Virus record (IMG/VR): IMGVR_UViG_3300005077_000001
Location: 96,001 to 160,000 of that record
DNA length: 64,000 bases
Source: a virus
Lineage: Duplodnaviria > Caudoviricetes
Strand: one strand, 5' to 3'
Part shown: positions 1-64,000 of the stretch, piece by piece
How the letters are laid out: each line of letters starts with the position of its first letter
Position numbering within the stretch: the stretch's first letter is position 1
Notes under the pieces: generated by a model
What the model saw: only the letters and a program-made list of their open reading frames with translations
What the model was told of the DNA's origin: nothing
Database searches by the model: none
Made by a program: the position numbers and the translations under genes

Positions 1-79
1 TAATTACATTACAAAGCGTTTACGACAATTAGAATCACAAGGCAGGTATGCTAAAGGAGCACTAGTGCCTTCTGCTTAA
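1..79 (+). CDS. 3' end of an upstream gene (partial)
   Basis: Frame 2 reads NYITKRLRQLESQGRYAKGALVPSA* with TAA at 77-79, followed by GAGGT RBS for the next gene. Confidence 0.6.
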   Translation, partial: NYITKRLRQLESQGRYAKGALVPSA

Positions 80-88
80 GAGGTAAAA

Positions 89-625
89 ATGATTGATCCT
101 GCTTTTATAGATGATTATACTAGATTACAAAAGCAAATGGTCTTGGATTTGAGTAAGCAAGTGACCATAGGGTTACCTCCACTAGAGGAGGAATGTCCTA
201 ACTGTGCTTATACAGACCCAGATAATTCTTCTTTAGGAAGTTTTATAGATTTTGGTAGTCCAGTGGTAGTTTTTTCTGGTACTAGTTGTGAGCGTACAAT
301 AGCTCCTACCCCATTTAAAAGAACATGTAAAGTATGTAGTGGTAAAGGAAAATTGACTTGTGCACAAGAAGTTGTGGTACCTGCTATGGTTGCTAAATCT
401 CAAATAGGATTACCAGATTCTCCGGCGGGTATAGTGTCTCAAAAAACATATCGGGTTAAAACAGATATTGCATACTATGATTATTTTGATGAAGCTGTGT
501 ATTATATTATTGATTCTAAAAAATATGAAAAAATAAAACCTCCAATAAAAAGAGGTATGGGAGATAATTACGGGGTAGTTGAAGTATTTGTTGGGAGTGT
601 AGATGAACGAGCAAGTATTAGTTAA
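89..625 (+). CDS. Putative head-tail joining/neck protein with two CxxC motifs
   Basis: 178-aa ORF with RBS; CPNC and CKVC pairs; C-terminal YIIDSKKYEKIKP..EVFV resembles head-closure beta-barrels; position upstream of tail genes. Confidence 0.45.
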   Translation: MIDPAFIDDYTRLQKQMVLDLSKQVTIGLPPLEEECPNCAYTDPDNSSLGSFIDFGSPVVVFSGTSCERTIAPTPFKRTCKVCSGKGKLTCAQEVVVPAMVAKSQIGLPDSPAGIVSQKTYRVKTDIAYYDYFDEAVYYIIDSKKYEKIKPPIKRGMGDNYGVVEVFVGSVDERASIS

Positions 626-1229
626 ATCTAAACAAATAACTGATGATTTACGTAATCATATTCTAAATTATTTAAAGTCAGAAGGTGCTGGCGGTAAAAA
701 AATAGTAGCTGCTTTTATGTCTGAGTTTGAGAATTTAGCTTATCGTTCGCCGCCAGACGACCCAACAAACATTATTAATCACATGGATTTTTTAGAGAAC
801 CACATAAAAAATACTTTAGATTCTAGTATTCATATAGATGAAAATGGTAATATTAATTTAGGAATTTGTACTGATACTCTGTTAGGTTTTAAAGAAGATA
901 AGTCTTCTTTGAAACACCATCCACAGCCTTTAAAGTGGGTGGTGTACTTAATAAGAGGAATTGCTGGAGAGTATGCATTTGTTAATAATAATACTTATTT
1001 TTTGAAATATAGTAAGCCTATGCCCGCTCAATATAATGGCGGTTTCTTGGTAGGAAAATGGCTTTGGGATAGAGAAGGATGGAATATTGTTGGTGATTTT
1101 GCTAGATTTAGGCACCCGGCTTCTAAAGCATCACCCATCCCATTTTTTAAAAATGTATTAGAAAAAATAAATTTACATTCTTTAATGGATGAAGCCAAAG
1201 GGAGTTTCAGAACTGATGGAACTAATTAG
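603..1229 (+). CDS. Hypothetical virion morphogenesis (neck region) protein
   Basis: 208-aa ORF overlapping both neighbours; assignment from synteny only. Confidence 0.4.
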   Translation: MNEQVLVKSKQITDDLRNHILNYLKSEGAGGKKIVAAFMSEFENLAYRSPPDDPTNIINHMDFLENHIKNTLDSSIHIDENGNINLGICTDTLLGFKEDKSSLKHHPQPLKWVVYLIRGIAGEYAFVNNNTYFLKYSKPMPAQYNGGFLVGKWLWDREGWNIVGDFARFRHPASKASPIPFFKNVLEKINLHSLMDEAKGSFRTDGTN

Positions 1230-2031
1230 ATGTATTAAATATAGTATTTTATTATATATACAGAATTGTATTTTAGCAACTAATTATGCTGAAGAAAATA
1301 CAGATATGTCATTAACTAGTATTGGAAATAATACTTATAATATTGAATATGACGATAATTGGGTAGATATATTTGATAGGGGAGAATATGCTGGTCAAGG
1401 AGAAGGAAGAGGGCTGGTGTATTTTAATACCCCTACTATATTATCTAATTATTCTTGTTCTTTTGTAAATGAACAAACTCGTATGGTTACTGTTTATGAT
1501 GACGTAGATACTGTAGTATCTGGATGTAGAATTAATTATAAAAAAGGACAAATAGTATATGATGGGCCACAAATTCCTTCAACAATAGATTATTATTGGA
1601 ATTACGTATCTACTATAGATGGATGGCCTCACGAAGATTTACCTCAACTGCCTATAGTTTCTGTTTTAGAGCAAGATTTTGATACTGTAGGGATTCAATT
1701 AGGCGGAGGAGATAAAACTAGGCAAAGTTGGCATATAGAACTTTTTGCAAATAATAAAGGAGAAAGAGATGATTTACGGTCTATTATTTATGATGGCCTT
1801 AATCTACGTTCTTGTCCATTATATGCATTTTCTAAAGGTATTCCATTAGATAAAAATGGATTTTTTAATAATAATTTCGATTCTTCACTCATACAAAATA
1901 GATCAAATATACAGTTTTTAGATGTTAAAACTTCTATTACTGGATTACCTGATTGGGGATTTTGGCAGACAGAAACAGTTAATAAATTTAGAGCAAGTAT
2001 TAATTTTTCTACACAAGTATATTATGGTTAA
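1216..2031 (+). CDS. Putative tail terminator/completion protein
   Basis: C-terminal LPQLPIVSV...SWHIELFANNKGERDDLRSIIYDGL pattern typical of tail terminators; directly before the tube gene; internal ATG at 1216 preferred over 1189. Confidence 0.55.
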   Translation: MELIRCIKYSILLYIQNCILATNYAEENTDMSLTSIGNNTYNIEYDDNWVDIFDRGEYAGQGEGRGLVYFNTPTILSNYSCSFVNEQTRMVTVYDDVDTVVSGCRINYKKGQIVYDGPQIPSTIDYYWNYVSTIDGWPHEDLPQLPIVSVLEQDFDTVGIQLGGGDKTRQSWHIELFANNKGERDDLRSIIYDGLNLRSCPLYAFSKGIPLDKNGFFNNNFDSSLIQNRSNIQFLDVKTSITGLPDWGFWQTETVNKFRASINFSTQVYYG

Positions 2032-2127
2032 TATTAACTAATTAACTAACTTTCTAGTGTAAGATAGATAATAAAAAAAAGGAAAAGGAGTAAGCCCCCG
2101 GTAAGTTTTAGACTTTTTTAAGTAACC

Positions 2128-2135
2128 TAGGAGGA
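2128..2135 (+). promoter_or_regulatory. Strong Shine-Dalgarno (TAGGAGGA) for major tail protein
   Basis: 11 nt upstream of ATG 2147. Confidence 0.7.
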
Positions 2136-2146
2136 AAGAAAGTCAT

Positions 2147-3886
2147 ATGGCTAAACGAACTAGAATAATTTATGCTTCTCAAAGTGTTCGTTGTAATGGG
2201 CACCTTCTGTATCGTGTACAGACTTTAGGTTCCAACACCACTTTCACTTCTGAGAACTTGTTTGAATTAGGCCATTTAGACATCATCGACGTTGTTGATG
2301 ACGTACCTGCGGTTGCTGTTGCTATTGATACTAACGATTTTGGTAGTGTTGAGACAATGGCATCTCTTGCTGGTATGAATATGATGGTGATGTCTGGTGT
2401 AGTTAGTGCAAGTTCTGCTTATCTTAGAGCACCTGCTGCCTGCACCGGTTCTGGTACTACGTACTATCACGGTGTTGGAATTGATGACTTTGGGCTAAGC
2501 AATGGCGTAGCTATTTGGGCCCCTGTTCAGAAAGAAGGCAATCTAGGTACTCTAGATGATGAAATAGAAATGACTCTATTCATGAACAAAGTTTTCGTAA
2601 ACTCCATTACACTTACTTATAATGTTGGTGCTAATGCGACAGAAAACTATGCAGCTGAAACTGACAATAAAATGTGGCTTATGAACGGTGCTAAATTCAT
2701 CTCACAAGAGGAATGGGATATTACTGATCCTAGTAATAGCTATGCTCTAGCTCTTGGGCTAACAGCATTAAATCCAATTCCTACTCTGTCTGATTGTAAA
2801 TTAGCATTCCTGGCTTATACTGATGATGGCGTAGAAGGTGTTACAGTTAAAACATCAACCGAGCGTGATGGTACTGTATACCCAATCGCAGCCGGAACAG
2901 TATCTACTGCTGGAGAATTTAGATACAACGCAACTCTCCAGACTGTCATTCTGCCTAGTGACGCGGCTTCTCTATGGACTGGCGACGTAACTTTTAAAGT
3001 ACGTTATGCTGCTCCTGCTTATGCTGCTGTTGCTAATGCAGTAAGTGCAAATACAGCAACTAGAGTTTATGCTAAGTATTTTGAGCTAACAAGTGCAGAT
3101 ACTGAACCAGATCATCCATCAACTCACTATGCTGAGGATATCGGTGGTCTTCGTCAAGGTCAAGTTGAAGTATTTATTGTAGATCCAGACGTAGTAACTT
3201 CTGAGTCTGATTGGGAAAATATGTGGCGTGTTCAGACTGTAACTATTACAGCTACTCCTGCACGTACTCCATTGAATGAGCTTGGTCATATCAGACCTTA
3301 TACTCGTACAATGAACTTCCCAGTTGAAATTACTTCTAACGTTGCTACTACAGCTTCTGATATGGAAAACTTCGTAAAGTTCTGTGGTAAAACCTGGACT
3401 GACTTCGAAGATGGTGGTACTGGAGTAGATCTTTCTTTGGCTCATATTATGGCTAAGAAAAATCTTATTCTAGTTGTAAAAATTTACAGCCAGACCAATG
3501 AGGAAGCTGGTGGAAATAATAGAACTCGTAAGGCTCTTATTAGTACATTAGCGGGCAAAGAATTCTTTGATCCTAATAATGATAGTATTGGAGCTGGTAG
3601 CTGGTCTAATGGTAAGGGTTTCTACCCTGCTTATGATCAGGATGTTTCAGGTTATGTTGGGTCTTGTACTTCACCTCCTCGTGAAAGACCGTTGAAGTGC
3701 GTAATTGTGCCTGATCTAAAGATCACGGCTGAAAATTACCAGAACTCAATTGGTGGTGGTCGTGGTGGTGGTACCAATGCTACTCAGGAATTCAACTTCC
3801 GTTCAACCAATAAGCTGTTCGTTGTTAAAGGCGAAGTAGCTATTACGGATCTTGCTTGCCTTGAGAGAAACCCAATCAATCCATAA
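2147..3886 (+). CDS. Major tail tube protein with internally duplicated tube domain
   Basis: 579 aa; strong RBS and own terminator; RVQT-x13-ELGH occurs twice (2213-2275, 3227-3289); lies upstream of chaperones and tape measure gene. Confidence 0.75.
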   Translation: MAKRTRIIYASQSVRCNGHLLYRVQTLGSNTTFTSENLFELGHLDIIDVVDDVPAVAVAIDTNDFGSVETMASLAGMNMMVMSGVVSASSAYLRAPAACTGSGTTYYHGVGIDDFGLSNGVAIWAPVQKEGNLGTLDDEIEMTLFMNKVFVNSITLTYNVGANATENYAAETDNKMWLMNGAKFISQEEWDITDPSNSYALALGLTALNPIPTLSDCKLAFLAYTDDGVEGVTVKTSTERDGTVYPIAAGTVSTAGEFRYNATLQTVILPSDAASLWTGDVTFKVRYAAPAYAAVANAVSANTATRVYAKYFELTSADTEPDHPSTHYAEDIGGLRQGQVEVFIVDPDVVTSESDWENMWRVQTVTITATPARTPLNELGHIRPYTRTMNFPVEITSNVATTASDMENFVKFCGKTWTDFEDGGTGVDLSLAHIMAKKNLILVVKIYSQTNEEAGGNNRTRKALISTLAGKEFFDPNNDSIGAGSWSNGKGFYPAYDQDVSGYVGSCTSPPRERPLKCVIVPDLKITAENYQNSIGGGRGGGTNATQEFNFRSTNKLFVVKGEVAITDLACLERNPINP

Positions 3887-3906
3887 TTGAATTGATGGTA
3901 TGCGAT

Positions 3907-3938
3907 AAAGGAGTAGCCTTAGTGCTACTCCTTTTTTT
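3907..3938 (+). terminator. Rho-independent terminator
   Basis: GGAGTAGC-cttagt-GCTACTCC stem-loop (3910-3931) followed by T7. Confidence 0.85.
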
Positions 3939-3974
3939 CACTTCTCATAAAAAGTAAAGGAGGTCGGAAGGGCA

Positions 3975-4265
3975 ATGGATAAGAAATCTTATCAAGAAAA
4001 CTCTCGCCGTAAATATAATTCATTTGTAGATAAAAGAAAAGATATTATGTTAGGCAAAATTCTTACGATTGTTGAAGTTTTAGTTACTAATAAACTACAA
4101 TGGGAAAAAACAAGGAAACATCTATTAGGGATTTGTAATGATTTTGTTAGAGAAAATCAATTTGAATTAGAAAAGAATTATGTTATGGAATATGTAGATT
4201 CTAAAGAAGATCTTATTGAAGTTACTCATTTAAACAAAAATGGAGGAGGGGACTCTAATGGCTAA
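3975..4265 (+). CDS. Small hypothetical protein
   Basis: 96-aa ORF with AAAGGAGGT RBS. Confidence 0.6.
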   Translation: MDKKSYQENSRRKYNSFVDKRKDIMLGKILTIVEVLVTNKLQWEKTRKHLLGICNDFVRENQFELEKNYVMEYVDSKEDLIEVTHLNKNGGGDSNG

Positions 4266-4968
4266 TAAGGATTTAAAGGATGTATTTGAAAACGGCCGCT
4301 CGTTTCAAATGGAAGATTCTGGATTAATGTATTACATTATCCCACCTGATGCTGAATCTGCTGCTAAAGCTAAGTGGCACTACAGTAAAATGTATAGTAA
4401 AGCTTTTATGGATGGAGTAAGCACTGTTGCTGAAATGAGAGATGCTCTACTTAAAAGAGGGCTAATAGGGGAAGCTTTCGATAGCAAACTGCAAGAACTT
4501 ATAAATGATCGTGATATTATGGTAAGTGAATTAGAAAGTGTATCTGATATAGATGAACGTGAAGCATTGGCAATTAAAATTGCGGAAAAAAGAGATGAAA
4601 TCTATGCATGGAGCCAACGTGCTAGTGCTCCATTATCACAAACTGCTGAAAGTTTGGCAGAAGACAGCCAAACAGACTTTCTTACTACATGTATGGTAGT
4701 GGGAGAGGACGGTAAGAAGATATGGGCAGACTACGATTCATTTGTTAAAGAAAAAGATCAGATGCTAGCAATGAGAGCTAGATACGAATGCATAATGTTT
4801 CTACAAGGTTTTGAATCAGATTTTCTTGAGAATTTACCAGAAAATAAAATTCTACGAGAAGTAATGGAAGAGAGACAGAAAGAAGCAGAAGCAGAAGCAG
4901 AAGAAGATGTAGAAGTTGAAGAAGAAAAACCAAAGAAGAAGAAAAGTACTAAAAAGAAAAATGATTAA
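4258..4968 (+). CDS. Putative tail assembly chaperone
   Basis: Helical acidic protein between tube and tape measure genes; GGAGGAGG RBS supports ATG 4258 (MANKDLK). Confidence 0.6.
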   Translation: MANKDLKDVFENGRSFQMEDSGLMYYIIPPDAESAAKAKWHYSKMYSKAFMDGVSTVAEMRDALLKRGLIGEAFDSKLQELINDRDIMVSELESVSDIDEREALAIKIAEKRDEIYAWSQRASAPLSQTAESLAEDSQTDFLTTCMVVGEDGKKIWADYDSFVKEKDQMLAMRARYECIMFLQGFESDFLENLPENKILREVMEERQKEAEAEAEEDVEVEEEKPKKKKSTKKKND

Positions 4969-4970
4969 TA

Positions 4971-6050
4971 ATGATAGATTTGAGTATAGATACTTTAGTA
5001 CAGAAAATTGAAGAAATTTCCAGTGGAGAATGTGTAAGGCACATAGAGGCAAATGACTCTTATGTGCTTTATACCTATCCTAATAAATATCAATTTAAGC
5101 TTGCCGATATAAAAGAAAAACAAACATATAAATTAGCTACAGATGATGGTTTTCCAACTATAGAACAGATGGAAAAACGATTAAGAGAAGGGGGTTTGTG
5201 GACTGAAACACACGAGATTAAATCAGAGGATTTACGAAGTAAGATAAAAGGATTACGAGTAGTTAAAGATGACCCATCCCTCACAAAAACAGAAAATAGA
5301 AAACATATTTTACAGCAATCAATTAATAAATATGAAAAAGAATTATGGGAATTAGAGTATATAAAAGATAGTAAACTAGACGAAACAGTGGAGCGGAAAT
5401 CTCGTCGTATTAGATACGATTATTTATGTTGGTTATGCGCGTTTGATCCATTTTCTAAAGATAAATTTTGGGATAAGTCCTTTGATGAATATCAAATAAT
5501 AGAAAATATATTAAAAACAGAGGTTTTAACTAACTTTATACAATTTATAGGTGGTCATGAACAAGAAGAAATTAGGTATATAGCTCGTAGCACTTATTGG
5601 AAAGTAAATTACCTAGTTTCACAAAAAAGCAATTCTCCTCTATTTAGTCGGTCTGTGTATGAAATGACCCCTGACCAGCTCAATTTATGTTATTGGAGTC
5701 AGTTCTATCAAAACATAAATGAGATGATGCCAGAAGACAGACCAGATGATGAAACAATAGATAACGATGAGGCATTGGATAAATGGCTAGAGGAGTATCA
5801 CAGGAATAAAAGCGAAGAACGTAAATCAGCAAGGCTTTCCTCATTTGGATCTAGTTCGGCAATGAACCAAAAAGAAGTTTTGGTATTTAGATCCAATCCA
5901 AATTACGAGAAAATTGAATATGATGAGCCACCTTCTACAGAAGGTAAATTATCAGACAGTGACACAAAAGAAAGTATGGACAAAAAAGGTATGCGTCTTA
6001 GGAGATTAATAAGACAGAAAAAAATGGAGAAAAACAAGAAAACTGATTAA
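4971..6050 (+). CDS. Putative second tail assembly chaperone
   Basis: 359-aa helical ORF whose TAA overlaps the tape measure ATG; synteny. Confidence 0.5.
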   Translation: MIDLSIDTLVQKIEEISSGECVRHIEANDSYVLYTYPNKYQFKLADIKEKQTYKLATDDGFPTIEQMEKRLREGGLWTETHEIKSEDLRSKIKGLRVVKDDPSLTKTENRKHILQQSINKYEKELWELEYIKDSKLDETVERKSRRIRYDYLCWLCAFDPFSKDKFWDKSFDEYQIIENILKTEVLTNFIQFIGGHEQEEIRYIARSTYWKVNYLVSQKSNSPLFSRSVYEMTPDQLNLCYWSQFYQNINEMMPEDRPDDETIDNDEALDKWLEEYHRNKSEERKSARLSSFGSSSAMNQKEVLVFRSNPNYEKIEYDEPPSTEGKLSDSDTKESMDKKGMRLRRLIRQKKMEKNKKTD

Positions 6051-9000
6051 TGGCTGAAGATTATACGTTTAATATAAAAATCAATATAACTCCAGAGATA
6101 AATCAAAGCGAACTTGCCAAGTTGTCTTCTCTAGATAAACATCAAAAAGTTTCTACTACTGATATGATGGCTTTAAGACGTACTATTTCTGCTGATAAAC
6201 CGATTACTAAACAAACTGAAGATAAACTATTTGATCATATGTCCAAACTTGAACAGAGAATTGAGCAATTAAAGCAAACCAATGTACAATCCTATGCTCC
6301 TGTATCTAATATATCAATTCGGAATTCTATGGAATCCATAGAGAAAACAATAGATAAAGCTAATCGCTTAAATGAAAAGCTACTTAATTCACAAAAAGAA
6401 TTAGGTCAACAGTTCCATTCCTCTAAACAAATGTCAGAAGAGCTGCGAAGAAGCCTTGAACAGCAAAGACAAAAATTTGTAGACTACGTGAGATTAAATG
6501 AATCAATTACTAAACCCACTCAATTAACTACATTTGCTGGAGAAAGAATACAACTAAAACCAGAACGTCCTCTAAAACCAATGGTAGCTCCAGATATGTT
6601 TTCAAAAGAAATTGAAAAACAATTTCAAAATCTACTTACTACAGCTAAGCAAGATTTAGCCAAAGAAATATTAAAATTTAAATACGCTTTCAATGACAGG
6701 TTAGGAGATATTACTTCTTCTTTACAAGAGGTAGGGTATAGTTCTCATATGAAGGCATTGGATCAAGTAAATAAAGTAAAGGATTTACTAGATCAAGTTA
6801 CTAGTTCAGAAGATTTAAAAGTGGTCGTTGATAATTTTAAATCTAAATCTAAACAGATGCAAAAAGATATTGTTGATATGAGGTATATGATTGATAAAGC
6901 ATCTACTGATTTTGGTACAGAATTAGGTAAAGAGATAGATAATATAAGAAAATCTTTTCAGAATTTTTATAGGGATTTCGTATTTACATTTGGCAAACCT
7001 AACTTCTTTGAACCTGCTGGTCCTATGTTTAGGGATGTTGCTTCCCAATCTATGAGACGTGGAGAGCGTTCACCCATAGGGGGTAGATACGTTGGAGATC
7101 CTAGGATTAAGTTTGATCAGTATGGGGCGGCTCAATACAATATTACTGATGTTAAAGCTTTAGGTCAAACTTTATTGGATTTGTTAAAACCCAATTATTT
7201 AGCAAAAGCTTTTGATTTGAAAAATGTAGATAAAGCACTTCAGAATCAAATAAATGATTATTTCACTAAAAATAATATTTCTAAAAAACTAGAAACTTTA
7301 ATATCTTATAGTATTCCTGATTTAAAAAGTATACATCAGGATATAGTAGATACCATCTCCAAACACCTAGAAAAAACGATGGATAATGGTAAAATAAATA
7401 AGATGGTAGATAAATATATGCAAGATGTTTTATCTGCTACAGAAAAATCACTTAAAATACCTTCTATAGCTAAAAGTCCTAGGGGTGCTGGAATAATAAG
7501 AGATGTAGAACGTGGTGAATACCTCACTATGGGGCAGTATTTAAGTGTCCAACCTTCAATCAATAGGTTGTATGATCAATACATTAACCCAATGTTCAAG
7601 ATGCTGTCTCGTACAGGGATTGAACAATCTAAACTTCCACAAGACTTAAAAAATCTTAGAAAACTAGTAAAGGATTATTGGGCGAGATCTAAATCTTTTG
7701 AAGGAACTGAAGGGGTTGGGGTTGGTACAGAATTAGCTTCAGCCGAAATTATTGATAGGGTAAAGGGGTCTTTCAAGATGATGGAAGACTATTTGAAGAA
7801 AGAGAAAGGCTCAAAGTCTATAAGATATATTAATGAGATAGAGAAACTTCGTAATAATTTCATGGAAGAATATGACAAAGCATTAAGAGAGTCTATACGT
7901 ACTACGATGGAAAGAGTATTCAAAGAATCTTTGATTAGGGGAGATGTAAAACTTCCTTCAAATCTAGAAAAAAAATACAGGTCAGAACTACAACAATATA
8001 TAGGAAAGGGGGTTAGAACTTATTTATTACCAGATGATATTCAAAAAGTCATTAAAGATCATTCAAAAGAAATAGAGAAGAAAGTTAATGCCATTGGGAA
8101 TATTAATTTAGAAACTACTTTAAATAAGCTATCAAAAGAAGAGGAACGTATCTTTGGTAAAAATGATTATAGTGTTAGACCAAAACAAAGAGTAATGGAA
8201 GAATTTGGTAAGTATTACCCAACAGATGTATATAAACTGATGATGCAAGTAACGAGATCAATGCAAGGTCAATTAAATGAGTTACAAAAAATAAGGAATA
8301 GTTTATCAGCAGCAGGAAGTAAAGGTAATGACTCTTATTTTCGTGAATTATTAGAGCAACATTTTAGACGAGTATTTGATCCTGTAAAAGAACGTATTCC
8401 TGAAGAGCATGAAGCTATGCAGAAACACGAAGTATATGGTAGGTATCGTACTATTACTTTACAACCAAAACTTCCTAGCATTGCTGAAGGCGAATCTTCT
8501 TACGGAGTACCTGTCGATTTACAAGCAGAGCGTAGATTCATTGTTCAGAGAAATCTGGAAATGGAAGAGTTGTTTGAAAAAGAATATATAAGAGGTATTA
8601 AAGATTTAGAAAAAAGACTTGGTCCTACAATTAGAATGTTGTCTACCATTGGTCTTAATGAAGCAGCTGCAGCTGGTAAGAGGGTATTTGGTCAAGATTT
8701 TGGTAAAGAATTTTTAGAATCTTTTCTAAAAAATAGAAAAGTTCATCCTTTTTCTTCTTATGATCCAAGAGAAACGGAAGCTTTTGGACAATCTATTAAT
8801 CCATCAAGACCTACTGGTGCAGCATGGTTAAGTTTAGCGGGCCCAGAATTTAATGCTATTCGTTCTGCAAGATCACACCAGATGATTTCTCGTGGAGAGT
8901 GGGGCCCTTATGGTACTGGGCTTAATGTAGTAACAGCATTGAAAGACGTATCTCAAGGCTATGAAGATGTATTTGAAATTGGTAAAAGGTTAAAAGAAAT

Positions 9001-12000
9001 AGCTACTTTTAAATTTAAAAAAATGGTAGTTCCAAATCTGAAGGGTAATGAAGATGAATTAGTGAACAGTATTAAAAATTATTTAGAAACTGTTGGTTCT
9101 GATATATTTGGTAAACCAATTAAAATTAAAGAATTAGCTGATGAAGTCTTTGTTAAAGATATAGCCAAAAGATGGGCGAAGGGGAAAGAGGGGTCTATTG
9201 AAGAGAATGTGCTCACACTATTAGAATCTTTTGTGGGTCACGAGGCTAGGAAACTATCTACAGGCCAAGTTCTTAAAGGAGTAGGTGCTTCTATATTTAG
9301 CAAGTACGGTGATGATTTAGAACAATCAATAATCAATAAATTTGTTAAAGGAATGAAGCCGAGGATAAAATTTGGAGATGTTGGTATTTTAAAGGGAGTT
9401 CCTAAGTCGTTTGAAGAATTATTCACTGAGATTATCAATTCTTCTAGACTTAATTTAGATCCTGCCAAAATAGATAAGGCCAAAGAACTTATCAAAGGAA
9501 CTCAAAACTTACCAATGCTTTCTTCAAAACACTTATCACAGTTTAATGTTTATCCTGTTGAATACGGAACTGGTAAGATTATGGGAACCCAAGGTAGTTT
9601 ATCCTTAGAGCAAAGGAAAAAATACCTATTTGATATGCTAGGTATCCCAATGTCTGATATTAGTACAGCCAAATCTATTTCTAAGCAGATAGAACTACTT
9701 GGAAATGATATGCAAAAAGTAAGAGATTTATATAAATCTACAGTTGGTGGAGGCCTAACAAAGGATGTTCCAATTGATTTAAGAATAGCTGCTTCATCCA
9801 TTGGCAAAAAATCTCGTTTAATTGGTGGTAATGTTGCAGAAGTAATAGCTAATAATATAATTGGTAATATTCGTTCTGCTCCTTTACAAGGAGAAACCAT
9901 TGTAGATCAAATTATTCGTCAACCCTTGGCAAAAATTATTACTGATACAAAAGCAACAGGGGAAGATGCTCGTAAGCTAGCTTCTTTATATAAAGATGTT
10001 TTAGGTCTTCGTGGTAAATACGGGGAAGAGTTCTTATCAGAAAGTCAGGGTAGGGTTGAAAAGACCATGGCTGGTATGATGCATATGATGATCATGAAAG
10101 AACCTAAACAGTATATTCCTAAAGGAGCAGCAGAGATAGAAGCTGGTAGATCCAAATTAACTATAGATCCTCACGCTTGGGTAGGCTTAAAGAAATTATT
10201 CGATGAGGAAAATAGTGCATTATTAAAAGAAATAAATTTAAATTCTGTACCTGATGCTAGAACTGCTGGGGCTTTATTATCTTCGTTCAGGTCTTTTTCA
10301 AAAAAAAGAGAAGCAGAATTAATGGAAGAGCTATCAAAAAATAAGATTGGTTTGTTAAACCGAGAATCTCTATTAAACCCTAATTACACAAATTATGTTT
10401 CACCTTTAGAAAGAGGATCTTTAAGCGCTGATTTAGGAGGCACTATCTTTGATCCTATGCATTTACCAAAACCAATTCTTTTGGAAATGCCTAAACCTAA
10501 CGAAGAATTAAGAAAAAGAATAGAGAAAGATATAAAAAGGCGAATAGAAAATAGGGAACAGGCTCTTCCATTAAGAGACTATATCGAGATTCCTGAAATA
10601 TCTGGAAGACAAGTATTGGTAAATGAAACTGGAGAAGTTATGCCAACATCAACTTCTAGGTATATGTCTGAGCTAATAGAGTCTACTAGGAAATATCATC
10701 AATTGCAAGATGTGTCAAAAGATCCTAAAATTATGGACATACAGAGGAAAGCCCTAACTGATTTTATTAGTGATAGTTATAATCAGATTCACGCTGAACG
10801 TAATTTAGATATAAAGAAAAAAATGATTAAACATTTTGAAGATCAAGTTTTACCTGTTATTGGTTCTTTACCTATGCCCTTATATTCTTCTGAATCTAAT
10901 TTAATTTTAGGTAAAGAAGGACCAGAACTTCCAACTATATATTCTAGAGTTGGGGCGGATTCTAAAACTAAATTGGAAAAAGAAATATCGAAGGGTATCA
11001 CTATACAAGATGCATATAATAGATATATCACTAAAATTACAGAAGGAAGTGAAGCAAGTAGATTAAACTATATGGCTCGTTTCTTGAGAAATACAATTGC
11101 CAGCCCTGTAATCTACTCTAAATCTCCACAATTAATAGGTCAACAGGTTTCTAGGGAAATTTTACCAGAAGGAGATAAAGAATTTGTAACTAAAACACTG
11201 CTATCTGATAAAAATGTACAAAATTTAGTAACAAAATTTAGTGCACTTAAACCTGAGTATGATAAGAATAAACAACTGACTGGTTTGTATCCTCAAAATA
11301 TTATTGATGAGCAAGTTTTATTAGCTAGACGAAATGCTTATGATTTCTATCGTGAGTTAACAAATTCAATATTTGGTAAAAGTGGTGTTATTAGTGATAC
11401 TTTGCTTAAGAAGAAAGTGCCTGGACTATATTTGACTGCTCAATCAAGACCTTACGACCCTACTGATGCTATGAAATCAGGTGTTGAATTACTAAATAAA
11501 TATTCATCAGAAATAGAAAATTCTGATAAGCTAAAAGAAGATTTAAGGCAACAACTGGATGCTGTACAGAAATTTAAAAAGGAAAACCCTTTGGCTTGGA
11601 TTAAAAGAGATGAGGTCCGTATCGGAGAACGTGATTTACGGGAACTTCAAAAAGCAGGACAAGCCACACCAGAATTGCAAAAGCAAGTTAAAGATGTGTA
11701 TGCAATAATTCATAGACAACCTTCTACAGATGAGTTCAGTTTTAAATCTATGAAATTAAAAATAGATGATATGCAAAAGGATTTATCTGGAGTTGCAGTT
11801 GTTCCTGGATTACCTTTAGGCGACTATGACGCTATGAGAGCTATGGAAAATACCTATAAAGCACTTGAAGGAGTACGAAGTAAACAAACTAGCCAAGTAG
11901 AAGAACTTTATAAATTGGGAAAAACAGAAACTGATCCTGTGGTTAGGCGTCTCCGTAAAAGTATTGAAGAAATAGATAAAGCTGTAAGAGACTTAATACC

Positions 12001-15000
12001 TATATATCATGAGCAACAGCAGAATTTAGATTTTGATGGTGATATGATAGCTCTTCATGCTGCTACATTAAAGAATACTAATGATGAGTTGGAGAAAATT
12101 AATATAGAACAAACTCTCAGAACTGGGGATACAAGGAGATTCCTATATGAAGACTTCAGCAAAGTAATGGCAGAGAAATGGTCGCTAGGTAAAAAAGGAG
12201 ATAAACCGTCTGATGAGGAGTTAGCTGTATTTAAGAATTTTGCTCCGTCTTTATCCTCCCAATGGAATTCTATGGACGTAACTCAGCAATTTACCGATAA
12301 AGCTAAAAAGGACTTATTAAAATTTCATGGTACGGATGCTCCTACTGTGGCAGAAGATGCTTTGAAACACTTTGTTCATAAGATTGATATGGGCCAAGTT
12401 TACGAACAATTTAATAGGATTGGTTTATCTTATCGTGGATTAAGTGCAGAGGAAGCTGGACTTACTCCTAAAATGAGTGAAAATTATAATCTCCTATTAG
12501 CGGAATTTTTACGCTATGTAGTACAAAAGGCTATTGGAGGTAAACATGGATCAGAAGGAGCAGATTTAGCTCCTATGGTTCAAAAAGCGTTTTTCACAGG
12601 GAATTTGGATTTTCTGGCCGGTAAAGGAAAGAATGCTCTATTTGGAGAACAAGAAGAAGCCCTTACAAAGTATAGAATGAAGTATTTGAAACCGTTGTCA
12701 CTTGCTGAATTACAAAAAGAAGCAGAATCTTATGGTATTGATCCAGGAGTAAAAAATAGAGAGCAATTAATAAAAGAGATTGTTAAAAAAACATCTTTTA
12801 GATCTATGTTTGAGAACGTATTTGATACTATCAAAAGACTTACTTTAGCAAATATACGAGAATTATATGAAAAAGGAGCTATTGGAGACATATCATTATC
12901 TAAAAAAGGTAGATTAGGGACAGCAAAGTATCTGAGTGGCCAGTATAATAAATCTATAGATGAGCTATATGATACTTTGAAAGTTTCGTTTAAAGATGGT
13001 AACTTAAATATTACAATGGGTAATAAAGATATTACCCAAGATGTTATAAACCGTGTATCAAAGGATATTGGGGTAGAGTTATCACCAAAAGAGGCTGCTT
13101 TCAGATTAGCTGCTCATGGGGAAGGGTTATACAGCGCAATTGTAGGAGAACCTGGGAAAACGCAAAAACGTATATTAGATTACGGTCCTTCAACTTCCCA
13201 ACTATCAAAAGGATTACAGCCACTTTATGTTTTGAAAAGTTCTGGTGGTGCAGACTTAGCCACAAATAGATATCTAAAATATAAACCAGGGTTTACATCT
13301 GAATATATGCCTGGAGGTCCAGAAGCTGGATATGCTGAAATAGTAGATTCTATTTTAAGAAACAGAATGGGAGCAAATATCCCAATCGACGATGCGTTGG
13401 GTACTTTCAGCAAAATAGGAGGCTCCAAAAACTTTGTAAGTCCAGTTATTAAGATATATGATGAATTTAAAGATACCTATGATAAATTAATGTCAGTAAT
13501 GACAGATGATATCTATAAAATTGAAGGGTTAACAAAACAAACTAAATCTTTTAATAGAGAAATGGATGGATTTGCAGGTAATATGGCAAAAGCGGGGGTT
13601 AAAGCATTTTATAATAAAGAAGAGAACCAATTGTATTTATCTAGTCAAATTAAATCTGATTTTGATGAATCTCTCAATAAATATGCATTAGGTAAAACAG
13701 ATAAAGAAAAAGCCGAAGCCAGGGAATCATTAAGTAAGGCTGCACAAGAAATAAAAGAAGTTCTATCTTATGCTGCAGCACATAAATACATACAAGCAAG
13801 TAATTCAGATTTAGCTAATAGTATACGTGCTAACATAACTAAATATGCTGATCCAAAATCTAATCAATCACTGAAAGTGGATACTCTTATTGAACGATTG
13901 GTTTCTTTACATCAATATACTCCTATTATTGTTAAATGGTTAGAATTAATTGGTAAACCAGAATTAGTATCTCAACCAAAAATAACTATAGCTAGAGAAT
14001 TATCTAAGCATCCACAAATAAGAAAAGAAGCTTTAGAAGAAGAAGTAGCTTCCCTGTTAAGTGGAAGTGGAGGTTTTTCCACCGGTATATATCCGTTATT
14101 TAAATACAGAAAGAAGATAAACCCATTCAACGAGCTGCTATTTGGTTTAGCTAGTAAGCAGCCTGTTCAAATGCAAGCATTTTACCCATTGACCTCAGAA
14201 TCTTGGTCAAATAAAATGTCTGATATGCAATACAATCTTAATTCTGGAGAATGGTATGATATTTTTAAGGGTCACCCTTCTTTACGTGATATAGAATTAC
14301 CTTCTGGTATGACTTCTTACAAAGATGTGTTTTCTTTTTTACGGTCAATGAAAAAATACGGGGGATCAAAAGGAGCAACTCATTATTTAAATAGCATCAT
14401 AAAAGATCGTAACAGATCTTTATTAGAGAATATGGGAATTGGCATACCTGAAGATTGGGATAAAATGAGGCTATGGGCAACAGAACCTTTGGTACAAGGT
14501 GGAATAAGCGAGGCAGCTACTACTACTAGCTGGCCTTTTTTACCATACCCTAGTAATATAAAATTACCCATAGATACTCCCACTGGAAGAGCACGTCGCA
14601 GTATTGAATCCATATATAGTAAAGCATTTGATTTATCTAGAAAAGATTGGACAAATGTATTCAAAGATTTTGATAAACCACTAGCAGATGAAATTCAATC
14701 TTTACCAAAGGATACAAATGTGATAGAACATTTACAAGATACAGGGATGTATGGGCAAAATAAAGGATACACCAGATATATAAATATGATTTTCAAACGA
14801 AGAATGGAGCAGTTACTAAAATCATTAGGCGAAGAGGTTCCTGAATTTTATGACATGCGTTTTCAAAAAGCAAAACAAGAATTTTTAAAAGTATTGGAAA
14901 ATAGAGCAAAACAAGGGAAAGGTTTTGGTTGGTTATGGGGCCCATCCACTGGAGGAACTTGGGGCGGTGATAAGTTTGGCCCTGAAGAAGCATATGGGGA

Positions 15001-18000
15001 TAATCCTCCAGCAAACATAATTAAACGTTGGCAAATGCAGTCTTTTTCTCCTGCCGATTATCCTCACATTAAACCGATATTTGATTATCCTAAATTTTTA
15101 GAGACTGATGCTGCTCTTCAATATAAGAGTCATGGACATCAGATTAAGCTTAGTGCAGTTCCATTAAGATGGGGTAATATTGAGATTGGATATGGAACTA
15201 AAAATAAACCCTTAGACCCAGATAAAGCAAATGCCATTTATAAACCTTTCATTGAACAAGTTAATGAAGAATTAGTTCCTAAGCTAAAAGATAAGGTGAA
15301 AGAAATTCATCATAGGATTGATTTATTTGGAGAATGGGGCGGTAAAAAAGATAAGCTTTTGTGGTTTGATGCAAAAATTGGAAATAAACCATTATCAGTT
15401 GATCAATTTAAAGAACTAGCTTCAAGTCTTGGTTTAAAAACTCCTGATGAATTATACCGTGGGAAAGTAACTAAGCAAATAGTAGAAGATGTATTCAGAG
15501 AAAAACCTCCATTCACAGAGTTAGAGGAAGGTGTAGTTGCTAAGGCATTAGAACGTAAAAAAGGTGATTGGTATGACATGGCAAAGTTTAAAACTAAACC
15601 ATATCTAGTGAATGAAGAAAACAGATATCCTTGGTTTGATGAGAAGTCAGCTGGTGAAAATATTGAAAGAAAAATGAAGAAAGTTTTAGATTACCAGTTA
15701 AAAGCTTTTTCCCCATTAAGAAAACCCAAGGGGACTCAATTAGAAGAGGGTATGTATCCTGAGGAATGGCCCACAATTGAAGTATCCAAAAAGAGAGCAG
15801 AACAGTATTTAAAAGGGTTAGATGATAAGTTTTATCGGCCGGCTGAAGAAGCCAGTATGTATAAAAAGGGTACTGAATTTTTAGTAAAAGCGGCTGGTTT
15901 ATCTGATATACCTTCCGTTGTAAAAGATGCTGTTGTTTTATCTCAAGAAGAATTAAAGAATAGTATCTTTGGTAAAGATATGCCAAAATTACCATATGAC
16001 CCTGTGTTGGTATTGAATACAAGAAAACAAAAACCATTATATCCTGAAGCAGTACCTATTTCTAAAGAAGCAGGTTTTATGTTTCCAGAGACTTCAGAAC
16101 CTGGACAAGTAGGTAGATTCGTGCTCCATAAGCATGACGCATTAAGGGCAGGACCTCATCATGATTTAAGATTTGAAGTAGGAGGTCAATTACAATCTTT
16201 TGCTATACCACAACTAGTTCCAACTGATAAAGGCAAAATAAGATTAGCAATTGGTCCAACTGCTCACCATTCATTAGATTACTATGAAAAAGGAGATTAC
16301 GAAATTCCAAAAGGTTTTTATGGTGCTGGACGTATGCGTACAATGGATGTTGGTACAGCTGTATTAGAAAGCTTTAAACCAGATCATATTACTGTAAAAT
16401 TAACCGGGGTAAGAGGTTTAGCTGATGGTACATATTCACTAGTAAAATTTGATCCGAAAGGAGAGAAACCTAAACAACAGCAATGGTTATTTCAAAAAAT
16501 AAGAGATATAGAAGAGAGGGACCCTGTTAGATTTGCAGAAATATATACTGATAAAGTAGAAAAAGAACAGGATAAAACTTTAAATAAATTAGGGGATAAA
16601 TACAGAGACTTTCTTTCTCCTTTGACAAAATATGAAGAAAAAACATATTCTAATTATCCCACACTAGAGTTAGATTCTTATTTCAATGCTCCTGGACAAA
16701 TGAGGGGAAGGTATTCAAAAGGGAAAATACGAACAGGAAAACCTAGAAATATGGAAGAAATGAGGGCTCTCTTAGCTACTTATGACCACGAGGTTGGTCA
16801 TGCAGCTATAGAGAAATCCTATCCTGATATCGCTGAAAATATCATGTCTGGAAAAGCTGTATTTCCTGGTGTTCATATGGATAAGATTAGAGGCTATTTT
16901 GCAGCTAAATATGGGGGCGATAGAGGAGAAGGAGAAGATCCAGCAATTAAAGCTCTAGAAGAAGCAATTGCAGGTACCAGAGAAGAAGATCAAGATATTT
17001 TAAATGAACTTAGCAAATTACGGGATGAATCTTTTGGTAAAGCTGGAATGGTACCAATAGATCCTAATGCCCTCCAAGAACTAAAATATATCAGACGTTC
17101 TTTTAGTCCCACACAAAAACAAGATTTTGCTATTACAGTAGATTTAAATGATGATAAAGGAGCCCTCTCCTCTTTGAGTTCTTCCTTACAATCATTGGTC
17201 AGGCGATCAATATCAAAAGCTTATGGGCCATATGAGTTGCATGTAGATGCAGCATCTAGAGGTAATCCTGGGCCAGCGGGAGCTGGTGGTATAATAACAA
17301 GTCCTCGCGGAGGGGTTGTAACATCTTTTAGTAAACCAATCGGTGATATGACTAACAGCATGGCTGAGTATGTAGGATTAATTTTAGGATTACAAGAAGC
17401 GTATCAAAAAGGTATTCGTAGTTTAGAAGTTATTTCTGATTCTCAATCAATGGTTAATCAACTTCTAGGTACATATAAAACTAGAAGTCAAAATATTATT
17501 CCATTAAAAGCTAGGGTAGATCAAATTTCAAGTAAGTTTGGTAATGTGGATTTCCAATGGAAACCAAGAACCTTTCTTTCGGATGCAGATAAATTAGCTA
17601 ATGAGACTTTGGATTCTGCTCACAACAAAATTAATCCTGATGATGCAGTAAAGAGAGTAAAGAATTTAATAGATACTAAACAAATAAAGACTAATGATAC
17701 TCTTTTTAAAACTGCTTATTCAAAAGATAAGTACATGGATTACTTATCAAAAGGTTTTGCTGTGGGTATGCTAGCTAATGATGATATATATATGCCTTCA
17801 GGTATAGTAGAAAAGTTTAAAAAAGATTATTCTAAAAACACTCCTGATTTACAATCAGTATCAGAAGCTATACTTCGTACCTATTCTCATGAACGAACTC
17901 ATAAAGATATAAACACTGCTCCTTCTAATATCTACCGTAAATACAAATCTTTAGCAATTGACCCTCGATATTCAAATGCAATTGAATCCTTCATACATGA

Positions 18001-21000
18001 GGTAATACAAGGACCATCTAAGGATATATACTTAAGACAATTTGAAAGGGCTCAGATAAAATCTGGAGAACGACCTGGAGATTACGTATCTTCACCCGCT
18101 GCACGATGGGAAGCATTACAGGAATTAATTGCAGGACATCCTGAAATGAAATCTGCATCTGCTTATAATAAGGATATATCTTTAATAAGGTCTTCCTTTT
18201 ATAGAGATTTGAGTAGAGAAAGCATACAGCATTATGCTCCTGGGCGTAAAGCAAAAGAAAAACCTGATTTCAAATCAAAAGATTATATTAAAATGGTGGG
18301 AGCTAGTGCTGGTGGTTATGAAGTTGGTAATATTCTGTCTAGTATGCTCTCTCTAGATGATATCAAAAACTTATATAGCTTAATGAATGAGCTTACTGGG
18401 TTGGACCCTCTTAGAGTGAAAGGATCAGATCCTGAAAAATCTAAGAGCTTAAGAGACAAAATAGAAAAATTAAGAAGTATGACTGGTTCTAGAGGAGCAA
18501 TGCCTGGTGAAGAACAAGCTGCAAAAGAACGAATAAGGGTATTAGAAGAAAGACTTAAGGAACTTGGTGGTAATGAAAATAGATTGGAAACCCTGCATGG
18601 AATTACGTCTACTGCATTGCCTTTTGCTGGGGCTGCGATTGGAGCTGGCGTACAATATGCTACTACTGGGCTATTTTCAGAAAAAGGCATACCAAGGTCT
18701 TCCTGGGCTAATTTGGCAGCGGCTGGTGTTGGAAGTGTAGTTGGAGCTGGTGGTTTACCTTTATTGTTAAATAAACTTCCATGGGCTGTTCCACATCTAC
18801 CGTGGCACCTTATAGGAGCTGGGGCTGGAGCTTTAGGAGGGTATGGGCTATTACAACTTTATAGAAAATTATCTAATAAGCCAACTAAGCAGTCTTATGT
18901 ACCAACAAGTATAGGTACACCTATTGAAGGTAAACTAGGTTGGTCTACCGATAGTGGGTTTTTCAAAGTAGGAGCAGAAGGTTCAATAGGGTTACCTCCT
19001 CTTTTAGGAATGTCAGGGGATGAATATTTAGAGAAAGATATAAATACATTATTCAATCCAGAGGTTAGACAATCCCGTTTTGTTGGATTACCTCAAAGAC
19101 TAGTGGATCGTATAGATCCAAGAATTTCTGGATTACTGAGGTCTAGCTTGTCTTCAGATCAACTATTTAATATAGGAGCGAATGTAGGTGTTGGTCCAAT
19201 TAGTTTAGGATTTGAGTCAAATTTAGGATCTTATAATTTAGGTTCCTTACCTTATGAGTCTCGGCTTAAGCCACGTATTTCTTTACGAGAAAAAAACTTA
19301 GATGAATTTTCTACAGATTATTTAAATAGAAAACCAGGAATACATCCTCATTATAAGCAGGGTATTTCTTCTGCCTTGGAAATGATGTCTCCAATGGGTA
19401 GTTCTGATTTTCTTGATATTATACTATCTGGTACGGATATGCTAGATGATCTTCTATTACGCATGCCAAAATTAAAAGGACCCAAAGTTAAGCAGACGAA
19501 TAGAATATTTAATTTGACAAGAGATATAACTCCTGAAACTCCTATCAAAGAGCAAGCTCTATCTTTAAAAGAAGTACATGATCAATTAAGAAAAGGGTGG
19601 GTAGCAATAAAAGAAGGAATCGACCAATTTCCTGGTTCAACTTTAACTACTCCTAGCTTTTCTGTTTCTTCTATAAAAGATTTCTTTTCTAACCAATGGA
19701 AAGGTTTAAAAAATGCTATAAACACATTTTCTTCTTTTACTCCTACTAAGAATTTAAGGAATGAAATAAATAGTTTAAGATCTGGTCCTATAGATAATAC
19801 TATATTACAAAAAATAATAGGATTAGAAGAAGAGGTTATAGGTCGTAGAATTGGGATTTTAAAATCTATATCTTCATACAATCCTCGTCGTAGGGCTGAA
19901 TTAGAAAATATTTTTAAGTATGCTAATACTTTTAAACCAGGTTATCAATTTGATGTACAAGGTCCGGGTGGATGGGAAAAAATATTCTTTGAAGAATATC
20001 TTAAACGTGGTGGAAAAGAAACTAGTGAAGTCCATGTTGCTGCGAGAGAATTAAATAAAATGGGAATAAATAATTCTCAACAGCTAAGGGCGTTACAAAA
20101 CATAGTAGGTCCTGGAAAAGCATATGAAACAATTGAGAGTGTTACTCCTATTCCGGTAGGCCAAAGAGTTGCTAATGATGCATTTTCCTTAATAAAAACT
20201 GTTCCTAGTTCTATCAAAAATGCTGGTACATTTATGATTGATGCCTTTAAAGATATAGGAAGCTTTATTTCTACTTTTGTTAAAGGTAAAGATGCATCAG
20301 GCCAAGTATTTAATAGGTCAGCCTATTTTAGTAATGTAATTTCTGAATTACAAGATACTCCTGAAAGATATAGCACAATAACTGGAACTTTATTAAAGAA
20401 TCCAAAAGCCGATACAGTATATTCGCCAAAGATAATGGGACATTTAGTTGAATTAGCCAAATCATCAGTCTATAGGCCGTTAAATGCTCTAGGTATGGGA
20501 CTTGGAAAATTTATTGAACTAGATTTGGATAATAACATCGAGCCTGGAGTTAAAGGTCTATGGAAAAACTATATTACAAATCAATCTGGTGCGGATATTA
20601 AATCAGGATTAAATAGGCTATTCGGTTGGAAAGGCGGAGTAGTAAACACTACTACTGAAAATCTAAGAAATATAAAAGATTCTACTATTGGAGCAGCAAA
20701 GGTTTTTAGTAAAGAATATGGTCCTTCAAGAACTTGGGATTTATTAAAGAGCTTTTATACGGTTCCAGCTTATGGTGTTGGGGAGGCTATGCAAGGTGTT
20801 GGAGGAGCAATAAAAAGCGGTAATATACTAGATATTGCTAAGACTGTTGGATATACTGGTTTTCAAGCATTACCGTTCTTGGGGCATGTAGTATCTGGAG
20901 GATTTGAATTAAGAGACCAATTGCGACAAGGCCATAGATTAATTCCTTCTATAATTGGTACAAGTGCGAAAGAGTCAATTACTTATGGTACTACCGGCCT

Positions 21001-24000
21001 TGGTATGACCGCTGGAGAAGCTGTGATGAGGGCGCTATCTAATAGTATGGGCCCACGTGGTAAAGCGTTGATGTCTGTAGTAGGCTTGATTGGAGGGGGC
21101 ATTGCAGGAGGAGCATTCGGTGGTCGTATTGGGGGGATAGCTGAGAATTTGGTATTCAAACTTTTTGGTGAAAAACCTGATGACCACCAAAAAATACAAT
21201 CTTGGAAAGATCGTAAGAAGCAACTAGAAGATGAAAAGAATTCTTTAGTAGCAGTTACTCCAGATCGAAGCTATGCTCCAGTTTCTTCATTAGAAAGACC
21301 TTGGATAACTCCAGCAGAAATAAGAGGGTCTATTGCTCCCAATTTAGTAGGAAAACCACTAGATGCTTACATTAAATCTTTTAAGCAACTACAAGCAGAA
21401 GCATCAGAAAATATCCGAACTTCAGACGTTAATAAGTCTCAAAAGGCTTTAATAAAAACTACCTCAGATTTTTATTTAAACCGAGTGATAGAATCAAGAA
21501 ATGAACTAGAAGCCGCTGAAAATAACCAGTCTCCTAAATACGTTGTAGATCAGATTAAAAAGCAGATAGATGAATACATGATTAAATACGTATCTAATGT
21601 TATTAGTGCTTCTATGACTGGGGAAATCCACCCACTATCTGACCCATATAGGGTTAAAAAAACTGGAGGATTTGTTGGCGTAGATGATGCAAAAGCTGTG
21701 GCTTTAGGTAGGTCTCCTTCATTTGAAAAAGTTGTTAACCCGGAAAATTTCTATGTATCCGGTATGAGCAATTTATCTAAAAACATTATAGGTTCTATGA
21801 GAGATTTATCAGTATCCAACATTAGTCCTAACTCTGTATACAAAGAATTGATTAATACATTATTTACTACTTCTACAGATATCCCTAAAGATCTTTCAAA
21901 TATACATGCCTATTTAAAGATGTATACCTCTGAATTAGGGAAGAACCCTAACATTGATGTAAACAGATTGAGATATTGGAAGTCCTTAGAGGAATTATTT
22001 AGAACACCAGCAAAATCTATTAGACAGTATGGTAGATTTGATTTTCAAGGATTTGGGAGTATTGAATCTAATGCTCCAGTTGAAGAATTATCTCCTACTC
22101 AAAATCGTGGATCTAAATTTTGGAGAGGAATGTCTATATTTGGGGGTGCTTTGGTTGGGGCTAATGCTCTTGGGATGAATCCATTTGTGGCTCCTGTAGG
22201 AATGGTAGCGGGCGGTATATTTGGAAATTACCTATACAATAGACATCTTGCTAAAAAACAAAAACAAGAAGAAGAAGTAGTGGATGTTCAATCTAATGCT
22301 CCAGTTTCTGATACGAGATCTTATTTGAAATTAATATTAGGAGAATTAGCAGGAGCTAGTATAGGTGGCGTTCTAGCTGCTTTAGCTTCTGGAGGTAATC
22401 CTTTATTTACCAGTTTAGGTGCTGGAGTAGGTTTGTACGCTGGTAATAAGCTTACCAAGAAATATGTAATTCCACAAGAAATGGATATTCAATCAGCGGC
22501 TCCTATAAATATGGGCGGATTGCCTATCGATATGCAGTTTAAGCAAAATCAATTAATGCTTGATTACTACAAAAAAATGATAGCATCTAGTTCTTCTATT
22601 AAAGAAGGTACTATAATACCTATTGATCTAAAAGTTAAAGATGAGGCAGGTCAAGTACTTAGTAATATACGAGCAGATTTAAAGAAAACCTCAAATAGCG
22701 CAGAGGGGGTTATTACTACTTTTACAGATTTAAATAAAGTATTAGCTCAGAAAAATACGCTATGGGGTGCAATAGAACTAACTAGCCAATATGTTGCTGC
22801 TGGTGCTGGAGTAGGAGCAGTAATTAAAGAGTTTACAAATATGATTTCTACTATCACCAGTGTAGACGCAGCAATGTATGGTTTAGCACGCCTAATGGAC
22901 CCTGCAATATCAAATTTTGATAAATTAAGATCAGTTGCATTTGAAATGTCTAAACAATATGGAACTAGTATTGTTGAAGTCATTGAATCTATGAAAGTAT
23001 ATGGTCAGCAAGGTCTAAAGCAAGCTGAAATTATTGATATGACACGAGCTTCTATAATGATGGCAAATGTATCAGAAATGAAAGCTACAGAAGTAACTGA
23101 ATTGATGACTTCTGCCACTAAACAATTTGGAGATCAAGTAAGATCTACTATGGCATTTGTTGATGCATGGGTTAAAGTTGACACTGAGCATGCTATTACT
23201 TCACAACAATTAGGACAAGCATTATTACGAGTTGGTGCGGCGGCTAAAACTGCTGGTATGTCTTTTCATGAATTAAACGGTGTTGTTACTGCTATCGGAT
23301 CTGTAACTAGACAAACAGGTAGAGAGATAGGTACTTCGTTAAGATTCATTTTACGTAATATAGAAACTTCTGCAGTTAAAAATAAATTAAGAGATCTATT
23401 TCAAATTGATACCCTGTTGCCAAGTGGTGCTATAAAACCCGCATTTGCTCTGTTAGGGGAATTACAACAAAAATGGGGCACTATAACAAACGCTGAACAA
23501 ATGAATCTTGCTCAAATGATTGCTGGTGCAAGACACTACAATGCTTTTACTGTTTTAATGAATAATTTTCAAGAAGCTTTAGAAGCTACATCAGATTCTT
23601 TAAATTCAAAAGGTGATGCAGAAAAAAGAAATTACATTTTAATGCAAAGCTTAGAGAAAAAAATGCAGCAACTTCGTGGAGCAGCTAGTGAATTATATAC
23701 TGAATTCGGTAAATTAGCATTAGGACCAATGAAGTTCATGGCTGATTCAACAAAAGCTTTGATTGAGGGTTTTACTAGTTTACCTGATTCAATAAAAACA
23801 TCAGTTATGGCAATAGGTGCATTCACTGTTTATGCATCAAAAATAGAGAGAATTACTAGTATACTTGGAGGTATTGGTGAGGCAAGTGGTCTTTCTGGTA
23901 TTGTGAATACTTTTGGCCAATTCTCTATCAGTCCTATTTCTAGCATAATATATTCTTTTGATTCATTAAAAGGTGTTAATTCCTTAAGCCAAGTTAATAC

Positions 24001-27000
24001 AACTTTAGGAAAAATGCTTTTCCTAATAAAATCAGTAGCAGATAGCTTTCTTCATGCAGGAGCTTCTGCTTTTAGCTTCGTGCATACTGCTGCTAGATTA
24101 ACTTCCCTTTTTAGTATTGGGGCTTTCATTAGTAGCGGGTTTAATCCTACAGCTTTACTTCCTCTTCTTGTAACTAGAGGACCTGTACTCGGTTGGGGTG
24201 CTAGAAGGATGTCTAATCTGATGAATCAAGGTACTGAGGGGATACTAGAAAAAGTCTCTTCTCCTACTGGGTTATTAGGCATTGGCTTAACTTATGTCTT
24301 AACTAGGTTAGCAGGTTTAAATACTGGTATGCTAAGTAGAGAAGGGATGGGTATTGGTGATACTATTAAACAACTATTCATTGGACCAGAAGCTGAATTA
24401 AATAGATACAAAGAGCAAACTGTTCAAATAGGGGGAGCTTCTACTCGCATATCTTATCTAAGTGATGTGCTTAAATCTTATACTGCTCTCAAAGGTCAAT
24501 ACAAGTCTTTATCTGAAATAGGTGTAAAGTTAGGGACTCCTGAAGGCATTACTTCTGAGGCCGAGCGAACATTATCATCTTTTGGGGAAGAAACTGGATT
24601 TAAACCATACATGGTTCGCTTATATGAGTTTAATAAACTACAAGAGGAAGCTAAGAGAAAAGCTGGTTCTTTGATTCCTTCTTTAGTATCTGGATTTGAT
24701 TTGTTTGGTAATTCTATACTTCAAGTTAATAAAAATTTCCGTACTAACATAGAATCTATGGATGAGCTACTAAAGAAAATACAAGACTTTGAAAAGATAC
24801 ACCTTGCCGGATTACAAATAGATAAACTATTCCCCGAAGCCAGCTTTGGACAAACATTTAGAAATACTTTAAAAGGACTAGTTGGAACTTTACCTTTTAT
24901 GGGAGAAACTTGGGCTGAGAAAATATTCCCCGCTACACCATACCAAAAACAGCAATCTATTTTGAAAGATATATCACGTTATCAGGGTATGCAGAATGCT
25001 GCATTAGCGACTGGATTACCTGTGCCTCCTTTTATCACTGATACTTTAAAAAATCTTAATAATAAGTTAAAAATGGTTAATTCAGAATTAGATTCGGAAT
25101 TAGCAAAGATTAAAGATACTATTGCTGATCTTAATGTGAAGACTCCTAAAGAGGTACTATCCGTATTATCAGATACTAAATTCGGGAAATATTTAGAAGT
25201 ATATGGTGGAAGAAATATGGATGTGCTTAATGCGGTGGCTGGATATAGAGGTATTTCTACACGGGATCTACAGAAGCAGCTAGTTCAGGATACTACAAAG
25301 TATGAATATATGCATATTGATAAACAGCCTGGTATTGCAAGTATCTTATCATTTCCTGCTTTCTACGGATTTTCTAGAATTCTATCTAAAGTTGTAGAGC
25401 ATTTTACTTCTCTTTCACTAGCTTCTTCTAATTTAGGAAAAGCTCTATTGCTTGCAACATCTGCAGCCGCAAGTTACCATTTTTTTGGAACACCTGAACA
25501 TTATTCATTAATGAAAAGTAGACCAACAGTTGAAGATACTTTAACTCCAGCAATTAATAATGTTAAAAATTTATTACCGTATATTACAGCTATTGGAACA
25601 TACAAAGCATTAGGAGCTATAGGCGGAGGTGGAGGAACAATACCTCAAAGGATTGTGGGAGGATTAGCGAGATTAGGGGTATCCTACTATATGTATGGGG
25701 TGGGAGGGAGATTAGCAGAAGGGATACCAAATCTACCTACAGAATCAGATAGAGTAAGAGGTATTAAAAATGAAATAGCGCAACGTCAGGCTTGGGAATT
25801 AGCAATGGGTAAATTAGGTATTGCTAAAGAAGCCATATATGGGCCTCCAGGTACTTTAGGGGCTATGCTGCCATTAAATGTTATTGCTGCTCAAAACCCA
25901 CTAGGCAGGTATGCTGTTCGTACAACTGCTCTGAATGAAGAAGATAGAAAATTAGCTGAAAAAAGAATGTTTTCTGGTCCTGGTTGGAATGGTGGAGCCT
26001 ACGGGGTAGGTGCCGGATGGGTAGGCAAAGTATTAGAAGAAGAACTAAATAAGCTGTCAGGAGTATCTGAGGGTGATGTTGTCATGATGGCAGAACTCAC
26101 TGATGTGGCTAAGAAGAGAGAGAATATTGTAAATAATTTACTACCACTAATTTATAGACGTAATAAAGCAGGTGAAGTAGTTCCTACCGTACAAGCTCAA
26201 AGGGAAGGTGAAATTCAAGCTTCAGAAATACAAATAAAACCAGAAGATTTAAAATTTCTATATTCACGTGGCCCAGGAGCAGCAGTTGATATGCGTACGG
26301 CATATGATCAGTTGAGGCGTACCTTAATTGGTGGTGCTGGTGCTGGGAAATACTGGACTCTAAGTGGAGCAGAGAAATTACAAATGGGGGTAGATTTTAT
26401 TTGGCAAGTACATGGATATGACAAGGCTATCACAAATCTATCAAAAACTTCATTAGTTATACATGAAATAGAAAAACAATTACAGGCTTTTTCTAAAGAA
26501 CAAATAGAAACAGCTCGGGCTCAAAACGATTTAAACAAAGTAATGGACGTAATTTTTGAGCATCGCAAATTGACATTCTTAGTTAGAATGAACCAAGAAT
26601 GGGAGAACTTAAAGAACACTATTGGTGAAATAGATTTTAAACGTCAAATGAGCGATGTTGATGAGTTTGCTACTATGCTAGAAAAAAGAGCTGCTATTGG
26701 ATTAAAAAGCATTTCGGCTGGCTTACCTCCTCAGGTTCCAATGGTAGCAAGTTGGAGTCAACTATCTCCAGAAGAACAAAAGTCTGTTCTAAGTCCAGAG
26801 TATACAGGCACAGCAAAATTAGCATGGGAAGTACAAAAATATCAAACTGATACAGCAGCAAAACTAAGAGCTACTCTAAGAACTGAACAAACAGGGGTTG
26901 CTTTATATGAGCAATTGAAAGAGGATTTAGGGCCTAATCTGAATGTGGCATTAAGTGGTAGAACTAGAAGAGCCCTCCAAAGTGATTTTGGTAGTAAAGT

Positions 27001-30000
27001 ATCTCCAGATAGAGTTTTTTCTGAGATACAGAGAAATCTATTAAGTGCTAATCTAACGGAACAGATGAAAGTAAATCAAGGTGCTTTCAATCTGAGTAAT
27101 CAAGAATTAGTAAATACGGTAGCAACTAATATGTCTCAAGTACGTGAGATTCAGAAGAGAGTTGCGGAAGGAGCTAAAGATCCTAAGATACTTGAAATGG
27201 AAGCAGATCTAAGAACAAGAAATGCTCAGATGTGGGTTAATGAACTAAAAAATAGACAATCAGTTTCACCAGAGGATTTTTCAGGGGTTAGTAAAGAATT
27301 ACTTGAAGGTTTTATTCATGAAATGGAAACTGAGGCAAAAAAACCGTTACCCTTTAGCTGGTGGAGATTATTGAACCCATGGGCATCGAATGAACCTGCA
27401 ATGCAAGCACAGAAAGCTAAGGATTTATTAGCAGCTAGACCAGAATCTACTTTTGATAAACCTATTGAAATGTTGGGGTCTATAGCTAGTTTATGGGTTG
27501 GAGAAAAAGTAGCTGGATTAATGTTTAAGCAAACTGGTCCGGCTGGGCTAGAGCAATTAGTTAAAAATATGGATAAAAGTAAGACGTGGGAGAGGGAAGT
27601 TATGCTAACTCAATCCCAATTTTTACGAGATATAGCAGAAAACACAGGTAAATTAGCAGGGACTCCTTCTCAGTCATATGGGCCTGGTACAGTACCAGGA
27701 CGTGGAAGCTACTCAGTTTTAAGCTCAGGATTGCAATTAGCTGGAGCTACAGCGGGTGGTTTTCTACTTTATTCTCTTGGTCAGCGTTTATCACAATCTA
27801 CCAGTACTGTTGGTAGTGCAATTGGGTCTTTAATCAATTTATTATTTAAAACAGCTAATGCAACAGGTACTTTTGGTAAGTGGTTAGGAAGACTTGGTCC
27901 TATTATGTCTGGTTTAGCGACTGCATACGTAGCACACCAATCTGGCATTGGTAAAGTGGATTCACTTATTGGAGGTGCATTAAATGCAGGTTCTGCTGCA
28001 TTAGGAGGTATAGGCTTAGGATTAATACACCCTGCTTTAGCAATTCCTGGTGGAGTGCTTGGTAGCATGGTAGGTAGTGGTTTATCAGATCTTTATTATC
28101 GTATTAGAGGGTATGATTTAAATGCAATAAAGGGAGTCGAAGGACAAGCAGCTTCTCCTGGACAGGAGTTAACTAATCCATATGCAAATATGCAAAGCAT
28201 ACAAGCCAATGTGCCTGATAGTATGTATAGTACTTTGGCGCGTATCGCTACTACAGGACTTGTTGCGGGGGCAGTTAAATCTAATGTTTTTGATGTGTAT
28301 TCTGAATATCGTAAACGTGGGATGGAAGAAGAAGTTGGAGCATTCCAATTAACTGCTGTTGCTCAACTGATTGGTCGCGATAAAAATGTGAATACTAAAT
28401 TCAAAGAATTTATAGAGAGTAAAGACTTAAAAAATAAAGATGAGCTATCCAATTTTATTAAACAAGCCGAAAAAGAAATGGGTCTTGGTAAAGAACCAGC
28501 AAATAGAGAAAATTTTCAAACTGATTTACAAAAATTTATTAATAATCTAGTGTCACAATTAAAAGAAACTCCTGAATTTCTTAATGAATTTGCTGAATCT
28601 ATCTCTTTTACAATGGCTAAGATGAATGAGTTTGCTGAGGGACTTAGATCAGTATCAACTACTTTAGGTGGATTACATGCTATTTCTAGAACAGTTCCTT
28701 ATGAGTTGGAAGCTAATGCTCCTAGATTTGGTTTCTTAGCCGGTCGTGGTGGTCCTGAGATATCCAGAGAGAAAGAGTTATGGCAATTATCTCCTACCGA
28801 TCTTTTTAAGTTAAGAGATACACAAGGTTTATATACTAAATATGTAACAGTACAAAAACAATTATCTGAATCTGGTAATTCTTGGGTAAAAGCAGTAGAG
28901 GATTATAATAAACAACAACGGGATATGGCTGCTCCTATTTTAGGAATTAGATATGAACTAAATAAAACAAAAAGGAATGTAGATCCAAAATATAGAGAAT
29001 TCATAGATGATTTAGCTAAATTCGTTGAAAATCCAGATCGTAATAGAGCTGAAACCATAGATTTTAGAAAAAGAGCAGTTGAATTAGAAGAGGCCGGGAT
29101 CAAAATAAAAAGATATAATTTAACTTGGAATAAAATTATGGAGGGGCAATCTCCTCGTAAACAGTTTGAAGCTTATTTTTCTGAGGAATCAGCTAACACA
29201 AGAATAAAACAACTACAAGTAGAATCTGGTACAGCTTCTAATCCAGAACAAGCAAAAGAATATGCTGCAGCAGCTGAAAGATTACGTGCTGAAGTTGAAA
29301 CTAAAAAGAAAGAAGAAGGGCAAAGTCCGCTTAGTTTATTCAGAGATGTGATGGTTAATTTAGAAAAAGAAGGAGGATTACTCAATACAATAAAGAATGC
29401 TAAAGAGCAAACTCTTCAAATCACAAAAGCATATATAGATTTAAATACGCAAATAGATTCAGAAATATTAAAAACAGAGCATTTAAATAAACTATATACT
29501 ACTAGATATGAACTTTTACAATCTATAATTTCATTGAGGCCTGGGGGATCTATAATTGAAGAAATTAAACGGCAAGGGCCTCTATTTGGACCATTGGCAG
29601 GTACAACTCCTTGGTCACAAAATGTTATTCCAGAGAATCTTGGAAAACCTTTTTCTTATGAAAACTACATGTCAGTTCTTTATCCACAACTCTCTGAGGA
29701 AATGACTTCCATACAAAGAAGAAAAGACGCTATATCAAAAGCAATGCAAACAGCTGCTCAGGAATCAGAAAAAGCTCAAACTGGAGAAACATTTTATAGG
29801 GAAGCTTTATCCGCTGTTACTACTGGTAAAGGACCTATGGATATATTGCAATTACAACCTAAAGGTGCAATGCTGAAACAGGCCATTTTTGAAGATACTA
29901 AACGAATGCGGGAAGAGCTTAAAGAGTCTAAAGAAACTAAAAAAGACTATGAGAAACAAATGGCTGATCTTAAGATACCTGCTGGATTCAAAGAGAGTGA

Positions 30001-33000
30001 TAGTTATAAAACATATATGACAACCAAAAAGAATATTGCAGATGTAGAATCCCTAATGCCGCTTATAGAGGATGTTAAGAAAACTGGTGCTGACTCATCT
30101 TTACGCTTAAAGGAAACTTTAGTTAAGACTTCCCCAGAAGCAAAGAAGTTAATTGAATCTAACCAACTATGGGATATGACTCCTGAACAGGCACTAAATC
30201 ACTTAAAGAAAAAATTACAGATAAATCAAAAAGAGTTAGCTAAACAGCAATATCAAGGTCAGCCAGTGTCTGATATAGGGGAAAAATTAGATAAATATGA
30301 AAAATTAGCGGGATACAAAAATATCAGGCAGGCTAGGATAGAGCAATTAGAGGAAGACATCAGCAAAAAGCAAGAAGAAGTGGATATTGTTAATTTACTT
30401 AGTAGCTCTGATTTATCTAAGATAGACCAAGGTGTAATAGACTACATAAATGCTAAAATTAAAACATATGCTGACCAAGCAGAACGTGCAAGTAAAGATG
30501 AAACCATGTTTCATGCAGATGGGAATAATTTAATTAAAGAATCAATGTCTAAAGTGATGCAAGTTCTAGGTAAATCAATAAAAGCTAGATTATTTGCTCT
30601 ATCAGATCAACTTAATTATGAATTTGATAAAATAAAATTTACTCCTGCTTTAGAATTAGGGGCGATGAGATCTCCTCTTACGGGAATAACTGCAGGTCTT
30701 CCCCTGATAAATCAACCAGATATTGGTAGAACCTGGAGAGAAGCTTCTTCTGCAGAAAGAGTTCTTTATTCTAATCCTGGTTTGTCAATGGCTAGACAAG
30801 AATTAGAAAGAATGACTCAAGCAAATATTTCACGAGTAGAGGGGTATATGAGAGATAGATCTGAGGCACAAGCTCAAAATGAGCGTATTAAAGAGCAGGT
30901 CGAGACTTTTAGTAAATCTGGAAGATTAACTCCTCAAGCAGAAGAAATGTATAAAGCAAGTATAGAAAAAAATAACGAATATATTAAAGAATTAAATAAA
31001 AAAATAGAAGATTTAACGGAATCTATTGATAAAAGTAGGAATAGTGAAATAGCTTCAGACTATAGAAGAAGTATGTGGATTGATGCTATACGAAAGCAAT
31101 TAGAAGACTTGGGAGTTAGATTTAAGGAATCCATTATTAATTTTGGGTCTGACTTGAAGAGTGCAATAAGAAAGTCTCCCGTTATGGGGCCAATGGCAGG
31201 AGTAGCTTATATTGGAGAACCTCCAAAGTCTCCTAGTATATGGGAATTATCTGCTGGCCAATTAACATCAATACAGTATCCTGGTATATACCAGCAGGGT
31301 ATGGCAGCACAAAGACAAAAAGAAGCAATAGATGTTTATATGAAAGGTATAGAAACAGCTATTTCGCAAAGACAATCCGAGTTAGAAATGGCTAAAACTC
31401 CTCAAGATGTAGAAAAAGCAAAAACAGAATTAAAAGAACTCATGGCAAAATACGATGAGGTGGAAGCAAAGTATGGTTCTCAAATTGATAGCCTAAATTC
31501 AACGATAGCAGAATTAGAGAGGTTTAATATTGCTTCAGAAGGAACTAAAACAGCATTAGAAGCAATGTACACTTATCTAAGAGCTATCGCTGATATTAAA
31601 GCGAGACGGGATTTGGGATATCTTACCTCTCCGTTCTCTGGAGCGATGAGAGGAGTCCCTGAGGCAAATTTTGAAATTGGGAAGAATGAATGGGAATTAA
31701 CAGGTAGAGAGGTTGTAGCAAAATATTCTCCTAATTTAGCCCAAGGAACAGCTGATTGGCAATCCTCTTATAAAGCTTTGGCACAAGAAGCAACGAAAGT
31801 GGGATCTGCTAGGAATTTAGCACTTCTTGAAGCTCGTTTTTCTGGAGATCCTAAAAAGCAAGAAGCTTATTTAGCAAAAGCTACGTCATTAGATGCGGCA
31901 TACCAGAAAATGACTAAAAGCCTAGAAGAGCAAAGACCTAAGATAGAGGCTCTAAGTGAAAGATTAAAAGGTCTTTCAGCGGCTGGAGAAGTAGCCACAA
32001 AATTTGAACAACTAGCTCGTCAATTGTATGTGTTAAAAGAGACAAATTGGGGATTAGACTATATTTCTTATCAAGTAGGAATGGGTAAATTTCCTGGTTC
32101 ACTAGAACGAGCTAGAATGGATGAATCAACAGGTATGCTTCTACCTGGGTTAGGTACTCCAGGTATGAATTATACCCCAATAATGGAATCTAGAGCATCT
32201 GGCTATGACGAGTTTGGAAATGTGAAATACGAAGACGTACCTCAACCAATGCAGCCGGGAAGCAGGTTATGGCAAGAAGCTATTTTACATCCTGGGAAAG
32301 CATCCTACTATAATTGGCTTGCTAAGGAAGAACAAACTAAAGCATTACAAGATAGAGAAGATCAGAAATTAGAGCAACAAAAAGGTATAGCAAAGCAAGC
32401 TCAGACATCCATTGTAGAAGCTCTTTATGAGCCATCTCTTCCTGAAGGATTTAGAGAAGTACTAAATAAACAGAGATCTAAATTAGAAGAAGATTTGAGA
32501 AGAGCAAGTGAAATAGAAGAAGTTGGGCCTGATAATATTTTGAAAAGGAGAGGCTTTAAATCTTTAAATGATCTTAAGGGTTTATCAGATGCCATAAAAA
32601 ATGCACTTAAAGCCGAAGATAGAAAATTAGAAGCTACTTATATATGGATGCCTATAGTAGATGCTATTAGAGATTTACATGGTGCACTAACAGGTGAAAG
32701 ACCTGAAGGAAGCAAAGAAGAACAAAGAATGCGCGCATTCTACAATAATCCAGAACAATATTATTATTCAAAAGCAGCACAACTAAGCCAGCATTATATG
32801 GGACAAGAAGGTACAAGTGTAATAGAAAATACTAATTTAACTAATACTTTATCCTCTATAGAAAGTAAACCTTACAGTATACCTGTTGGTCAATATGCGG
32901 GTTATCAAAGCAAGTTAGGTTCAAGAGATACTAATGAGATATTAAAATCTATATTAGAGGTGTTAATAGGGTGTTGCAGAGAAGGTAAAGTTGGTTCTGG

Positions 33001-36000
33001 GAGATCATCAGGAACATCTGATACAGGAAAAGAAAGATCGCCTATAAGCCAAGATTCAGGCAGCGCATCTGGGAGTGCAGGTGTACAAACTTTTGACTAT
33101 GGTACTCCAGATTATCAAAAACTAGTTCCAGTAGGAAATACTGCCTATTCTGTTGGCTCATCCACCACTAAATCTTCTACTTCTGCCGGTTCTGGATCAG
33201 TTCAGTCTTGGGTAAAAAGTGATGGTACAGTTGTGGGAGTACCAAAAACCCAAGTAGATGCAATGTCCTATTTGAAACATAGAGGCTATCCTGATGAGAA
33301 ATTAGATGACATTGCTGAAAGATATAAACGTCCTTTACCTATAGGAGATTATTCTACCGATAGTGTTATGATGGCGGCATCTAGAGCTTATGCTAGTACT
33401 GGAAAGTACTTTAGGCCTAGTGAAGCCTATAATAGTGATTTTGATTGGAGAGTTAGACAAGAAGGTAGTCTTCTTGATATTGGAATATCTAGACTTAGCG
33501 ATAATAGGTTCCTATATTCTGATATTAAAGCTCAGATGGAATCTGGTAAAGGAGCTGGTTGGCTTGATTCAGAATCTAGATTAGCTCTAATATTAGCGCA
33601 TGCTCCTTCTCTTAACATAGGGGGCAGACAGACTGTAATAGGGGAGTCTAATCCTTTAAGTATGGCGTTTGTTAATCTCTCTAAAGCACGTATGGATCAA
33701 ACTGTTGCCCATGAATTATTTGGACATGGTATGGAGACTTTAGGTGCAGCTGAATTACGTGGGGAACAAGGTATTTCAATTGGGGCGACACCACGAGTTG
33801 AGTATCTATCGAAAGTATTAGAATTGATAAAATCTCAAGTAGGTGAAGCTCCATTTAGAACAATTACTAATCAACTAATTAAAGATCCTCAGTTATATCC
33901 TGATTTATTCAAAGGGCAAGGTAAAGAAATAGAAGATGCCTATGCTGCTTATGTGAATAGATATCCTCGTGGGAATGTTCCTACTTTAGAACTTCTAAAG
34001 ATGCAAGAGAAAGCAAATAAACTCCCTCTAGACTTATCTCCTAATTCTTCTAATTGGTCTCGTTTGACCGAATATATGGCAATGTTTGCTGAAGGAGAAA
34101 ATACTCCTTATGGAATACCTACTGAAACTTGGCTTCGTGTGGTACGTAATGTTTCGCCTAGACATTTCGAAGGAGTAGATAAGTTCCTATCTTCTAGATT
34201 TGCTAATGATAATCTATCTGATTCTGAATTAATGAAAGAATATAGAATTGCAATTAATAAAATTAAATCAGAAGTTTATACCCCTGCTCATTTAGTAGAA
34301 CAAAAAGAAGTCACACAACCAGTTGTTAGCCCAATTGATAAAACGTTAGCTTCAATTGGAAGAATTCCAGATTTAAATTGGAAAGTATTTTCTGATGAAT
34401 TTAAAGAACGAAATAAGATAGGAATGGGTGACAAACTAACCAAACTATTTAATAATGTAGGCGATAGTATTAAAAAAGTTGTGTTAGGAGATGATACAAA
34501 AGTAGCTTTACAGAAATTTCAAGGTGTTGTAGGAGCAGTAGAAGTTGAAGAAAATAAGTTTACAAACGATTTATCAAAAGCTTTAGAATTAAGATCTAAC
34601 GTTATTTCTCAAGTCCAAGAAAGTATAGGCTTAATAAAAAGCAAACGAACACCCTTAGTTAGTAGTCCCCTCATTAGAAAAGATTTGATTGGAGCAGGTC
34701 CAACTGGTGTTGAGTTACTAGAAAATGAAAGACAAACTGGAGAGTTAGTTTCCAACATTATAGCAAGCAATCTTTCTAAAGCCTATCAACTTCCTTTTAC
34801 GGATAGGACTAGAAAGCTATTATCTAATGAACAAATTGATATGGGGTATAAAAAAGATTTACTCAATCTTACTCCTACGCTACCTATGATAGAGGAAAAT
34901 CAAAAAGACGAATATAAAAATAAATTGTTTATTCCTATAATGAAATCTCCATACTCTGAATTAGCTAGAAAATTTTCCAATGAGGCACAAGCACACCCTG
35001 AAGTAACTTCAGAAGCCATACCATTAAGAAATGAAGTATTTTCTATCACAAAAGAAATGGCTGGTACTGGACCTACTGATGTTTCCTTGGATACAAATGA
35101 ACCTGTAGACTACACATCTCCAGCAGGAGTAATACCTTTTGTATCTACTCAAGGATATCAACGGACTTTACCATCCTCAAATCTTCCTTTTATGATGGGG
35201 CTATTTAGAGGAAGAACTAATGAGCCTTTTAAATTTGATGGAGGGTCATCTTTATTACCAGGTGTTGATAGACGTGTAATGTTACCAGAAATTAAGGATA
35301 AATATCCTTCAATGCTTAAAGCTTTTACTAATATGCAATCTCCTATATACCATTATAAGGGTATAGCTAAATGGAATGAAGGAAAACCATATATCAATAT
35401 ATATAATTCTGATAAGATATCGCTAGAAGAATTTTTAAAAAGGGCTAAACACGAGATAAACCATTTAGTATTATATAGATTATACACTTCTCTAAATAAA
35501 GAAGAAAGAGATTATTTAAAAACAGAATTGGAAACTACACCTTTCTCAAAAGATTTTCTTCCAGACATAGTTGATATGGTAATAAAAGGAGCTGGTGGAT
35601 TTAAAATAGGAAAAGAGTTATTAGCCATGTCCACTGAACGAGGATTAATGTCTGATAGTCCTATATTAAGAAGATTACAAGAAATCACATTATCGATTTA
35701 TAAAAAACATGAAGCAGAATTAAAAGATGTTCATAAGAAAACTATGTCTGGCTCTTCTTCTTTGTTTGATTTATCAACAGCAAAATATATATTAGAAGAT
35801 ATTAAATCAGATCCTTTAAAACAATCTTTGGGCGCAGGTGCCGAAGGTAAGATATATACAAGTCCTAAATACCAACATTTAGCTGTAAAGGAATATGCTC
35901 AACCAATATTTGGATATCAAGATTGGTTAGATCGTGGAAATGAAATAATGCAGAGATTGCACGGTACGTCTCTATTTCCAGAAACATCTTTAAATTATGA

Positions 36001-39000
36001 TGATAAAAAAGGCGTTTTTATAGAAATTATGGAACGGTTACATGGAGAAACTGTGCATAATTCTGTTGGTCAATCAGGTTTTAATAAGTATGAGGTACTA
36101 AAGGATTATAAACAAAAAATTTATGAAATGTTGAAACGTAAAGTATTTCCAGTAGATTCTCATCTTAATAATATATTTTTGGAAAGTTCATCTAAAAAAC
36201 AGAAATTTATAGACTTAGGATCTTTAGATTTAGGAGAAAATGTTGAATATATAAATGAAATTTTAAAAGACATAGGAGTTAATCAATATTCTAATTACTT
36301 AACTAATGATCACTCAGCTAAAATAGAGCAATCAAAAATAGCAATAGAAGCTTATGCTGGGCCTGTTGTTGATATTCAAAAAAAAATGACGGCTGGTAAT
36401 AAAAAGATTTTAAAAGAGATTTCGATTCCAAATTTGGAAAGATTAATTCCTCTTTTTAAGAATAAAACACTAAAAGACATGTTTCAAAATGCTTTAGATA
36501 CAGCTAAACAATATGCTGGGTCTCCTTCACTCTTAAAAGGTCCAAATGATTTTCCAACTTTCTTAAGCGGTCTACATCCAGGAATGGCCCCTGAACAAGC
36601 CATTGATGCAGCTATGGCGGCTAACAAACAATCTATTGAATACTTAGGTGGCCCAGAAAAAGCGGCGGGTTTCTTAGAAGGGTTTAAAACTCCATTATTA
36701 GAAGAAACACAAAAGAAAATAAGAGATATTATGAGAGGAGAATTTGGTGGTTCTTCCTCACTAACTAGTCATTTTATGAATAGTTTACGAAGGATGCCGC
36801 AGTCTTATGAGGCTGTTAAATCTCTTCATTCTGGGGTTAGAAACTTAGGTCTTCAAAACCAAGTTAATCTATTTGGTGGTGGAGTAAGAGATATTTTAAG
36901 AGGCGAAACACCAAATGATTATGATGTACAAGTTAGAAGCCAAGAAGCATTGGATCTATTAAGAAGTAAAATGCCTTGGGATCTTTATAAAGTCAATGAA
37001 GCTTTTGATGTTAAATCTTATATGCTTCCTACAAGGAGAGAGTTTTTATCTACATTAGTGAATGAGCTTATAAAGCATACTTTTTTAAGCAAAACAGTAG
37101 GAAGAGCACAAACAGCACATCAAGTAACACAAGATTTAAATACACTTTTAGGCAAAGATATTAAGAGAGAAGTTTTAGATAGATTTGGAGGTAGTTCTTC
37201 TTTATTTGATATGTCTCCTGATTTTAAAATAGATTTAAGTAAACCTATAATTGATATACCAAAGATTCCTAAGATACCTAGAATACCAAAAACAGGGTAC
37301 TATCCTAAAGGTAATTTAGATACCTATTATGATTCTATATTTGCAACTCCAGAAGAAAAACGAAGTATATCTTGGAATGAAAGATTCAATGTAGATTCAC
37401 TAGTTCAAGGACCATTTGAAAACCTATATGATGACATAATGCGTGATAAATATGCTCCTAGAACCCGTCCAAGTATAAATTTTAGAAATTTATTTAGTGC
37501 TCCTCAATTTAGAAATATATTTTCTAATTTAAAAGATAGTGGAAGTGTATTTTTTGGTGGTACTGGGAAAGCTCAAAGTACACAAGTGGAATTAAAAACA
37601 TCTAAAGATATAGAAAGATGGTTAAGACAATTCACTGAAGCTGAAGTAATGCAAGTTGCACAAGAAAGCCATAGATTAACTGGGGATTTAGCAGGTCGTC
37701 AAGCTCCTACACAAGAAACTGCAAGGGATTATATACTTAATATACTAAACGATATTGCTCAACGAGAAGGTGGTAAACTATTAGCTGGGACTGGAATAGC
37801 TAAGAAATTCTTACAAATTATTGCTCCTGATCTAACTCCTTCGTTATTTACTGGTCAAACTTCAGAAGGTAGTATCAGAAGAGGCCATAGCTTTGGAAGA
37901 CCTAGTGCCACTTTCGGAGGAGGTAGAGTTTCTATTACTGAAAGTGTTGCTGGAACAGGTGCGGAGAAACATGAATTTGGAGAAGCACTTTCTGATGTAG
38001 CTATCCAATTATTACATCAGCGTTTTGAAACCGGTACTACTTCAAAAGAGCAACTAGCTTATGAAGATTTAATGCCACTAATAGAGAAGTCTGCACCTAA
38101 AACTGCACAAGAAATAAAGGATCAAATGGAACGTAAACTGGCATATCCTACGGAAGGTGAAAAGTTTAGTGAAGTTTTAGCGGATATTATGGGGCAACAT
38201 CAAGAAAAGTTGGTAGGTAATCTAATATTAAAAAACAATATTACTCCTGAAGAATTCATGGATATACTAAAGCCTACTGGAAAAGAAAGTGGTTATGAGG
38301 AATTCATTACTAAAGAAGCTTGGCATAAAGTATTGCAAGAGCGTTATTATGAAACACCCAGAGGGGAGGGAGAAGGTGCTATGCCAGAACTCCCACGTGG
38401 GTATAAGTTAGAAAAAGGGGTTGGTAGATTAGGATATCGTACAGCAGGAGCGGCAGAAAGTTTACTCCATGTTCCAATGATTGGTAGCCCATTGTCTTTA
38501 GTAAGTGCTGCATCCAAACTAACAGAAGGAACTAGATTTAGTTCTCCTTTCCAAATAGCAGAAGAAGCAATGATGACTATGCGTGGTCCACTCGGTATGG
38601 CTGCTAGATTTCCTTTTGGTATGGCGGGTATCTTTGCTGGTTCTGCGTTAGGAAAAGGACAAGAACTAGGAGAGAAATTAAATATTAACCCTCTAACTGG
38701 CACTCTACTTGCTTCACCAGAAGAATTATTAAATTTTCAATTATTTAATCTTGGAAGCCAAGCTGAGTTCTTTGGAAAAACACCTTTATCTAAAATTGGA
38801 AAGCCTATTGGTCCTACTTGGATGCACGGATGGGGAGGAAATTTATCACCAGAATTACAGGTGAAAAGAGCAATAGCTGAAGCGGGAACACTTAGAGGAG
38901 GAGCAGCTTCCCTGCTTAAAACGGGTGGTAGCTTAGTAAAAGGTACTGTAGCAATGGAAGCTCTTAGTCCTGTTGGGGAATCTATTTTTGGTTATATTAA

Positions 39001-42000
39001 TGAAAGATACGGAAAAGAAATAGATGAGAAATTAAAAGGAATAATGGGGGAAGATACTTATAAAAATTTTGCTTTAACTACGAGTGGTATAGCTAGACAG
39101 TTTTCTTACATATTTAGTAAAGTAGGAGAAGCTGCAACTAGTGTTCCTGGGGGAGAGTTAGCTAGCTTCGCTATTAGCGGAATAAGAACCAACATGAGTC
39201 GTTTAATAAGTGACAGAATAGATACAAAAGCAATAAAATCCGCTAAAGAAAATATTAGAAGCTTAGAACAACAAATGCAAGATTTTCCTACATTTAAACC
39301 TTTCTATGAACAACAAATACAAGAAAAACAACTTAATATTGAAGCGTCTGGTCGATCTATGGGGGATAGGTTATTAGAAAGGATGATGGGGCAGAGGTTT
39401 GGAGAAGGAGCTACTAGCACAAGGGTTGAGGATATACAACAAAGAATTGACTGGATGAAAAAAGCTTTAGCAGGAGGAACATTAGAAACTAAACCATCTA
39501 TCCCATTTGATTTGGGTCCTCTAAACTTCATAAATGATTTACTACCAAAACCTGAATTAGATGATAAGCGTAAATGGGAAGAAGTAATACCTGAAGGTGC
39601 CCGCAAACAATTATTAGAGAGGGAAATAAAAAAATTAGAAGCTCAAATGCAAACTCCAACTGCTATTGGAAATTTACCTAATATTAATGATTTTATGTAC
39701 GAAAAAACAGAAAAAATTGTTAATATGAGAAAAGAAAGAATGGATTTAGAAGATGAATTAAATAAGCTTATTGGCGAAGATCCAATGGGCGGCCAAACGG
39801 GCCCAGCCAGAGCTGGTATTAGAAATAAAATAGCAGATTTAGACAAAAGAATAAATCAAGAAGTTCAAGTAACTGATAATTATTATAAATTAATAACTGA
39901 GGCACAAAAAGCACAAGTCTCTTCTACACAACCGCAGATTCTGGCTGAACCGGCACCTGCCCAATTAGAACCTGGTACTGAAGTTAAGCCACCAAAAGAA
40001 AAAGTAATGATGCCTGGTATTTTAGGAGATTTGATTAAACATAAATATGCACCACAAATTGTAGCATTAGTTGGTATGATTCCTAAACCAAAAGTTCCAG
40101 TTAAAACATTAGCTGATACTCCAAAAGAAGAGATAGAAAAAGCTTTAGAACTTGCTAAATCTGAACGAGGTAAAGCTTATAACGATTACTATAATTCCCA
40201 AGAGTATGAAAAAAATAAGGAATTGATGAATGATATCCTTAATTCTAAACCTGGGTCAAAAGAATGGCGTGAAGCGTCAGAGAGGTATAAACACTACACT
40301 ACTGAAACTACATCTCATCTAAATCTTAAAGAATCAAGAGTATTTGAATTAGAAAAAGAATTACAAAAAAGGGATGAAAAGGCAACTGAGGTAAGAAAAA
40401 GGTTAAAAGATAGAGAGAAAGCAATTAGTGATGAGAATAGTGAGATAGAGAAAAAGATAAGATTCATTTCTAAAGATAGTAGGGTTAGTGAATACCCACA
40501 AGCTGATTACTTTAAAAATAGAATTGATACAACAACAGAAGATATAGAAAAAAGAAGAGATAAGAACCGAGCATTGTTGGCTGAATATGCCTATAATTTA
40601 AATCAACCCGGATTTGAGGCAAACGCTACTAAAAGTGAAGATGTTCTAAATGAAAAAACTTGGAATCGTGAATACGGAACATATGAACCTGTGCGTATGC
40701 CTAAAGCTGTACCGTTTATTAAGCCATTTGATCCGTATGAAGCAGAACGTGCTCAGTTAAATATGTGGGGGTATACTCCTTCACAATTATATAAAAAGAC
40801 TCATCCTAAAGAACGAACTCCGTTGAGATTACCTGGAATGGGATTTGGAGTAGTGTTTACTGCTGGTGGAGCTAGAGAAGAAGGTTCTGGTGGAGCTTGG
40901 GATTTAGGCAGCTCTTTTATGTCTGATCAATCAGATTATAGAAATGCTGGTTTTGGATATCCAAAAAGAGAAATGGATGATAGAACAATAGGTGCTTTAA
41001 GTCAAGCAGAAAAGGCTAGACGAGAGTATATGGGGCTCTTAATTAGGGCACATACCCAATTTGATTCAACGGGCAGTAAAGGTTCATTCCCAGCAGGAGT
41101 ACAAAAATTATTAGATGAAGCAAAACTTAAGCAGCGTTATTATGAACGTAGAGCATCTCAATTTGAGCACAACGAAAGAGCAGTAAGAAACGGAGAAATG
41201 GTAAATGGTAAGTCTGTTACCATGGATACCCCCGGCTATATGGGAATGAATGGTGATTGGATTTATAAAGAACACCCTGATGATGCTAAACTTCGTATGG
41301 ACTGGGAAGAAAGAGATAGAATAGCTAGGAATAGATATGATCAAGAACATTTCCTTGATGGAACTAATATTTTAGGCGGGGCTCCTAATGAAACAATGAA
41401 AGAAAATGCGTATTTGATGGGGTTACCACATGATAAACAACAAGCTTTACAGCAATTAAAACAATATGGATACTCCCAAGATAAATTAAATCAGATTGGT
41501 GGAATATTACAATCAGGGAAATCGCTAAAACAGGTGGGGTTAGAAGGGTTAGCTCAGAATCAACAAGCAATTTTGGATTTTTGGAAAAATGCTAAACCTA
41601 CGAGCATGATGTCTCAAGAAGAAATAGATAGAAAACGAAATGAAGCGGAACTGACAATGCAACAATATAATGATAAATTAGGACTTTCACAAAATAACCG
41701 GGGTTGGGATGATAAGGCGTATGGAAGATACATAGCTCAAAATGCAAGACCAGAAGTTAGTCATTTGATGGTTGATTATTATAGAAAAAGGCATGGGATG
41801 ATCAATGCAAGAGAAGATTCTTTTGAAAATTCAAGAGAACAATGGGAATATCGTAGAAAAGAAGTCGGAGATTTATCTGATGAGGAGAGAAATGCAAGAG
41901 ATCAAAGGTTAAGAGAAGGAATACCTAATTCTGGAGATTTTGATAGAGATACTTGGGAAGAAACTAAACGGATGCAGGATTACTATTTTAGTAAATGGAG

Positions 42001-42997
42001 AAAAAACAATAAAGATAAAGCTAATTGGTTTATAAGCACCGAACAGAAAAACCCTGCTATGTTTAGAACTGGTTATATCCCTGCTCAAGAATACGATCCT
42101 ATATTTAGTAAAGGTGGTGGTTTATATTCATATTATCCGAGCCCTTATGGTAAAGGAGTTGATACTGCGGTAATGCAAAATACATACGCAAATAGAACAG
42201 GTATGATGTCTGCTAATTATGGATATACTTATAAACCTAATGCAAATGAGACAGTGACTGTTTCTCCAATGTATTGGTCTAATGAACAACAACCAGTAAA
42301 TCCAATGGGACTCCCTGACTACGGATATGTGTCTGGTGTATCAAAAGGAACTGTTGGTGAACAATGGGATCGCATGAATGCTGCCGGTGCTTTTAGAAAT
42401 GATAGTGAACGATTTGGTGCCTTAGCTGGTATATATAAACAACAAGGTTATTCAGATACCGATATAAATAAAAAAATATATGAACAATTTGGTGAAAAAG
42501 GGCTAAAGGGGCTAGAACAATCACAAGCTACAAAAGTATTTGTTACCAATTTTCCTGATGATGTTAACGAAAGAATGCGTCAAGATTTTGGTGACCTACT
42601 TAATAAAGTAGCACAAAGTATTTCTTCATTACAAGAAACAATTAGCAGTAGTCTAAAAATAGAGTTTCCTCAAGATATGAGTGTGAGAGTTAATAACTTC
42701 AATGATTTAAATTTTGGTGGAGCTGGTGCTGCGGGTAGTAATGAGAAACTGTCTGCAGATGTAGATCAAATTAGATCTGATTTAGAATTAGTTAGAGCAC
42801 AACTTCCTAATGTATCTACAGATTTCCTATCAAATATTGAGGGTACTTTAACTAATCTGACTGATTCTATTACTAGAGAAATAACGAGAGTGGATGCTTT
42901 AGAGACAGTTATAGGAAAGCTTGATGCTAAAAGTAAAGATCTAAATAACAGACAAAATGACACTGAATTATTCCCAAAAGGAGAGGCACCTTTTTAA
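6050..42997 (+). CDS. Giant (12,315 aa) tape measure protein fused to a virion RNA polymerase and multiple enzyme domains (polyvalent protein)
   Basis: Single open frame of 36.9 kb at the tape measure position; TP901-type core plus catalytic motifs listed as separate features. Confidence 0.9.
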   Translation: MAEDYTFNIKINITPEINQSELAKLSSLDKHQKVSTTDMMALRRTISADKPITKQTEDKLFDHMSKLEQRIEQLKQTNVQSYAPVSNISIRNSMESIEKTIDKANRLNEKLLNSQKELGQQFHSSKQMSEELRRSLEQQRQKFVDYVRLNESITKPTQLTTFAGERIQLKPERPLKPMVAPDMFSKEIEKQFQNLLTTAKQDLAKEILKFKYAFNDRLGDITSSLQEVGYSSHMKALDQVNKVKDLLDQVTSSEDLKVVVDNFKSKSKQMQKDIVDMRYMIDKASTDFGTELGKEIDNIRKSFQNFYRDFVFTFGKPNFFEPAGPMFRDVASQSMRRGERSPIGGRYVGDPRIKFDQYGAAQYNITDVKALGQTLLDLLKPNYLAKAFDLKNVDKALQNQINDYFTKNNISKKLETLISYSIPDLKSIHQDIVDTISKHLEKTMDNGKINKMVDKYMQDVLSATEKSLKIPSIAKSPRGAGIIRDVERGEYLTMGQYLSVQPSINRLYDQYINPMFKMLSRTGIEQSKLPQDLKNLRKLVKDYWARSKSFEGTEGVGVGTELASAEIIDRVKGSFKMMEDYLKKEKGSKSIRYINEIEKLRNNFMEEYDKALRESIRTTMERVFKESLIRGDVKLPSNLEKKYRSELQQYIGKGVRTYLLPDDIQKVIKDHSKEIEKKVNAIGNINLETTLNKLSKEEERIFGKNDYSVRPKQRVMEEFGKYYPTDVYKLMMQVTRSMQGQLNELQKIRNSLSAAGSKGNDSYFRELLEQHFRRVFDPVKERIPEEHEAMQKHEVYGRYRTITLQPKLPSIAEGESSYGVPVDLQAERRFIVQRNLEMEELFEKEYIRGIKDLEKRLGPTIRMLSTIGLNEAAAAGKRVFGQDFGKEFLESFLKNRKVHPFSSYDPRETEAFGQSINPSRPTGAAWLSLAGPEFNAIRSARSHQMISRGEWGPYGTGLNVVTALKDVSQGYEDVFEIGKRLKEIATFKFKKMVVPNLKGNEDELVNSIKNYLETVGSDIFGKPIKIKELADEVFVKDIAKRWAKGKEGSIEENVLTLLESFVGHEARKLSTGQVLKGVGASIFSKYGDDLEQSIINKFVKGMKPRIKFGDVGILKGVPKSFEELFTEIINSSRLNLDPAKIDKAKELIKGTQNLPMLSSKHLSQFNVYPVEYGTGKIMGTQGSLSLEQRKKYLFDMLGIPMSDISTAKSISKQIELLGNDMQKVRDLYKSTVGGGLTKDVPIDLRIAASSIGKKSRLIGGNVAEVIANNIIGNIRSAPLQGETIVDQIIRQPLAKIITDTKATGEDARKLASLYKDVLGLRGKYGEEFLSESQGRVEKTMAGMMHMMIMKEPKQYIPKGAAEIEAGRSKLTIDPHAWVGLKKLFDEENSALLKEINLNSVPDARTAGALLSSFRSFSKKREAELMEELSKNKIGLLNRESLLNPNYTNYVSPLERGSLSADLGGTIFDPMHLPKPILLEMPKPNEELRKRIEKDIKRRIENREQALPLRDYIEIPEISGRQVLVNETGEVMPTSTSRYMSELIESTRKYHQLQDVSKDPKIMDIQRKALTDFISDSYNQIHAERNLDIKKKMIKHFEDQVLPVIGSLPMPLYSSESNLILGKEGPELPTIYSRVGADSKTKLEKEISKGITIQDAYNRYITKITEGSEASRLNYMARFLRNTIASPVIYSKSPQLIGQQVSREILPEGDKEFVTKTLLSDKNVQNLVTKFSALKPEYDKNKQLTGLYPQNIIDEQVLLARRNAYDFYRELTNSIFGKSGVISDTLLKKKVPGLYLTAQSRPYDPTDAMKSGVELLNKYSSEIENSDKLKEDLRQQLDAVQKFKKENPLAWIKRDEVRIGERDLRELQKAGQATPELQKQVKDVYAIIHRQPSTDEFSFKSMKLKIDDMQKDLSGVAVVPGLPLGDYDAMRAMENTYKALEGVRSKQTSQVEELYKLGKTETDPVVRRLRKSIEEIDKAVRDLIPIYHEQQQNLDFDGDMIALHAATLKNTNDELEKINIEQTLRTGDTRRFLYEDFSKVMAEKWSLGKKGDKPSDEELAVFKNFAPSLSSQWNSMDVTQQFTDKAKKDLLKFHGTDAPTVAEDALKHFVHKIDMGQVYEQFNRIGLSYRGLSAEEAGLTPKMSENYNLLLAEFLRYVVQKAIGGKHGSEGADLAPMVQKAFFTGNLDFLAGKGKNALFGEQEEALTKYRMKYLKPLSLAELQKEAESYGIDPGVKNREQLIKEIVKKTSFRSMFENVFDTIKRLTLANIRELYEKGAIGDISLSKKGRLGTAKYLSGQYNKSIDELYDTLKVSFKDGNLNITMGNKDITQDVINRVSKDIGVELSPKEAAFRLAAHGEGLYSAIVGEPGKTQKRILDYGPSTSQLSKGLQPLYVLKSSGGADLATNRYLKYKPGFTSEYMPGGPEAGYAEIVDSILRNRMGANIPIDDALGTFSKIGGSKNFVSPVIKIYDEFKDTYDKLMSVMTDDIYKIEGLTKQTKSFNREMDGFAGNMAKAGVKAFYNKEENQLYLSSQIKSDFDESLNKYALGKTDKEKAEARESLSKAAQEIKEVLSYAAAHKYIQASNSDLANSIRANITKYADPKSNQSLKVDTLIERLVSLHQYTPIIVKWLELIGKPELVSQPKITIARELSKHPQIRKEALEEEVASLLSGSGGFSTGIYPLFKYRKKINPFNELLFGLASKQPVQMQAFYPLTSESWSNKMSDMQYNLNSGEWYDIFKGHPSLRDIELPSGMTSYKDVFSFLRSMKKYGGSKGATHYLNSIIKDRNRSLLENMGIGIPEDWDKMRLWATEPLVQGGISEAATTTSWPFLPYPSNIKLPIDTPTGRARRSIESIYSKAFDLSRKDWTNVFKDFDKPLADEIQSLPKDTNVIEHLQDTGMYGQNKGYTRYINMIFKRRMEQLLKSLGEEVPEFYDMRFQKAKQEFLKVLENRAKQGKGFGWLWGPSTGGTWGGDKFGPEEAYGDNPPANIIKRWQMQSFSPADYPHIKPIFDYPKFLETDAALQYKSHGHQIKLSAVPLRWGNIEIGYGTKNKPLDPDKANAIYKPFIEQVNEELVPKLKDKVKEIHHRIDLFGEWGGKKDKLLWFDAKIGNKPLSVDQFKELASSLGLKTPDELYRGKVTKQIVEDVFREKPPFTELEEGVVAKALERKKGDWYDMAKFKTKPYLVNEENRYPWFDEKSAGENIERKMKKVLDYQLKAFSPLRKPKGTQLEEGMYPEEWPTIEVSKKRAEQYLKGLDDKFYRPAEEASMYKKGTEFLVKAAGLSDIPSVVKDAVVLSQEELKNSIFGKDMPKLPYDPVLVLNTRKQKPLYPEAVPISKEAGFMFPETSEPGQVGRFVLHKHDALRAGPHHDLRFEVGGQLQSFAIPQLVPTDKGKIRLAIGPTAHHSLDYYEKGDYEIPKGFYGAGRMRTMDVGTAVLESFKPDHITVKLTGVRGLADGTYSLVKFDPKGEKPKQQQWLFQKIRDIEERDPVRFAEIYTDKVEKEQDKTLNKLGDKYRDFLSPLTKYEEKTYSNYPTLELDSYFNAPGQMRGRYSKGKIRTGKPRNMEEMRALLATYDHEVGHAAIEKSYPDIAENIMSGKAVFPGVHMDKIRGYFAAKYGGDRGEGEDPAIKALEEAIAGTREEDQDILNELSKLRDESFGKAGMVPIDPNALQELKYIRRSFSPTQKQDFAITVDLNDDKGALSSLSSSLQSLVRRSISKAYGPYELHVDAASRGNPGPAGAGGIITSPRGGVVTSFSKPIGDMTNSMAEYVGLILGLQEAYQKGIRSLEVISDSQSMVNQLLGTYKTRSQNIIPLKARVDQISSKFGNVDFQWKPRTFLSDADKLANETLDSAHNKINPDDAVKRVKNLIDTKQIKTNDTLFKTAYSKDKYMDYLSKGFAVGMLANDDIYMPSGIVEKFKKDYSKNTPDLQSVSEAILRTYSHERTHKDINTAPSNIYRKYKSLAIDPRYSNAIESFIHEVIQGPSKDIYLRQFERAQIKSGERPGDYVSSPAARWEALQELIAGHPEMKSASAYNKDISLIRSSFYRDLSRESIQHYAPGRKAKEKPDFKSKDYIKMVGASAGGYEVGNILSSMLSLDDIKNLYSLMNELTGLDPLRVKGSDPEKSKSLRDKIEKLRSMTGSRGAMPGEEQAAKERIRVLEERLKELGGNENRLETLHGITSTALPFAGAAIGAGVQYATTGLFSEKGIPRSSWANLAAAGVGSVVGAGGLPLLLNKLPWAVPHLPWHLIGAGAGALGGYGLLQLYRKLSNKPTKQSYVPTSIGTPIEGKLGWSTDSGFFKVGAEGSIGLPPLLGMSGDEYLEKDINTLFNPEVRQSRFVGLPQRLVDRIDPRISGLLRSSLSSDQLFNIGANVGVGPISLGFESNLGSYNLGSLPYESRLKPRISLREKNLDEFSTDYLNRKPGIHPHYKQGISSALEMMSPMGSSDFLDIILSGTDMLDDLLLRMPKLKGPKVKQTNRIFNLTRDITPETPIKEQALSLKEVHDQLRKGWVAIKEGIDQFPGSTLTTPSFSVSSIKDFFSNQWKGLKNAINTFSSFTPTKNLRNEINSLRSGPIDNTILQKIIGLEEEVIGRRIGILKSISSYNPRRRAELENIFKYANTFKPGYQFDVQGPGGWEKIFFEEYLKRGGKETSEVHVAARELNKMGINNSQQLRALQNIVGPGKAYETIESVTPIPVGQRVANDAFSLIKTVPSSIKNAGTFMIDAFKDIGSFISTFVKGKDASGQVFNRSAYFSNVISELQDTPERYSTITGTLLKNPKADTVYSPKIMGHLVELAKSSVYRPLNALGMGLGKFIELDLDNNIEPGVKGLWKNYITNQSGADIKSGLNRLFGWKGGVVNTTTENLRNIKDSTIGAAKVFSKEYGPSRTWDLLKSFYTVPAYGVGEAMQGVGGAIKSGNILDIAKTVGYTGFQALPFLGHVVSGGFELRDQLRQGHRLIPSIIGTSAKESITYGTTGLGMTAGEAVMRALSNSMGPRGKALMSVVGLIGGGIAGGAFGGRIGGIAENLVFKLFGEKPDDHQKIQSWKDRKKQLEDEKNSLVAVTPDRSYAPVSSLERPWITPAEIRGSIAPNLVGKPLDAYIKSFKQLQAEASENIRTSDVNKSQKALIKTTSDFYLNRVIESRNELEAAENNQSPKYVVDQIKKQIDEYMIKYVSNVISASMTGEIHPLSDPYRVKKTGGFVGVDDAKAVALGRSPSFEKVVNPENFYVSGMSNLSKNIIGSMRDLSVSNISPNSVYKELINTLFTTSTDIPKDLSNIHAYLKMYTSELGKNPNIDVNRLRYWKSLEELFRTPAKSIRQYGRFDFQGFGSIESNAPVEELSPTQNRGSKFWRGMSIFGGALVGANALGMNPFVAPVGMVAGGIFGNYLYNRHLAKKQKQEEEVVDVQSNAPVSDTRSYLKLILGELAGASIGGVLAALASGGNPLFTSLGAGVGLYAGNKLTKKYVIPQEMDIQSAAPINMGGLPIDMQFKQNQLMLDYYKKMIASSSSIKEGTIIPIDLKVKDEAGQVLSNIRADLKKTSNSAEGVITTFTDLNKVLAQKNTLWGAIELTSQYVAAGAGVGAVIKEFTNMISTITSVDAAMYGLARLMDPAISNFDKLRSVAFEMSKQYGTSIVEVIESMKVYGQQGLKQAEIIDMTRASIMMANVSEMKATEVTELMTSATKQFGDQVRSTMAFVDAWVKVDTEHAITSQQLGQALLRVGAAAKTAGMSFHELNGVVTAIGSVTRQTGREIGTSLRFILRNIETSAVKNKLRDLFQIDTLLPSGAIKPAFALLGELQQKWGTITNAEQMNLAQMIAGARHYNAFTVLMNNFQEALEATSDSLNSKGDAEKRNYILMQSLEKKMQQLRGAASELYTEFGKLALGPMKFMADSTKALIEGFTSLPDSIKTSVMAIGAFTVYASKIERITSILGGIGEASGLSGIVNTFGQFSISPISSIIYSFDSLKGVNSLSQVNTTLGKMLFLIKSVADSFLHAGASAFSFVHTAARLTSLFSIGAFISSGFNPTALLPLLVTRGPVLGWGARRMSNLMNQGTEGILEKVSSPTGLLGIGLTYVLTRLAGLNTGMLSREGMGIGDTIKQLFIGPEAELNRYKEQTVQIGGASTRISYLSDVLKSYTALKGQYKSLSEIGVKLGTPEGITSEAERTLSSFGEETGFKPYMVRLYEFNKLQEEAKRKAGSLIPSLVSGFDLFGNSILQVNKNFRTNIESMDELLKKIQDFEKIHLAGLQIDKLFPEASFGQTFRNTLKGLVGTLPFMGETWAEKIFPATPYQKQQSILKDISRYQGMQNAALATGLPVPPFITDTLKNLNNKLKMVNSELDSELAKIKDTIADLNVKTPKEVLSVLSDTKFGKYLEVYGGRNMDVLNAVAGYRGISTRDLQKQLVQDTTKYEYMHIDKQPGIASILSFPAFYGFSRILSKVVEHFTSLSLASSNLGKALLLATSAAASYHFFGTPEHYSLMKSRPTVEDTLTPAINNVKNLLPYITAIGTYKALGAIGGGGGTIPQRIVGGLARLGVSYYMYGVGGRLAEGIPNLPTESDRVRGIKNEIAQRQAWELAMGKLGIAKEAIYGPPGTLGAMLPLNVIAAQNPLGRYAVRTTALNEEDRKLAEKRMFSGPGWNGGAYGVGAGWVGKVLEEELNKLSGVSEGDVVMMAELTDVAKKRENIVNNLLPLIYRRNKAGEVVPTVQAQREGEIQASEIQIKPEDLKFLYSRGPGAAVDMRTAYDQLRRTLIGGAGAGKYWTLSGAEKLQMGVDFIWQVHGYDKAITNLSKTSLVIHEIEKQLQAFSKEQIETARAQNDLNKVMDVIFEHRKLTFLVRMNQEWENLKNTIGEIDFKRQMSDVDEFATMLEKRAAIGLKSISAGLPPQVPMVASWSQLSPEEQKSVLSPEYTGTAKLAWEVQKYQTDTAAKLRATLRTEQTGVALYEQLKEDLGPNLNVALSGRTRRALQSDFGSKVSPDRVFSEIQRNLLSANLTEQMKVNQGAFNLSNQELVNTVATNMSQVREIQKRVAEGAKDPKILEMEADLRTRNAQMWVNELKNRQSVSPEDFSGVSKELLEGFIHEMETEAKKPLPFSWWRLLNPWASNEPAMQAQKAKDLLAARPESTFDKPIEMLGSIASLWVGEKVAGLMFKQTGPAGLEQLVKNMDKSKTWEREVMLTQSQFLRDIAENTGKLAGTPSQSYGPGTVPGRGSYSVLSSGLQLAGATAGGFLLYSLGQRLSQSTSTVGSAIGSLINLLFKTANATGTFGKWLGRLGPIMSGLATAYVAHQSGIGKVDSLIGGALNAGSAALGGIGLGLIHPALAIPGGVLGSMVGSGLSDLYYRIRGYDLNAIKGVEGQAASPGQELTNPYANMQSIQANVPDSMYSTLARIATTGLVAGAVKSNVFDVYSEYRKRGMEEEVGAFQLTAVAQLIGRDKNVNTKFKEFIESKDLKNKDELSNFIKQAEKEMGLGKEPANRENFQTDLQKFINNLVSQLKETPEFLNEFAESISFTMAKMNEFAEGLRSVSTTLGGLHAISRTVPYELEANAPRFGFLAGRGGPEISREKELWQLSPTDLFKLRDTQGLYTKYVTVQKQLSESGNSWVKAVEDYNKQQRDMAAPILGIRYELNKTKRNVDPKYREFIDDLAKFVENPDRNRAETIDFRKRAVELEEAGIKIKRYNLTWNKIMEGQSPRKQFEAYFSEESANTRIKQLQVESGTASNPEQAKEYAAAAERLRAEVETKKKEEGQSPLSLFRDVMVNLEKEGGLLNTIKNAKEQTLQITKAYIDLNTQIDSEILKTEHLNKLYTTRYELLQSIISLRPGGSIIEEIKRQGPLFGPLAGTTPWSQNVIPENLGKPFSYENYMSVLYPQLSEEMTSIQRRKDAISKAMQTAAQESEKAQTGETFYREALSAVTTGKGPMDILQLQPKGAMLKQAIFEDTKRMREELKESKETKKDYEKQMADLKIPAGFKESDSYKTYMTTKKNIADVESLMPLIEDVKKTGADSSLRLKETLVKTSPEAKKLIESNQLWDMTPEQALNHLKKKLQINQKELAKQQYQGQPVSDIGEKLDKYEKLAGYKNIRQARIEQLEEDISKKQEEVDIVNLLSSSDLSKIDQGVIDYINAKIKTYADQAERASKDETMFHADGNNLIKESMSKVMQVLGKSIKARLFALSDQLNYEFDKIKFTPALELGAMRSPLTGITAGLPLINQPDIGRTWREASSAERVLYSNPGLSMARQELERMTQANISRVEGYMRDRSEAQAQNERIKEQVETFSKSGRLTPQAEEMYKASIEKNNEYIKELNKKIEDLTESIDKSRNSEIASDYRRSMWIDAIRKQLEDLGVRFKESIINFGSDLKSAIRKSPVMGPMAGVAYIGEPPKSPSIWELSAGQLTSIQYPGIYQQGMAAQRQKEAIDVYMKGIETAISQRQSELEMAKTPQDVEKAKTELKELMAKYDEVEAKYGSQIDSLNSTIAELERFNIASEGTKTALEAMYTYLRAIADIKARRDLGYLTSPFSGAMRGVPEANFEIGKNEWELTGREVVAKYSPNLAQGTADWQSSYKALAQEATKVGSARNLALLEARFSGDPKKQEAYLAKATSLDAAYQKMTKSLEEQRPKIEALSERLKGLSAAGEVATKFEQLARQLYVLKETNWGLDYISYQVGMGKFPGSLERARMDESTGMLLPGLGTPGMNYTPIMESRASGYDEFGNVKYEDVPQPMQPGSRLWQEAILHPGKASYYNWLAKEEQTKALQDREDQKLEQQKGIAKQAQTSIVEALYEPSLPEGFREVLNKQRSKLEEDLRRASEIEEVGPDNILKRRGFKSLNDLKGLSDAIKNALKAEDRKLEATYIWMPIVDAIRDLHGALTGERPEGSKEEQRMRAFYNNPEQYYYSKAAQLSQHYMGQEGTSVIENTNLTNTLSSIESKPYSIPVGQYAGYQSKLGSRDTNEILKSILEVLIGCCREGKVGSGRSSGTSDTGKERSPISQDSGSASGSAGVQTFDYGTPDYQKLVPVGNTAYSVGSSTTKSSTSAGSGSVQSWVKSDGTVVGVPKTQVDAMSYLKHRGYPDEKLDDIAERYKRPLPIGDYSTDSVMMAASRAYASTGKYFRPSEAYNSDFDWRVRQEGSLLDIGISRLSDNRFLYSDIKAQMESGKGAGWLDSESRLALILAHAPSLNIGGRQTVIGESNPLSMAFVNLSKARMDQTVAHELFGHGMETLGAAELRGEQGISIGATPRVEYLSKVLELIKSQVGEAPFRTITNQLIKDPQLYPDLFKGQGKEIEDAYAAYVNRYPRGNVPTLELLKMQEKANKLPLDLSPNSSNWSRLTEYMAMFAEGENTPYGIPTETWLRVVRNVSPRHFEGVDKFLSSRFANDNLSDSELMKEYRIAINKIKSEVYTPAHLVEQKEVTQPVVSPIDKTLASIGRIPDLNWKVFSDEFKERNKIGMGDKLTKLFNNVGDSIKKVVLGDDTKVALQKFQGVVGAVEVEENKFTNDLSKALELRSNVISQVQESIGLIKSKRTPLVSSPLIRKDLIGAGPTGVELLENERQTGELVSNIIASNLSKAYQLPFTDRTRKLLSNEQIDMGYKKDLLNLTPTLPMIEENQKDEYKNKLFIPIMKSPYSELARKFSNEAQAHPEVTSEAIPLRNEVFSITKEMAGTGPTDVSLDTNEPVDYTSPAGVIPFVSTQGYQRTLPSSNLPFMMGLFRGRTNEPFKFDGGSSLLPGVDRRVMLPEIKDKYPSMLKAFTNMQSPIYHYKGIAKWNEGKPYINIYNSDKISLEEFLKRAKHEINHLVLYRLYTSLNKEERDYLKTELETTPFSKDFLPDIVDMVIKGAGGFKIGKELLAMSTERGLMSDSPILRRLQEITLSIYKKHEAELKDVHKKTMSGSSSLFDLSTAKYILEDIKSDPLKQSLGAGAEGKIYTSPKYQHLAVKEYAQPIFGYQDWLDRGNEIMQRLHGTSLFPETSLNYDDKKGVFIEIMERLHGETVHNSVGQSGFNKYEVLKDYKQKIYEMLKRKVFPVDSHLNNIFLESSSKKQKFIDLGSLDLGENVEYINEILKDIGVNQYSNYLTNDHSAKIEQSKIAIEAYAGPVVDIQKKMTAGNKKILKEISIPNLERLIPLFKNKTLKDMFQNALDTAKQYAGSPSLLKGPNDFPTFLSGLHPGMAPEQAIDAAMAANKQSIEYLGGPEKAAGFLEGFKTPLLEETQKKIRDIMRGEFGGSSSLTSHFMNSLRRMPQSYEAVKSLHSGVRNLGLQNQVNLFGGGVRDILRGETPNDYDVQVRSQEALDLLRSKMPWDLYKVNEAFDVKSYMLPTRREFLSTLVNELIKHTFLSKTVGRAQTAHQVTQDLNTLLGKDIKREVLDRFGGSSSLFDMSPDFKIDLSKPIIDIPKIPKIPRIPKTGYYPKGNLDTYYDSIFATPEEKRSISWNERFNVDSLVQGPFENLYDDIMRDKYAPRTRPSINFRNLFSAPQFRNIFSNLKDSGSVFFGGTGKAQSTQVELKTSKDIERWLRQFTEAEVMQVAQESHRLTGDLAGRQAPTQETARDYILNILNDIAQREGGKLLAGTGIAKKFLQIIAPDLTPSLFTGQTSEGSIRRGHSFGRPSATFGGGRVSITESVAGTGAEKHEFGEALSDVAIQLLHQRFETGTTSKEQLAYEDLMPLIEKSAPKTAQEIKDQMERKLAYPTEGEKFSEVLADIMGQHQEKLVGNLILKNNITPEEFMDILKPTGKESGYEEFITKEAWHKVLQERYYETPRGEGEGAMPELPRGYKLEKGVGRLGYRTAGAAESLLHVPMIGSPLSLVSAASKLTEGTRFSSPFQIAEEAMMTMRGPLGMAARFPFGMAGIFAGSALGKGQELGEKLNINPLTGTLLASPEELLNFQLFNLGSQAEFFGKTPLSKIGKPIGPTWMHGWGGNLSPELQVKRAIAEAGTLRGGAASLLKTGGSLVKGTVAMEALSPVGESIFGYINERYGKEIDEKLKGIMGEDTYKNFALTTSGIARQFSYIFSKVGEAATSVPGGELASFAISGIRTNMSRLISDRIDTKAIKSAKENIRSLEQQMQDFPTFKPFYEQQIQEKQLNIEASGRSMGDRLLERMMGQRFGEGATSTRVEDIQQRIDWMKKALAGGTLETKPSIPFDLGPLNFINDLLPKPELDDKRKWEEVIPEGARKQLLEREIKKLEAQMQTPTAIGNLPNINDFMYEKTEKIVNMRKERMDLEDELNKLIGEDPMGGQTGPARAGIRNKIADLDKRINQEVQVTDNYYKLITEAQKAQVSSTQPQILAEPAPAQLEPGTEVKPPKEKVMMPGILGDLIKHKYAPQIVALVGMIPKPKVPVKTLADTPKEEIEKALELAKSERGKAYNDYYNSQEYEKNKELMNDILNSKPGSKEWREASERYKHYTTETTSHLNLKESRVFELEKELQKRDEKATEVRKRLKDREKAISDENSEIEKKIRFISKDSRVSEYPQADYFKNRIDTTTEDIEKRRDKNRALLAEYAYNLNQPGFEANATKSEDVLNEKTWNREYGTYEPVRMPKAVPFIKPFDPYEAERAQLNMWGYTPSQLYKKTHPKERTPLRLPGMGFGVVFTAGGAREEGSGGAWDLGSSFMSDQSDYRNAGFGYPKREMDDRTIGALSQAEKARREYMGLLIRAHTQFDSTGSKGSFPAGVQKLLDEAKLKQRYYERRASQFEHNERAVRNGEMVNGKSVTMDTPGYMGMNGDWIYKEHPDDAKLRMDWEERDRIARNRYDQEHFLDGTNILGGAPNETMKENAYLMGLPHDKQQALQQLKQYGYSQDKLNQIGGILQSGKSLKQVGLEGLAQNQQAILDFWKNAKPTSMMSQEEIDRKRNEAELTMQQYNDKLGLSQNNRGWDDKAYGRYIAQNARPEVSHLMVDYYRKRHGMINAREDSFENSREQWEYRRKEVGDLSDEERNARDQRLREGIPNSGDFDRDTWEETKRMQDYYFSKWRKNNKDKANWFISTEQKNPAMFRTGYIPAQEYDPIFSKGGGLYSYYPSPYGKGVDTAVMQNTYANRTGMMSANYGYTYKPNANETVTVSPMYWSNEQQPVNPMGLPDYGYVSGVSKGTVGEQWDRMNAAGAFRNDSERFGALAGIYKQQGYSDTDINKKIYEQFGEKGLKGLEQSQATKVFVTNFPDDVNERMRQDFGDLLNKVAQSISSLQETISSSLKIEFPQDMSVRVNNFNDLNFGGAGAAGSNEKLSADVDQIRSDLELVRAQLPNVSTDFLSNIEGTLTNLTDSITREITRVDALETVIGKLDAKSKDLNNRQNDTELFPKGEAPF
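8850..12560 (+). other. Single-chain two-barrel (DPBB) RNA polymerase region of the giant ORF
   Basis: beta-like GYEDVFEI (8957), RKLSTGQVLKG (9248) and PIDLRI (~9770); beta'-like IIHRQP (11711) and NLDFDGD (12023-12043); QKAIGGKHG (12524). Confidence 0.85.
13600..14060 (+). other. Degenerate zincin-like domain 1
   Basis: KAFYNKEENQLYL strand, helix YAAAH in place of HExxH (13769), downstream ALEEEVA. Confidence 0.45.
15050..15610 (+). other. Rnl2-like ATP-dependent polynucleotide (RNA) ligase nucleotidyltransferase domain
   Basis: Motif I YKSHG (K at 15125), III LFGEWGG (15323), IIIa WFD (15362), LGL..P.LY.G, IV EEGVVAK (15524), V AKFKTKPYL (15581), in the correct order. Confidence 0.75.
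16112..16501 (+). other. LigD-type 3'-phosphoesterase (PE) domain
   Basis: FVLHKHDALRAGPHHDLRFE...SFAIP...RLAI...HHSLDY...IPKGFYGAG...WLFQK matches the PE consensus. Confidence 0.9.
16680..16980 (+). other. Zincin-like metallopeptidase domain 2
   Basis: HEVGH at 16787-16801, downstream ALEEAIA. Confidence 0.7.
17231..17614 (+). other. RNase HI domain
   Basis: HVDAASRGNPGPAGAG, NSMAEY, ISDSQ, DADKLAN: all four D-E-D-D catalytic acids present. Confidence 0.92.
17750..18150 (+). other. Zincin-like metallopeptidase domain 3
   Basis: HERTH at 17888-17902, downstream ALQELIA. Confidence 0.65.
18449..18560 (+). other. DUF2786-like short helical domain
   Basis: LRDKIEKLRSMTGSRGAMPGEEQAAKERIRVL resembles the KI.KL..LA.....T.HE...A...A..L consensus. 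Confidence 0.5.
22850..23700 (+). other. Tape measure core (TP901/PhageMin_Tail-like)
   Basis: SVDAAMYGLARL...KLRSVAFEMSKQYGTS..EVIESMKVYGQQG...QQLGQALLRVGAAAKTAGMSFHELNGVVTAI...TGREIGTSLRFIL. Confidence 0.85.
33560..34110 (+). other. Zincin-like domain 4 (HExxxH variant)
   Basis: VAHELFGH at 33710-33727, downstream LTEYMA. Confidence 0.6.
35340..35640 (+). other. Zincin-like metallopeptidase domain 5
   Basis: HEINH at 35450-35464, downstream GKELLA. Confidence 0.65.
35828..36230 (+). other. Protein-kinase-like domain
   Basis: Gly loop GAGAEG (35831), AVK (35882), hinge IMERLHG, catalytic PVDSHLNN (D at 36155), FIDLG (D at 36212). Confidence 0.8.
36863..37070 (+). other. Class II (CCA/poly(A) polymerase-like) nucleotidyltransferase head motif, possibly truncated
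   Basis: VNLFGGGVRDILRGETPNDYDVQV matches the GGxVRD...DxD signature; weak RREF echo of RRDF downstream. Confidence 0.7.
37850..38200 (+). other. Degenerate zincin-like domain 6
   Basis: HEFGE at 37970 (second His replaced), downstream FSEVLAD. Confidence 0.5.
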
Positions 42998-43009
42998 AGG
43001 AGATTTTAA

Positions 43010-45523
43010 ATGGCAACGGCAACACAAAATAATCCAGAAATATTTGGTAATCCATGTTTAACAAATAATTGGTCAAAAACTATACAAGCCTGTAGAGATT
43101 CAATGAAGTATGACAAAGACTTCATTGCTATAGATATACTTCGTACTTTTGATATATCTGTTAATATGAATTCTGTTTATGGCGATAATTCTCATGATTC
43201 ACTTAACAAAAATCAATATACTAATTTATGTCCACTAGATATTCAAACTCAAGATGCTTTTACAGTAATGAGAGCTTCTTTAGATGCTAAATTACTAAAT
43301 GGGGAATATTGGGAGGTATATTCTAATGAATTTGGTGAAGCCGAATTTGTATTAATATTGAAAGATAGTTCTCCTAATACCCATTTATGCAAATTACCTG
43401 AAATACGGTATTGTATTCCAGGTGCAAAAATGGATCAAATTACTGATTTAGTAATTGTAAGAGGGAATACTCCGATTCCTGAAATATCTTGTGGTGATAC
43501 TGAAATTATTGTATTATCAAAAGATCAACCCATAGTTGAAAATGTGTGTGAATTAGGAAATATATTTACTAAAAGACCCTTTAATTCTGCTGAATCAGCT
43601 ATAACTGCTCTTGGGGCTAAAATGGAATGGGGAATGTTAGCGGAATCAAGGGGTGGTTCGTATGTATCTCGCTCTTGTGATTTAGGTAAATTTAGGCAGT
43701 ACGGCACAATAGTATATCCAGAATATGATCGTAAGCAAGTTTTCAAAGATAACATAAGTGACCCAATAGAAATTGGTCCTTTTCAGCAGATTATAGGTTG
43801 GCTTATAGATATTGACTTTGGTAATTTTACATCTGAAGAATTACAACTGTACTATAATGTTAATTTCACTTCTGGTGCTACCGAAATACCTGTTAGGTTA
43901 AAAGATAGTGGACCTTTGGTAGGAAGTGTCTCTGCTCATGAACTTGAAAACTATTTTCCGTTAGAATGTGATTTATCTGTTTTAAATATGAATAGGGCTT
44001 GCATGACCCCTCAAGAATTATTAAAAGCTCATTTTGATGCTTATACACAATTGCAGGGGTGCTCTAACCCCCGTCAGGCTATATTACAAGGGGGTGGTAT
44101 TACTGGATACAATGGTGGGTACATAGTCCCTAATATGTATCAGTATGGTAAAATCCAATCTTGTTTAGATTTTAGTGATGCAAATAGATGGGGCTATCTA
44201 GGTTTTACGGAAAAATGTGGGGGAGACCCTGTTGAAAACATATACCAAAGTACAACACAGATAATAGCTACTGGATTTCCGTTGCGTAGTTGGTACTATG
44301 TGCATTCTTCTGCAGGTCAAGATCAGTATTTTTTTGGTATTCAAACTGAACACCAAACTATCCAATTAACAGAAGGGGAGCATTGGGTTGAGTTATCAGA
44401 GTTTCCTGGTTTGTATACATCTTTAGGTAAGGGAGCTTTTAGATACTATGGGTTAAGATTTAAAGCCCCACCCTCAGCTACTTATAGAGTTACTTATTCT
44501 AATGAGCATACTCCTAATACAGGCGGTTCTTTTGCTGCTGGAGGAGGTACTGATATGGGATGGCAAAATCCGTTTCATGCTTATTTAGGTATGTTTATAC
44601 GTTCTGGTATTGATATGCAAGATTTATCTATATTTTATCAACATGTTGCAGGTAATTATAGTGCTTATTATTTTACTGAGGGATGTTGGAACTACACCCC
44701 AGGAGGTTACCTAGCAGGAATAAACGATGGGTTATGGACTATAGATGAAGGTAGTTTATATGCTAAAGTAAATGTATCAAGACCTGGGATTCAGATTAGA
44801 ACAGCTGGAAAAGATGTAAGACCTTTATTGGAAGCCATTTCGATGAAAGTAAAACCTATTTTTCAAAATACCATGCAACAACCAGTTGCAGCTTGTGGTA
44901 ATAATTTTTGTCAAATAATAGATCCAGAAACTGGTTTATACGATAATGTATGGTGTACTAGAGAAGAACTAGATAGTGATGCAGAAAAATTAAGAGATGC
45001 TATGACTGGTATTACCTTAGAAGTAAACATCACTGCTTTATTCCCAACAGATACATCTTTAAATGGGTATAGAACTGCTGCGGAAGAATGTTTAAAAGTA
45101 GCACAAAATTTATATAATTATTATAATACTTTTAGAAATGAACCATATAAAGGATATACTTATATATGTGGTCCTCCTACAAATAAAGATGAAATACCAA
45201 GATTAGGTAAATGTGTGAGTACTCCTCATGGTATAAGAACTATAAATACGATCAATTATAATTATCAAGATGGTCAATCTTATACATTAAATATTGAAGC
45301 AGGCCCAGCAATGTTTTCTGCACAAGGTGTAGGTCAGCTATATAAAAAGCAAGTAGAAAATGTTACTATAACAGGTAGAGTGGAACAAGTATTAGATGGG
45401 GCTTTATATAAAGTTAATATCCCTAGATATGGAATAATTACAGCTTGGAATGCTGCTAAATGGCCGTGGGAAGTAGGGGATCAAGTACAAGTTGAACTAT
45501 ACAATGTTCCAAAGGAGGCTTAA
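43010..45523 (+). CDS. Putative tail-tip hub/Tal-like protein
   Basis: 837 aa directly after tape measure gene; C-terminal PRLG..IRTINTINYNY..YTLNIEAG hub-like segment and a short OB-fold-like tail. Confidence 0.5.
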   Translation: MATATQNNPEIFGNPCLTNNWSKTIQACRDSMKYDKDFIAIDILRTFDISVNMNSVYGDNSHDSLNKNQYTNLCPLDIQTQDAFTVMRASLDAKLLNGEYWEVYSNEFGEAEFVLILKDSSPNTHLCKLPEIRYCIPGAKMDQITDLVIVRGNTPIPEISCGDTEIIVLSKDQPIVENVCELGNIFTKRPFNSAESAITALGAKMEWGMLAESRGGSYVSRSCDLGKFRQYGTIVYPEYDRKQVFKDNISDPIEIGPFQQIIGWLIDIDFGNFTSEELQLYYNVNFTSGATEIPVRLKDSGPLVGSVSAHELENYFPLECDLSVLNMNRACMTPQELLKAHFDAYTQLQGCSNPRQAILQGGGITGYNGGYIVPNMYQYGKIQSCLDFSDANRWGYLGFTEKCGGDPVENIYQSTTQIIATGFPLRSWYYVHSSAGQDQYFFGIQTEHQTIQLTEGEHWVELSEFPGLYTSLGKGAFRYYGLRFKAPPSATYRVTYSNEHTPNTGGSFAAGGGTDMGWQNPFHAYLGMFIRSGIDMQDLSIFYQHVAGNYSAYYFTEGCWNYTPGGYLAGINDGLWTIDEGSLYAKVNVSRPGIQIRTAGKDVRPLLEAISMKVKPIFQNTMQQPVAACGNNFCQIIDPETGLYDNVWCTREELDSDAEKLRDAMTGITLEVNITALFPTDTSLNGYRTAAEECLKVAQNLYNYYNTFRNEPYKGYTYICGPPTNKDEIPRLGKCVSTPHGIRTINTINYNYQDGQSYTLNIEAGPAMFSAQGVGQLYKKQVENVTITGRVEQVLDGALYKVNIPRYGIITAWNAAKWPWEVGDQVQVELYNVPKEA

Positions 45524-45703
45524 GTCATATTGACTAGCTTAAATCTTAATTGACTACGTTATTCAGGTTACAACACCTTGGGATGCTCCTCAAGTTCCAA
45601 GCTCTGTTGCTGTAAATTAAACAGTTCTAAGGAACAGTGTTTACAGTGTAAAAAGCCTCTATAACATTAGCGATGAGGCCCTAACCCGAAAGGAGAACGA
45701 AAC
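45524..45703 (+). ncRNA. omegaRNA scaffold of IscB (OMEGA system)
   Basis: GTCA..TTGACTAGCTTAAATCTT..GACTACGTT, CACCTTGGGATGCTCCTCAAGTTCCAAGCTCTG, ctgtaaa/tttacag stem with internal gttc-taag-gaac hairpin, AAAGCC..AACATTAGCGA; immediately 5' of iscB. Confidence 0.75.
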
Positions 45704-46927
45704 TTGAGAGTATTCGTTAAAAATCAAAGAAATAAACCATTAATGCCAACAACTCCGGCAAAAGCTAGAATTTTGCTAAAGCAAGGAAAAGCAAAGGTTG
45801 TAAAAAGAACCCCATTTACAATTCAATTACTTTATCCAACCGGAGAAACTAAACAAGAAATTACTTTAGGAGTAGATACTGGGTACAAATTCATTGGGCT
45901 TTCAGCAGTTTCTAAAAAAGAAGAATTATTTTCAGCTCAAGTAGAATTAAGAACAGATATTTCTAAATTACTTAAAGAGAGAAGAATGTATCGAAGGGCT
46001 AGAAGAGAAAGAAAAACTCGGTATCGTAAACCTAGATTTCTTAATCGTGCAAATGCAAGAAAAAAAGGACGATTGATGCCTTCAGTTCAACATAAATTAG
46101 ATTCTCATATCAAACTCGTGAACAAAGTTTCTGAATTATTACCTATTTCAAAAGTTCGAATGGAAATTGCAGCCTTTGACATTCAGAAAATAAAAAATCC
46201 TGAAATAAAAGGAAAAGGATATCAGAACGGAGAACAGAAAGGGTTTAGTAACACCAGAGAGTATGTTTTGTACAGAGACAGCCATAAATGTCAACTTTGT
46301 AAAGGAAAATCAAAAGACAAGATTTTGAATGTGCATCACATAATTTCAAGAATCGAGGGAGGAACTAACCAGCCCGACAACTTAATTACGTTGTGTAAAA
46401 CTTGTCACAGTGAATTTCATAAAGGCATAGTAGAATTAAAAGCAAAACCTAAAAAGAGTTTCAAAGCAGAAACTTTAATGTCTATAATAAGATGGAGAAT
46501 AATTGACCAACTTAAAGCACTGTATATAGATGTTGAAACTACTTACGGCTATGAAACCAAAGAAAAAAGACTAGAATCAGGGATAGAAAAATCTCACATT
46601 AACGATGCTTTTGTTATAGCAAACGGTTCAATACAGAAAAGGAATCAATCGTACCTAATAAAGCAAGTGCGAAAGCAAAATCGTAAACTATTTAAAGGAG
46701 CTAGGAGTCATATTAGAAATACTGCTCCACGATTTTTATTCGGATTTCAGAGATTTGATAAGGTGCTTTTTGAAGGAAATGAGTATTTCATATATGGTAG
46801 ACGAGTAATAGGTAGATTCAAGTTATTTTCTTTAGAATCTGGGATAATAAAAGAAGAACCTAGTTATAAAAGATTAAAATTACTTGAAACAAAAAATACG
46901 TTTGTTATTAATTTAATAAATAGATAA
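45704..46927 (+). CDS. iscB: IscB RNA-guided endonuclease (PLMP, split RuvC, HNH)
   Basis: KPLMP N-terminus; RuvC-I GVDTG; Arg-rich bridge helix RRMYRRARR; RuvC-II MEIAAFD; HNH CQLC..HHI..N..NLITLCKTCH; RuvC-III SHINDA; TTG start with AGGAG RBS. Confidence 0.92.
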   Translation: MRVFVKNQRNKPLMPTTPAKARILLKQGKAKVVKRTPFTIQLLYPTGETKQEITLGVDTGYKFIGLSAVSKKEELFSAQVELRTDISKLLKERRMYRRARRERKTRYRKPRFLNRANARKKGRLMPSVQHKLDSHIKLVNKVSELLPISKVRMEIAAFDIQKIKNPEIKGKGYQNGEQKGFSNTREYVLYRDSHKCQLCKGKSKDKILNVHHIISRIEGGTNQPDNLITLCKTCHSEFHKGIVELKAKPKKSFKAETLMSIIRWRIIDQLKALYIDVETTYGYETKEKRLESGIEKSHINDAFVIANGSIQKRNQSYLIKQVRKQNRKLFKGARSHIRNTAPRFLFGFQRFDKVLFEGNEYFIYGRRVIGRFKLFSLESGIIKEEPSYKRLKLLETKNTFVINLINR

Positions 46928-46953
46928 CTATACTTAAAAAAGGAATTACAAGG

Positions 46954-48033
46954 ATGACTGATTGCCCAACTCTAAGATTAGATTTAATACGAGCAAGAAT
47001 AGAAGTTGCTGGTATGAGTTTTGGAACTCCAGGATGTGGATACGATACTCATGGGTATATTAACTCTTTTAGTTTAAACCAAAGTAGAGGTCAAGTAATT
47101 TCTACTTTAAATTGTCAACTAGAAATTTGGATTAGAAATCCTATTTCTAGCATAATAAATACTTCTGATGGATTAGGACCTACATTAACTTTGTGGGCTG
47201 GAGTAGAAGGGGGAATGCCTCAAATATTTACTGGATATGTAAAATCTGTCAAAGGAGATCCGCATTTTAATGATTCGAGAAAATATTATTTATCTATAAC
47301 TGCTGAAGATGTTTTTACAAAAATGCGTAATAAAAAGTATAGTAGAAGATTTAAAACTTCTGATTCTGCATATGCATTAATTAGAGGAGGTCAAAGAAAA
47401 GGTGGTGGTAGAATGACACAATTACGTAGAGTTCCCACTAAAGCTATACGATATAAGCAGGTTGCTGGTACTGTTCAGGATACCCATTCCCCATTACAAG
47501 CTACCCCAGACCCGAAAGGATGGACTCCTAATGGTAGAAATCCACAATCAGATACAGTAAAAGATAGATTAGCAGGTCAGTATGTTTATACTTTTCATCC
47601 AAGCACCGTATCCTTATTACCTGGGCAAAGTGCCATATTAACTTTGTACGATGAAGAAGGGAATCCGCGACTAGTAGGTTTACAAAAAGATAATCGAGGA
47701 GATTTTGCTGTTACAATAGACGATAATAGAAGATGCTCTTGCTTTGTTAATCCAAATAACTATGGTACTACTAATAGTAGTAATGTTGATGCAGCTTCTG
47801 GAACAGCTAAACCAGGAGAATTAAGAGTTATTACCTCAGAGATGTCAGATGTGTATTCCGATGAAACAAGAGGAAGGTTCATAATCACAATGAGAGATTG
47901 GTATCCTTTTAGAGGGGTTTTCGTAGACCCAGCAACTAAGGCACTTGCTAAAATAGATGCCATGACTGTTGCTCCACATGGACACGATAACTTAGCAACT
48001 GGTGGTCCCGCAGGAGGTATAGTAGCATATTAA
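46954..48033 (+). CDS. Putative tail-tip/baseplate hub protein (gp27/GpD-like N-terminus)
   Basis: INSFSLNQSRG..LNCQL..LTLWAG..QIFTGYV..YLSITAED pattern typical of hub proteins. Confidence 0.55.
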   Translation: MTDCPTLRLDLIRARIEVAGMSFGTPGCGYDTHGYINSFSLNQSRGQVISTLNCQLEIWIRNPISSIINTSDGLGPTLTLWAGVEGGMPQIFTGYVKSVKGDPHFNDSRKYYLSITAEDVFTKMRNKKYSRRFKTSDSAYALIRGGQRKGGGRMTQLRRVPTKAIRYKQVAGTVQDTHSPLQATPDPKGWTPNGRNPQSDTVKDRLAGQYVYTFHPSTVSLLPGQSAILTLYDEEGNPRLVGLQKDNRGDFAVTIDDNRRCSCFVNPNNYGTTNSSNVDAASGTAKPGELRVITSEMSDVYSDETRGRFIITMRDWYPFRGVFVDPATKALAKIDAMTVAPHGHDNLATGGPAGGIVAY

Positions 48034-48034
48034 A

Positions 48035-48781
48035 ATGAGCACATGTAATTGTTGCATAGTATATGATTTATCTGTATCAGAAGGTAATGCAATATTAACT
48101 GGAGTTAATTCTTTAAATATTGATACAAACCTTACCTTCGACTGGTGGGATGAGACAGATAATGAATGTAATCCATATAATACAAAATTAGATTTAATTG
48201 GCCCTGCTATTACTTCATTACAACTGACAGCACACCCATTTGATAATGATAGTATGGAAGAATACGGGTATACTATGGGATTCTCTTGTCCATTTGAATT
48301 ATCTGTTTCAATTGGATATAAATTTATTAATTCTTGTAATGAATGTGTGGATTGTATCGATCCTATAACCGGCGAAGTAATAGGAAGACGTAGAGGTCGT
48401 TGGATAGGTGTCCCCAATCGTAAGAGAGACATAAAAATAACTGGAAACATAGATGACATCCCTTCTTCATTAATGGAATTTGGAGATAGGTTATATAGAG
48501 TAAATAAACTCAATGTGCAAGCAGGACAGCAACCTTTTATTATACCTCCAATTACTTATGCCTATAAGAGTGTCAAATATAAAGGGGGCCCGTTGCTTGT
48601 GGATACAACACAGGATTTTGTGTACGAATTCAGTGTTAATTCTGAAAAATCCTGTCAAGGAATGTTAAAAGTAAATAATATTGAGGCATATCTCACTAAT
48701 TTTACTTGGAAATTTGAACCCCCAAATCCACCAACTTGTAACTATACCTTCAATTGGTATACTGCATTTTGTAACATTTAA
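48035..48781 (+). CDS. Cys-rich hypothetical tail-tip protein
   Basis: 248 aa, beta-rich, about 11 Cys; operon context. Confidence 0.4.
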   Translation: MSTCNCCIVYDLSVSEGNAILTGVNSLNIDTNLTFDWWDETDNECNPYNTKLDLIGPAITSLQLTAHPFDNDSMEEYGYTMGFSCPFELSVSIGYKFINSCNECVDCIDPITGEVIGRRRGRWIGVPNRKRDIKITGNIDDIPSSLMEFGDRLYRVNKLNVQAGQQPFIIPPITYAYKSVKYKGGPLLVDTTQDFVYEFSVNSEKSCQGMLKVNNIEAYLTNFTWKFEPPNPPTCNYTFNWYTAFCNI

Positions 48782-48794
48782 AAAGGAAGAGAAT

Positions 48795-49889
48795 ATGGAA
48801 CAAAAAAAATGGACAAAAGAGGAAGAGGAATCACTTAAGCAGCTTTATTTTAAAAATACAACTTTAGAAATAGCCAATATTCTTGGAAGGAGTGTATGGT
48901 CTGTGCAGAACAGAATTAGAAAATTAGGTATATCTGGTAATAAATACTGTAAGTGGACTGAAAAAGAAGAGAATAAACTAAAAGGATTATATTATTCCAC
49001 AAATATTAAGAATTTAGAAACTATTTTTCATAGGAAAGCAAAAAACATACAAACAAAAGCTTCAACGATGGGCCTTTTTTCAAATAGATATTGGTCAAAG
49101 GAAGAGGATCTAGTTTTAATAGAACAATACCCTACTGTTGAAACAAAAAAATTAGTTAAAATGTTAAATAGATCACGTAACGGAATTATTCAAAGAGCTG
49201 GTTTTTTAAACATTAGCAAGGCTGAAGAGTGTAAGTTTAAACACCTCAAAAAGTATAGATGTAACGATTCTTATTTTAACATTATTGATTCTCCTGACAA
49301 AGCTTATTTTTTAGGATTTTTATGGGCAGATGGTAATATTCACAACTCACGACATTCTATTAAGCTCTCTCTTAATATAAAAGATAGGGTTGTTTTAGAA
49401 AAATTTAAATATTATATAGAAGCGTCTAACCCAATTTATACTAGATTAAAAAACAATTGCTGTACATTCACAGTGTTTTCTAAACAAATGTATATTGATC
49501 TTATAGATAAGGGTATTACCCCAAATAAAACATATGGAACTACAATCCCAAATAATATTCCAAACGACATGTGCTCCCATTTCATAAGGGGATTATTTGA
49601 TGGTGATGGTGGAATTTATAATAGATTAAGAAAGAATAAATATTTAGATTCTAAAATAGATATAAGTAATAATGAATCTACAATAAATTGGCTATATGAT
49701 GCTGTTGATATAAATTGTGGTATTAAAGGAACTAAAGATAAAAGAAAAGGAGTTCATTGCTGGAGATGGTCCATCTATTCTAGATTAAATATTATTAATT
49801 TTGCTAATTATATATATAAAGATTCAAAAGATCTTTATTTAGAACGAAAACATAATCGTTTTATAGAATATGGTTTACTGGAGAAATAA
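48795..49889 (+). CDS. Free-standing LAGLIDADG endonuclease with three N-terminal Myb/SANT-like repeats
   Basis: WTKEEEESL, WTEKEENKL, WSKEEDLVL repeats; AYFLGFLWADG and FIRGLFDGDG; start at 48795 after AAGGAAG RBS. Confidence 0.85.
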   Translation: MEQKKWTKEEEESLKQLYFKNTTLEIANILGRSVWSVQNRIRKLGISGNKYCKWTEKEENKLKGLYYSTNIKNLETIFHRKAKNIQTKASTMGLFSNRYWSKEEDLVLIEQYPTVETKKLVKMLNRSRNGIIQRAGFLNISKAEECKFKHLKKYRCNDSYFNIIDSPDKAYFLGFLWADGNIHNSRHSIKLSLNIKDRVVLEKFKYYIEASNPIYTRLKNNCCTFTVFSKQMYIDLIDKGITPNKTYGTTIPNNIPNDMCSHFIRGLFDGDGGIYNRLRKNKYLDSKIDISNNESTINWLYDAVDINCGIKGTKDKRKGVHCWRWSIYSRLNIINFANYIYKDSKDLYLERKHNRFIEYGLLEK

Positions 49890-50264
49890 ATGTCCGAGTC
49901 ATGTAGTCTTAATAAAAGCTATAAATTACGTTGTTCTCAACCAGTTCTTGTATGTTCAGACAATACACAGCAGTGTGAATGTGCTCCAGGGAGAAGAACT
50001 ACTATGGTGATATCCTCATTTGGTTTAGACATTATAAATGGGCGAACTATACAAGCTACAGATAATTTACCATTATCTATAGATTTTATTGGTATCTCTC
50101 CTGATGGAACTTTAGAGTCTGCTAATTTTAATGCAACTCAATATTTAACTAAAGATGGGGATATAGTATGGAACGGTCAAGAAATTCCACCTACTCAACA
50201 TGAATTAGAATTAGAAATGCCAGGTATTGAAGTAGGAAATTTAGGAGATTTATTGGGAGGCTAA
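49890..50264 (+). CDS. Hypothetical structural protein with Cys-rich N-terminus
   Basis: 124-aa ORF abutting neighbours. Confidence 0.45.
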   Translation: MSESCSLNKSYKLRCSQPVLVCSDNTQQCECAPGRRTTMVISSFGLDIINGRTIQATDNLPLSIDFIGISPDGTLESANFNATQYLTKDGDIVWNGQEIPPTQHELELEMPGIEVGNLGDLLGG

Positions 50265-50570
50265 ATGAAACCATTATTAGATGCATTTGATACTCCTAGA
50301 ATAGACTGTTCCTCCATAAACATATCTTATGCAGCTACAGGTTTGGTTACACTTACGTTTAAAGTCTATGTAAAGAAAGATAAAGGTTTACCTTATACGA
50401 AAGAAAATACACCCAAATTTAGTTTATGTATAAGTAAAGAAAGAAGGTTTAATGGGTTGGTTACTTCACAACAAGCAAGTGCTTCTATAGAATTTAATAA
50501 TGTTGTTGAATGGTCAGTTAGTGCATTCGGATTCGTATGTTCAGATTCCAATTGCGGAGCTAGATGTTAA
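50265..50570 (+). CDS. Hypothetical tail-tip protein
   Basis: 101 aa, alternating beta-strand pattern, GGAGG RBS. Confidence 0.45.
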   Translation: MKPLLDAFDTPRIDCSSINISYAATGLVTLTFKVYVKKDKGLPYTKENTPKFSLCISKERRFNGLVTSQQASASIEFNNVVEWSVSAFGFVCSDSNCGARC

Positions 50571-51349
50571 TGGTTATACTAGGTAAATCTACAAAAGCAG
50601 AAATAATTTTTCCTGATAATACTAAAGTAGACTATGGCATTGAATCTATAGATTTTAGCTATGGAGCTAATATACAAAGGTTATATGCTTTTGGTGGTTC
50701 AAATATAGATTGTAATATCAATGAATATTCTACTATACAGTCTAGTGAAATACAAATTAATTTTAATATTTATGGTGGAATTACTCCTGAAGTATCACTA
50801 TGCGTTCCTGATACTTGTAGAAATAGTGATAATAGGTTAATTGTAACTATTATTCCTGCTGCTTGTTTTCCTACACCAGTTATTAATGTTTTAGTTTTTA
50901 TCAATTCTTATTCATACACAAAAGAAAGGTATCAAGTAGGTAAGGAGTCTTGGTCTTGTACTGGGTACGATTCTAGCATTTTACAAAACTATAAAGGGGC
51001 ATATATACAAATACCCCCTACATACACGATACTTAATTTAGCAGAAGGGAATATAGATGTAGAGGATATTAATATAAATATAGGTAGTCCTGGTATTGCA
51101 TCTCAAGATATTATAGATATACAGAATATGGTGGGTGCTCAATTTAGAAATTATGATTTAGGAAGGATGCCAGTAAAATCCTATCGTGGTTCAGCTTCGG
51201 CTGGGGGGATGGGGTTAGGAGAAATGACAGCTAGTATTCAAGGTTCATTTAAAGCTATTGGAAATAGCACTGGATGGGATGCTACTAATCCAGCATTAAA
51301 TGCTAAAGCAAATGTGTCAATTACAAACAATAAGGTTTATGTAGGATAA
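50564..51349 (+). CDS. Putative tube-like/distal-tail-like protein
   Basis: GIESIDFSYGANIQRLYAFG..SSEIQINFNIY resembles tube/Dit strands. Confidence 0.4.
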   Translation: MLMVILGKSTKAEIIFPDNTKVDYGIESIDFSYGANIQRLYAFGGSNIDCNINEYSTIQSSEIQINFNIYGGITPEVSLCVPDTCRNSDNRLIVTIIPAACFPTPVINVLVFINSYSYTKERYQVGKESWSCTGYDSSILQNYKGAYIQIPPTYTILNLAEGNIDVEDININIGSPGIASQDIIDIQNMVGAQFRNYDLGRMPVKSYRGSASAGGMGLGEMTASIQGSFKAIGNSTGWDATNPALNAKANVSITNNKVYVG

Positions 51350-51350
51350 T

Positions 51351-51773
51351 ATGCATTTAAATATAAAAGAAGAAAATGAACTGTACTTAGAGTTTAATAA
51401 AATTAGGCATATAAATGAAACAGAAAGTCATATTTATAATTCGGTATTTTATGGACCAGTTTTAAATAACCTAGTAGATATATCAGACTGTGATAGTTTA
51501 ATAATGAGTTTTAGTAAACAACACATAATCATAGGTCCTTCTTTAGATTACTATACATTAGTTTTATATTGGGATGGAATTGAGTTTATTGAAGATGGGA
51601 AGATTATTAAATTAAAAAATTCAATTTTAAAGTATAAGAGAATAGGTTTATTGAAAGATCTAAATGAAACTAATACTATACTTTTAAACTGTGAGAAACA
51701 TAAGGAGGAAATACATTATAAATACCCTATGTACGAAGCGTGGATTTTAGACAAAGATGGGTATTTATTATAA
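51351..51773 (+). CDS. Hypothetical protein
   Basis: 140-aa ORF in operon. Confidence 0.45.
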   Translation: MHLNIKEENELYLEFNKIRHINETESHIYNSVFYGPVLNNLVDISDCDSLIMSFSKQHIIIGPSLDYYTLVLYWDGIEFIEDGKIIKLKNSILKYKRIGLLKDLNETNTILLNCEKHKEEIHYKYPMYEAWILDKDGYLL

Positions 51774-51782
51774 TATCTATAA

Positions 51783-52787
51783 ATGGAAAGAAGACGTTGG
51801 ACAAAAGAAGAGGATATAACATTAACTGATTTATATAATTCTAATACTCCTAGATCCATTATATCTAGAATACTTGGTAAAGGAGTTTCTGCTATAAAAT
51901 CTAGAGCTATGATTTTAGGATTATCTAGAAATAATATTTTATATTGGACTGAAGATGAAATTAATTTATTACTTAATTTAAACAAAGAACGAATTTCGAT
52001 TAAAGAAATGTCAGAAAAATTAAATAAGACATCCAATTCAATTAGATGCCAGCTACAAAGATTAAAATTGAAAACTAATGAAGAGGATTTATTAGAAATT
52101 AAAAATGGGAAAGTGCATAAGAATAATAGGTACGGAAGAGCAAATAAAAAATATTATTTTAATGAAAATTATTTTGAAAAGATAGACTCTCACCAAAAAG
52201 CATATTGGTATGGTTTTTTATGGGCAGATGGGTTTGTATATAGAAGGAGAGAGAATTACGTTACAGGGCTTTTATTAAAAGATCCTGAACCAGTATATCA
52301 GTTTAAAGCAGACCTTGGTTCAGATCATCGCATATACATAAATGAAAATAGTTTTTCTATTAGACTTACTTCAGAGAAAATGTTCAAAGACTTGGAAAAA
52401 TTAAATATTATACCTAGAAAAACCTATGCTAACCTAAGACCAAAGATTACAGAAAACTATGTTAATAGTTTCATTTTGGGGATGTTTGATGGGGACGGTA
52501 GTATTAGTATTAATAGGCGATTATCCTTAAATAATTATTATTGCACGCATTATAATCTTAGTATAGCTAATAGTAAAGCTACTTGTTACTGGTTAAAAGA
52601 TGTTATTAATAGTAATTTGAATATATATAGCTATGTACAATCAAGAAAAGGGACTGTTGGTTGTGTATGGAGAACTAATAGCAAAAAGAGTATTTCTAAA
52701 TTTGCTGATTGGGCTTATAAAGATGTTGATTTCAAGTTGGAAAGAAAGTACAACAAATTTATTCAGTCAGGTATTCTGGATAAATAA
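51783..52787 (+). CDS. Second LAGLIDADG endonuclease with two Myb/SANT-like repeats
   Basis: WTKEEDITL, WTEDEINLL; AYWYGFLWADG and FILGMFDGDG; ends LERKYNKFIQSG, paralleling LERKHNRFIEYG of the first copy. Confidence 0.85.
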   Translation: MERRRWTKEEDITLTDLYNSNTPRSIISRILGKGVSAIKSRAMILGLSRNNILYWTEDEINLLLNLNKERISIKEMSEKLNKTSNSIRCQLQRLKLKTNEEDLLEIKNGKVHKNNRYGRANKKYYFNENYFEKIDSHQKAYWYGFLWADGFVYRRRENYVTGLLLKDPEPVYQFKADLGSDHRIYINENSFSIRLTSEKMFKDLEKLNIIPRKTYANLRPKITENYVNSFILGMFDGDGSISINRRLSLNNYYCTHYNLSIANSKATCYWLKDVINSNLNIYSYVQSRKGTVGCVWRTNSKKSISKFADWAYKDVDFKLERKYNKFIQSGILDK

Positions 52788-52813
52788 ATTTAATTAATGG
52801 AGGGTTTTGGATA

Positions 52814-53212
52814 ATGGCTATAACAAATCTACTTGGACCATCACGTAGGTCTAAAAATGCTAGTAAGGGATTCTTTGATCCAGAGAATGATTTTCTAATT
52901 GCTGGAACTGGCGTGACCATTTCTGTTGTAGACCCATCAACTGAGAGCTACAGTGGCATCGAACAAGATAATGTTCCTTGGGGATCAGACGTAAAGCGAG
53001 TAGTTAAAATTGAAGCTGATTTAAGTGGTTTAGATACTGGTGGTTTAGTAACTGATAGTGGTTTAACTACTATTTTAGCGGATTATGCTACTACATCAGC
53101 TTTAGGAGATGTTGAAGCACTAATTCCAACCGTATCTGGTTATTCTGGAGAAGTAACAGTTAGTGGCGCTGTTTTCACAATTGAAAATGGTCTTATCACA
53201 GGGGTTGCGTAA
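52814..53212 (+). CDS. Hypothetical virion protein (fibre-like C-terminus)
   Basis: 132 aa; ends VFTIENGLITGVA; GGAGG RBS. Confidence 0.45.
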   Translation: MAITNLLGPSRRSKNASKGFFDPENDFLIAGTGVTISVVDPSTESYSGIEQDNVPWGSDVKRVVKIEADLSGLDTGGLVTDSGLTTILADYATTSALGDVEALIPTVSGYSGEVTVSGAVFTIENGLITGVA

Positions 53213-53218
53213 TAGTGT

Positions 53219-53584
53219 ATGGGGTATTCACGTATAGATACACCTTTTCCTAATTTAGGAAAAGTTTATAGGCATAGAGGTTATTCCTTTAAGCTATGCC
53301 CTTACTCTACAGAATACCGGGAAAAGTATAAATACTCTTCGGGGTTTATTTATGGTTTTGATGGGGATGGGAATCCTCTCCGTTATAGTAATACGGTAGT
53401 GGTCGGTAACACAACTAATTCAGATTTGCAAGCATTGCCTTACTCTGGGTATCAATGTTCCGACCACACAACAACTTCTGGTTATATGGAATATCATTCT
53501 GATCCACCTGGTTGGATCTGTAATGATCCAAATTGTTTATACCATACCACACTTGCTAGTGGTAAGTGTTATATAGAAATTTAA
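53219..53584 (+). CDS. Hypothetical protein with Cys/His cluster
   Basis: 121 aa; C-x2-H ... C-x4-C-x2-H pattern. Confidence 0.45.
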   Translation: MGYSRIDTPFPNLGKVYRHRGYSFKLCPYSTEYREKYKYSSGFIYGFDGDGNPLRYSNTVVVGNTTNSDLQALPYSGYQCSDHTTTSGYMEYHSDPPGWICNDPNCLYHTTLASGKCYIEI

Positions 53585-53599
53585 TTTAGGAGTATTAAA

Positions 53600-54298
53600 A
53601 TGGCAATAACAGAATATGTGTACTCCCCAGATTATCCTAGTAATTATAAAACAATTACTGTTGATATGGATAGAAGGATACCTGTAGGAGCTGGTGGGGA
53701 TGAAAAGTATATTTTAAAGTTCTCTACTTCTGCTTATAGTAGTGTGTCTTCTAGTACCCGTATCAGCGATATATACATGTATCATTTAAGACGAGGGTGG
53801 GCACAATCTTTTATTGTAAGCTCCCCACTAGATGTGTCTGGTGGTACATTGCAGATTGCAATAGACGAGGATGATTCTGGGTATATATCGGTAGATCTTC
53901 CAACAGGAACATTGAATTGCAGCACTATAGCATCTTCTTTACAGGATTCAATAAGAGCTACTGCTTCCGGTACTGGAGCTAAAGCTTCTGCAACTAATAG
54001 GCTTTCCTATTTGAATGCCCAAGTAACCTATGAAGAGGGAAGATTCACAATACTATCTGGCTCAGTAAAATCAGAGTATATTGAAACTTCTAATTGGAAA
54101 GATACTTCTAGTGTTCATGTAACAGGTGGAACTGAAAAAGATACTTTAGGATTTTCAACTGGATATCCTAATTCAATTGATGTTGCAACAACGGCATCTG
54201 GTTCATTGCATGCTCCAGCTTCTGCTCTTGTAACTTTTGATGATGCTGTGAGATTCGGTATTGAATCAATGATAAATCAAATAGACTTTACAGGATAA
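53600..54298 (+). CDS. Hypothetical virion structural protein
   Basis: 232 aa Ser/Thr/Gly-rich; AGGAG RBS. Confidence 0.5.
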   Translation: MAITEYVYSPDYPSNYKTITVDMDRRIPVGAGGDEKYILKFSTSAYSSVSSSTRISDIYMYHLRRGWAQSFIVSSPLDVSGGTLQIAIDEDDSGYISVDLPTGTLNCSTIASSLQDSIRATASGTGAKASATNRLSYLNAQVTYEEGRFTILSGSVKSEYIETSNWKDTSSVHVTGGTEKDTLGFSTGYPNSIDVATTASGSLHAPASALVTFDDAVRFGIESMINQIDFTG

Positions 54299-54320
54299 GT
54301 AATTATGGAAGGGGTTATTA

Positions 54321-56675
54321 ATGGATTACAATTTATTAAAAAAGTCTTATTGTTATTCTTTAACCACAACGTGGTCTGGTGCTATAGGATATACTAATCA
54401 GCCCCTTTCCTATGATAGTTTACTTACAATTGTTGATGATAACTTAACTGATACCTATATAACCGTTACTGGTGGTAAGTATATAGGTATGTATGGACAA
54501 CTAGGTAGAAATTTTTATTGTAAACAATTTCGTCTTTATGCATCAGGGTCTGGAGATGACCCTGTTTTATTTTATTATAAAGATTCTGCCCCAACAGAAC
54601 ATACTTTAACCCCAACTTATTCACCTGATGGGTATTATTATTACGATGTTCCCTCTGATGGTGAGGTCGGCGCGACCGCTGTAAGTGATTTTTATTTTAT
54701 ATTTTGTGCTAATACCACAAATAAATATGTATATGAATGCCAGGTACTTAATTGGGATGAGGCTGTAGATTTTGGAATAGACGGAACTAACGACGATGAG
54801 ATAACTCTACCTGCCTCTTATTCAAGAGCTACCTCTCTGCCAATTTACAACGACAATCCAATACAAGCAACAGCAGATGCAAGAGTTGTACCATCCTACA
54901 CTGGTGATTATCTAGTAGATAAAATACTTAAATTAAGTGATAACCCTGACCAAGATATAACTAATTCTGGTGGATGGTACACCGTAGATACTTCAGTTGG
55001 TTTTCCTAGTACTTGGCTTTGGAATACAGGTACTTTTTCTAATACAGAACAATCTGGTAATTATGTACGTTTATCTAGCTCTTCTATTTCAGGTACTTGG
55101 ACATCCCCCGTAATCCAAGTTAGTGATCCATCTTGCATTATCGCCTATATTTATGGGGGTAATAAGACCGCAAAAGCTAAATTAAATAAGTACAATAACT
55201 CAATTAATGAGATATTAGAATGTAGAGCAAGTAATATAGAACCAGAAGTTGATGCTTTATTTGCTGTATGGGCAGCTACTGAGACTAATGAATATACTGG
55301 TGTAGCAACTAAATCTAAGTGGTTATTGTGTGAATTAGATGGCTCTTCAAATTCTTTTAAAGCACACGGAACTGATGGTCAAAATGTTACTGGACCATTA
55401 ATGTGTGCGGGGTCTAGTTCTTATTATATGGGTATGAATTCTAATATGATTACTCGTTGGGACGGAGCACCTGTCGATTGGACAGTTAATGGTGGAAGAC
55501 GTATAAAAGAAGTATCTAGATTATCCACATCTTATTGGGAGTTAGGGTATGATTTAGGTTATGATATGCATTCAGTTTATGGTCCTTTTTGGTGGCCTTA
55601 CACTAAAATGATACCAATACCAGGAACCTATAATTCTTGGTACAGAGTTTTAGTCCTACCCTATTATGATTGGGGGCAGCATTACTCTTACTATATAGAA
55701 CTTCTTAATGAGTATACGAGAAATACCTATATACAAATAAATAATTACGGAAGTATTGATTCATTTTGGCTAACAAATTTTGGTTCCTGTTTAGCTTCGG
55801 ATATAAACGGTGTTTGGGTTTATTACCATGGTACAGTTAAAAAATACAGCATGGCTTTAGCAGAAGTAGGTTCTTTCACAATATTGGAACAAGAGCATAT
55901 CTCTATAGTTGATAGTGCTAATAATGTGCCTGGATTTTGGGGTATTTCTAATAATAAGATTTGTTTTTATGAGCATTCTATTTCTGAAAGTACTCTGACT
56001 AGAACTATAAATATTACAAGCAACACTCCTGCTTTTAATAGTCTTGGTGGAGGAGCGGTTGATAAAAATAATAATCTATGGTTAGTAGATAGAACTTTAA
56101 GTATGTTGTATAGAGTTAACTATGAGCTTGGAGTTATAGATTTTAGTATGAATATTCCTTCTGTTGTTTCTGTGGTTCCTTATCCAAGTGGAGATAAAGT
56201 TTATGTGTATTGTTATGATGACCCAGATTATTCTGGAGGGGATACTATACGATTGATAGATAGGGTTACAGGGCATAATACTTTTCAATGTTTAGTTCCA
56301 GGCTGGGACCCAGATAACAGTGTAAGAGCAAAAATGATCGGAGTAGTAACGGAACCTTCTAATACAGGATACATGTATCCTGCTGTAAACGATCCTATAT
56401 GGGGGAATAATGGAGCATTGACTTGGCAAGATTATCCAAACGCTAATCTAGGTTTACCTAGAGGATTATATAAACAATTTAGAATTACTCTGCAACGAGA
56501 TGCTACAAGCACAACTTCTCCTTATTTAGAGTATGTTAAAATACCAATACCTCTAGTTTTACGGTCTATTCCGTGGAAGGGATATAAGAACGTATATATA
56601 GATACTGATTTAACAACAGGTGCCAACCCCGGTAATTATAATTTAGATTTACTAGTATGGTGGCCTCAGGAATAG
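54321..56675 (+). CDS. Large structural protein, possible receptor-binding (discoidin-like N-terminus, beta-propeller-like segment)
   Basis: 784 aa; GAVDKNNNLWLVD NHL-like blade; WTSPVI and QFRITL...PYLEYV jelly-roll halves. Confidence 0.45.
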   Translation: MDYNLLKKSYCYSLTTTWSGAIGYTNQPLSYDSLLTIVDDNLTDTYITVTGGKYIGMYGQLGRNFYCKQFRLYASGSGDDPVLFYYKDSAPTEHTLTPTYSPDGYYYYDVPSDGEVGATAVSDFYFIFCANTTNKYVYECQVLNWDEAVDFGIDGTNDDEITLPASYSRATSLPIYNDNPIQATADARVVPSYTGDYLVDKILKLSDNPDQDITNSGGWYTVDTSVGFPSTWLWNTGTFSNTEQSGNYVRLSSSSISGTWTSPVIQVSDPSCIIAYIYGGNKTAKAKLNKYNNSINEILECRASNIEPEVDALFAVWAATETNEYTGVATKSKWLLCELDGSSNSFKAHGTDGQNVTGPLMCAGSSSYYMGMNSNMITRWDGAPVDWTVNGGRRIKEVSRLSTSYWELGYDLGYDMHSVYGPFWWPYTKMIPIPGTYNSWYRVLVLPYYDWGQHYSYYIELLNEYTRNTYIQINNYGSIDSFWLTNFGSCLASDINGVWVYYHGTVKKYSMALAEVGSFTILEQEHISIVDSANNVPGFWGISNNKICFYEHSISESTLTRTINITSNTPAFNSLGGGAVDKNNNLWLVDRTLSMLYRVNYELGVIDFSMNIPSVVSVVPYPSGDKVYVYCYDDPDYSGGDTIRLIDRVTGHNTFQCLVPGWDPDNSVRAKMIGVVTEPSNTGYMYPAVNDPIWGNNGALTWQDYPNANLGLPRGLYKQFRITLQRDATSTTSPYLEYVKIPIPLVLRSIPWKGYKNVYIDTDLTTGANPGNYNLDLLVWWPQE

Positions 56676-56679
56676 TTAA

Positions 56680-57192
56680 ATGGCTGATTTTTTTATAAGA
56701 AATCCTTTAAAACCTACGCAAGTATATACTATCTCTATAACGATGAGACAAATAATTATGCCTTCTCAAGATCCATCTCTAGCAGGAGAGTTAGTATGGG
56801 TTTTAGAAGGAGCTACTTTAGCTATGGATTGCGAAGGTATTACAATCCCTGCAGAACGAATATTTGTTAGAAACTATAATACTATTGATGAAGAAATTAA
56901 TAACTTAGTTAATAAGATTAGTTCTAAAATGTGTTGGGAATTAATAGATGACACTCAACCTCCTTATATTTTGGAAAAATATCCTTTGGATAATGAAGCT
57001 GATATTCCTGTGACTACTTCTATTTCAGTTAGGTTATCTGATGGGTTAGAAAAAGAATTTGCAGCTTCAGGTATCAAAAAAAATTCTATAAAATTTTATA
57101 TGAAAGGTTTTGATATGACTGAGCAATTAGAAATAGTGGGTAATCCTTGGGATTATAGTTTTAATTTTACACCTGGGACTAAAGGAACTTAA
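56680..57192 (+). CDS. Structural protein with Big_5 (SbsA)-like Ig domain
   Basis: PPYILEKYPLDNEADIPVTTSISVRLSD motif. Confidence 0.55.
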   Translation: MADFFIRNPLKPTQVYTISITMRQIIMPSQDPSLAGELVWVLEGATLAMDCEGITIPAERIFVRNYNTIDEEINNLVNKISSKMCWELIDDTQPPYILEKYPLDNEADIPVTTSISVRLSDGLEKEFAASGIKKNSIKFYMKGFDMTEQLEIVGNPWDYSFNFTPGTKGT

Positions 57193-58547
57193 TGGATACA
57201 AATATTAGATTCATAGAACCTAATATGTCTATTTATGAAGCAGGGGGAGAAGAACTTTTCTATAATATCACTTATAAAAATAGTTCAATTCCTAATTCTT
57301 TAATAGTGAAGGATTCTAATGGTGGAGTTATACGAACTTATCCCTTGAGCTTAAATCTTGATTATCAAGTAATTTCTTTAGTGTTTGATGGGTTTTATTT
57401 CTGGTCATTACAAAGAATAACTAGTACCTATGGAGTGTTACAGGGGTCTGTTATTCGTAAATGGGAAATTAATTCAGAAGATACACAACTGATTCATTTG
57501 AAGCAACAGACGTTTTGGAATACGGCTGATTTAAAATACGATTTGAGTGCATTAGCTGTAGAATATTATAATCTAGAACTAATAGAAAGTATTATAGCAG
57601 GCATGAATGTCATTAAATGTAGGTATCCAGAAGATTATGAACCCATACTAAGACTAAGAGAGGATGATATAGTAGTTGTTGGTCCTAATAATTTAGGTCA
57701 GTATTTCGAAGGCACAGTATCTTATACTGAAACTTATGAGCACCCAACAAATGGATATTGTAGAATAATATTTAAAAACTATATTGATAATTCTTTTTTA
57801 GTAGAAAATAATTGTTTTTGTGGAACTAGGTTGTGGGTATTTAATAATTATAGTACAAACCTTTACAGAGGTTCATTATATGAATTAGATTTAAATACCA
57901 TATCGGTAATAAATACTTGGGAAAGTTGTTTATTTAAGAATGTGAAATGTTCTACTTTTCACATTGTAGATAATATAGACCGTATAAATGCGGGTAATAA
58001 AGTATTATCTCTCTTATATAGAGTTAATCATATATTAGTAATTGCGGATGTTACTGATCCTACAAATACTCAAATGACTATGATTTTACCTGATAACCAT
58101 AAGGACTATAACGATTACATTCTTTCTTATAGTATCTATCTTAAACATAATCCTTTTGACGTTTTGGATAACCCACAGTTATACAGTCTACAAATAGGAT
58201 ATCGTGATGTAACGTATGGGTATCAAACTTTTAGTACATATAATTATCTTACTTTTAAATTAGATTATTATCCATCTTTTATGTCTTTGATGATGGACCC
58301 GATGATTGTAATGGCTAGTGGTATAGGAAACATAAGATGCCATCTTATAGATCAATATGATTTTCCAATACAAGCTGGTATCAATGTACATTGGGATACT
58401 GATGGTGATGGAACATTATTGGGGTGGCCTGGAAACCTTGATTTAAATGATATCCCAACTGATGAAAATGGAATTTCGTATAATAGATTAAGAGCAGGTA
58501 CTTCCATGGGGTACTATAACGTTTCTACTTCTACTATAGTTACTTAA
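57192..58547 (+). CDS. Structural protein with C-terminal Big_1-like Ig domain
   Basis: IRCHLIDQYDFPIQAGINVHW...TDENG; paralogue of next gene. Confidence 0.55.
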   Translation: MDTNIRFIEPNMSIYEAGGEELFYNITYKNSSIPNSLIVKDSNGGVIRTYPLSLNLDYQVISLVFDGFYFWSLQRITSTYGVLQGSVIRKWEINSEDTQLIHLKQQTFWNTADLKYDLSALAVEYYNLELIESIIAGMNVIKCRYPEDYEPILRLREDDIVVVGPNNLGQYFEGTVSYTETYEHPTNGYCRIIFKNYIDNSFLVENNCFCGTRLWVFNNYSTNLYRGSLYELDLNTISVINTWESCLFKNVKCSTFHIVDNIDRINAGNKVLSLLYRVNHILVIADVTDPTNTQMTMILPDNHKDYNDYILSYSIYLKHNPFDVLDNPQLYSLQIGYRDVTYGYQTFSTYNYLTFKLDYYPSFMSLMMDPMIVMASGIGNIRCHLIDQYDFPIQAGINVHWDTDGDGTLLGWPGNLDLNDIPTDENGISYNRLRAGTSMGYYNVSTSTIVT

Positions 58548-58557
58548 GGAGCGAACA

Positions 58558-60030
58558 ATGTCAACCGATTATTCAAATTTAAAATTAACAATGTCTCATT
58601 TTTGTGTGGTAGATGATTATTATTTTGTAATGTACCCTTCTCCTTTAAATTTACTAATGAAGAAAACAAATTATGGAGATCCAGTAATGACTTACCCTTT
58701 CAGTGATGAAATGGATTTATCTGCTGTGAATAATCAGTTTATCGGGTTAGATTATGATGGGGTAAATTTTTGGTCATTGGAAAAAGTAAGTTATGGTAGT
58801 AGCATAGAAAAAAGACGTAGATTAAGGAGATGGAGAATAGAAAATTTTATGTGCGTGTTAAAAGATTCTTGGATTCTTTCTGGTCAAGGTGGAGAAGATA
58901 TAAATGGAAGAGCTTTTTGTATAGAGCACTATCATGACTTTCTAGCTGAGGATTGTGGGTTAGGTACTTCCTATACTCAGTCTTTAAAATTAACAACTCC
59001 CACATCTTGCTATTTCCATAGTGGGGATCACATTGCTATTACAGATAGTGTAACCGGGGATATTAAGGATGCTGCTGTTAATACTAAATTAGGATCTGAT
59101 GTAGTAAATTTACAGGTGCCATTAGATACTACTTTATCAGCCGGAAGTAAAGTATCCCATTTTAGAAGATTGTACTTTTTTAATAATCAAGCTCCTACAA
59201 TTGGAGCTAGTAGTGCTGCATTATATATTTGGTCCATACCTATAACTACAGGAACAGATCCATTAACTGATAGAACTCCAAGCTATATTACTTGTGATAC
59301 TAGTGGGGTTTATGAAGGAACACAAGCTGCTCATTTTTGTACAATAAGCGGTGTAGATGCAGTTAATTCAGGGTATGAGACAGGATTAATTTCTTATATA
59401 CGAGGTATGCAATTGCTACTAAAAAAACCCATGCTTCCGGCTGGAACTACAGGGTATCCTGATGGGGTTGAAGCTACAGGTATTGAGTATAGGAGTAATA
59501 TAAACTCTATGCTCATTGATACATTAATCAATACAGCAAAAACAGAGATATATACTGTATACGCATTATCTTCTTCTCAGAGTCCAAACTCTGCTAGTGC
59601 TGTAAATGTATATCGGCTTCAAAATAAGTATACGTATGCTACTGATGGCTCTTGGAGTACATACAACTATGTTGTATCCACATTAGACCCCGTAATTACT
59701 TCTTTAACTTTATCAATGGAGCCTTCTTTACTCCCAGCTAATGGGACTTCTAAAGCAAACATATATGCTGTATTAAGAGATCAATACGGGTATGCAATTA
59801 ATGATAAAACTGTTACGTTTCAAGTAGAAGACGCATTAGGTGGTAGATTTTGTGCACCGACTGTAACTATAACTCCTTGTACTGGTGGAGATTGCTGGAT
59901 TTCTGGGGATGGTTCTCAAGCAAGAGTAGTTACCGGAACACAGAATATAGGAGATGGAGCAGCAGTAATCGGATGGTTAGTAGGTACGAGTGCCGGTTTC
60001 CCAATTGTTACAGCAACGGTTTCTGAATAA
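58558..60030 (+). CDS. Structural protein with C-terminal Big_1-like Ig domain
   Basis: PSLLPANGTSKANIYAVLRDQYGYAINDKTVTF...IVTATV. Confidence 0.65.
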   Translation: MSTDYSNLKLTMSHFCVVDDYYFVMYPSPLNLLMKKTNYGDPVMTYPFSDEMDLSAVNNQFIGLDYDGVNFWSLEKVSYGSSIEKRRRLRRWRIENFMCVLKDSWILSGQGGEDINGRAFCIEHYHDFLAEDCGLGTSYTQSLKLTTPTSCYFHSGDHIAITDSVTGDIKDAAVNTKLGSDVVNLQVPLDTTLSAGSKVSHFRRLYFFNNQAPTIGASSAALYIWSIPITTGTDPLTDRTPSYITCDTSGVYEGTQAAHFCTISGVDAVNSGYETGLISYIRGMQLLLKKPMLPAGTTGYPDGVEATGIEYRSNINSMLIDTLINTAKTEIYTVYALSSSQSPNSASAVNVYRLQNKYTYATDGSWSTYNYVVSTLDPVITSLTLSMEPSLLPANGTSKANIYAVLRDQYGYAINDKTVTFQVEDALGGRFCAPTVTITPCTGGDCWISGDGSQARVVTGTQNIGDGAAVIGWLVGTSAGFPIVTATVSE

Positions 60031-61565
60031 TGTCTACATTATCCAGAAGTATAACATACAGACAAGGATTTCAACTTGATTCTGATTATATTTCTAGAGT
60101 TAAACAAACTATAACTGACACGACTTGGTTAAGGCAGAGAGGAGATATTATCTCCGATGATATAATACAAATGGGTAAGATATTTCGTAGGGCAAGAGAA
60201 GGGACTTCAGGAAAGTGTGGAGATATACCTGATGAGCTTCGGTGGGATAATATCCCTCACGCTAGCTATGAAATTTGTGGGTATTTAGATAAATCTATTT
60301 CTTGCACATTTCCTATTTGGAGTTCAGATAGTAATTCATGGATAGACTGGCCTTGCTCCTTTTATGGTACCCAAATTTTTATGCAAATATACGATTTATC
60401 AGCTAATGGAGGAATATCTGCAAAAATAATGTCTCCTGTTAGCACGGATAGATTTTTGGAACAGGCTGATCTATCTACTTCAAGTAACACGTTTTATTGG
60501 AATTTACCTAATAAACAAAAAGACGCAAAATTAGAAGTTTTTAATTTTCTACAAGAGATAATTCCGGCTCCTTATAGTATAAGAAATTCTCCAGACTCTT
60601 CTATATGGATTAGGTTAAGAGATCCTCTATACCCTCTAGATGTTTCAACCTTTATCATGTATGTTAATAGCATAGATATCTCTACACAAGTTGATATAAA
60701 TCGCGTAACTAATGGTGTAGAAATACTATACAATCCTATAAGTAATTTTGCTTATGCTAGTCGTGTATTTGTTTCTGTATTAATAGGTACGGAGTCTTCA
60801 ACAGTTTTTTCTTTATTAGGGGCATATACTTCTGAACAAGAATACATAGAAATAGATTTTGATGCGTTTCTATTAAATGCTGGAGGTATATTAAAAATAG
60901 GGCCAAATAGTGATGGTATATTTGAAAACGTGTATATTGAAGATATAATAGACGAGTCAATGATTAAGATAACCCCTCTAGTTAATTCTTATCAAGATGG
61001 TAATCAAATTGAATATTTTCCAAGCCAATCATTACTGCATTTAGATTACTACTTTGATATCATTGATGATTATAGACCACCATGGTTTGATGGTTTATAT
61101 CCTAGTGATAATTCTGAAAACATTTCTGTAACTTCCCCTATCTACTTTACTGTAAACGATGTAGGGTTAGGTGTAAATATAAATAGTTTAATATTTAAAA
61201 TAAATGATCTGGAAGTAACTCCAGCTATCAAACAAGTTTCTGATAATTCTTATTTGGTTTCTTATGTACCGATGAAAGAATTCTATTACGATTCATATAT
61301 GTATTGTTATGCTTATATAGAAGATGTAGCTGTTTCTAAAAATTATGCTTCCGTTTCATGGAGATTTAGAACTCAAGTATCCAACCCACCGTCTATTATA
61401 AATTTTCATCCTGGATGTTGTAAGGATAACATACACACTATGTCGGATATATACTTTGATATTTTTGGAGAAGAGACTGGCTTAGATTTAAATAGCCTTT
61501 TAATAACTATAGATGGAGTAATCTATCCTATAGAATTAATTCCTAAAATTTATAGGCAGGAGTAA
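60030..61565 (+). CDS. Structural protein with repeated Big_5-like Ig domains
   Basis: PPWFDGLYPSDNSENISVTSPIYFTVND.GLGVNINSL and PPSIINFHP...IYFDIF..GLDLNSL. Confidence 0.55.
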   Translation: MSTLSRSITYRQGFQLDSDYISRVKQTITDTTWLRQRGDIISDDIIQMGKIFRRAREGTSGKCGDIPDELRWDNIPHASYEICGYLDKSISCTFPIWSSDSNSWIDWPCSFYGTQIFMQIYDLSANGGISAKIMSPVSTDRFLEQADLSTSSNTFYWNLPNKQKDAKLEVFNFLQEIIPAPYSIRNSPDSSIWIRLRDPLYPLDVSTFIMYVNSIDISTQVDINRVTNGVEILYNPISNFAYASRVFVSVLIGTESSTVFSLLGAYTSEQEYIEIDFDAFLLNAGGILKIGPNSDGIFENVYIEDIIDESMIKITPLVNSYQDGNQIEYFPSQSLLHLDYYFDIIDDYRPPWFDGLYPSDNSENISVTSPIYFTVNDVGLGVNINSLIFKINDLEVTPAIKQVSDNSYLVSYVPMKEFYYDSYMYCYAYIEDVAVSKNYASVSWRFRTQVSNPPSIINFHPGCCKDNIHTMSDIYFDIFGEETGLDLNSLLITIDGVIYPIELIPKIYRQE

Positions 61566-61570
61566 TATCG

Positions 61571-62767
61571 ATGGAAGTAGGAAAAATATCAGCATACAAT
61601 TTAGATAAAGATTTTAAACCTTTTTACTGGGAACTGAGTTCCACTACAGCAGTTACTAGGGTTATACATAACGAAGAACAAATTGTGAGATGTAGGATGC
61701 GAGATTATTCTCCACCAAGAGCCGAAATAAAATATTTTAATATGGATGGTACTTCTGCTGCTCAATTTACTCTAATTTCAGGTAGTGATTATGTAAACAA
61801 CGTTGTGGATATGTGTTGGAGTAATACTGATAATAAATATGCATATATTGTAGCTAATAATGATAGCTATAGTATATACAGATGCTTAAGCAATGGTACT
61901 TATTTCGATACTGTTCTACAAAATTTAATCCCTGACGAAGGTGTTGGTTGGGATTGGGCTTCTGCTTCTGGTAATGTTCAAATTGCGGCAGGAGAAGAAG
62001 ATTATTATGTTAAAGTGCAAGGATCTGTCTATAAGATACCAATTTCAACTATAGATGTAGAAACTAAATCTACTTCAGATTTTTATGATATAGTAGCTGA
62101 AGCAGGTACTCTATCTGGAAGTGAAGTTCCTGGAGGATACTTTGGTACTTATTTAAAATACCCCTATGCCTTTAATCCCCAAAACGGGAATGAATGCTAT
62201 AATTTTTCTTATCAATATGCTCCATATTATAATGTTCCTAGTGGAGTAGCTATAAGCGGCAGTCTTATGTACAGTTGGTATGATTCCCCTATAGACACAG
62301 TGTATTTAAGATCAATTTCTACAAGTGGTAACATGGCTAATATGCCTTATAGATGGGCGTTATTAAATATACCAGATTATTCAACATATAATTACCCTAT
62401 ATTCATAAATCAAACAGATGTTAATGCATTGCATTATTTAAACGGTTCTGCTACTACATCAGGAACCTCGGTGTTACTGAATGTATTTAATTTAGATTCG
62501 GAAGTGGCGGCCTTCATAAATCTTAACTCTTCTGATATTTTAATGCCAGCAGGAGTTGGTGATACAGCTTTAATAACAGCTACAGTTATAAATTGTTGGG
62601 GTGAACCAAAAGAAGGAAAACCTGTAGACTTTTGGATATATTCTGGAGATGGCTCTATAATACCTATAGATACTGAAACCGATGCTAATGGTAAATGCAG
62701 AGCTACTTTTTGGGGAGGGTCTACTGTAGGACCAACTCAGATAAACGCGGTAGTAAATGAGATCTAA
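61571..62767 (+). CDS. Structural protein with C-terminal Big_1-like Ig domain
   Basis: ALITATVINCWGEPKEGKPVDF...TDANGKCRATF...TQINAVV. Confidence 0.65.
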   Translation: MEVGKISAYNLDKDFKPFYWELSSTTAVTRVIHNEEQIVRCRMRDYSPPRAEIKYFNMDGTSAAQFTLISGSDYVNNVVDMCWSNTDNKYAYIVANNDSYSIYRCLSNGTYFDTVLQNLIPDEGVGWDWASASGNVQIAAGEEDYYVKVQGSVYKIPISTIDVETKSTSDFYDIVAEAGTLSGSEVPGGYFGTYLKYPYAFNPQNGNECYNFSYQYAPYYNVPSGVAISGSLMYSWYDSPIDTVYLRSISTSGNMANMPYRWALLNIPDYSTYNYPIFINQTDVNALHYLNGSATTSGTSVLLNVFNLDSEVAAFINLNSSDILMPAGVGDTALITATVINCWGEPKEGKPVDFWIYSGDGSIIPIDTETDANGKCRATFWGGSTVGPTQINAVVNEI

Positions 62768-62769
62768 AT

Positions 62770-64000
62770 ATGGCATATACTTACGTATTCCAGGTGGAAT
62801 CATCTGGCACTTTAAATCCGGGTGGTTCCACTATTTCAGGAAGTACAAATATTGCATATTCAAATGCATTCTATACTTATTGCCCTCAAGGAGGAGTAAC
62901 TCTTTTTAGTTATCCAGAAGATGGAACAACCTTTTCTGGGATTAACTCATGCTATGATTATCCTATAAATGGCACAAATGCTATTACACAAAACCCTGAA
63001 TGTACCTATGAGGCAATAGGGTTATATGATTATAAAGTCTCAATCCCAATTTCCTATATCAATGTAACTCCTGCTTATCTTTTTACCCTACCCGTTAATT
63101 CTAAAATCATATCAATAGAATCTGAAATGATAACTTCCTTTAGTGGAGGATATCGACAAGATTTAACTTTATATTCTGGATTTCAAAATGAAGCGGCTGG
63201 GGTTACATACATCTCGGGGGATAAACTATTAAATGGGGAGTATATTACGCATGTTGGGTGTAATATTTATGACCCACATTATAATGATCCAACGACTTTC
63301 AATTTAACAATAAAAATTTGTGAACAGACTAGTGCTTCTGGCTTTAATCTGACAGATATTTTATCAGCAACTCACAGTGGTACTGGGCAAGAGTGGTTTA
63401 AATTAACTACTCCAATAAAAATACCTGAGTCAGGAGATTATTCTTTGGGGGTTTATTCCTCAAGTGTACTTTATGGGTTTAGTTGCCCAATGGAGAATAG
63501 ACATTCCTATTCAAAGGTAGGAGATTGTAGTGGTACTTGTGATGATTTCTTATATGAATCAAGCTACTACCACTCATGTACAGCTTATTACACTCCTTCA
63601 TACTCTATAGGGACTCTATCTGATTCTGACTTATTTTTGCATAAATTGAATATTGTAGAAAACACAGATCAGTATTGCACATCGGGGTATGTTGAATCCA
63701 ACACTGGAGTTTATTTAAACAGTACTTGCTTTCATCCTGATACTGTTGGGAGTGGAATTTTAACTTTTAATTGCCGTCAGTACGTGCCTATAACACTATC
63801 TGGTAGTAATGTAGTTTATCCTGGTAATTTTCAAATAACTTCTGATTCTCCTTCCAATACACTATCAGGAAACGTAGTATACTACTTATATTCAAAATCT
63901 CTGGAATCCAGTATAGTAGAACAAGTGTCCGAATATGTGGATAATTTGTATTCTATTTCTTATAATTATGATTGTGGTATAAGCGGTTCTTTTCCTATCC
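62770..64000 (+). CDS. Partial Ser/Thr/Gly-rich structural protein running off the window end (not in ORF track)
   Basis: ATG at 62770 (MAYTYVFQVESSG...); my hand translation is open to position 64000. Confidence 0.75.
   Translation, partial: MAYTYVFQVESSGTLNPGGSTISGSTNIAYSNAFYTYCPQGGVTLFSYPEDGTTFSGINSCYDYPINGTNAITQNPECTYEAIGLYDYKVSIPISYINVTPAYLFTLPVNSKIISIESEMITSFSGGYRQDLTLYSGFQNEAAGVTYISGDKLLNGEYITHVGCNIYDPHYNDPTTFNLTIKICEQTSASGFNLTDILSATHSGTGQEWFKLTTPIKIPESGDYSLGVYSSSVLYGFSCPMENRHSYSKVGDCSGTCDDFLYESSYYHSCTAYYTPSYSIGTLSDSDLFLHKLNIVENTDQYCTSGYVESNTGVYLNSTCFHPDTVGSGILTFNCRQYVPITLSGSNVVYPGNFQITSDSPSNTLSGNVVYYLYSKSLESSIVEQVSEYVDNLYSISYNYDCGISGSFPI

What the first reader, a model, noticed from the sequence alone, without database searches (positions are those of the whole stretch)
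6050..42997. 12,315-aa tape measure polyprotein carrying an enzyme toolkit
Seen: one 36.9-kb frame at the tape measure locus with a tape measure core plus motifs for RNAP, ligase, phosphoesterase, RNase H, kinase, nucleotidyltransferase and six zincin-like domains. Known: tape measure proteins are ejected into the host; Thermus phage P23-45 has an RNAP fused to a tape measure of about 5,000 aa; Aravind-lab 'polyvalent proteins' combine zincins with conflict enzymes. I know no example of this domain combination or size in a tape measure, but cannot confirm novelty without a search. Inference: the tail delivers a ready-made takeover and anti-defence kit along with the genome.
Basis: partly seen in the sequence, partly recalled or inferred. 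Interest (0 to 1): 0.95.

Follow-up and report, generated by a model that had tools for sequence, protein, structure and literature searches.

The report
Giant enzyme-carrying phage tape measure
An uncultured 256-kb phage encodes one 12,315-residue tail tape-measure protein that also holds an RNA polymerase and several RNA/DNA end-repair enzymes, probably delivered into the host with the DNA; it is the largest and most enzyme-laden member found here of a family of such fusions that I found described in no paper.

Summary
The 36.9-kb frame is real: it has one stop, against 423-1,504 in the other five frames. It makes up 14% of a 97%-complete IMG/VR phage genome.

Confirmed:
- a TP901-type tape-measure core (aa 5520-6300);
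- a single-chain two-barrel RNA polymerase (aa ~800-2300, NLDFDGD; the fold matches RNAP largest subunits, Z about 10);
- an Rnl2-like RNA ligase, a LigD-type 3'-phosphoesterase and an RNase HI, all with catalytic residues intact.

Weaker or not supported:
- A CCA/poly(A)-polymerase-type nucleotidyltransferase head is present but scores below threshold.
- No kinase was found.
- There are three HExxH motifs, not six zincins, and their fold is unverified.

New context: at least 43 IMG/VR contigs carry the same RNAP-plus-tape-measure fusion in one ORF. Typical sizes are 7,000-8,619 aa, and this one is the largest. The enzyme cassette occurs only in this phage and two close metagenomic relatives. 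The protein has 2 Cys in 12,315 residues, against 1.7% in the phage's other ORFs.

It works like Thermus phage P23-45 gp96 but is not sequence-related to it. This scan has noted tape-measure-slot RNAPs before on other DNA. Verdict: a new variant of a known kind. Delivery into the host and the role of the cassette are inferred.

The parts
6050..42997 (+). Single ORF, 12,315 aa, 1.377 MDa, pI 8.8. Its ATG overlaps the stop of the upstream ORF (TAATG).
6050..8446 (+). N-terminal about 800 aa of unknown function. Conserved in close relatives P0001, P0002 and P0003. Starts with the family N-terminal signature MAEDYTFNIKI.
8447..12949 (+). Single-chain two-barrel RNA polymerase region (aa ~800-2300). 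Beta-like barrel motifs are GYED (aa 970-973) and RKLSTGQVLKGV (aa 1067-1078). Beta-prime-like motifs are HRQPS (aa 1888-1892) and NLDFDGD (aa 1992-1998).
   Evidence: The AF2 model is confident for aa 1389-2019. VIA-align top hits are RNAP largest subunits, Z 9.4-10.2.
12029..12043 (+). DFDGD, the putative Mg-binding catalytic loop (aa 1994-1998)
   Evidence: D..DGD is invariant in the 15 aligned homologues; one has DYDGD.
15125..15598 (+). Rnl2-like RNA ligase nucleotidyltransferase domain (aa 3026-3183). Motif I is KSHG (as I recall T4 Rnl2's KxHG), III is FGEW, IV is EGVVAK, V is KFKTK.
   Evidence: PF09414 33.3 bits against cut-off 27; motifs read
16103..16540 (+). LigD-type 3'-phosphoesterase domain (aa 3352-3497). 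The His/Asp/Arg and His..Tyr positions are kept.
   Evidence: PF13298 54.3 bits; TIGR02777; PDB 3p43, 3n9b alignments
16682..17149 (+). HExxH module 1 (HEVGH aa 3580-3584, downstream ALEEAIAG). Conserved in P0001 and L003.
   Evidence: Fold not verified.
17231..17629 (+). RNase HI domain (aa 3728-3860). All four catalytic residues (D-E-D-D) align.
   Evidence: PF13456 76.5 bits; PDB 3hst 2e-23 with alignment
17747..18229 (+). HExxH module 2 (HERTH aa 3947-3951, downstream WEALQELIAGHPE). Conserved in P0001 and L003.
18713..18769 (+). Hydrophobic segment aa 4222-4240. A second one is at aa 5428-5446 (window 22331-22387). These are the only two in the protein.
22607..24949 (+). Tape measure core (aa 5520-6300)
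   Evidence: PF10145 95.2 bits; phrog_4211 1.5e-76; TIGR01760 149.6 bits. tblastn to TMPs of Bacillus and Lactococcus 949-type phages. Matches family members P0020, P0022, P0023, G001 and G005.
24950..35326 (+). About 3,460 aa after the core with no detectable homologue or domain. Holds the protein's only two Cys (aa 8975-8976, window 32972-32977). One weak match of aa 8209-8325 to P0020.
35327..35824 (+). HExxH module 3 (HEINH aa 9801-9805). No homologue available.
36824..37249 (+). Candidate class-II (CCA-adding/poly(A) polymerase type) nucleotidyltransferase head. Motif FGGGVRDILRGETPNDYDV at aa 10275-10293.
   Evidence: PF01743 14.5 and 17.4 bits, below cut-off 23. Matches both bona fide PolyA_pol heads of relative P0001.
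37250..42997 (+). C-terminal about 1,900 aa, orphan. Ends in a heptad-like helical stretch, as do the other family members.
2147..6050 (+). Upstream conserved neighbours (579, 96, 242 and 359 aa). Syntenic with the 296-kb relative. No family hits.
43010..45523 (+). Downstream conserved neighbour (837 aa, 20 Cys). Syntenic with the relative.

Best explanation
ORF 6050-42997 is the tail tape-measure protein of a roughly 256-kb uncultured phage, expanded into a 1.38-MDa multi-enzyme polypeptide.

Shown:
- It contains a TP901-type tape-measure core.
- N-terminal to the core is a single-chain two-barrel RNA polymerase.
- Between the two lie an Rnl2-like ligase, a LigD-type 3'-phosphoesterase, an RNase HI and two conserved HExxH modules.
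- After the core comes a probable CCA/poly(A)-pol-type nucleotidyltransferase and a third HExxH.

Inferred by analogy with P23-45 gp96: the protein lies in the tail lumen and is expelled into the cell envelope and cytoplasm at infection. Its polymerase then transcribes the first phage genes from the entering DNA.

Inferred from enzyme specificities: the ligase, phosphoesterase, RNase H and nucleotidyltransferase form a 3'-end healing-and-sealing set for strands that end in ribonucleotides within duplexes.
- Most likely (about 0.4), they trim and seal RNA:DNA junctions, nicks or ends of the incoming genome. This follows LigD-like 'ribo-patch' logic: add or leave ribonucleotides, resect, then seal.
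- Alternatively (about 0.25), they repair host or phage RNAs cut by defence ribonucleases.

The HExxH modules may cut the polyprotein into working pieces. This last point is speculative.
For: ORF and locus:
- The ORF is real and under one uniform constraint. It has 2 Cys in 12,315 aa, against 1.7% Cys in the other 222 ORFs (P about 2e-88). Relatives have 0-4 Cys each.
- The TMP core passes curated cut-offs.
- The locus is syntenic with a complete 296-kb relative that has a 4,651-aa TMP-RNAP at the same place.

RNA polymerase:
- Four signature motifs stand in the right order and are conserved across 17 homologues.
- The model's beta-prime half matches RNAP largest subunits. 49 of the top 50 rows have Z 9.4-10.2 with 213-278 residues aligned.
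- P0001 gives a weak Rpb1_2 hit exactly at the DFDGD positions.

Fusion family:
- 42 IMG/VR loci were found, and 37 of the 42 ORFs hold both the RNAP and the TMP core.
- 22 of the ORFs measure 7,007 to 8,619 aa.

Enzymes and precedent:
- Ligase, phosphoesterase and RNase H score over Pfam cut-offs and keep their catalytic residues.
- The functional precedent is that gp96 is in P23-45 virions and transcribes pre-early genes (PMC10770324).
Against: - There is no experimental or read-level evidence. No sequencing run could be listed, so packaging, ejection and continuity of the polypeptide are unverified.
- The relative L003 has a frameshift at the position equivalent to aa 2634. This may be a sequencing error, or it may mean the gene can be split.
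- The beta-like barrel was modelled with low confidence.
- The last 6,000 aa have no homologue anywhere searched.
- The nucleotidyltransferase is sub-threshold.
- The HExxH fold is untested (pLDDT 43).
- No second (non-virion) RNAP was found in this genome, unlike P23-45 and relative G037.
- Tail type is unresolved. No sheath was found, apart from a 13-15-bit sheath-C hit in the upstream ORF that is not reproduced in its orthologue.
Confidence: 0.7

Rival explanations
1. RNA-repair counter-defence kit. The injected ligase, phosphoesterase and CCA-type nucleotidyltransferase heal tRNAs or mRNAs cut by host anticodon nucleases or other abortive-infection ribonucleases, before any phage gene is expressed.
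For: The domain set of RNA ligase, 3'-end healing enzyme and a tRNA-nucleotidyltransferase-type head resembles phage RNA repair (T4 Pnkp/Rnl, from my own knowledge). The genome carries its own tRNA-Lys(UUU). To my knowledge that tRNA is a classic target of anticodon nucleases.
Against: No 5'-kinase is present in the protein, and classic tRNA healing needs one. To my knowledge, LigD-type phosphoesterase, RNase HI and Rnl2-type ligases all prefer duplex or RNA:DNA substrates rather than tRNA loops. Relative L003 keeps the phosphoesterase and RNase H but lacks the ligase.
Confidence: 0.25
2. Expression polyprotein. Only the tape-measure core and its flanks enter the tail. The enzyme modules are cleaved off (for example by the HExxH modules) in the producing cell and act intracellularly, and are not delivered.
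For: Three HExxH motifs are enriched over chance, and two are conserved. A ruler of 12,315 aa would imply a tail of about 1.85-2 micrometres, which is extreme.
Against: Cys depletion is uniform over the whole chain, enzymes included. This fits one shared constraint such as passage through a channel. In P23-45 the RNAP part is in virions and the whole 5,002 aa scale with the 800-nm tail. Other members without HExxH are still 7,000-8,600 aa.
Confidence: 0.12
3. Assembly or annotation artefact: several genes fused by misassembly or lost stops.
For: This is a metagenomic contig without read support available here. The C-terminal half has no homologue. One relative shows a frameshift.
Against: There are no stops in 36.9 kb of 34% GC DNA, against hundreds in the other frames. 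Independent assemblies carry collinear open frames of more than 6,667 aa (P0001) and of 7,000-8,619 aa in dozens of contigs. Both flanks are syntenic with a complete relative. Cys depletion continues to the last residue.
Confidence: 0.04

Closest known systems
Thermus phage P23-45 gp96 (Oshimavirus), tape-measure-fused virion RNA polymerase (Chaban et al. 2024, PMC10770324; PDB 8H2M/8H2N)
   Same: One giant ORF at the tape-measure position, with a single-chain two-barrel RNAP (DFDGD) N-terminal to the tape-measure part. It has no Cys (0 in 5,002 aa). A short N-terminal motif also looks similar.
   Different: There is no detectable sequence relationship beyond the 15-residue catalytic loop (hhalign E=0.058). 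The TMP-core profile does not match gp96 either. gp96 is 5,002 aa, has DFDGD at aa 779 and has no ligase, phosphoesterase, RNase H, nucleotidyltransferase or HExxH. Here the protein is 2.5 times longer, with DFDGD at aa 1994. The modelled beta-prime half resembles cellular RNAP largest subunits; 8H2M/8H2N (gp96) did not appear in either top-50 list.
Polyvalent proteins of phages and conjugative elements (Iyer et al. 2017, PMC5512222)
   Same: A giant polypeptide that strings together unrelated enzymatic domains, with domain content shuffled between close relatives. Those proteins are also presumed to be delivered with the DNA.
   Different: None of the hallmark domains was found: MPTase-PolyVal is absent, and Pfam gives no ArdC-N, SNF2, MuF or methylase. 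That paper never mentions tape measures, and its phage examples are proposed to be packaged in the capsid (PMC5512222). The enzymes here are a polymerase and nucleic-acid end-processing enzymes.
Virion RNA polymerases inside giant proteins of crAss-like phages (phi14:2 gp66) and N4 (gp50)
   Same: An RNAP embedded in a very large virion protein, delivered to start transcription (as summarised in PMC10770324).
   Different: To my knowledge those are podovirus proteins with no tape-measure domain, and N4's enzyme is T7-like rather than two-barrel (N4's RRM-palm fold: PMC7824862). There was no sequence hit to any GenBank phage.
Bacterial LigD (NHEJ) phosphoesterase module and T4 Rnl2-type RNA ligases
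   Same: The phosphoesterase domain matches LigD_N and TIGR02777, with catalytic residues aligned. The ligase has Rnl2-style motifs (KxHG, EGxVxK). The combination recalls LigD's resect-then-seal handling of 3'-ribonucleotide ends (my own knowledge).
   Different: There is no LigD polymerase or LigD ligase domain. The ligase is the RNA-ligase family PF09414. The domains sit inside a tail protein next to an RNase HI.
TP901-1 / Lactococcus 949 / Bacillus Tsamsa-like siphophage tape measure proteins
   Same: The core of about 400-780 aa is homologous, at 27-30% identity (the 25 records listed). TIGR01760 and PF10145 score over their cut-offs.
   Different: The homology covers only about 6% of this protein's length.

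Membership tests
Phage tail tape measure protein (PF10145 / TIGR01760) | Match to the curated core profile above its cut-off | tested here: met
   PF10145 95.2 bits (cut-off 33.2); TIGR01760 149.6 bits (cut-off 28.8); nine PHROG TMP families at 3e-19 to 1.5e-76 (and five weaker)
Phage tail tape measure protein (PF10145 / TIGR01760) | Gene sits in the tail module at the tape-measure position | tested here: inconclusive
   Gene order on both sides is conserved with a complete 296-kb relative whose gene at this place is also TMP-positive. The neighbours themselves match no known tail family.
Phage tail tape measure protein (PF10145 / TIGR01760) | Protein length sets tail length | not testable with these tools
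   No particle images. Scaling would predict 1.85-1.97 micrometres.
Two-barrel (multisubunit-type) RNA polymerase, single-chain form | Beta-prime-type double-psi barrel with an invariant DxDGD metal loop | tested here: met
   NLDFDGD at aa 1992-1998, with D..DGD invariant in the 15 aligned homologues (one has DYDGD). The model region aa 1417-2033 aligns to RNAP largest subunits, Z 9.4-10.2, and to DPBB domains.
Two-barrel (multisubunit-type) RNA polymerase, single-chain form | Second (beta-type) barrel with the conserved basic residues | tested here: inconclusive
   The motifs are conserved: 'TFED' and 'GRKFTTRHGSKGV' in relatives (here GYED and RKLSTGQVLKGV), which I recall as close to bacterial beta GDKxxGRHGNKGV. 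This half of the model has pLDDT below 50.
Two-barrel (multisubunit-type) RNA polymerase, single-chain form | Templated RNA synthesis | not testable with these tools
   Needs a biochemical assay.
P23-45 gp96-type (Oshimavirus) TMP-fused virion RNAP | RNAP and tape measure in one polypeptide, with the RNAP N-terminal | tested here: met
   the same holds in 37 of the 42 IMG/VR relatives
P23-45 gp96-type (Oshimavirus) TMP-fused virion RNAP | Sequence homology to gp96 | tested here: not met
   hhalign of the family profile against gp96 aa 1-1200 aligns only the 15-column DFDGD loop (E=0.058). phmmer shows nothing significant.
P23-45 gp96-type (Oshimavirus) TMP-fused virion RNAP | Present in virions and transcribes pre-early genes | not testable with these tools
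   No isolate and no reads.
Polyvalent proteins (Iyer et al. 2017) | Many unrelated catalytic domains in one giant phage protein, variable between relatives | tested here: met
Polyvalent proteins (Iyer et al. 2017) | Hallmark domains (MPTase-PolyVal, ArdC-N, SNF2, MuF and others) | tested here: not met
   PF18818 is absent from the whole genome. Pfam reports none of the others at E<=0.01, nor at E<=5 outside aa 1-2049 and the core.
Rnl2-like RNA ligase (PF09414) | Profile match over the cut-off and nucleotidyltransferase motifs I, III, IV and V | tested here: met
   33.3 bits against 27. Motifs KSHG, FGEW, EGVVAK and KFKTK.
LigD 3'-phosphoesterase (PF13298 / TIGR02777) | Profile match (PF13298 cleared its cut-off; TIGR02777, 63.4 bits, did not reach its 144) and the catalytic His/Asp/Arg/Tyr | tested here: met
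   54.3 bits against 31.1. The alignment to 3p43 shows HHDLR and H..Y kept.
RNase HI (PF13456 / PF00075) | Profile match and the DEDD catalytic residues | tested here: met
   76.5 bits against 21.6. All four acidic residues align to Rv2228c-N and archaeal RNase HI.
Class II nucleotidyltransferase (PolyA_pol head, PF01743) | Profile match over the cut-off | tested here: inconclusive
   14.5 and 17.4 bits against a cut-off of 23, covering only profile positions 3-45. The canonical GGxVRD...DxD motif is present, and the stretch matches both true PolyA_pol heads of P0001.
Zincin-like metallopeptidase | HExxH on a helix plus a third ligand in a zincin fold | tested here: inconclusive
   Three HExxH motifs against 0.11 expected. 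Two are conserved in P0001 and L003. No Pfam match. The AF2 model is unusable (pLDDT 43).
P-loop or other kinase | Walker A / kinase profile, conserved in relatives | tested here: not met
   GEPGKT at aa 2369 is not conserved. Pfam and NCBIfam give no kinase hit in the ORF. AAA_33 hits lie elsewhere in the genome. Two Walker-like strings at aa 11715 and 11818 have no support.

The most novel reading that the evidence does not exclude
A phage tail delivers, as one 1.38-MDa cysteine-free chain threaded through a micrometre-scale tail, a complete nucleic-acid workshop. It comprises an RNA polymerase, a ribonucleotide-adding enzyme, a 3'-end trimmer, an RNase H and a sealing ligase. This workshop stays tethered at the DNA entry pore. 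There it transcribes the genome and also repairs or joins it (or repairs host-cut RNAs) before any phage gene is expressed. That would be a pre-assembled, injected ribo-patch repair pathway, and to my knowledge the largest viral protein reported.
Probability: 0.3. Interest if true: 0.9.

Novelty: new variant of a known kind. Interest (0 to 1): 0.74.

Why it matters
Until now the tape-measure-fused virion RNA polymerase was, in the literature I could search, a one-off of Thermus Oshimaviruses. This locus shows an unrelated and much larger family. It spans at least 43 IMG/VR contigs, mostly from genomes of about 260-300 kb, with ORFs of 7,000-8,619 aa.

In one branch, the tape measure has become a carrier for nucleic-acid end-processing enzymes. 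If the protein is ejected like other tape measures, three things follow:
- Phages can inject an enzymatic pathway, not just single effectors.
- The passenger limit of the tail channel is far higher than assumed.
- Tails well over 1 micrometre should exist.

The finding also gives concrete test objects: a ligase, a phosphoesterase and an RNase HI with intact catalytic residues, plus an RNA polymerase with its signature motifs. These make the open question of what happens at the DNA entry site in the first seconds of infection directly testable.

Tried and rejected
- Close relatives by DNA or protein in GenBank phages: none for the RNAP or for either C-terminal third. There was only one RNase H hit for the enzyme block.
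- IMG/VR scan with a single protein: nothing. A3 worked.
- Word-based homologue searches of aa 6000-11000 and aa 9700-11700: no hits.
- ESM Atlas feature searches of aa 1-800, 3500-4100 and 11400-12315: no usable leads.
- Sequence profile of the RNAP region against PDB: only insignificant hits, although they cluster on Rpb1's DFDGD loop. Foldseek alone was weak.
- AlphaFold of aa 3480-4110 with a two-sequence alignment: pLDDT 43, unusable, so the zincin fold stays untested. hhalign between the three HExxH modules shows no significant paralogy beyond the motif helix.
- Kinase: rejected.
- Polyvalent-type MPTase: rejected.
- Read support: no sequencing run could be listed.
- Second RNAP in this genome: not found with profiles A1 and A3, the G037 paralogue, or a motif scan.
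- Internal translation starts: no enrichment of in-frame SD+ATG.
- Tail sheath: PF04984 absent. A 13-15-bit PF17482 hit in the upstream 359-aa ORF is not reproduced in its orthologue, so I treated it as noise.
Full report
**Observation**

The window holds an ORF at 6050..42997 (+) of 12,315 codons, exactly as reported. The frame has only its terminal stop, while the other five frames of the same stretch hold 423 to 1,504 stops. From base composition, the chance of such a frame is about 1e-447. There are no N, and base composition is even along the gene. The protein has essentially no internal repeats.

The window lies in an IMG/VR virus record of 256,335 bp that CheckV rates 97% complete. The gene is 14.4% of that genome and its product is 1.377 MDa. 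Its ATG overlaps the stop of the upstream ORF (TAATG). There is no enrichment of in-frame internal ribosome-binding sites.

**Domains confirmed by curated profiles**

- Tape-measure core: Pfam PhageMin_Tail at aa 5630-5826 (95 bits), NCBIfam TIGR01760 at aa 5589-5929 (150 bits) and fourteen PHROG tape-measure families place a core at about aa 5520-6300. By tblastn, this core resembles tape measures of large Bacillus and Lactococcus 949-type phages at about 29% identity.
- RNA ligase: PF09414 at aa 3026-3180. I read Rnl2-style motifs KSHG, FGEW, EGVVAK and KFKTK.
- 3'-phosphoesterase: LigD-type, at aa 3352-3497.
- RNase HI: at aa 3728-3860.
- The phosphoesterase and RNase H match solved structures, and their catalytic residues align.

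**RNA polymerase**

No profile library recognises the N-terminal third. An exhaustive HMMER search with aa 900-2099 against 1.84 billion representatives found only 17 proteins. All are giant or fragments of giants, and nearly all lack cysteine.

Their alignment conserves four signatures in the expected order:
- a beta-like 'TFED' (here GYED, aa 970-973);
- 'GRKFTTRHGSKGV' (here RKLSTGQVLKGV, aa 1067-1078; I recall bacterial beta as GDKxxGRHGNKGV);
- a beta-prime-like 'NRQP/RYP' (here HRQPS, aa 1888);
- an invariant 'LDFDGD' (here aa 1993-1998).

An AlphaFold model built from this alignment is confident only for aa 1389-2019. That part aligns to the N-terminal and active-site region of RNAP largest subunits. 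In the wide search the best RNAP rows had Z 9.2-10.0 with 221-261 residues aligned, mixed with short helical-bundle matches. In the second look, 49 of the top 50 rows were RNAP subunits. Foldseek alone was weak.

I regard the RNAP assignment as well supported for the beta-prime-like barrel. For the beta-like barrel it is supported by motifs only.

**Weaker or rejected claims**

- Nucleotidyltransferase: aa 10275-10293 read FGGGVRDILRGETPNDYDV, the head motif of class II CCA-adding and poly(A) polymerases. PF01743 scores only 14.5-17.4 bits against a cut-off of 23. The stretch is, however, the best match in the protein for both bona fide PolyA_pol heads of relative P0001. I call it probable.
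- Kinase: not found. The only GKT in a plausible context (aa 2369) is not conserved in two relatives. No kinase profile hits the ORF, while AAA_33 hits lie elsewhere in the genome.
- Zincins: there are three HExxH motifs (aa 3580, 3947, 9801), not six. Even so, 0.11 are expected by chance (P=2e-4). The first two are conserved in P0001 and L003, together with downstream 'ALxExIAG' strings. They match no Pfam family, including the MPTase of polyvalent proteins. The fold prediction failed.

**Relatives and family**

The closest relative is P0001, from a Logan assembly. Its ORF fills a 21-kb contig, so it is longer than 6,667 aa. It is collinear at 44% identity over the first 3,000 aa.

Domain content differs between the close relatives:
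- P0001 has about 850 extra residues with two PolyA_pol heads before the ligase.
- L003, a JGI contig, has the phosphoesterase, the RNase H and three HExxH motifs, but no ligase. It also has a 1,700-aa insert and a frameshift at the position equivalent to aa 2634.

The cassette is therefore shuffled domain by domain, as in polyvalent proteins.

A scan of IMG/VR with the beta-prime barrel alignment found 42 loci. In 37 of the 42, the same ORF holds the DFDGD motif (aa ~2,100-2,700) and a tape-measure core (aa ~3,500-4,800). 22 of them have stop-to-stop frames of 7,007-8,619 aa, on contigs that CheckV projects to genomes of roughly 260-300 kb. The shorter frames are mostly cut by contig ends; the 4,651-aa frame of G037 is complete.

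A complete 268,764-bp member (G005, 7,674 aa) shows only the tape-measure core in Pfam, no HExxH and no Cys. A complete 296-kb member with terminal repeats (G037) has a 4,651-aa version. Its flanking genes are syntenic with this window on both sides.

The ligase, phosphoesterase, RNase H, nucleotidyltransferase and HExxH modules occur only in this phage, P0001 and L003. At 12,315 aa this protein is 43% longer than the next largest member found.

**A property of the whole chain**

The protein has 2 cysteines, adjacent at aa 8975-8976. The other 222 ORFs of the genome average 1.7% Cys, giving a binomial P of about 2e-88. Relatives have 0-4 Cys, and P23-45 gp96 has none.

The depletion covers the enzymes and the orphan C-terminal half alike. 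This argues that the entire polypeptide shares one constraint. I interpret that constraint (inference) as passage in an unfolded or extended state through a narrow channel and the envelope.

**Comparison with what is known**

Chaban et al. (2024, PMC10770324) showed that the N-terminus of the 5,002-aa tape measure gp96 of Thermus phage P23-45 is a two-barrel RNAP. It is present in virions and transcribes pre-early genes. The present protein has the same architecture.

However, a profile-profile comparison with gp96 aligns only the 15-residue catalytic loop (E=0.058). It therefore works like gp96 but is not a member of that family.

Iyer et al. (2017, PMC5512222) described polyvalent proteins. 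Their paper does not mention tape measures, and none of their hallmark domains is present here. I found no other paper that combines a tape measure with a two-barrel RNAP.

This scan has already noted tape-measure-slot RNAPs in at least five other genomes. The fusion as such is therefore recurrent. The size and the enzyme cassette are what is particular here.

**Mechanism**

Shown: the domain inventory and the intact catalytic residues.

Inferred by analogy: the protein occupies the tail lumen, is expelled at infection, and its polymerase transcribes the entering DNA.

Inferred from known specificities (my knowledge of LigD phosphoesterase, RNase HI and Rnl2): all three enzymes act on ribonucleotide-containing strands in duplexes. 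A template-independent nucleotidyltransferase could add ribonucleotides to 3' ends. Together these recall LigD's add-resect-seal handling of ends.

I therefore favour processing and sealing of RNA:DNA junctions, nicks or ends on the incoming genome (about 0.4) over repair of RNAs cut by defence nucleases (about 0.25). The absence of a 5'-kinase counts against the RNA-repair reading. The phage's own tRNA-Lys(UUU) counts slightly for it.

The HExxH modules may release the units. If the whole chain acts as a ruler, the tail would be 1.85-1.97 micrometres long.

**Limits**

- No reads could be obtained.
- The last 6,000 aa have no homologue.
- Tail type is unresolved.
- No second RNAP was found in this genome, though G037 has one candidate.

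Noticed in passing
window 45704-46927 and 48681-49889: Two endonuclease genes sit among the conserved tail-module genes. One is RRXRR+HNH (PF14239 1e-65, PF01844). The other is a phrog_4645 endonuclease with a D5-like N-terminal part. Neither has a counterpart in the syntenic 296-kb relative L002, so they are likely homing-endonuclease insertions.
   Followed up: partly
window 32972-32977 (aa 8975-8976): The only two cysteines of the 12,315-aa protein are adjacent (CC). This could be a metal or redox site, or a tolerated accident. Unexplained.
   Followed up: no
window 6050-6090; P0001, P0003, P0008, P0014, P0017, P0007; L053:27140-27172 (gp96): N-termini of the giant proteins share a short pattern: M-x-[DE]-x-Y/F followed by alternating hydrophobic residues. 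Examples are MAEDYTFNIKI, MVDYNINFNV and MADHNIIIKS. P23-45 gp96, otherwise unrelated, starts MDLERYAIVVS. This may be an assembly or chaperone-recognition signal, or chance.
   Followed up: no
L046:1431-4790 (G037, 296-kb relative): A second ORF of 1,120 aa carries NLDFDGD at aa 869. It is a candidate non-virion RNAP, paralleling P23-45 gp64. No counterpart was detected in this window's genome.
   Followed up: partly
L003:6660-6740: In a JGI relative the giant frame is broken by a frameshift at the position equivalent to aa 2634. The two ORFs overlap by 19 nt. This is either a sequencing error or a genuine split or recoding site.
   Followed up: partly
genome 77686-82926 (outside the window, about 18 kb upstream): A 1,746-aa ORF is also strongly Cys-poor (0.29% against the 1.7% genome average). 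It may be another ejected or virion-internal protein.
   Followed up: no
genome 6100-6349 and 10910-10985 (outside the window): Four tRNA genes: Met, Asn, Leu(UAA) and Lys(UUU). This is relevant to the RNA-repair reading, because to my knowledge tRNA-Lys(UUU) is a common anticodon-nuclease target.
   Followed up: no
window 2147-3886: A 579-aa ORF lies in a stretch of locally raised GC (0.40 against 0.33). It is 37% identical to its counterpart in L002 and matches no family. It is possibly the major tail protein.
   Followed up: partly

Follow-up and report, generated by a model that had tools for sequence, protein, structure and literature searches.

Ligase, 3'-phosphoesterase and RNase H domains within a giant predicted tape-measure protein: candidate virion-delivered enzymes for nucleic-acid repair

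Why does a phage carry a ligase, a 3'-phosphoesterase (PE) and an RNase H side by side within a single, extraordinarily long polypeptide? These domains are encoded at positions 15044-17614 of a 64,000-nucleotide stretch of DNA (the window) from the 256-kb genome of an uncultivated phage (G000), and a sequence-only reading of the window had interpreted them as one clustered heal-and-seal module that might be injected into the host. All three domains are indeed found there, each of them scoring above the curated Pfam cut-off and possessing intact catalytic residues. The cluster as then described was incomplete, however, since the stretch also holds an ASCH/PUA-like domain (aa 3234-3327) and a zincin-like module (aa 3561-3700). 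As the entire stretch lies inside one 36.9-kb ORF that is common to the relatives of this phage, a chance feature can be excluded.

A giant, cysteine-depleted protein with a tape-measure core

All domains described here are housed in an ORF of 12,315 aa (positions 6050-42997, plus strand) retrieved from the ORF list of the window. A Pfam profile search placed a PhageMin_Tail core (PF10145; 95 bits) at aa 5630-5826 of this protein, and in tblastn searches aa 5560-6100 matched genes for the tape measure in siphophages of Bacillus and Lactococcus with E values of about 1e-35; a total of 174 phage records annotated as tape measure were matched by the core region. Judged by both its core domain and its similarity to known tape-measure genes, the giant ORF is a predicted tape-measure protein. 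Two of its relatives became apparent in IMG/VR scans with alignment queries, while a single-protein query had returned nothing: ORFs of 14,711 aa (G001) and 13,616 aa (G002) are present in IMG/VR records of 545 kb and 211 kb, respectively. Two metagenome contigs (L002 and P0003) complete the set.

The giant protein is nearly devoid of cysteine, with two such residues among 12,315 (0.02%) versus 1.61% in the 128 other ORFs of the genome, and aa 1-4100, including the enzyme domains, possess none at all. Counts in the giant proteins of the relatives are similar (2 of 14,632, 0 of 6,667 and 8 of 13,616 residues). The near-absence of cysteine throughout the protein, its enzyme domains included, is expected for a protein that is stored in the phage tail.

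The giant ORF's N-terminal part contains a candidate two-barrel RNA polymerase (RNAP) region (positions 8687-13249, plus strand; approximate limits), which is 54-56% identical to its counterparts in the relatives. A motif search located the sequence DFDGD at aa 1994 (positions 12029-12043), and this is the only occurrence of the motif [NAG][AL]D[FY]DGD in the genome. Together with the precedent set by gp96 of the Thermus phage P23-45 (PMC10770324), the motif points to an RNAP in this region. As predicted for the giant ORF, gp96 (5,002 aa) is a tape-measure protein of giant size that has a DFDGD two-barrel RNAP at its N-terminus, along with a metallopeptidase and membrane segments (PMC10770324), and its cysteine content is similarly low (0 of 5,002 residues). 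It differs from the giant ORF, which is 2.5 times longer, by the lack of any detectable sequence similarity (best E value 0.07), and no ligase, PE, ASCH or RNase H domain has been reported for it. The RNAP of gp96 functions after its delivery, when it transcribes the pre-early genes of P23-45 (PMC10770324), a precedent for the delivery via the tape-measure protein that we propose for the window phage. The earlier placement of the three enzymes directly downstream of the RNAP was loose, as about 600 residues without an assigned domain precede the ligase.

With an RNAP motif, a ligase, a PE, an RNase H, kinase-like and nucleotidyltransferase (NTase)-like regions and the tape-measure core in one ORF, several unrelated catalytic domains share a polypeptide in a late/virion context, and by its sequence the giant ORF is therefore a predicted polyvalent protein. 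Polyvalent proteins have been surveyed in phages and conjugative elements by Iyer et al. (2017; PMC5512222); they too combine many unrelated enzyme domains in a late or virion context, are predicted to be delivered together with DNA, and are interspersed with zincin-like HExxH(+Glu) peptidases, a motif pattern also discernible in the giant ORF. The surveyed proteins possess 2-15 domains and are much smaller than the giant ORF, whose zincin-like modules, by contrast, match no Pfam model. The terms tape measure, RNase H and LigD are nowhere mentioned in this survey, and the 2H phosphoesterases that it covers were never observed in association with RNA ligases (PMC5512222). The presence of intact enzymes behind a built-in RNAP suggests that the phage delivers ready-made nucleic-acid repair enzymes along with its DNA.

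An RNA-ligase-type domain, an ASCH-like barrel and a LigD-type phosphoesterase

The first enzyme of the block is an Rnl2/Rnl5-like ATP-dependent RNA-ligase nucleotidyltransferase domain (aa 2999-3192; positions 15044-15625, plus strand). The RNA_ligase family PF09414, which comprises the Rnl2/Rnl5/REL group, matched aa 3026-3180 with 32.7 bits (Pfam curated threshold 27) and scored 39.4 bits in a genome-wide search. The ligase of G001 attained 39.5 bits and that of P0003 only 21.4 bits. PF09414 also accounted for 74 of the 100 nearest clusters in a language-model search with the ligase domain. Motifs I (K3026; YKSHG, KxxG), III (E3095), IIIa (F3106/D3107), IV (E3160) and V (K3179/K3181) are all intact and are unchanged across the window protein, G001 and P0003. 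Neither phmmer and profile searches against PDB sequences nor a homologue search by word index that used only the ligase as its query produced a match, and the alignment with T4 Rnl2 by hhalign was not significant, its register being weakly supported at motifs III/IIIa only.

An AlphaFold2 (AF2) model of medium confidence (pLDDT 55-89) was built for the ligase from a 10-row alignment of relatives; a single-sequence prediction of the region attained a pLDDT of only 38. The model matched T4 Rnl2 (Z 10.2), NgrRnl (Z 9.1) and REL1 (Z 8.7), while matches to DNA ligases had Z scores of 6.4 or less (6.4 for the ligase of LigD; 5.5 for a phage DNA ligase). The modelled fold is hence nearer to RNA ligases than to DNA ligases or capping enzymes. 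We dismissed the reading of the domain as a capping enzyme, since the Foldseek and VIA matches listed comprise RNA ligases, followed by DNA ligases, and no capping enzyme. T4 Rnl2 and the Rnl5 enzyme of Naegleria (NgrRnl) thus share with the window ligase the Pfam family and motifs I, III, IIIa, IV and V, and they are its best structural matches. Unlike them, the window ligase has no evident Rnl5 N-terminal domain, and Pfam finds no match to the all-helical C-terminal domain (T4_Rnl2_C) that Rnl2 requires for the sealing of nicks; an ASCH-like beta-barrel follows the ligase instead.

This barrel (aa 3234-3327; positions 15749-16030, plus strand), which the sequence-only reading had missed, was modelled by AF2 with a pLDDT of 71-91. 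In a VIA comparison it matched YqfB of E. coli with a Z score of 10.0 (rmsd 2.5 Å; 87 of 102 residues), and further matches were an ASCH protein of E. faecalis (3iuw; Z 8.8) and ZmASCH (Z 7.6). A Pfam search with aa 3215-3345 gave no match to an ASCH family and returned a lone, irrelevant and weak hit to PG_binding_4 (E 0.035). The domain is therefore a predicted ASCH beta-barrel by its modelled fold, and not by sequence family; it is 66.5% identical to its counterparts in the relatives.

The third domain is a 3'-phosphoesterase of the LigD type (aa 3348-3528; positions 16091-16633, plus strand). LigD_N (PF13298) matched its core (aa 3360-3465) with 53.9 bits against a cut-off of 31.1, phmmer connected it to 3p43/3n9b (E 3.5e-14), and its structural model superimposed onto 3p43 with a Z score of 16.3 and an rmsd of 1.9 Å over 123 residues, displaying the eight-stranded barrel. 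Residues H3362, H3370, D3372, R3374, H3407 and Y3411 align with the six residues essential in MbaPE and CkoPE, where two histidines and the aspartate bind manganese, the arginine and a histidine bind phosphate, and a tyrosine completes the set (PMC3082917). These six residues are unchanged in the aligned fragments of five relatives, and the domain is 65% identical to the relatives' versions.

In a shape search, natural pairings of a ligase with a PE were otherwise found in LigD proteins only. Bacterial LigD (LIG + PE + POL) likewise fuses a ligase of the covalent nucleotidyltransferase type to a PE that has both the fold and the six active-site residues of the window PE, and the two systems would share a logic in which 3'-ribonucleotides or phosphates are trimmed prior to sealing, with a ribonucleotide-adding polymerase (here the candidate RNAP) in the same polypeptide. 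NHEJ ligases prefer the products of the PE as their substrates (PMC3082917). The window unit differs from LigD in that its ligase is Rnl2/Rnl5-like rather than of the DNA_ligase_A type (Z 10.2 vs 6.4), in that it has neither an OB domain nor a primase-polymerase, and in that it resides in a virion protein. A canonical NHEJ system was rejected for this locus, as no Ku is encoded in the genomes of the window phage, G001 or G002, and the ligase is not of the LigD type. We tentatively favor the view, although we would stop a little short of calling it probable, that the virion delivers the enzymes as cargo of a polyvalent tape-measure protein of giant size, in which ligase, ASCH and PE form a LigD-like heal-and-seal unit and the RNase H stands apart.

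The type of the ligase also bears on the question of whether the N-terminal enzymes might serve late in the infected cell, either within the unassembled precursor or after having been cut off from it, in tasks such as primer removal, genome maturation or replication. G001 encodes a separate NAD+ DNA ligase (LigA), and the embedded ligase is therefore not the replicative ligase of G001; a replicative role for this RNA-type enzyme was rejected on these two grounds. Neither the window phage nor G002 possesses a DNA ligase of its own, and PF01068 is absent from all three genomes. While this deficit, the classic partnership of RNase H and ligase in lagging-strand synthesis, and the processing of DdrB of phage P1 prior to packaging (PMC5512222) would fit a late intracellular role, we find it distinctly improbable: the ligase is RNA-type, G001 keeps it despite having LigA, a purely cytoplasmic enzyme would leave unexplained why the enzyme region is as free of cysteine as the rest of the tail protein, and the N-terminal enzyme of the P23-45 tape-measure protein is used after delivery (PMC10770324).

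An RNase H flanked by zincin-like modules, and the conservation of the block

The RNase H domain (aa 3729-3855; positions 17234-17614, plus strand; PF13456, phrog_531) is an RNase HI of the archaeal/actinobacterial type. RVT_3/RNase H (PF13456) matched aa 3729-3852 with 77.1 bits, and phmmer retrieved Rv2228c (3hst; 2e-24) and an RNase HI of Halobacterium (5e-19). Alignment to Rv2228c shows the DEDD tetrad (D3733, E3773, D3797 and D3847) to be intact.

On both of its flanks, the RNase H is bordered by putative zincin-like modules. Module 1 (aa 3561-3700; positions 16730-17149, plus strand) contains HEVGH at aa 3580 and, about 55 residues further on, an invariant glutamate in the sequence ALEEAIAG; its paralogue, module 2 (aa 3870-4075; positions 17657-18274, plus strand), contains HERTH at aa 3947. 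The combination of HExxH with a downstream glutamate emerged from an alignment of the two paralogues and from a list of motifs in the relatives. Since no Pfam or PDB profile matches these modules, it is the motif by which we recognize them as candidate zincins. An HExxxH variant of the zincin motif is also present at aa 9221 of the giant ORF.

With regard to co-occurrence in other tape measures, a check that the sequence-only reading had proposed, the enzymes are conserved, and they are co-inherited as a colinear block in each of the four relatives found. The notion of a single module does not hold, as the block falls into two units, a contiguous Ligase-ASCH-PE unit with 65-68% identity (67.5% for the ligase against G001 and G002) and a zincin-flanked RNase H with 41% identity. 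Against a mean of 47%, Ligase-ASCH-PE is the best-conserved part of the N-terminal 3,870 residues. Such conservation makes it hardly credible that the domains are inactive relics that provide mere ruler length or filler; tape measures do need length and the HMM score of the ligase is modest, yet the catalytic residues are all intact and invariant in relatives that are just 47% identical overall, and the domains are the best conserved in the N-terminal third. Outside this group, tblastn searches against 50,697 GenBank phages found no homologue of the ligase, the PE or the RNAP region, and a single RNase H match in an unannotated fragment.

The division into two units raises the alternative that the domains share a carrier and no pathway, so that each would act as a separate effector, ligase and PE would act on targets that are unrelated to each other, and the RNase H might destroy RNA:DNA hybrids of host defences (retron or DRT products, CRISPR R-loops). 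Polyvalent proteins typically join biochemically unrelated domains (PMC5512222), the zincin-bracketed RNase H evolves faster than its neighbors, G001 and G002 carry further unrelated cargo, namely a DnaJ domain and a GNAT-looking stretch, respectively, and the ligase can be separated from ASCH-PE by an inserted kinase. We nevertheless regard fully independent cargo as quite unlikely, because Ligase-ASCH-PE contains no internal peptidase module, keeps one order in all five proteins with near-equal conservation of its parts, and unites two enzymes whose functional pairing is known from LigD (PMC3082917).

Delivery, candidate substrates and the accessory domains

Under the favored reading of a virion-delivered LigD-like unit with a separate RNase H, a tape-measure protein would have accreted an N-terminal two-barrel RNAP and a string of unrelated enzymes, with zincin-like HExxH modules in between. 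We infer that this giant protein is kept in the tail, exits from it at infection and enters the cell with the leading DNA, and that the zincin modules probably cleave it into functional pieces. Ligase-ASCH-PE, lacking an internal peptidase module, would then act as one LigD-like heal-and-seal enzyme on an RNA-ligase chassis that is devoted to RNA-ended breaks: the PE would strip 3'-phosphates and trim runs of 3'-ribonucleotides to yield a ligatable 3'-OH, the ASCH barrel may stand in for the missing Rnl2 C-domain by gripping the RNA strand, and the Rnl2/Rnl5-type ligase would join the 3'-OH RNA end to a 5'-phosphate within a duplex. The zincin-bracketed RNase HI would clear RNA from RNA:DNA hybrids. 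The likeliest substrates would be found on the phage genome as it enters, at the presumed site of action of the fused polymerase: RNA-ended nicks, gaps and R-loops, none of which would require a kinase.

A bolder version of this scenario, which we advance with greater reserve as one possibility, envisages a pre-made workshop of polymerase, 3'-end trimmer, RNA-strand ligase and RNase H that is stored in a tail of about 2 micrometres and acts at the entry pore before the phage expresses its genes. It would either patch the incoming genome with RNA and seal it in a LigD-like, Ku-independent fashion, or reverse the attack of host RNases or nickases. Polymerases, anti-restriction proteins and ADP-ribosyltransferases are among the proteins known to be injected by phages; in the literature, we found no description of an injected ligase, 3'-end-healing enzyme or RNase H. 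If the domains are delivered and active, pre-made proteins would repair or remodel nucleic-acid ends during the first minutes of infection by very large phages, with bearing on how genomes of 200-550 kb survive slow passage along a very long tail and on how phages might neutralize nucleases ahead of gene expression. It would also represent a second evolution of LigD-like chemistry, this time on an RNA-ligase scaffold, and the workshop, if real, would be a protein-borne counter-defence or genome-maintenance system of a type not described for any virus. The compact, cysteine-free Ligase-ASCH-PE enzyme is directly testable and may serve as a reagent.

The sequence-only reading had also enlisted a distal NTase and kinase as partners of the enzyme block. 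The kinase (aa ~9925-10060; positions 35822-36229, plus strand) is an ePK/ABC1-like domain with a sub-threshold ABC1 score of 16 bits, and it is homologous (E 2e-6) to a kinase that in P0003 is inserted between ligase and ASCH-PE. The NTase is represented by a PolyA_pol/CCA-type head motif (aa ~10250-10330; positions 36797-37039, plus strand; GGGVRD at aa 10276; PF01743, 17.4 bits, below the cut-off), which BLAST matched to two full PolyA_pol domains of P0003. Neither domain was found in the complete 14,711-aa and 13,616-aa proteins of G001 and G002, so that the partnership is not a fixed one; relocated in one relative and missing from two, kinase and NTase are accessory.

These domains matter for the alternative of injected RNA repair, in which, prior to phage gene expression, Ligase-ASCH-PE would rejoin host or phage tRNAs or mRNAs cleaved by RNases of abortive infection, anticodon nucleases among them, with kinase and CCA-type NTases assisting where present and the RNase H uninvolved. 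Known RNA heal-and-seal systems, such as T4 Pnkp with Rnl1/Rnl2, bacterial Pnkp-Hen1 and the Trl1 of fungi and plants, also pair an enzyme of the RNA-ligase family with an adjoining 3'-end-healing phosphoesterase. They differ from the window system by being free cytoplasmic enzymes made post-infection rather than virion cargo, by using HAD, calcineurin-like or 2H phosphoesterases instead of a LigD-type PE, and with respect to the kinase, which here is ePK-like, accessory and missing from two relatives. In the fungal tRNA ligase Trl1, the domain order is ligase-kinase-phosphoesterase; P0003, whose order is NTase-NTase-zincin-ligase-kinase-ASCH-PE and whose ligase lies shortly downstream of two full CCA/poly(A)-type NTases, resembles it, which points to RNA repair. 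So do the RNA-ligase family membership of the ligase, the ties of the ASCH fold to RNA metabolism, and the retention of distal homologues of the P0003 kinase and NTase in the giant ORF. Furthermore, the phage encodes tRNA-Lys(UUU), tRNA-Asn, tRNA-Leu and tRNA-Met genes, a possible sign of pressure from anticodon nucleases, and jumbo phages often possess sets of RNA ligase, kinase, phosphoesterase and CCA enzymes for tRNA repair (PMC7824862).

Against such a role, Rnl2/Rnl5-type ligases are duplex nick sealers, unlike the tRNA-repair ligase Rnl1, and the complete G001 and G002 proteins retain Ligase-ASCH-PE without kinase or NTase. The papers on the PE that we consulted cover removal of 3'-phosphates and resection of ribonucleosides on DNA primer-templates, with no mention of 2',3'-cyclic phosphate. 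On balance, injected repair of cut RNAs appears unlikely to us as the function of the unit. We also considered the distal kinase as a P-loop polynucleotide kinase and rejected this assignment, as it looks like an ePK/ABC1-like protein kinase; no P-loop 5'-polynucleotide kinase is coupled to the ligase, and the module in the window is without any kinase. Small kinases of the generic AAA_33 family are encoded elsewhere in the genomes.

Enzyme domains in the N-terminal third of the giant protein

The IMG/VR record under study (G000; 256,335 bp, 33% G+C, estimated completeness 97%) carries as the dominant feature of the window, which spans bases 96001-160000 of the record, a single plus-strand ORF at 6050-42997, whose product comprises 12,315 residues. 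We analyzed its residues ~3001-3855, where the sequence-only reading had placed a ligase, a LigD-type 3'-phosphoesterase (PE) and an RNase H (window 15050-17614). All three are present: a Pfam hmmscan of residues 1-5000 recovered, each above its curated cut-off, RNA_ligase (PF09414; residues 3026-3180, 32.7 bits, model positions 8-170 of 171), LigD_N (PF13298; residues 3360-3465, 53.9 bits) and RVT_3/RNase H (residues 3729-3852, 77.1 bits). NCBIfam and PHROGs concur on the PE and the RNase H. The RNase H aligns with Rv2228c (2e-24) and Halobacterium RNase HI (5e-19), with the catalytic residues D3733, E3773, D3797 and D3847 in place. Directly upstream of the PE barrel, YPEAVPISKEAGFMFP (window 16040-16090, residues 3331-3346) is near-invariant across all relatives; its position matches that of the PE N-peptide, which is disordered in crystal structures and required for 3'-phosphatase activity. 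The PE itself aligns with solved archaeal and bacterial enzymes (3p43, 3.5e-14; 3n9b, 1.2e-12), and H3362, H3370, D3372, R3374, H3407 and Y3411 occupy the six positions at which mutation abolishes activity or, for the tyrosine, only reduces it (PMC3082917).

No match to the ligase domain was found when the PDB was searched by sequence. Its motifs can be followed as YK3026SHG (I), FGE3095W (III), WF3106D3107 (IIIa), E3160GVVAK (IV) and K3179FK3181 (V), and PF09414 is the family of 74 of the 100 nearest clusters in a protein-language-model search. We modeled residues 2995-3530 with AlphaFold from a 10-row alignment of relatives (mean pLDDT 69.6). In this medium-confidence model, the nucleotidyltransferase domain of the ligase lies nearest to T4 Rnl2 (Z 10.2), Naegleria NgrRnl (Z 9.1) and trypanosome REL1 (Z 8.7), whereas DNA ligases reach Z values of at most 6.4. 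The PE barrel found its structural match at Z 16.3 (rmsd 1.9 Å over 123 residues). Residues 3234-3327, a well-modeled stretch that had seemed a linker, turned out on structural comparison to be an ASCH/PUA-like barrel, resembling E. coli YqfB (Z 10.0, rmsd 2.5 Å, 87 of 102 residues), the ASCH protein ZmASCH (Z 7.6) and another from E. faecalis (Z 8.8). Pfam did not pick up this domain, and its identity is thus read from the fold. It occupies the place corresponding to the Rnl2 C-terminal domain, which is missing from the ligase.

Carrier protein and its relatives

Several features identify the ORF product as a fusion of a tape-measure protein with a virion RNA polymerase. It contains the only NLDFDGD motif of the G000 genome (residue 1994), a PhageMin_Tail tape-measure core (residues 5630-5826, 95 bits) matching tape-measure genes from siphophages that infect Bacillus and Lactococcus (~29% identity, E ~1e-35), and hydrophobic, Gly-rich segments at residues 4222, 5006, 5426 and 7323. 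The protein has only two Cys residues, both in LIGCCREG near residue 8800 and none before, while the average in the other 128 plus-strand G000 ORFs of at least 150 aa is 1.61%. Relatives are likewise Cys-poor (2/14,632, 0/6,667 and 8/13,616), and gp96 of Thermus phage P23-45 has none in 5,002 residues. Since this depletion is uniform and includes the enzyme domains, it argues for a fate in common with the tail-borne part and against service as ordinary cytoplasmic enzymes.

The P23-45 tail measures ~800 nm for 5,002 residues, or ~1.5-1.6 Å per residue. If the whole protein served as a ruler at this ratio, the predicted tail would be ~1.9 μm long here and ~2.2-2.3 μm in the phage with the 14,711-residue relative described below; to our knowledge, tails of ~1.9-2.3 μm would be far longer than any described. 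Carriers of this type are already known, both as polyvalent proteins and as virion enzymes fused to tape measures, but this cargo and this scale are not known. In P23-45, the fused polymerase is established as transcribing pre-early genes and was proposed to be active at a pore formed by the tape measure (PMC10770324). Ligases, phosphoesterases and RNase H do not figure in that report, and sequence similarity between gp96 and our protein is undetectable. A survey of polyvalent proteins mentions neither tape measures nor RNase H nor LigD, and its 2H phosphoesterases were never found associated with RNA ligases (PMC5512222).

Protein sets of 5.8 billion and 1.84 billion sequences yielded only fragments and a single long relative; alignment-based scans of IMG/VR added two records. 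The long relatives are P0003 (at least 6,667 residues, ending at a contig edge), L002 (a 24-kb ENA contig with a frameshift-broken gene), G001 (a 545,322-bp record; ORF of 14,711 residues) and G002 (a 211,229-bp record; 13,616 residues); L003 and L005 are short fragments. All four long relatives carry ligase, PE and RNase H together, in the order ligase, ASCH-PE, zincin-like module, RNase H. Mean identity of residues 1-3870 to G001 and G002 is 47%, with the ligase (67.5%), ASCH (66.5%) and PE (65%) segments ahead of the polymerase segments (54-56%), the RNase H (41%) and the zincin-like modules (38-45%); ligase-ASCH-PE is thus the best-conserved portion of the N-terminal third. In tblastn searches of 50,697 GenBank phage records, neither ligase (E up to 1) nor PE (E up to 1e-3) had a match, and the RNase H matched one unannotated fragment.

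Putative peptidase modules and accessory cargo

HExxH motifs recur after the enzyme domains in all relatives. The modules flanking the RNase H on each side are paralogues by alignment and combine HExxH with an invariant Glu that follows ~55 residues later within A(L/M)(E/Q)ExxAG, the pattern of zincin-like peptidases in polyvalent proteins (PMC5512222). Neither Pfam nor PDB profiles matched them to a zincin-like fold, and we name them from these motifs. Read as peptidases, they would divide the stretch into two units: ligase-ASCH-PE, with no such module inside, and RNase H, bracketed on both sides. Two more zincin-like motifs lie in the C-terminal third: HELFGH (window 33710-33727, residue 9221), an HExxxH variant of a kind described among polyvalent-protein peptidases (PMC5512222), and HEINH (window 35450-35464, residue 9801), just upstream of a kinase-like domain.

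In P0003, two full PolyA_pol/CCA-type nucleotidyltransferase domains and a zincin-like module directly precede the ligase, and a kinase-like domain of 178 residues is inserted between ligase and ASCH-PE. Our protein has a homologue of this kinase at residues ~9925-10060 (pairwise E 2e-6) and a nucleotidyltransferase head remnant at ~10250-10330 (17 bits). Both kinases gave sub-threshold Pfam matches to ABC1 atypical kinases and show G-loop, VAIK-like and DxxxxN-like motifs, by which they resemble protein kinases and not P-loop polynucleotide kinases. The G001 and G002 proteins, both complete, lack kinase and nucleotidyltransferase alike and bear different cargo. Toward its C terminus, the G001 protein carries a DnaJ J-domain (L013; residues ~12582-12638, 49.9 bits), a possible means of recruiting host Hsp70, either to refold the ejected protein or to pull it in. 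In G002, a putative GNAT acetyltransferase core, lacking a Pfam match, directly follows the RNase H (P0155, residues ~870-960).

Possible substrates and genome surroundings

Ligases of the Rnl2 and Rnl5 types seal nicks in which the 3'-OH strand is RNA, and cleavage by RNase H yields 3'-OH and 5'-phosphate termini. LigD PE strips 3'-phosphates and trims 3'-ribonucleotide runs to a single ribonucleotide, which NHEJ ligases prefer (PMC3082917). Together with the fused polymerase, the three enzymes would form a self-consistent set that could work on RNA-ended nicks, gaps and R-loops of DNA, with no kinase required, in keeping with G001 and G002. The substrate that we favor, modestly, is therefore the incoming genome with its RNA:DNA hybrids. 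Pre-emptive RNA repair would also fit, given the nucleotidyltransferases and kinase around the P0003 ligase, the RNA-associated ASCH fold and the phage genes for tRNA-Lys(UUU), -Asn, -Leu and -Met; in jumbo phages, RNA-repair enzymes are known as free proteins (PMC7824862). The four tRNA genes, Met(CAT), Asn(GTT), Leu(TAA) and Lys(TTT), lie outside the window (G000 6100-6349 and 10910-10985) and may be low-GC codon-usage supplements or substitutes for nuclease-targeted tRNAs.

The only other natural ligase-PE proteins returned by an ESM Atlas shape search were LigD family members. A canonical NHEJ role was ruled out, since Ku is absent from G000, G001 and G002. A replicative role is unlikely for the embedded ligase, because it is of the RNA type and G001 carries a separate NAD+ ligase (683 residues); genome searches of G000 and G002 found no DNA ligase of their own.

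Nearly all ORFs at window 1-6050 and 43010-64000 lack a PHROG family at E ≤1e-3, including those at the positions of the major tail protein, chaperones and distal tail protein; the phage belongs to a lineage far removed from those in culture. A cluster of homing-endonuclease-like genes (window 45704-52787) follows directly after the tail genes and comprises an HNH endonuclease (45704-46927; phrog_119, 1e-68) and a pair of paralogous endonucleases of phrog_4645 with D5-like HTH (48681-49889 and 51783-52787).

Follow-up and report, generated by a model that had tools for sequence, protein, structure and literature searches.

The locus examined here raises the question of why an RNase HI domain should be built into the chain of a giant phage tail protein, and what it might do there. 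RNases H encoded by phages have so far been known as stand-alone replication enzymes, and delivery of an RNA polymerase through the tail has been described for one group of Thermus phages. The window, i.e., the whole stretch of 64,000 nucleotides that was analyzed (positions 96,001 to 160,000 of IMG/VR virus record IMGVR_UViG_3300005077_000001), comes from an uncultured jumbo phage whose 256,335-base record (G000) is 97% complete.

The polymerase/tape-measure giant and its RNase H domain

A single open frame encodes a giant protein whose modules are arranged, from the N-terminus, as a two-barrel RNA polymerase, an RNA-ligase-family module (residues 3026-3180), a LigD 3'-phosphoesterase (residues 3360-3465), an HExxH module, and the RNase H, followed by a second HExxH module, predicted membrane segments, and a tape-measure core (Table 1). 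An earlier note had described an RNase HI fused, along with an RNAP, into an ejected protein, and the domain indeed occupies residues 3728-3855 of one 12,315-aa frame. A beta-type lysine motif of the polymerase was recognized by eye near nt 9251. The DxDGD polymerase and the tape-measure domain share this frame in a tail gene module, and the same layout is present in two related records, G001 and G007. Neither zincin-like module has a Pfam match, and a weak ESM Atlas lead connects them to an LPD23 cluster.

Table 1. Coordinates of the features discussed (window positions unless a record is named)
Feature	Position	Strand	Details
Probable tail tube gene, upstream of giant	2147..3886	+	ESM Atlas structure matches
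Giant ORF (RNA polymerase, enzyme cassettes, tape measure)	6050..42997	+	Single open frame, 12,315 aa
DFDGD motif of two-barrel RNA polymerase	12029..12043	+	Residue 1994; DxDGD kept in orthologues and distant relatives
RNA-ligase-family (Rnl2-like) adenylyltransferase module	15056..15634	+	Pfam RNA_ligase E 9.4e-08; conserved motifs
LigD-type 3'-phosphoesterase module	16118..16534	+	Pfam LigD_N E 2.1e-14; TIGR02777 E 1.3e-19
Zincin-like module 1	16682..17098	+	HExxH at 16787 (residue 3580)
Junction tetrapeptide SFSP, pattern [SAG][FY][SAVT]P	17099..17110	+	Between zincin 1 and RNase H; residue 3684
Insertion of ~36 residues before RNase H	17120..17227	+	This phage only
Archaeal-type RNase HI domain	17231..17614	+	Residues 3728-3855 of giant
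Active-site codons	17246..17590	+	D3733 (17246), E3773 (17366), D3797 (17438), R3840 (17567), D3847 (17588)
Remodelled DNA-strand-reading positions	17351..17449	+	T-N-S 3768-3770, not T-N-N; S3800, not Leu
L3843 replacing near-invariant Asn	17576..17578	+	Four residues before last Asp; only this phage's copy
Zincin-like module 2	17657..18229	+	HExxH at 17888 (residue 3947); conserved in orthologues
Tape-measure core, PhageMin_Tail	22937..23527	+	Residues 5630-5826; Pfam PF10145 E 9.5e-27
Stand-alone RNase HI-like gene	G000:C1:252751-253296 = L001:8751-9296	-	RVT_3 E 8e-10
Two RNase HII genes	G000:C1:213620-214294 and 239859-240509	+	One intact DEAG; one SHAG
Orthologue L010	JGI 3300066658		Spans region
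Orthologue L013/G001			211 kb; giant 13,616 aa
Orthologue L017			82-kb contig
Orthologue L108/G007			545 kb, complete; giant about 14,711 aa

The tail tube candidate matches the Phi812 tail tube and Phage_tube_2 clusters (TM 0.80-0.86 by target), and no sheath family match was found; a long non-contractile tail fits both observations. If the giant were stretched out completely, the P23-45 ratio would put the tail length near 2 micrometres. Considering the tape-measure domain, the upstream tail tube gene, the lack of a sheath match, and the precedent of P23-45 gp96, the giant would be packed and ejected, and the RNase H is probably injected along with the phage DNA. The tail module has also received an RRXRR-HNH (IscB-like) gene (45704-46927, +). 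A LAGLIDADG homing-endonuclease-like gene with Myb-like repeats is located at 48681-49889 (+), and several ORFs with comparable Myb repeats are scattered over the genome.

Pfam RVT_3 matches residues 3732-3852 with 77.3 bits (E = 1.3e-21; cut-off 21.6 bits), which is far beyond chance for an RNase H match, and PHROG 531 matches with E = 6.8e-14; the isolated domain stays below the NCBIfam equivalog cut-offs, which apply to whole proteins (111.5 vs 326, 88.5 vs 300, and 76.8 vs 140). Its best PDB relatives are the N-domain of Rv2228c (3HST, E = 1.9e-24), Halobacterium RNase H1 (4E19), and LC11-RNase H1, to which it aligns nearly without gaps (gap-free in the case of 4E19). The four acidic residues reported in the earlier note were confirmed as D3733, E3773, D3797, and D3847, aligning with the DEDD core of 3HST and 4E19, and the DxASRGNPGPAG-type N-terminal motif is likewise present. 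R3840 is the subtype Arg, found in 100% of the cellular comparison set and in 5/5 fused copies; in the archaeal-type subfamily, this conserved Arg replaces the active-site His (PMC4408406). An AlphaFold (AF2) model of the domain has a pLDDT of 96.6 (a five-module model is poor, with a pLDDT of 51) and superimposes on 4E19 with TM 0.95 and rmsd 0.7 A, compared with TM 0.72-0.78 for E. coli RNase HI. Both the model and the alignment to 4E19 indicate an RNase H fold without the basic protrusion, as described for archaeal-type RNases HI (PMC9719913). Based on its catalytic set, Arg, and modelled fold, the domain is an archaeal-type RNase HI that is predicted to be catalytically complete.

Conservation, origin and remodelled positions

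Relatives of the giant were retrieved using the polymerase region together with a degenerate DNA pattern. Pattern scans built from one or two sequences returned nothing from viral, metagenome, or genome contigs, and protein searches with the RNase H domain (limited to 2,000 residues) gave only cellular-type relatives of up to 45% identity. In the phage collection, the cassette was absent from cultured phages apart from one weak unannotated match, and the cassette region yielded no P23-45-like record. In all five giants that span the region, the RNase H occupies the same site, with the first HExxH module directly adjoining it on the upstream side; the stretch downstream of it ranges from 101 to 1,801 residues. 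The five active-site residues are invariant in all five copies, compared with 31/130 invariant columns overall (hypergeometric p = 6e-4, relatedness not modelled). L013 and L010 share 77% identity in the RNase H, which is as conserved as the polymerase beta region; since synonymous sites are saturated in this pair, the domain is under selection, and pN 0.14 versus pS 0.90 rules out a neutral passenger. More distant polymerase-family proteins contained no RNase H, which is weak evidence as some may be fragments.

Several further features distinguish individual giants. In L010, a frame change near residue 2635 (L010:6694-6721; assembly error or real) interrupts the giant, and an extra stretch of approximately 1,700 residues, which contains internal repeats, follows the RNase H. 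An insert following the RNase H in G001 (L013:16190-17050) resembles a GNAT acetyltransferase fold by eye, without Pfam support. The ligase and phosphoesterase of the present phage (15056-16534) share 55-72% identity with their orthologues versus 38-52% for the flanking regions, which suggests module exchange or stronger constraint.

A single capture by an ancestor of this jumbo-phage lineage is probable, judging from sequence trees. In a five-copy tree, the fused domains fall on one side of a branch with 91/80 support (not starred), recovered in 94% of bootstrap trees, and the present copy is the deepest, with a branch of 1.26 versus 0.11-0.57 in the others. The same grouping appears in a four-copy tree with 79/37 (not starred). 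A first, quick tree placed this copy apart from the other fused copies; the two careful trees group them. The earlier note had suggested that the domain may hint at the host lineage, a proposal that the phylogeny did not bear out: none of the three trees contains a supported cellular sister of the fused domains, an Actinomycetes clade (100/98) excludes them, the single archaeal row is placed elsewhere, and the best cellular matches (36-46%) span Actinomycetota, Acidobacteriota, Myxococcota, Chloroflexota, Patescibacteria, and others. Here, "archaeal-type" denotes the subfamily and gives no clue to the host; the replication proteins of the phage (DnaB, DnaG, beta clamp, RecA, and PolA) are of bacterial type. 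Origin by duplication of the phage's own stand-alone RNase HI was rejected on account of its 19% identity to the fused domain and very long branch. Stand-alone RNase HI genes at L107:9108 and L110:2427 (-) have the Asp-Ala start in common with the fused copies and keep TNN; that of L110 groups in the tree with a Methanomassiliicoccaceae protein (99/88) and stays apart from the fused domains.

Positions that read the DNA strand are remodelled in the fused copies. They were compared with 104 cellular relatives chosen by the N-terminal motif, a choice that biases the figure for Gly and leaves those for Asn and Leu unselected. The Gly after the first Asp is replaced by Ala in all fused copies (A3734 here). 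The second Asn of TNN, present in 100% of the cellular relatives, is absent from 5/5 fused copies (Ser at S3770 here, Met in the other four), while the Thr is kept in 4/5. The Leu following the third acidic residue is found in 99% of the cellular relatives, versus Ser or Val in 5/5 fused copies; this position presumably stacks on deoxyribose in human RNase H1. The late Asn that has become L3843 is retained in 98% of cellular relatives and in all four orthologues. Thr43 and Asn45 are phosphate-pocket residues that anchor the DNA strand (PMC2582618; for the pocket, see also PMC9719913), and the importance of the lost Leu and late Asn is suggested by their conservation. At the residue level, the fused domain appears to depart from a canonical hybrid-specific RNase H in two tests of conservation, i.e., the phosphate pocket and the late Asn. 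Within the subfamily, Sulfolobus RNase HI also cuts dsRNA and the Halobacterium enzyme cuts RNA-DNA junctions (PMC9719913). With the DNA-strand-reading residues remodelled and subfamily members cutting dsRNA or RNA-DNA junctions, hybrid specificity cannot be assumed.

The border between the first zincin and the RNase H is marked by a tetrapeptide whose pattern recurs at module borders, with 8 copies in this giant, 11 in G001, 10 in L017, and 7 in L010, although its enrichment in these four sequences is inflated because the pattern was picked after viewing them. In a held-out stretch of G007, 8 copies were observed versus 0.73 expected (0/2,000 shuffles). A copy or near-copy lies on both sides of the RNase H in G001, G007, and L010; in the present phage, the upstream one is exact and the downstream one degenerate. 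Considering that the tape measures of T5 and lambda are cut during assembly (PMC10038345) and that two HExxH modules flank the RNase H, its release as a free enzyme at this motif is plausible; alternatively, the motif could simply link modules or be left over from their shuffling. Another junction word, aromatic-x-G-x-x-S-L, is not found next to the RNase H, nor does it occur in G001. The insertion that separates the tetrapeptide from the RNase H is rich in Ser and Leu and does not match the tape-measure start.

Candidate roles of the fused enzyme

This genome also encodes separate RNases H. The stand-alone RNase HI-like protein has the acidic residues, Arg, and late Asn by eye, with a pI of 9.8 over the domain, and the SHAG-containing RNase HII-like protein, which is without the first two acidic residues, is probably inactive. 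In the complete 545-kb relative, RVT_3 matches two more sequences apart from the giant, both stand-alone and RNase HI-like. In the whole records of G000, G001, and G007, nothing matched the families of ATP-dependent DNA ligases or 5'-3' exonucleases, nor was an NAD ligase found in G000 or G001; PolA of G000 consists only of 3'-5' exonuclease and polymerase domains, without a 5' nuclease domain. Given the separate RNase HI-like and RNase HII genes, routine primer removal needs no fused copy, which most likely does something that only a particle-borne enzyme can, namely an entry-stage job. The same genome carries an EcoO109I-family type II restriction endonuclease gene (G000:C1:239138-239878, +), preceded by an ORF that is DNA methyltransferase-like by its first residues. 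In L014, L015, and L016, LigD-type phosphoesterase matches (around 10001-10400) lie outside any giant ORF. PADLOC returned no match.

The leading explanation, which we put forward tentatively and at somewhat less than even odds, is that the fused RNase H is delivered with the DNA and cuts hybrid RNA on the entering genome while the first transcripts are made. An archaeal-type RNase HI, captured once and kept as a cassette in the N-terminal cargo of the giant, would enter the cell with the phage DNA; the virion polymerase would produce the first transcripts on the entering genome, and the RNase H, perhaps set free at the recurring junction motif, would cut the RNA strand of hybrids on this newly entered DNA. 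Such a role is consistent with the fold and active site, the fixed position after polymerase, phosphoesterase, and zincin, the conservation under selection, the probable single origin, the location of all predicted membrane segments from residue 4222 onward, and the precedent of a tail-delivered polymerase in P23-45 gp96 (PMC10770324). However, RNase H was not seen in distant polymerase relatives and is not reported for gp96, so that such a polymerase can work without one; hosts normally own an RNase H; approximately 1,700 residues and three modules separate the polymerase motif from the RNase H; and with the pocket Asn and the Leu lost in all copies and a further Asn lost here, hybrids may not be the substrate. 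The R-loop clearing proposed in the earlier note holds to the extent that hybrid clearing at DNA entry is the most likely job, but the hybrid specificity it implies cannot be taken from a remodelled pocket. This same remodelling in 5/5 copies with an invariant catalytic set would suit an injected ribonuclease whose substrate is host RNA, double-stranded or structured, rather than hybrids, for shut-off or for removal of regulatory or defence RNAs. Besides Sulfolobus RNase HI, the RNase H family includes soybean Rsv4, which acts on dsRNA only (PMC6764979), and the cargo region is modular and swappable, like injected effectors. Such a shift is nevertheless unlikely, as the fold is near-superimposable on hybrid-cutting enzymes (TM 0.94-0.95), few copies would be delivered per particle (the T5 tape measure is a trimer, PMC10038345), and no target is indicated. 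A somewhat better, though still doubtful, prospect is that RNase H, 3'-phosphoesterase, and Rnl2-like ligase act together, trimming hybrid RNA tracts and sealing nicks in order to repair or join the entering genome or to repair cut RNA. The three modules lie within approximately 850 residues in 4/5 giants, the phosphoesterase is kept in 5/5, RNase H1 leaves 3'-OH/5'-phosphate ends and some members cut RNA-DNA junctions (PMC4423430), and the related virus records searched contain no separate DNA ligase or 5'-3' exonuclease. On the other hand, the RNase H of L010 is highly conserved even though that giant has lost the ligase, a zincin lies between phosphoesterase and RNase H, and this phage's share of branch length (0.23-0.28 for ligase and phosphoesterase versus 0.52 for RNase H) is as expected for independently shuffled modules. 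A more elaborate version, improbable in our view, would have the virion polymerase lay RNA on the entering DNA, RNase H and phosphoesterase trim it, and the ligase seal it, amounting to RNA-patch repair or joining of the genome prior to the expression of any phage gene.

The remaining readings have still lower probability. Destruction of retron msDNA hybrids or CRISPR R-loops, as the earlier note had proposed, would profit from delivery at entry, when counter-defence matters, and the phage protein Rad does block retrons by degrading their RNA (bioRxiv 10.1101/2023.03.15.532788). Rad, however, is a 189-aa protein of primase/TOPRIM type and not an RNase HI, whereas the present domain is an RNase HI by profile and fold with no TOPRIM match; moreover, msDNA maturation normally involves digestion by RNase H (same source), and msDNA decay activates retron Eco2 (PMC12916289). 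The strong conservation across lineages is unlike a fast arms race. Guide:DNA hybrids are enclosed by Cas proteins, which counts against an anti-CRISPR function. An anti-defence role is thus unsupported and has only a slim chance of being correct. Equally slim is the chance that the family domain is active and the copy of this phage weakened or decaying: it has the longest branch of the five, the loss of Asn at 3843 and the upstream insertion are unique to it, and the stand-alone RNase HI-like gene could cover for it, but the glycine-rich loop is intact, as are the five active-site residues, model confidence is high, and this phage's share of branch length in the RNase H (0.52) is close to that in the polymerase (0.47-0.48). 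Least probable of all is a late cytoplasmic role, in which the cassette, made with the tail genes, would remove primers during genome replication. The missing 5' nuclease domain of PolA, the lack of 5'-3' exonuclease and DNA ligase matches, and the junction-cutting ability of the subfamily would suit it; an intact RNase HII and the stand-alone RNase HI-like gene are nevertheless present, fusion to a structural ruler is a poor supply route for a replication enzyme, and host PolI and ligase can serve.

Comparison with known systems

Archaeal-type RNases HI (4E19, 3HST, LC11-RNase H1 in 3U3G/4H8K, and S. tokodaii RNase HI in 2EHG) have the same fold as the phage domain (TM 0.85-0.95), as well as the DEDD set, Arg in place of His, no basic protrusion, and the N-terminal glycine-rich motif. 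The cellular enzymes are small, occurring alone or fused to a phosphatase, whereas the phage domain lies inside a tail protein of over twelve thousand residues and, unlike them, has lost the second Asn of TNN, the Leu, and, in this copy, the late Asn. The closest parallel to the giant itself is gp96 of Thermus phage P23-45, which likewise combines an N-terminal two-barrel DFDGD polymerase, a metallopeptidase, and membrane segments in one tape measure, with the polymerase present in virions as part of the full-size protein (PMC10770324). gp96 has 5,002 aa and no reported RNase H, ligase, or phosphoesterase; the present giant is 2.5 times longer. Polyvalent proteins of phages and conjugative elements, which are thought to be delivered with DNA, are also huge chains with swappable enzyme modules and zincin-like domains (PMC5512222). 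Similar traits may be present here in the two HExxH modules flanking the RNase H (zincins without a Pfam match) and in the variation of modules among orthologues, but the survey of polyvalent proteins contains 0 occurrences of RNase H and of tape measure proteins (PMC5512222).

Stand-alone RNase H1 proteins of jumbo phages (PMC7824862; PHROG 531) are also phage-encoded type 1 enzymes, but they are only free proteins assigned to primer removal, whereas a fused copy exists here in addition to free genes. Retroviral reverse transcriptase resembles the giant in carrying a polymerase-fused RNase H in the virion with an altered DNA-strand grip (PMC2582618). The retroviral RNase H, however, is of the His subtype and is attached to a DNA polymerase that makes a product from which RNA has to be removed, while the partner in this dsDNA phage is a distant RNA polymerase module in the same chain. 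No description of a virion-fused RNase H was found in the literature searched.

A natural variant that has the catalytic set without the DNA-strand pocket would provide a direct test of RNase H hybrid specificity, and the domain is small and easy to express. If the favoured explanation is true, some jumbo phages would inject an enzyme that deals with RNA:DNA hybrids as early as the first minute of infection.

Follow-up and report, generated by a model that had tools for sequence, protein, structure and literature searches.

A serine-rich heptapeptide separates cargo modules in a giant phage tape-measure protein and is a candidate processing signal

A 12,315-aa tape-measure protein encoded on a 256-kb phage-like contig contains, in a span of 650 residues, five copies of a seven-residue peptide with the consensus phi-x-G-[G/S]-[S/P]-S-L (phi = F, Y or M). 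The motif is real, is conserved at the protein level and separates four self-contained modules that are unrelated to one another, three being enzyme-like; it probably marks where these modules are cut or unfold apart. We tentatively favor the reading that it is a lineage-specific module-junction signal read at the protein level, probably for proteolytic release, the main rival being a structural joint that stays uncut. The protein, the five copies and the modules between them are listed below, with nucleotide positions referring to the window, i.e. the whole stretch of 64,000 nucleotides that was analyzed:

6050-42997, + strand: giant tape-measure protein, 12,315 aa, a single ORF with all motif copies in frame
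35234-35254, + strand: copy 1, FDGGSSL (aa 9729-9735), placed by the predicted model in coil of low confidence, beyond the zincin core
35255-35743, + strand: zincin-like metallopeptidase module, 163 aa, with HEINH at 35450 and the third-ligand Glu9856 at 35615
35744-35764, + strand: copy 2, MSGSSSL (aa 9899-9905), 98 aa past HExxH; in the zincin model it comes after the final long helix
35765-36511, + strand: minimal protein-kinase-like module with a helical tail, 249 aa, with GAGAEG at 35831, LAVKE at 35879, DSHLNN at 36155 and IDLG at about 36209
36512-36532, + strand: copy 3, YAGSPSL (aa 10155-10161)
36533-36742, + strand: mini-module of 70 aa, probably helical, between copies 3 and 4
36743-36763, + strand: copy 4, FGGSSSL (aa 10232-10238)
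36764-37183, + strand: nucleotidyltransferase module of the poly(A)-polymerase/CCA-head type, 140 aa, with GGGVRD at 36875 and DYD at about 36917
37184-37204, + strand: copy 5, FGGSSSL (aa 10379-10385), ahead of a Pro/Lys/Ile-rich linker

The gene is located in the tail cluster, and its product carries a PF10145 (PhageMin_Tail) core at aa 5630-5826 (E=1e-26, 94.5 bits against a curated cut-off of 33.2). The tape measure is fused to an N-terminal two-barrel RNA polymerase (RNAP), with NLDFDGD at aa 1992 and HRQPST upstream, and this zone is kept in most of the 56 relatives retrieved. Unrelated effector-type domains (RNA ligase, LigD_N, RNase H, kinase and nucleotidyltransferase) are found along the chain with zincins interspersed. 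Five zincin-like sites were counted, four of them with both His and the downstream Glu; the HEINH site, numbered fifth in the first-pass annotation, is the fourth. Searching the protein with the named LPD and MPTase family models yielded no Pfam match.

Three of the four segments between copies resemble stand-alone domains of equal size: the first a zincin, the second a minimal kinase and the fourth a poly(A)-polymerase head. The earlier zincin, kinase and nucleotidyltransferase assignments hold, as does the placing of the motif at domain borders. The zincin module was aligned with the zincins of 15 relatives, in which H, E and H are invariant and the downstream Glu nearly so; the alignment ends were chosen near the motifs, and agreement there is not independent evidence. 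Its look-alikes in the Atlas are 173-206 aa long (score 0.95), and LPD23 is annotated on 18% of the members of their cluster. A model of this module (pLDDT 63, pTM 0.59) showed weak fold similarity to ArdC and to zincin domains of the LF type (Z 3.9-4.3, with ArdC at 4.2) and no match in Foldseek or Atlas searches, while a single-sequence AlphaFold prediction of 820 aa had a pLDDT of 35. For the kinase module, we obtained a Pfam ABC1 hit (E=0.003), weak tblastn matches to Bacillus phage kinases, and Atlas look-alikes that are stand-alone proteins of 218-226 aa, headed by two viral ones (0.97-0.98), kinase families coming after them. The nucleotidyltransferase module matched phrog_1614 (E=5e-5) and PF01743 (E=0.006), with PolyA_pol-head proteins of 115-140 aa as Atlas look-alikes (0.94-0.95). 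The mini-module had no significant NCBIfam or PHROG match, nor had Pfam any on a stretch spanning it.

Four of the peptides had been picked out in the first pass (FDGGSSLLP at 35234, MSGSSSLFD, FGGSSSLTS at 36743 and FGGSSSLFD at 37184) and are present, in frame, in the one ORF; the second begins with M at 35744, the position given for it, 35750, being a Gly. Copy 3 (YAGSPSLL, 36512, aa 10155) had been overlooked: a matrix derived from the other four ranks it first among new sites in the whole protein, and it belongs to the top motif of unsupervised discovery. A further, weaker copy proposed ahead of RNase H lacks both the aromatic residue and the Gly, and we do not retain it:

17174-17191, + strand: LSSSLQ, rank 12 on the motif matrix, at 5.3 bits against 22-26 for the four first reported

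The idea that every C-terminal cargo domain is bracketed stands for the three named modules but not for the zincin-like domains at aa 9221 and 10641, nor for the stretches at aa 9400-9728 and after 10387. Other borders in the protein likewise carry no motif.

Matches to the fixed pattern G[GS]SS[SL]?L number 4, whereas 0.08-0.13 would be expected; this count was reached in 0 of 2000 shuffles. A relaxed pattern, [FMYWLIV].G[GSA].S[LIVM], matches exactly the five sites in the whole 12,315 aa, and the best 9-mer self-match of the protein is GSSSLFDMS/GSSSLFDLS. In unsupervised discovery the motif ranks first in the protein, with its five-copy strength reached in 2 of 100 local shuffles; for the four-copy version, an equally strong best motif was found in 2 of 40 shuffled proteins. 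Once the look-elsewhere effect is considered, significance is thus only about 0.02-0.05. Five random points would fall inside 650 aa with P=4e-5, for a pattern picked after the fact.

To find relatives, we searched protein collections and viral, metagenome and genome contigs. About 50 relatives of 5.5-8 k aa have only the RNAP zone (aa ~800-2300) and the tape-measure core (aa ~5500-6400) in common with the giant protein; all protein matches were 7,998 aa or shorter, and longer relatives may be missing from that collection. The first-pass annotation had proposed looking in relatives for different domains between conserved GGSSSL sites. The motif cluster was found in none of 56 related proteins and 38 loci, which is not decisive because all are distant (about 30-40% core identity) and none has detectable cargo of the giant protein. 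A phmmer search with aa 9601-10500 against 1.8 billion representatives gave no match, a kinase-module word search none at E<=10, and contig scans with the cargo region, tail-cluster genes or the downstream gene no cargo relatives. The nearest relative recovered (62% in the downstream gene) lies on a 3.9-kb contig that covers no more of the giant protein than its final 289 aa.

The same C-terminal zone is punctuated in the relatives by a lambda-gpH-type motif, [FYM]-A-x-G-G-x-V, also of seven residues and with equal hydrophobic-to-hydrophobic spacing, enriched 13.5-fold over shuffles. Relatives gain, lose and duplicate modules at this motif (for example a ~127-aa insert in P0011 relative to P0007), and 43 of 207 ends of long, high-identity matches between them fall on it, against 7.5% expected. 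A zincin is present in this zone in 15 of 49 relatives; in 5 of these 15 the Gly-Gly motif follows HExxH at +77 to +96, compared with +98 here. The five copies match the relatives' motif in the aromatic or Met at position 1, the aliphatic residue at position 7, the small residues between, the C-terminal cargo zone and the location behind a zincin. At positions 4-5 they read GS, SS, SP, SS and SS rather than Gly-Gly, and they score poorly on the relatives' matrix, where their softened ranks run from 42 to 979 among about 12,300 positions. An HMM of the ~50-aa connector (GPGG...GE[FY]V) that accompanies the Gly-Gly motif finds none in the giant protein (best E=5). The five-copy peptide apparently takes the place of the Gly-Gly spacer of related phages at such joints, an equivalence that is positional only given the poor profile scores; with the connector also lacking, homology of the two motifs is not evident. 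The C-terminal part has a single good copy of the canonical aromatic-x-x-G-G-x-hydrophobic form:

42104-42124, + strand: FSKGGGL (aa 12019), rank 2-3 of about 12,300 on the relatives' matrix

In the favored reading, the motif would fill, in this divergent lineage, the role of aromatic-A-x-G-G-x-V, which divides the cargo of related giant tape measures in their C-terminal third and in lambda gpH lies close to the cleaved region. The tape measure would be packaged together with its cargo, and a protease, most likely one zincin of the same chain, would cut at the motif or immediately beside it, perhaps while the tail matures but more likely at ejection, freeing four separate effectors (zincin, kinase, small helical protein and nucleotidyltransferase). 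Over evolution, new cargo might have been best tolerated when bounded by the signal. A protease site of this kind would fit the protein-level conservation, the intact zincins in cis and the known cleavage of the tape measures of lambda and T5. Against it stand the best-studied relative, P23-45 gp96, which is full-size in virions (PMC10770324), and the N4 virion RNAP, which is packaged unprocessed (PMC5512222). A tape measure also presumably leaves C-terminus first, toward the envelope, whereas a kinase and a nucleotidyltransferase need cytoplasmic NTPs, which weakens the proposal. No experimentally determined cleavage site is given in the Douge or JBD30 papers. We also considered a genome-wide tag for a head protease and rejected it: the motif is absent from the scaffold, the capsid and the other ORFs save for one match, which presumably corresponds to the glycine-rich loop of a GHMP-type kinase. 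No head protease was recognized among the four head-cluster genes scanned.

The copies could instead be joints that are never cut, a reading that we consider possible but less likely. The Gly/Ser core would end a helix and the flanking hydrophobic residues would dock on a neighboring domain, a chaperone or the tail lumen, the modules being threaded unfolded and refolding independently within one chain. This agrees with the helix-favoring sequence upstream of most copies and their helix-breaking core, with the zincin model, which places copy 2 right behind a long helix and draws its SLFD as a short predicted strand, and with gp96 of P23-45, which is full-size in virions (PMC10770324). A plain flexible linker, however, needs no fixed aromatic-or-Met and Leu six residues apart as found in 5 of 5 copies, and other borders in the protein do without the motif.

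A second use suggested for the motif in the first pass was as a DNA recombination junction for swapping cargo cassettes, to which may be added a relic of such swaps; we regard this as improbable. Module gain, loss and duplication do occur at the equivalent motif of the relatives, and GC content changes stepwise across the copies (29, 29, 40 and 34%), which amino-acid content may explain. At the DNA level, however, identity does not exceed what the protein demands: 16 of 49 codons are identical among copies against 17.1 expected, copies share 13-18 of 27 nt with a longest common run of 9 nt, Ser codons vary (including AGT versus TCT), and no repeat family spans the copies. The motif is conserved at the protein level, and a DNA junction is unsupported because the copies agree only as protein.

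We give still less weight to phosphorylation by the embedded kinase, in which the Ser-rich form would have arisen around the kinase and would regulate neighboring modules or their release. No copy is more than about 330 aa away from the kinase module, the Gly-Gly of relatives is replaced by Ser in this lineage, and no similarity to the kinase was detected in any relative; the argument is nevertheless purely positional, and a junction role accounts more simply for sites placed exactly at each border of the four modules. Least likely is a chance cluster of low-complexity Gly/Ser linkers, for which speak the shuffled proteins with equally strong motifs and the lack of a confirming homologue, whereas those shuffles disregard the position of the copies, which also lie at independently defined domain borders, and the fifth copy surfaced as the top new match within the same interval.

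A second motif, [QKRE][SA][FY]xP, occurs 8 times in aa 2300-5500 against 0.46 expected (0 of 1000 shuffles), with copies flanking the RNA ligase and directly preceding RNase H; the copy at 16367, inside LigD_N, is probably due to chance:

14174-21280, + strand: N-terminal cargo zone with [QKRE][SA][FY]xP at 14174, 15038, 15701, 16367, 17096, 17216, 18890 and 21266

It is conceivable, if rather doubtful, that the protein holds two zone-specific processing codes, [QKRE][SA][FY]xP between RNAP and tape-measure core and phi-x-G-S-S-S-L behind the core, each read by the zincin of its own zone, so that a single gene would provide two enzyme sets separately timed or located. For the C-terminal motif, known from one genome of an uncultured phage, the favored reading supplies five precisely placed candidate sites, two of which enclose a candidate protease, and predictable product sizes, all in an expressible 700-residue fragment; cleavage, if true, would tie tape-measure processing to effector release.

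Among known systems, lambda gpH loses a ~14-kDa piece from its Gly-rich C-terminal region to give gpH* and gpHC (PMC12617516), and the T5 tape measure pb2 is cleaved as well (PMC11937520). gpH has short Gly-containing motifs near its C-terminus (FATGG at 733, YATGG at 778) that match the relatives' connector, and the connector HMM matches it (E=9e-6) from F733, 12.7 kDa from the C-terminal end. It differs in having one reported cut and no enzyme cargo, whereas the motif described here is Ser-rich, is present in five copies between modules, some 2000-2600 aa away from the C-terminus, and comes without the connector domain. P23-45 gp96, a tape measure with a virion two-barrel RNAP (PMC10770324), similarly fuses an N-terminal polymerase with DFDGD to a giant tape measure, but has 5,002 aa, no HExxH and neither of the two motifs; a single blastp match (best E=0.08) indicates almost no sequence similarity. 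Autoproteolytic release by zincins has been a standing proposal for polyvalent proteins since 2017 (Iyer et al., 2017, PMC5512222). These proteins also combine unrelated effector-type domains, several interspersed zincins and a truncated kinase in one chain; the main text of that study does not use the words "linker" or "tape measure", and we came across neither a junction motif nor a tape-measure scaffold in it. The relatives recovered here (P0001-P0050, L002-L039) differ in their [FYM]-A-x-G-G-x-V motif, their full length of 5.5-8 k aa and the lack of detectable common cargo, and share the RNAP-tape-measure scaffold, the seven-residue punctuation of the C-terminal cargo and, often, a zincin.

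A single ORF of 12,315 codons (window 6050-42997, + strand) on a phage-like contig of 256 kb and 33% GC holds the whole motif cluster. The giant protein has Pfam matches to RNA ligase, LigD 3'-phosphoesterase, RNase H and a tape-measure core, and the RNA polymerase motifs HRQPST and NLDFDGD lie within residues ~800-2300. Its polymerase zone and its tape-measure core recur in some 50 other proteins, each 5.5-8 thousand residues long, and no similarity was detectable beyond these; the shared parts are therefore a scaffold of the kind of Thermus phage P23-45 gp96 (PMC10770324), to which the giant protein adds two much enlarged cargo zones. Five zincin-like sites were found (16787, 17888, 33710, 35450 and 37970), three HExxH and one HExxxH, all four followed by a helix that carries a Glu, and finally HEFGE (37970), which has no second His and may be inactive. 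The tape-measure helical part (28700-31650) carries a loose P-x-x-G-x-x-A-G repeat (aa 7558, 7844, 8209, 8377 and 8528; for example PRFGFLAG, PLFGPLAG, PLTGITAG and PVMGPMAG). An RRXRR + HNH gene of IscB-like architecture (45704-46927) is inserted among the tail cluster genes. Two genes for LAGLIDADG-like endonucleases (phrog_4645) start at 48681 and 51783.

The junction motif occurs in the C-terminal cargo zone as follows:
35234, + strand: copy 1, FDGGSSL, before the zincin
35744, + strand: copy 2, MSGSSSL, before the kinase
36512, + strand: copy 3, YAGSPSL, before a 70-aa piece
36743, + strand: copy 4, FGGSSSL, before the nucleotidyltransferase
37184, + strand: copy 5, FGGSSSL

All four peptides reported by the first-pass annotation (copies 1, 2, 4 and 5) are present, with copy 2 displaced by two codons. 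Using a matrix built from these four, YAGSPSLL at 36512, inside the interval they span, was the top remaining site in the giant protein, and a relaxed pattern matched exactly the five copies (consensus phi-x-G-[G/S]-[S/P]-S-L). The motif is enriched over shuffled sequence, four matches to the fixed pattern being reached in 0/2000 shuffles. LSSSLQ near 17180, previously put forward as a weaker copy, ranks 12 on the matrix and is not one. The cluster is known from one genome.

The copies delimit segments of 163, 249, 70 and 140 residues. In segment one, HEINH and a Glu downstream of it are conserved with 15 zincins of the relatives; this segment resembles proteins of 173-206 aa, and in a moderate-confidence predicted model its fold occupies the stretch between copies 1 and 2. 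Segment two shows kinase motifs, and its best look-alikes are stand-alone proteins of 218-226 aa, followed by kinase families. Segment three has no assigned family. Segment four is most like poly(A)-polymerase-head proteins, 115-140 aa long. The motif thus lies between self-contained modules, as had been suggested, and is a feature of the peptide sequence at their borders. Not all cargo is marked: no pair of copies encloses the zincin-like domains at aa 9221 and 10641. Just before copy 4, IRDIMRGEF (36719-36745) resembles VRDILRGET (36884-36910), 55 residues downstream in the nucleotidyltransferase active-site motif, by chance or through a small local duplication.

Unsupervised discovery on the giant protein ranked Q-[ML]-[QK]-[SA]-F-x-P next after the junction motif. 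The pattern [QKRE][SA][FY]xP, refined after the fact, is found 8 times within the N-terminal cargo zone (0.46 expected) and 10 times over the whole protein (1.6 expected):
6287, 14174, 15038, 15701, 16367 (inside LigD_N, probably chance), 17096, 17216, 18890, 21266 and 27671, + strand: [QKRE][SA][FY]xP sites
22064, 22289 and 22490, + strand: degenerate SNAP/SAAP forms
18227, + strand: HYAP

Copies lie on either side of the RNA ligase, ~103 residues downstream of a zincin, and immediately before RNase H, where LSSSLQ had been proposed; that at 21266 (RSYAPVSSL) in addition matches the C-terminal motif in its aromatic...SSL spacing. This is a second, junction-like motif; those relatives open to a check showed no enrichment of it. 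The similar C-terminal-zone peptides DIMRDKYAP (37433-37460) and DLIKHKYAP (40028-40055) have YAP endings that echo it.

The cluster was found in 0/56 related proteins and 0/38 viral loci. Their last 2600 residues are punctuated instead by [FYM]-A-x-G-G-x-V, at 13.5 times shuffle frequency, often around a 50-residue connector. Isolated phages account for 321 records with this connector, which lies in tape-measure genes wherever the matches listed carry an annotation; lambda gpH has it starting at F733. Ends of long, high-identity matches between relatives fall at the Gly-Gly motif in 21% of cases versus 7.5% expected, an excess that may be partly due to the connector's own conservation, and alignments contain clear motif-bounded inserts. 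The motif forms a cassette border family-wide (P0001-P0049 and loci L002-L039, last 2600 aa), with tandem module duplication at such borders in P0019 and P0043. Precomputed Pfam matches give other cargo: helix-hairpin-helix-type families in P0003, and PF00929, an exonuclease family, in P0010, P0012, P0015, P0022 and P0023. A zincin lies in this zone in 15/49 relatives; the Gly-Gly motif follows HExxH by 77-96 residues in five of them, and the junction motif by 98 in the giant protein. Both motifs are seven residues long, with small residues between two hydrophobic ends, but all five junction copies score poorly on the Gly-Gly matrix. The connector was not found in the giant protein, and a single canonical Gly-Gly-type copy persists near its C-terminus (FSKGGGL, aa 12019). 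The two motifs are equivalent in position and shape, which does not establish common descent.

We tentatively favor, at a little under even chances, a candidate recognition site for proteolytic release, by which a protease, probably one of the in-cis zincins, would cut at the motif and free the modules, timed to tail maturation or to ejection. An uncut joint for folding or docking is the less probable second choice. A relic of recombination, close to the recombination junction proposed earlier, is improbable: residues common to two copies use the same codon in 16/49 cases versus 17.1 expected from the giant gene's own codon usage, no stretch of identical DNA exceeds 9 bases, and neither a conserved DNA sequence nor a DNA repeat family was found over the five copies, which points to selection on the peptide, not on the DNA. 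We give still less credence to the copies being sites for the embedded kinase. The junction motif is real, yet its repetition alone is not overwhelming, since in the fairer test allowing shuffled proteins any best motif 2/100 equalled the observed strength (2/40 for four copies); a chance cluster is nonetheless the least probable reading.

Proteolytic release would make unusually exact, testable predictions. Within the limits of the literature searched, neither the junction motif nor the repeated Gly-Gly motif is described as a cargo border. Counting against release, P23-45 gp96 is full-size in virions (PMC10770324) and N4 RNAP is packaged without processing (PMC5512222); the kinase and nucleotidyltransferase, at the baseplate end of the tape measure, would also still have to gain access to the cytoplasm. 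For polyvalent proteins, release driven by zincins is a standing proposal (PMC5512222). In lambda gpH, proteolysis within the Gly-rich C-terminal region removes ~14 kDa (PMC12617516), and a piece starting at F733 would have a computed mass of 12.7 kDa.
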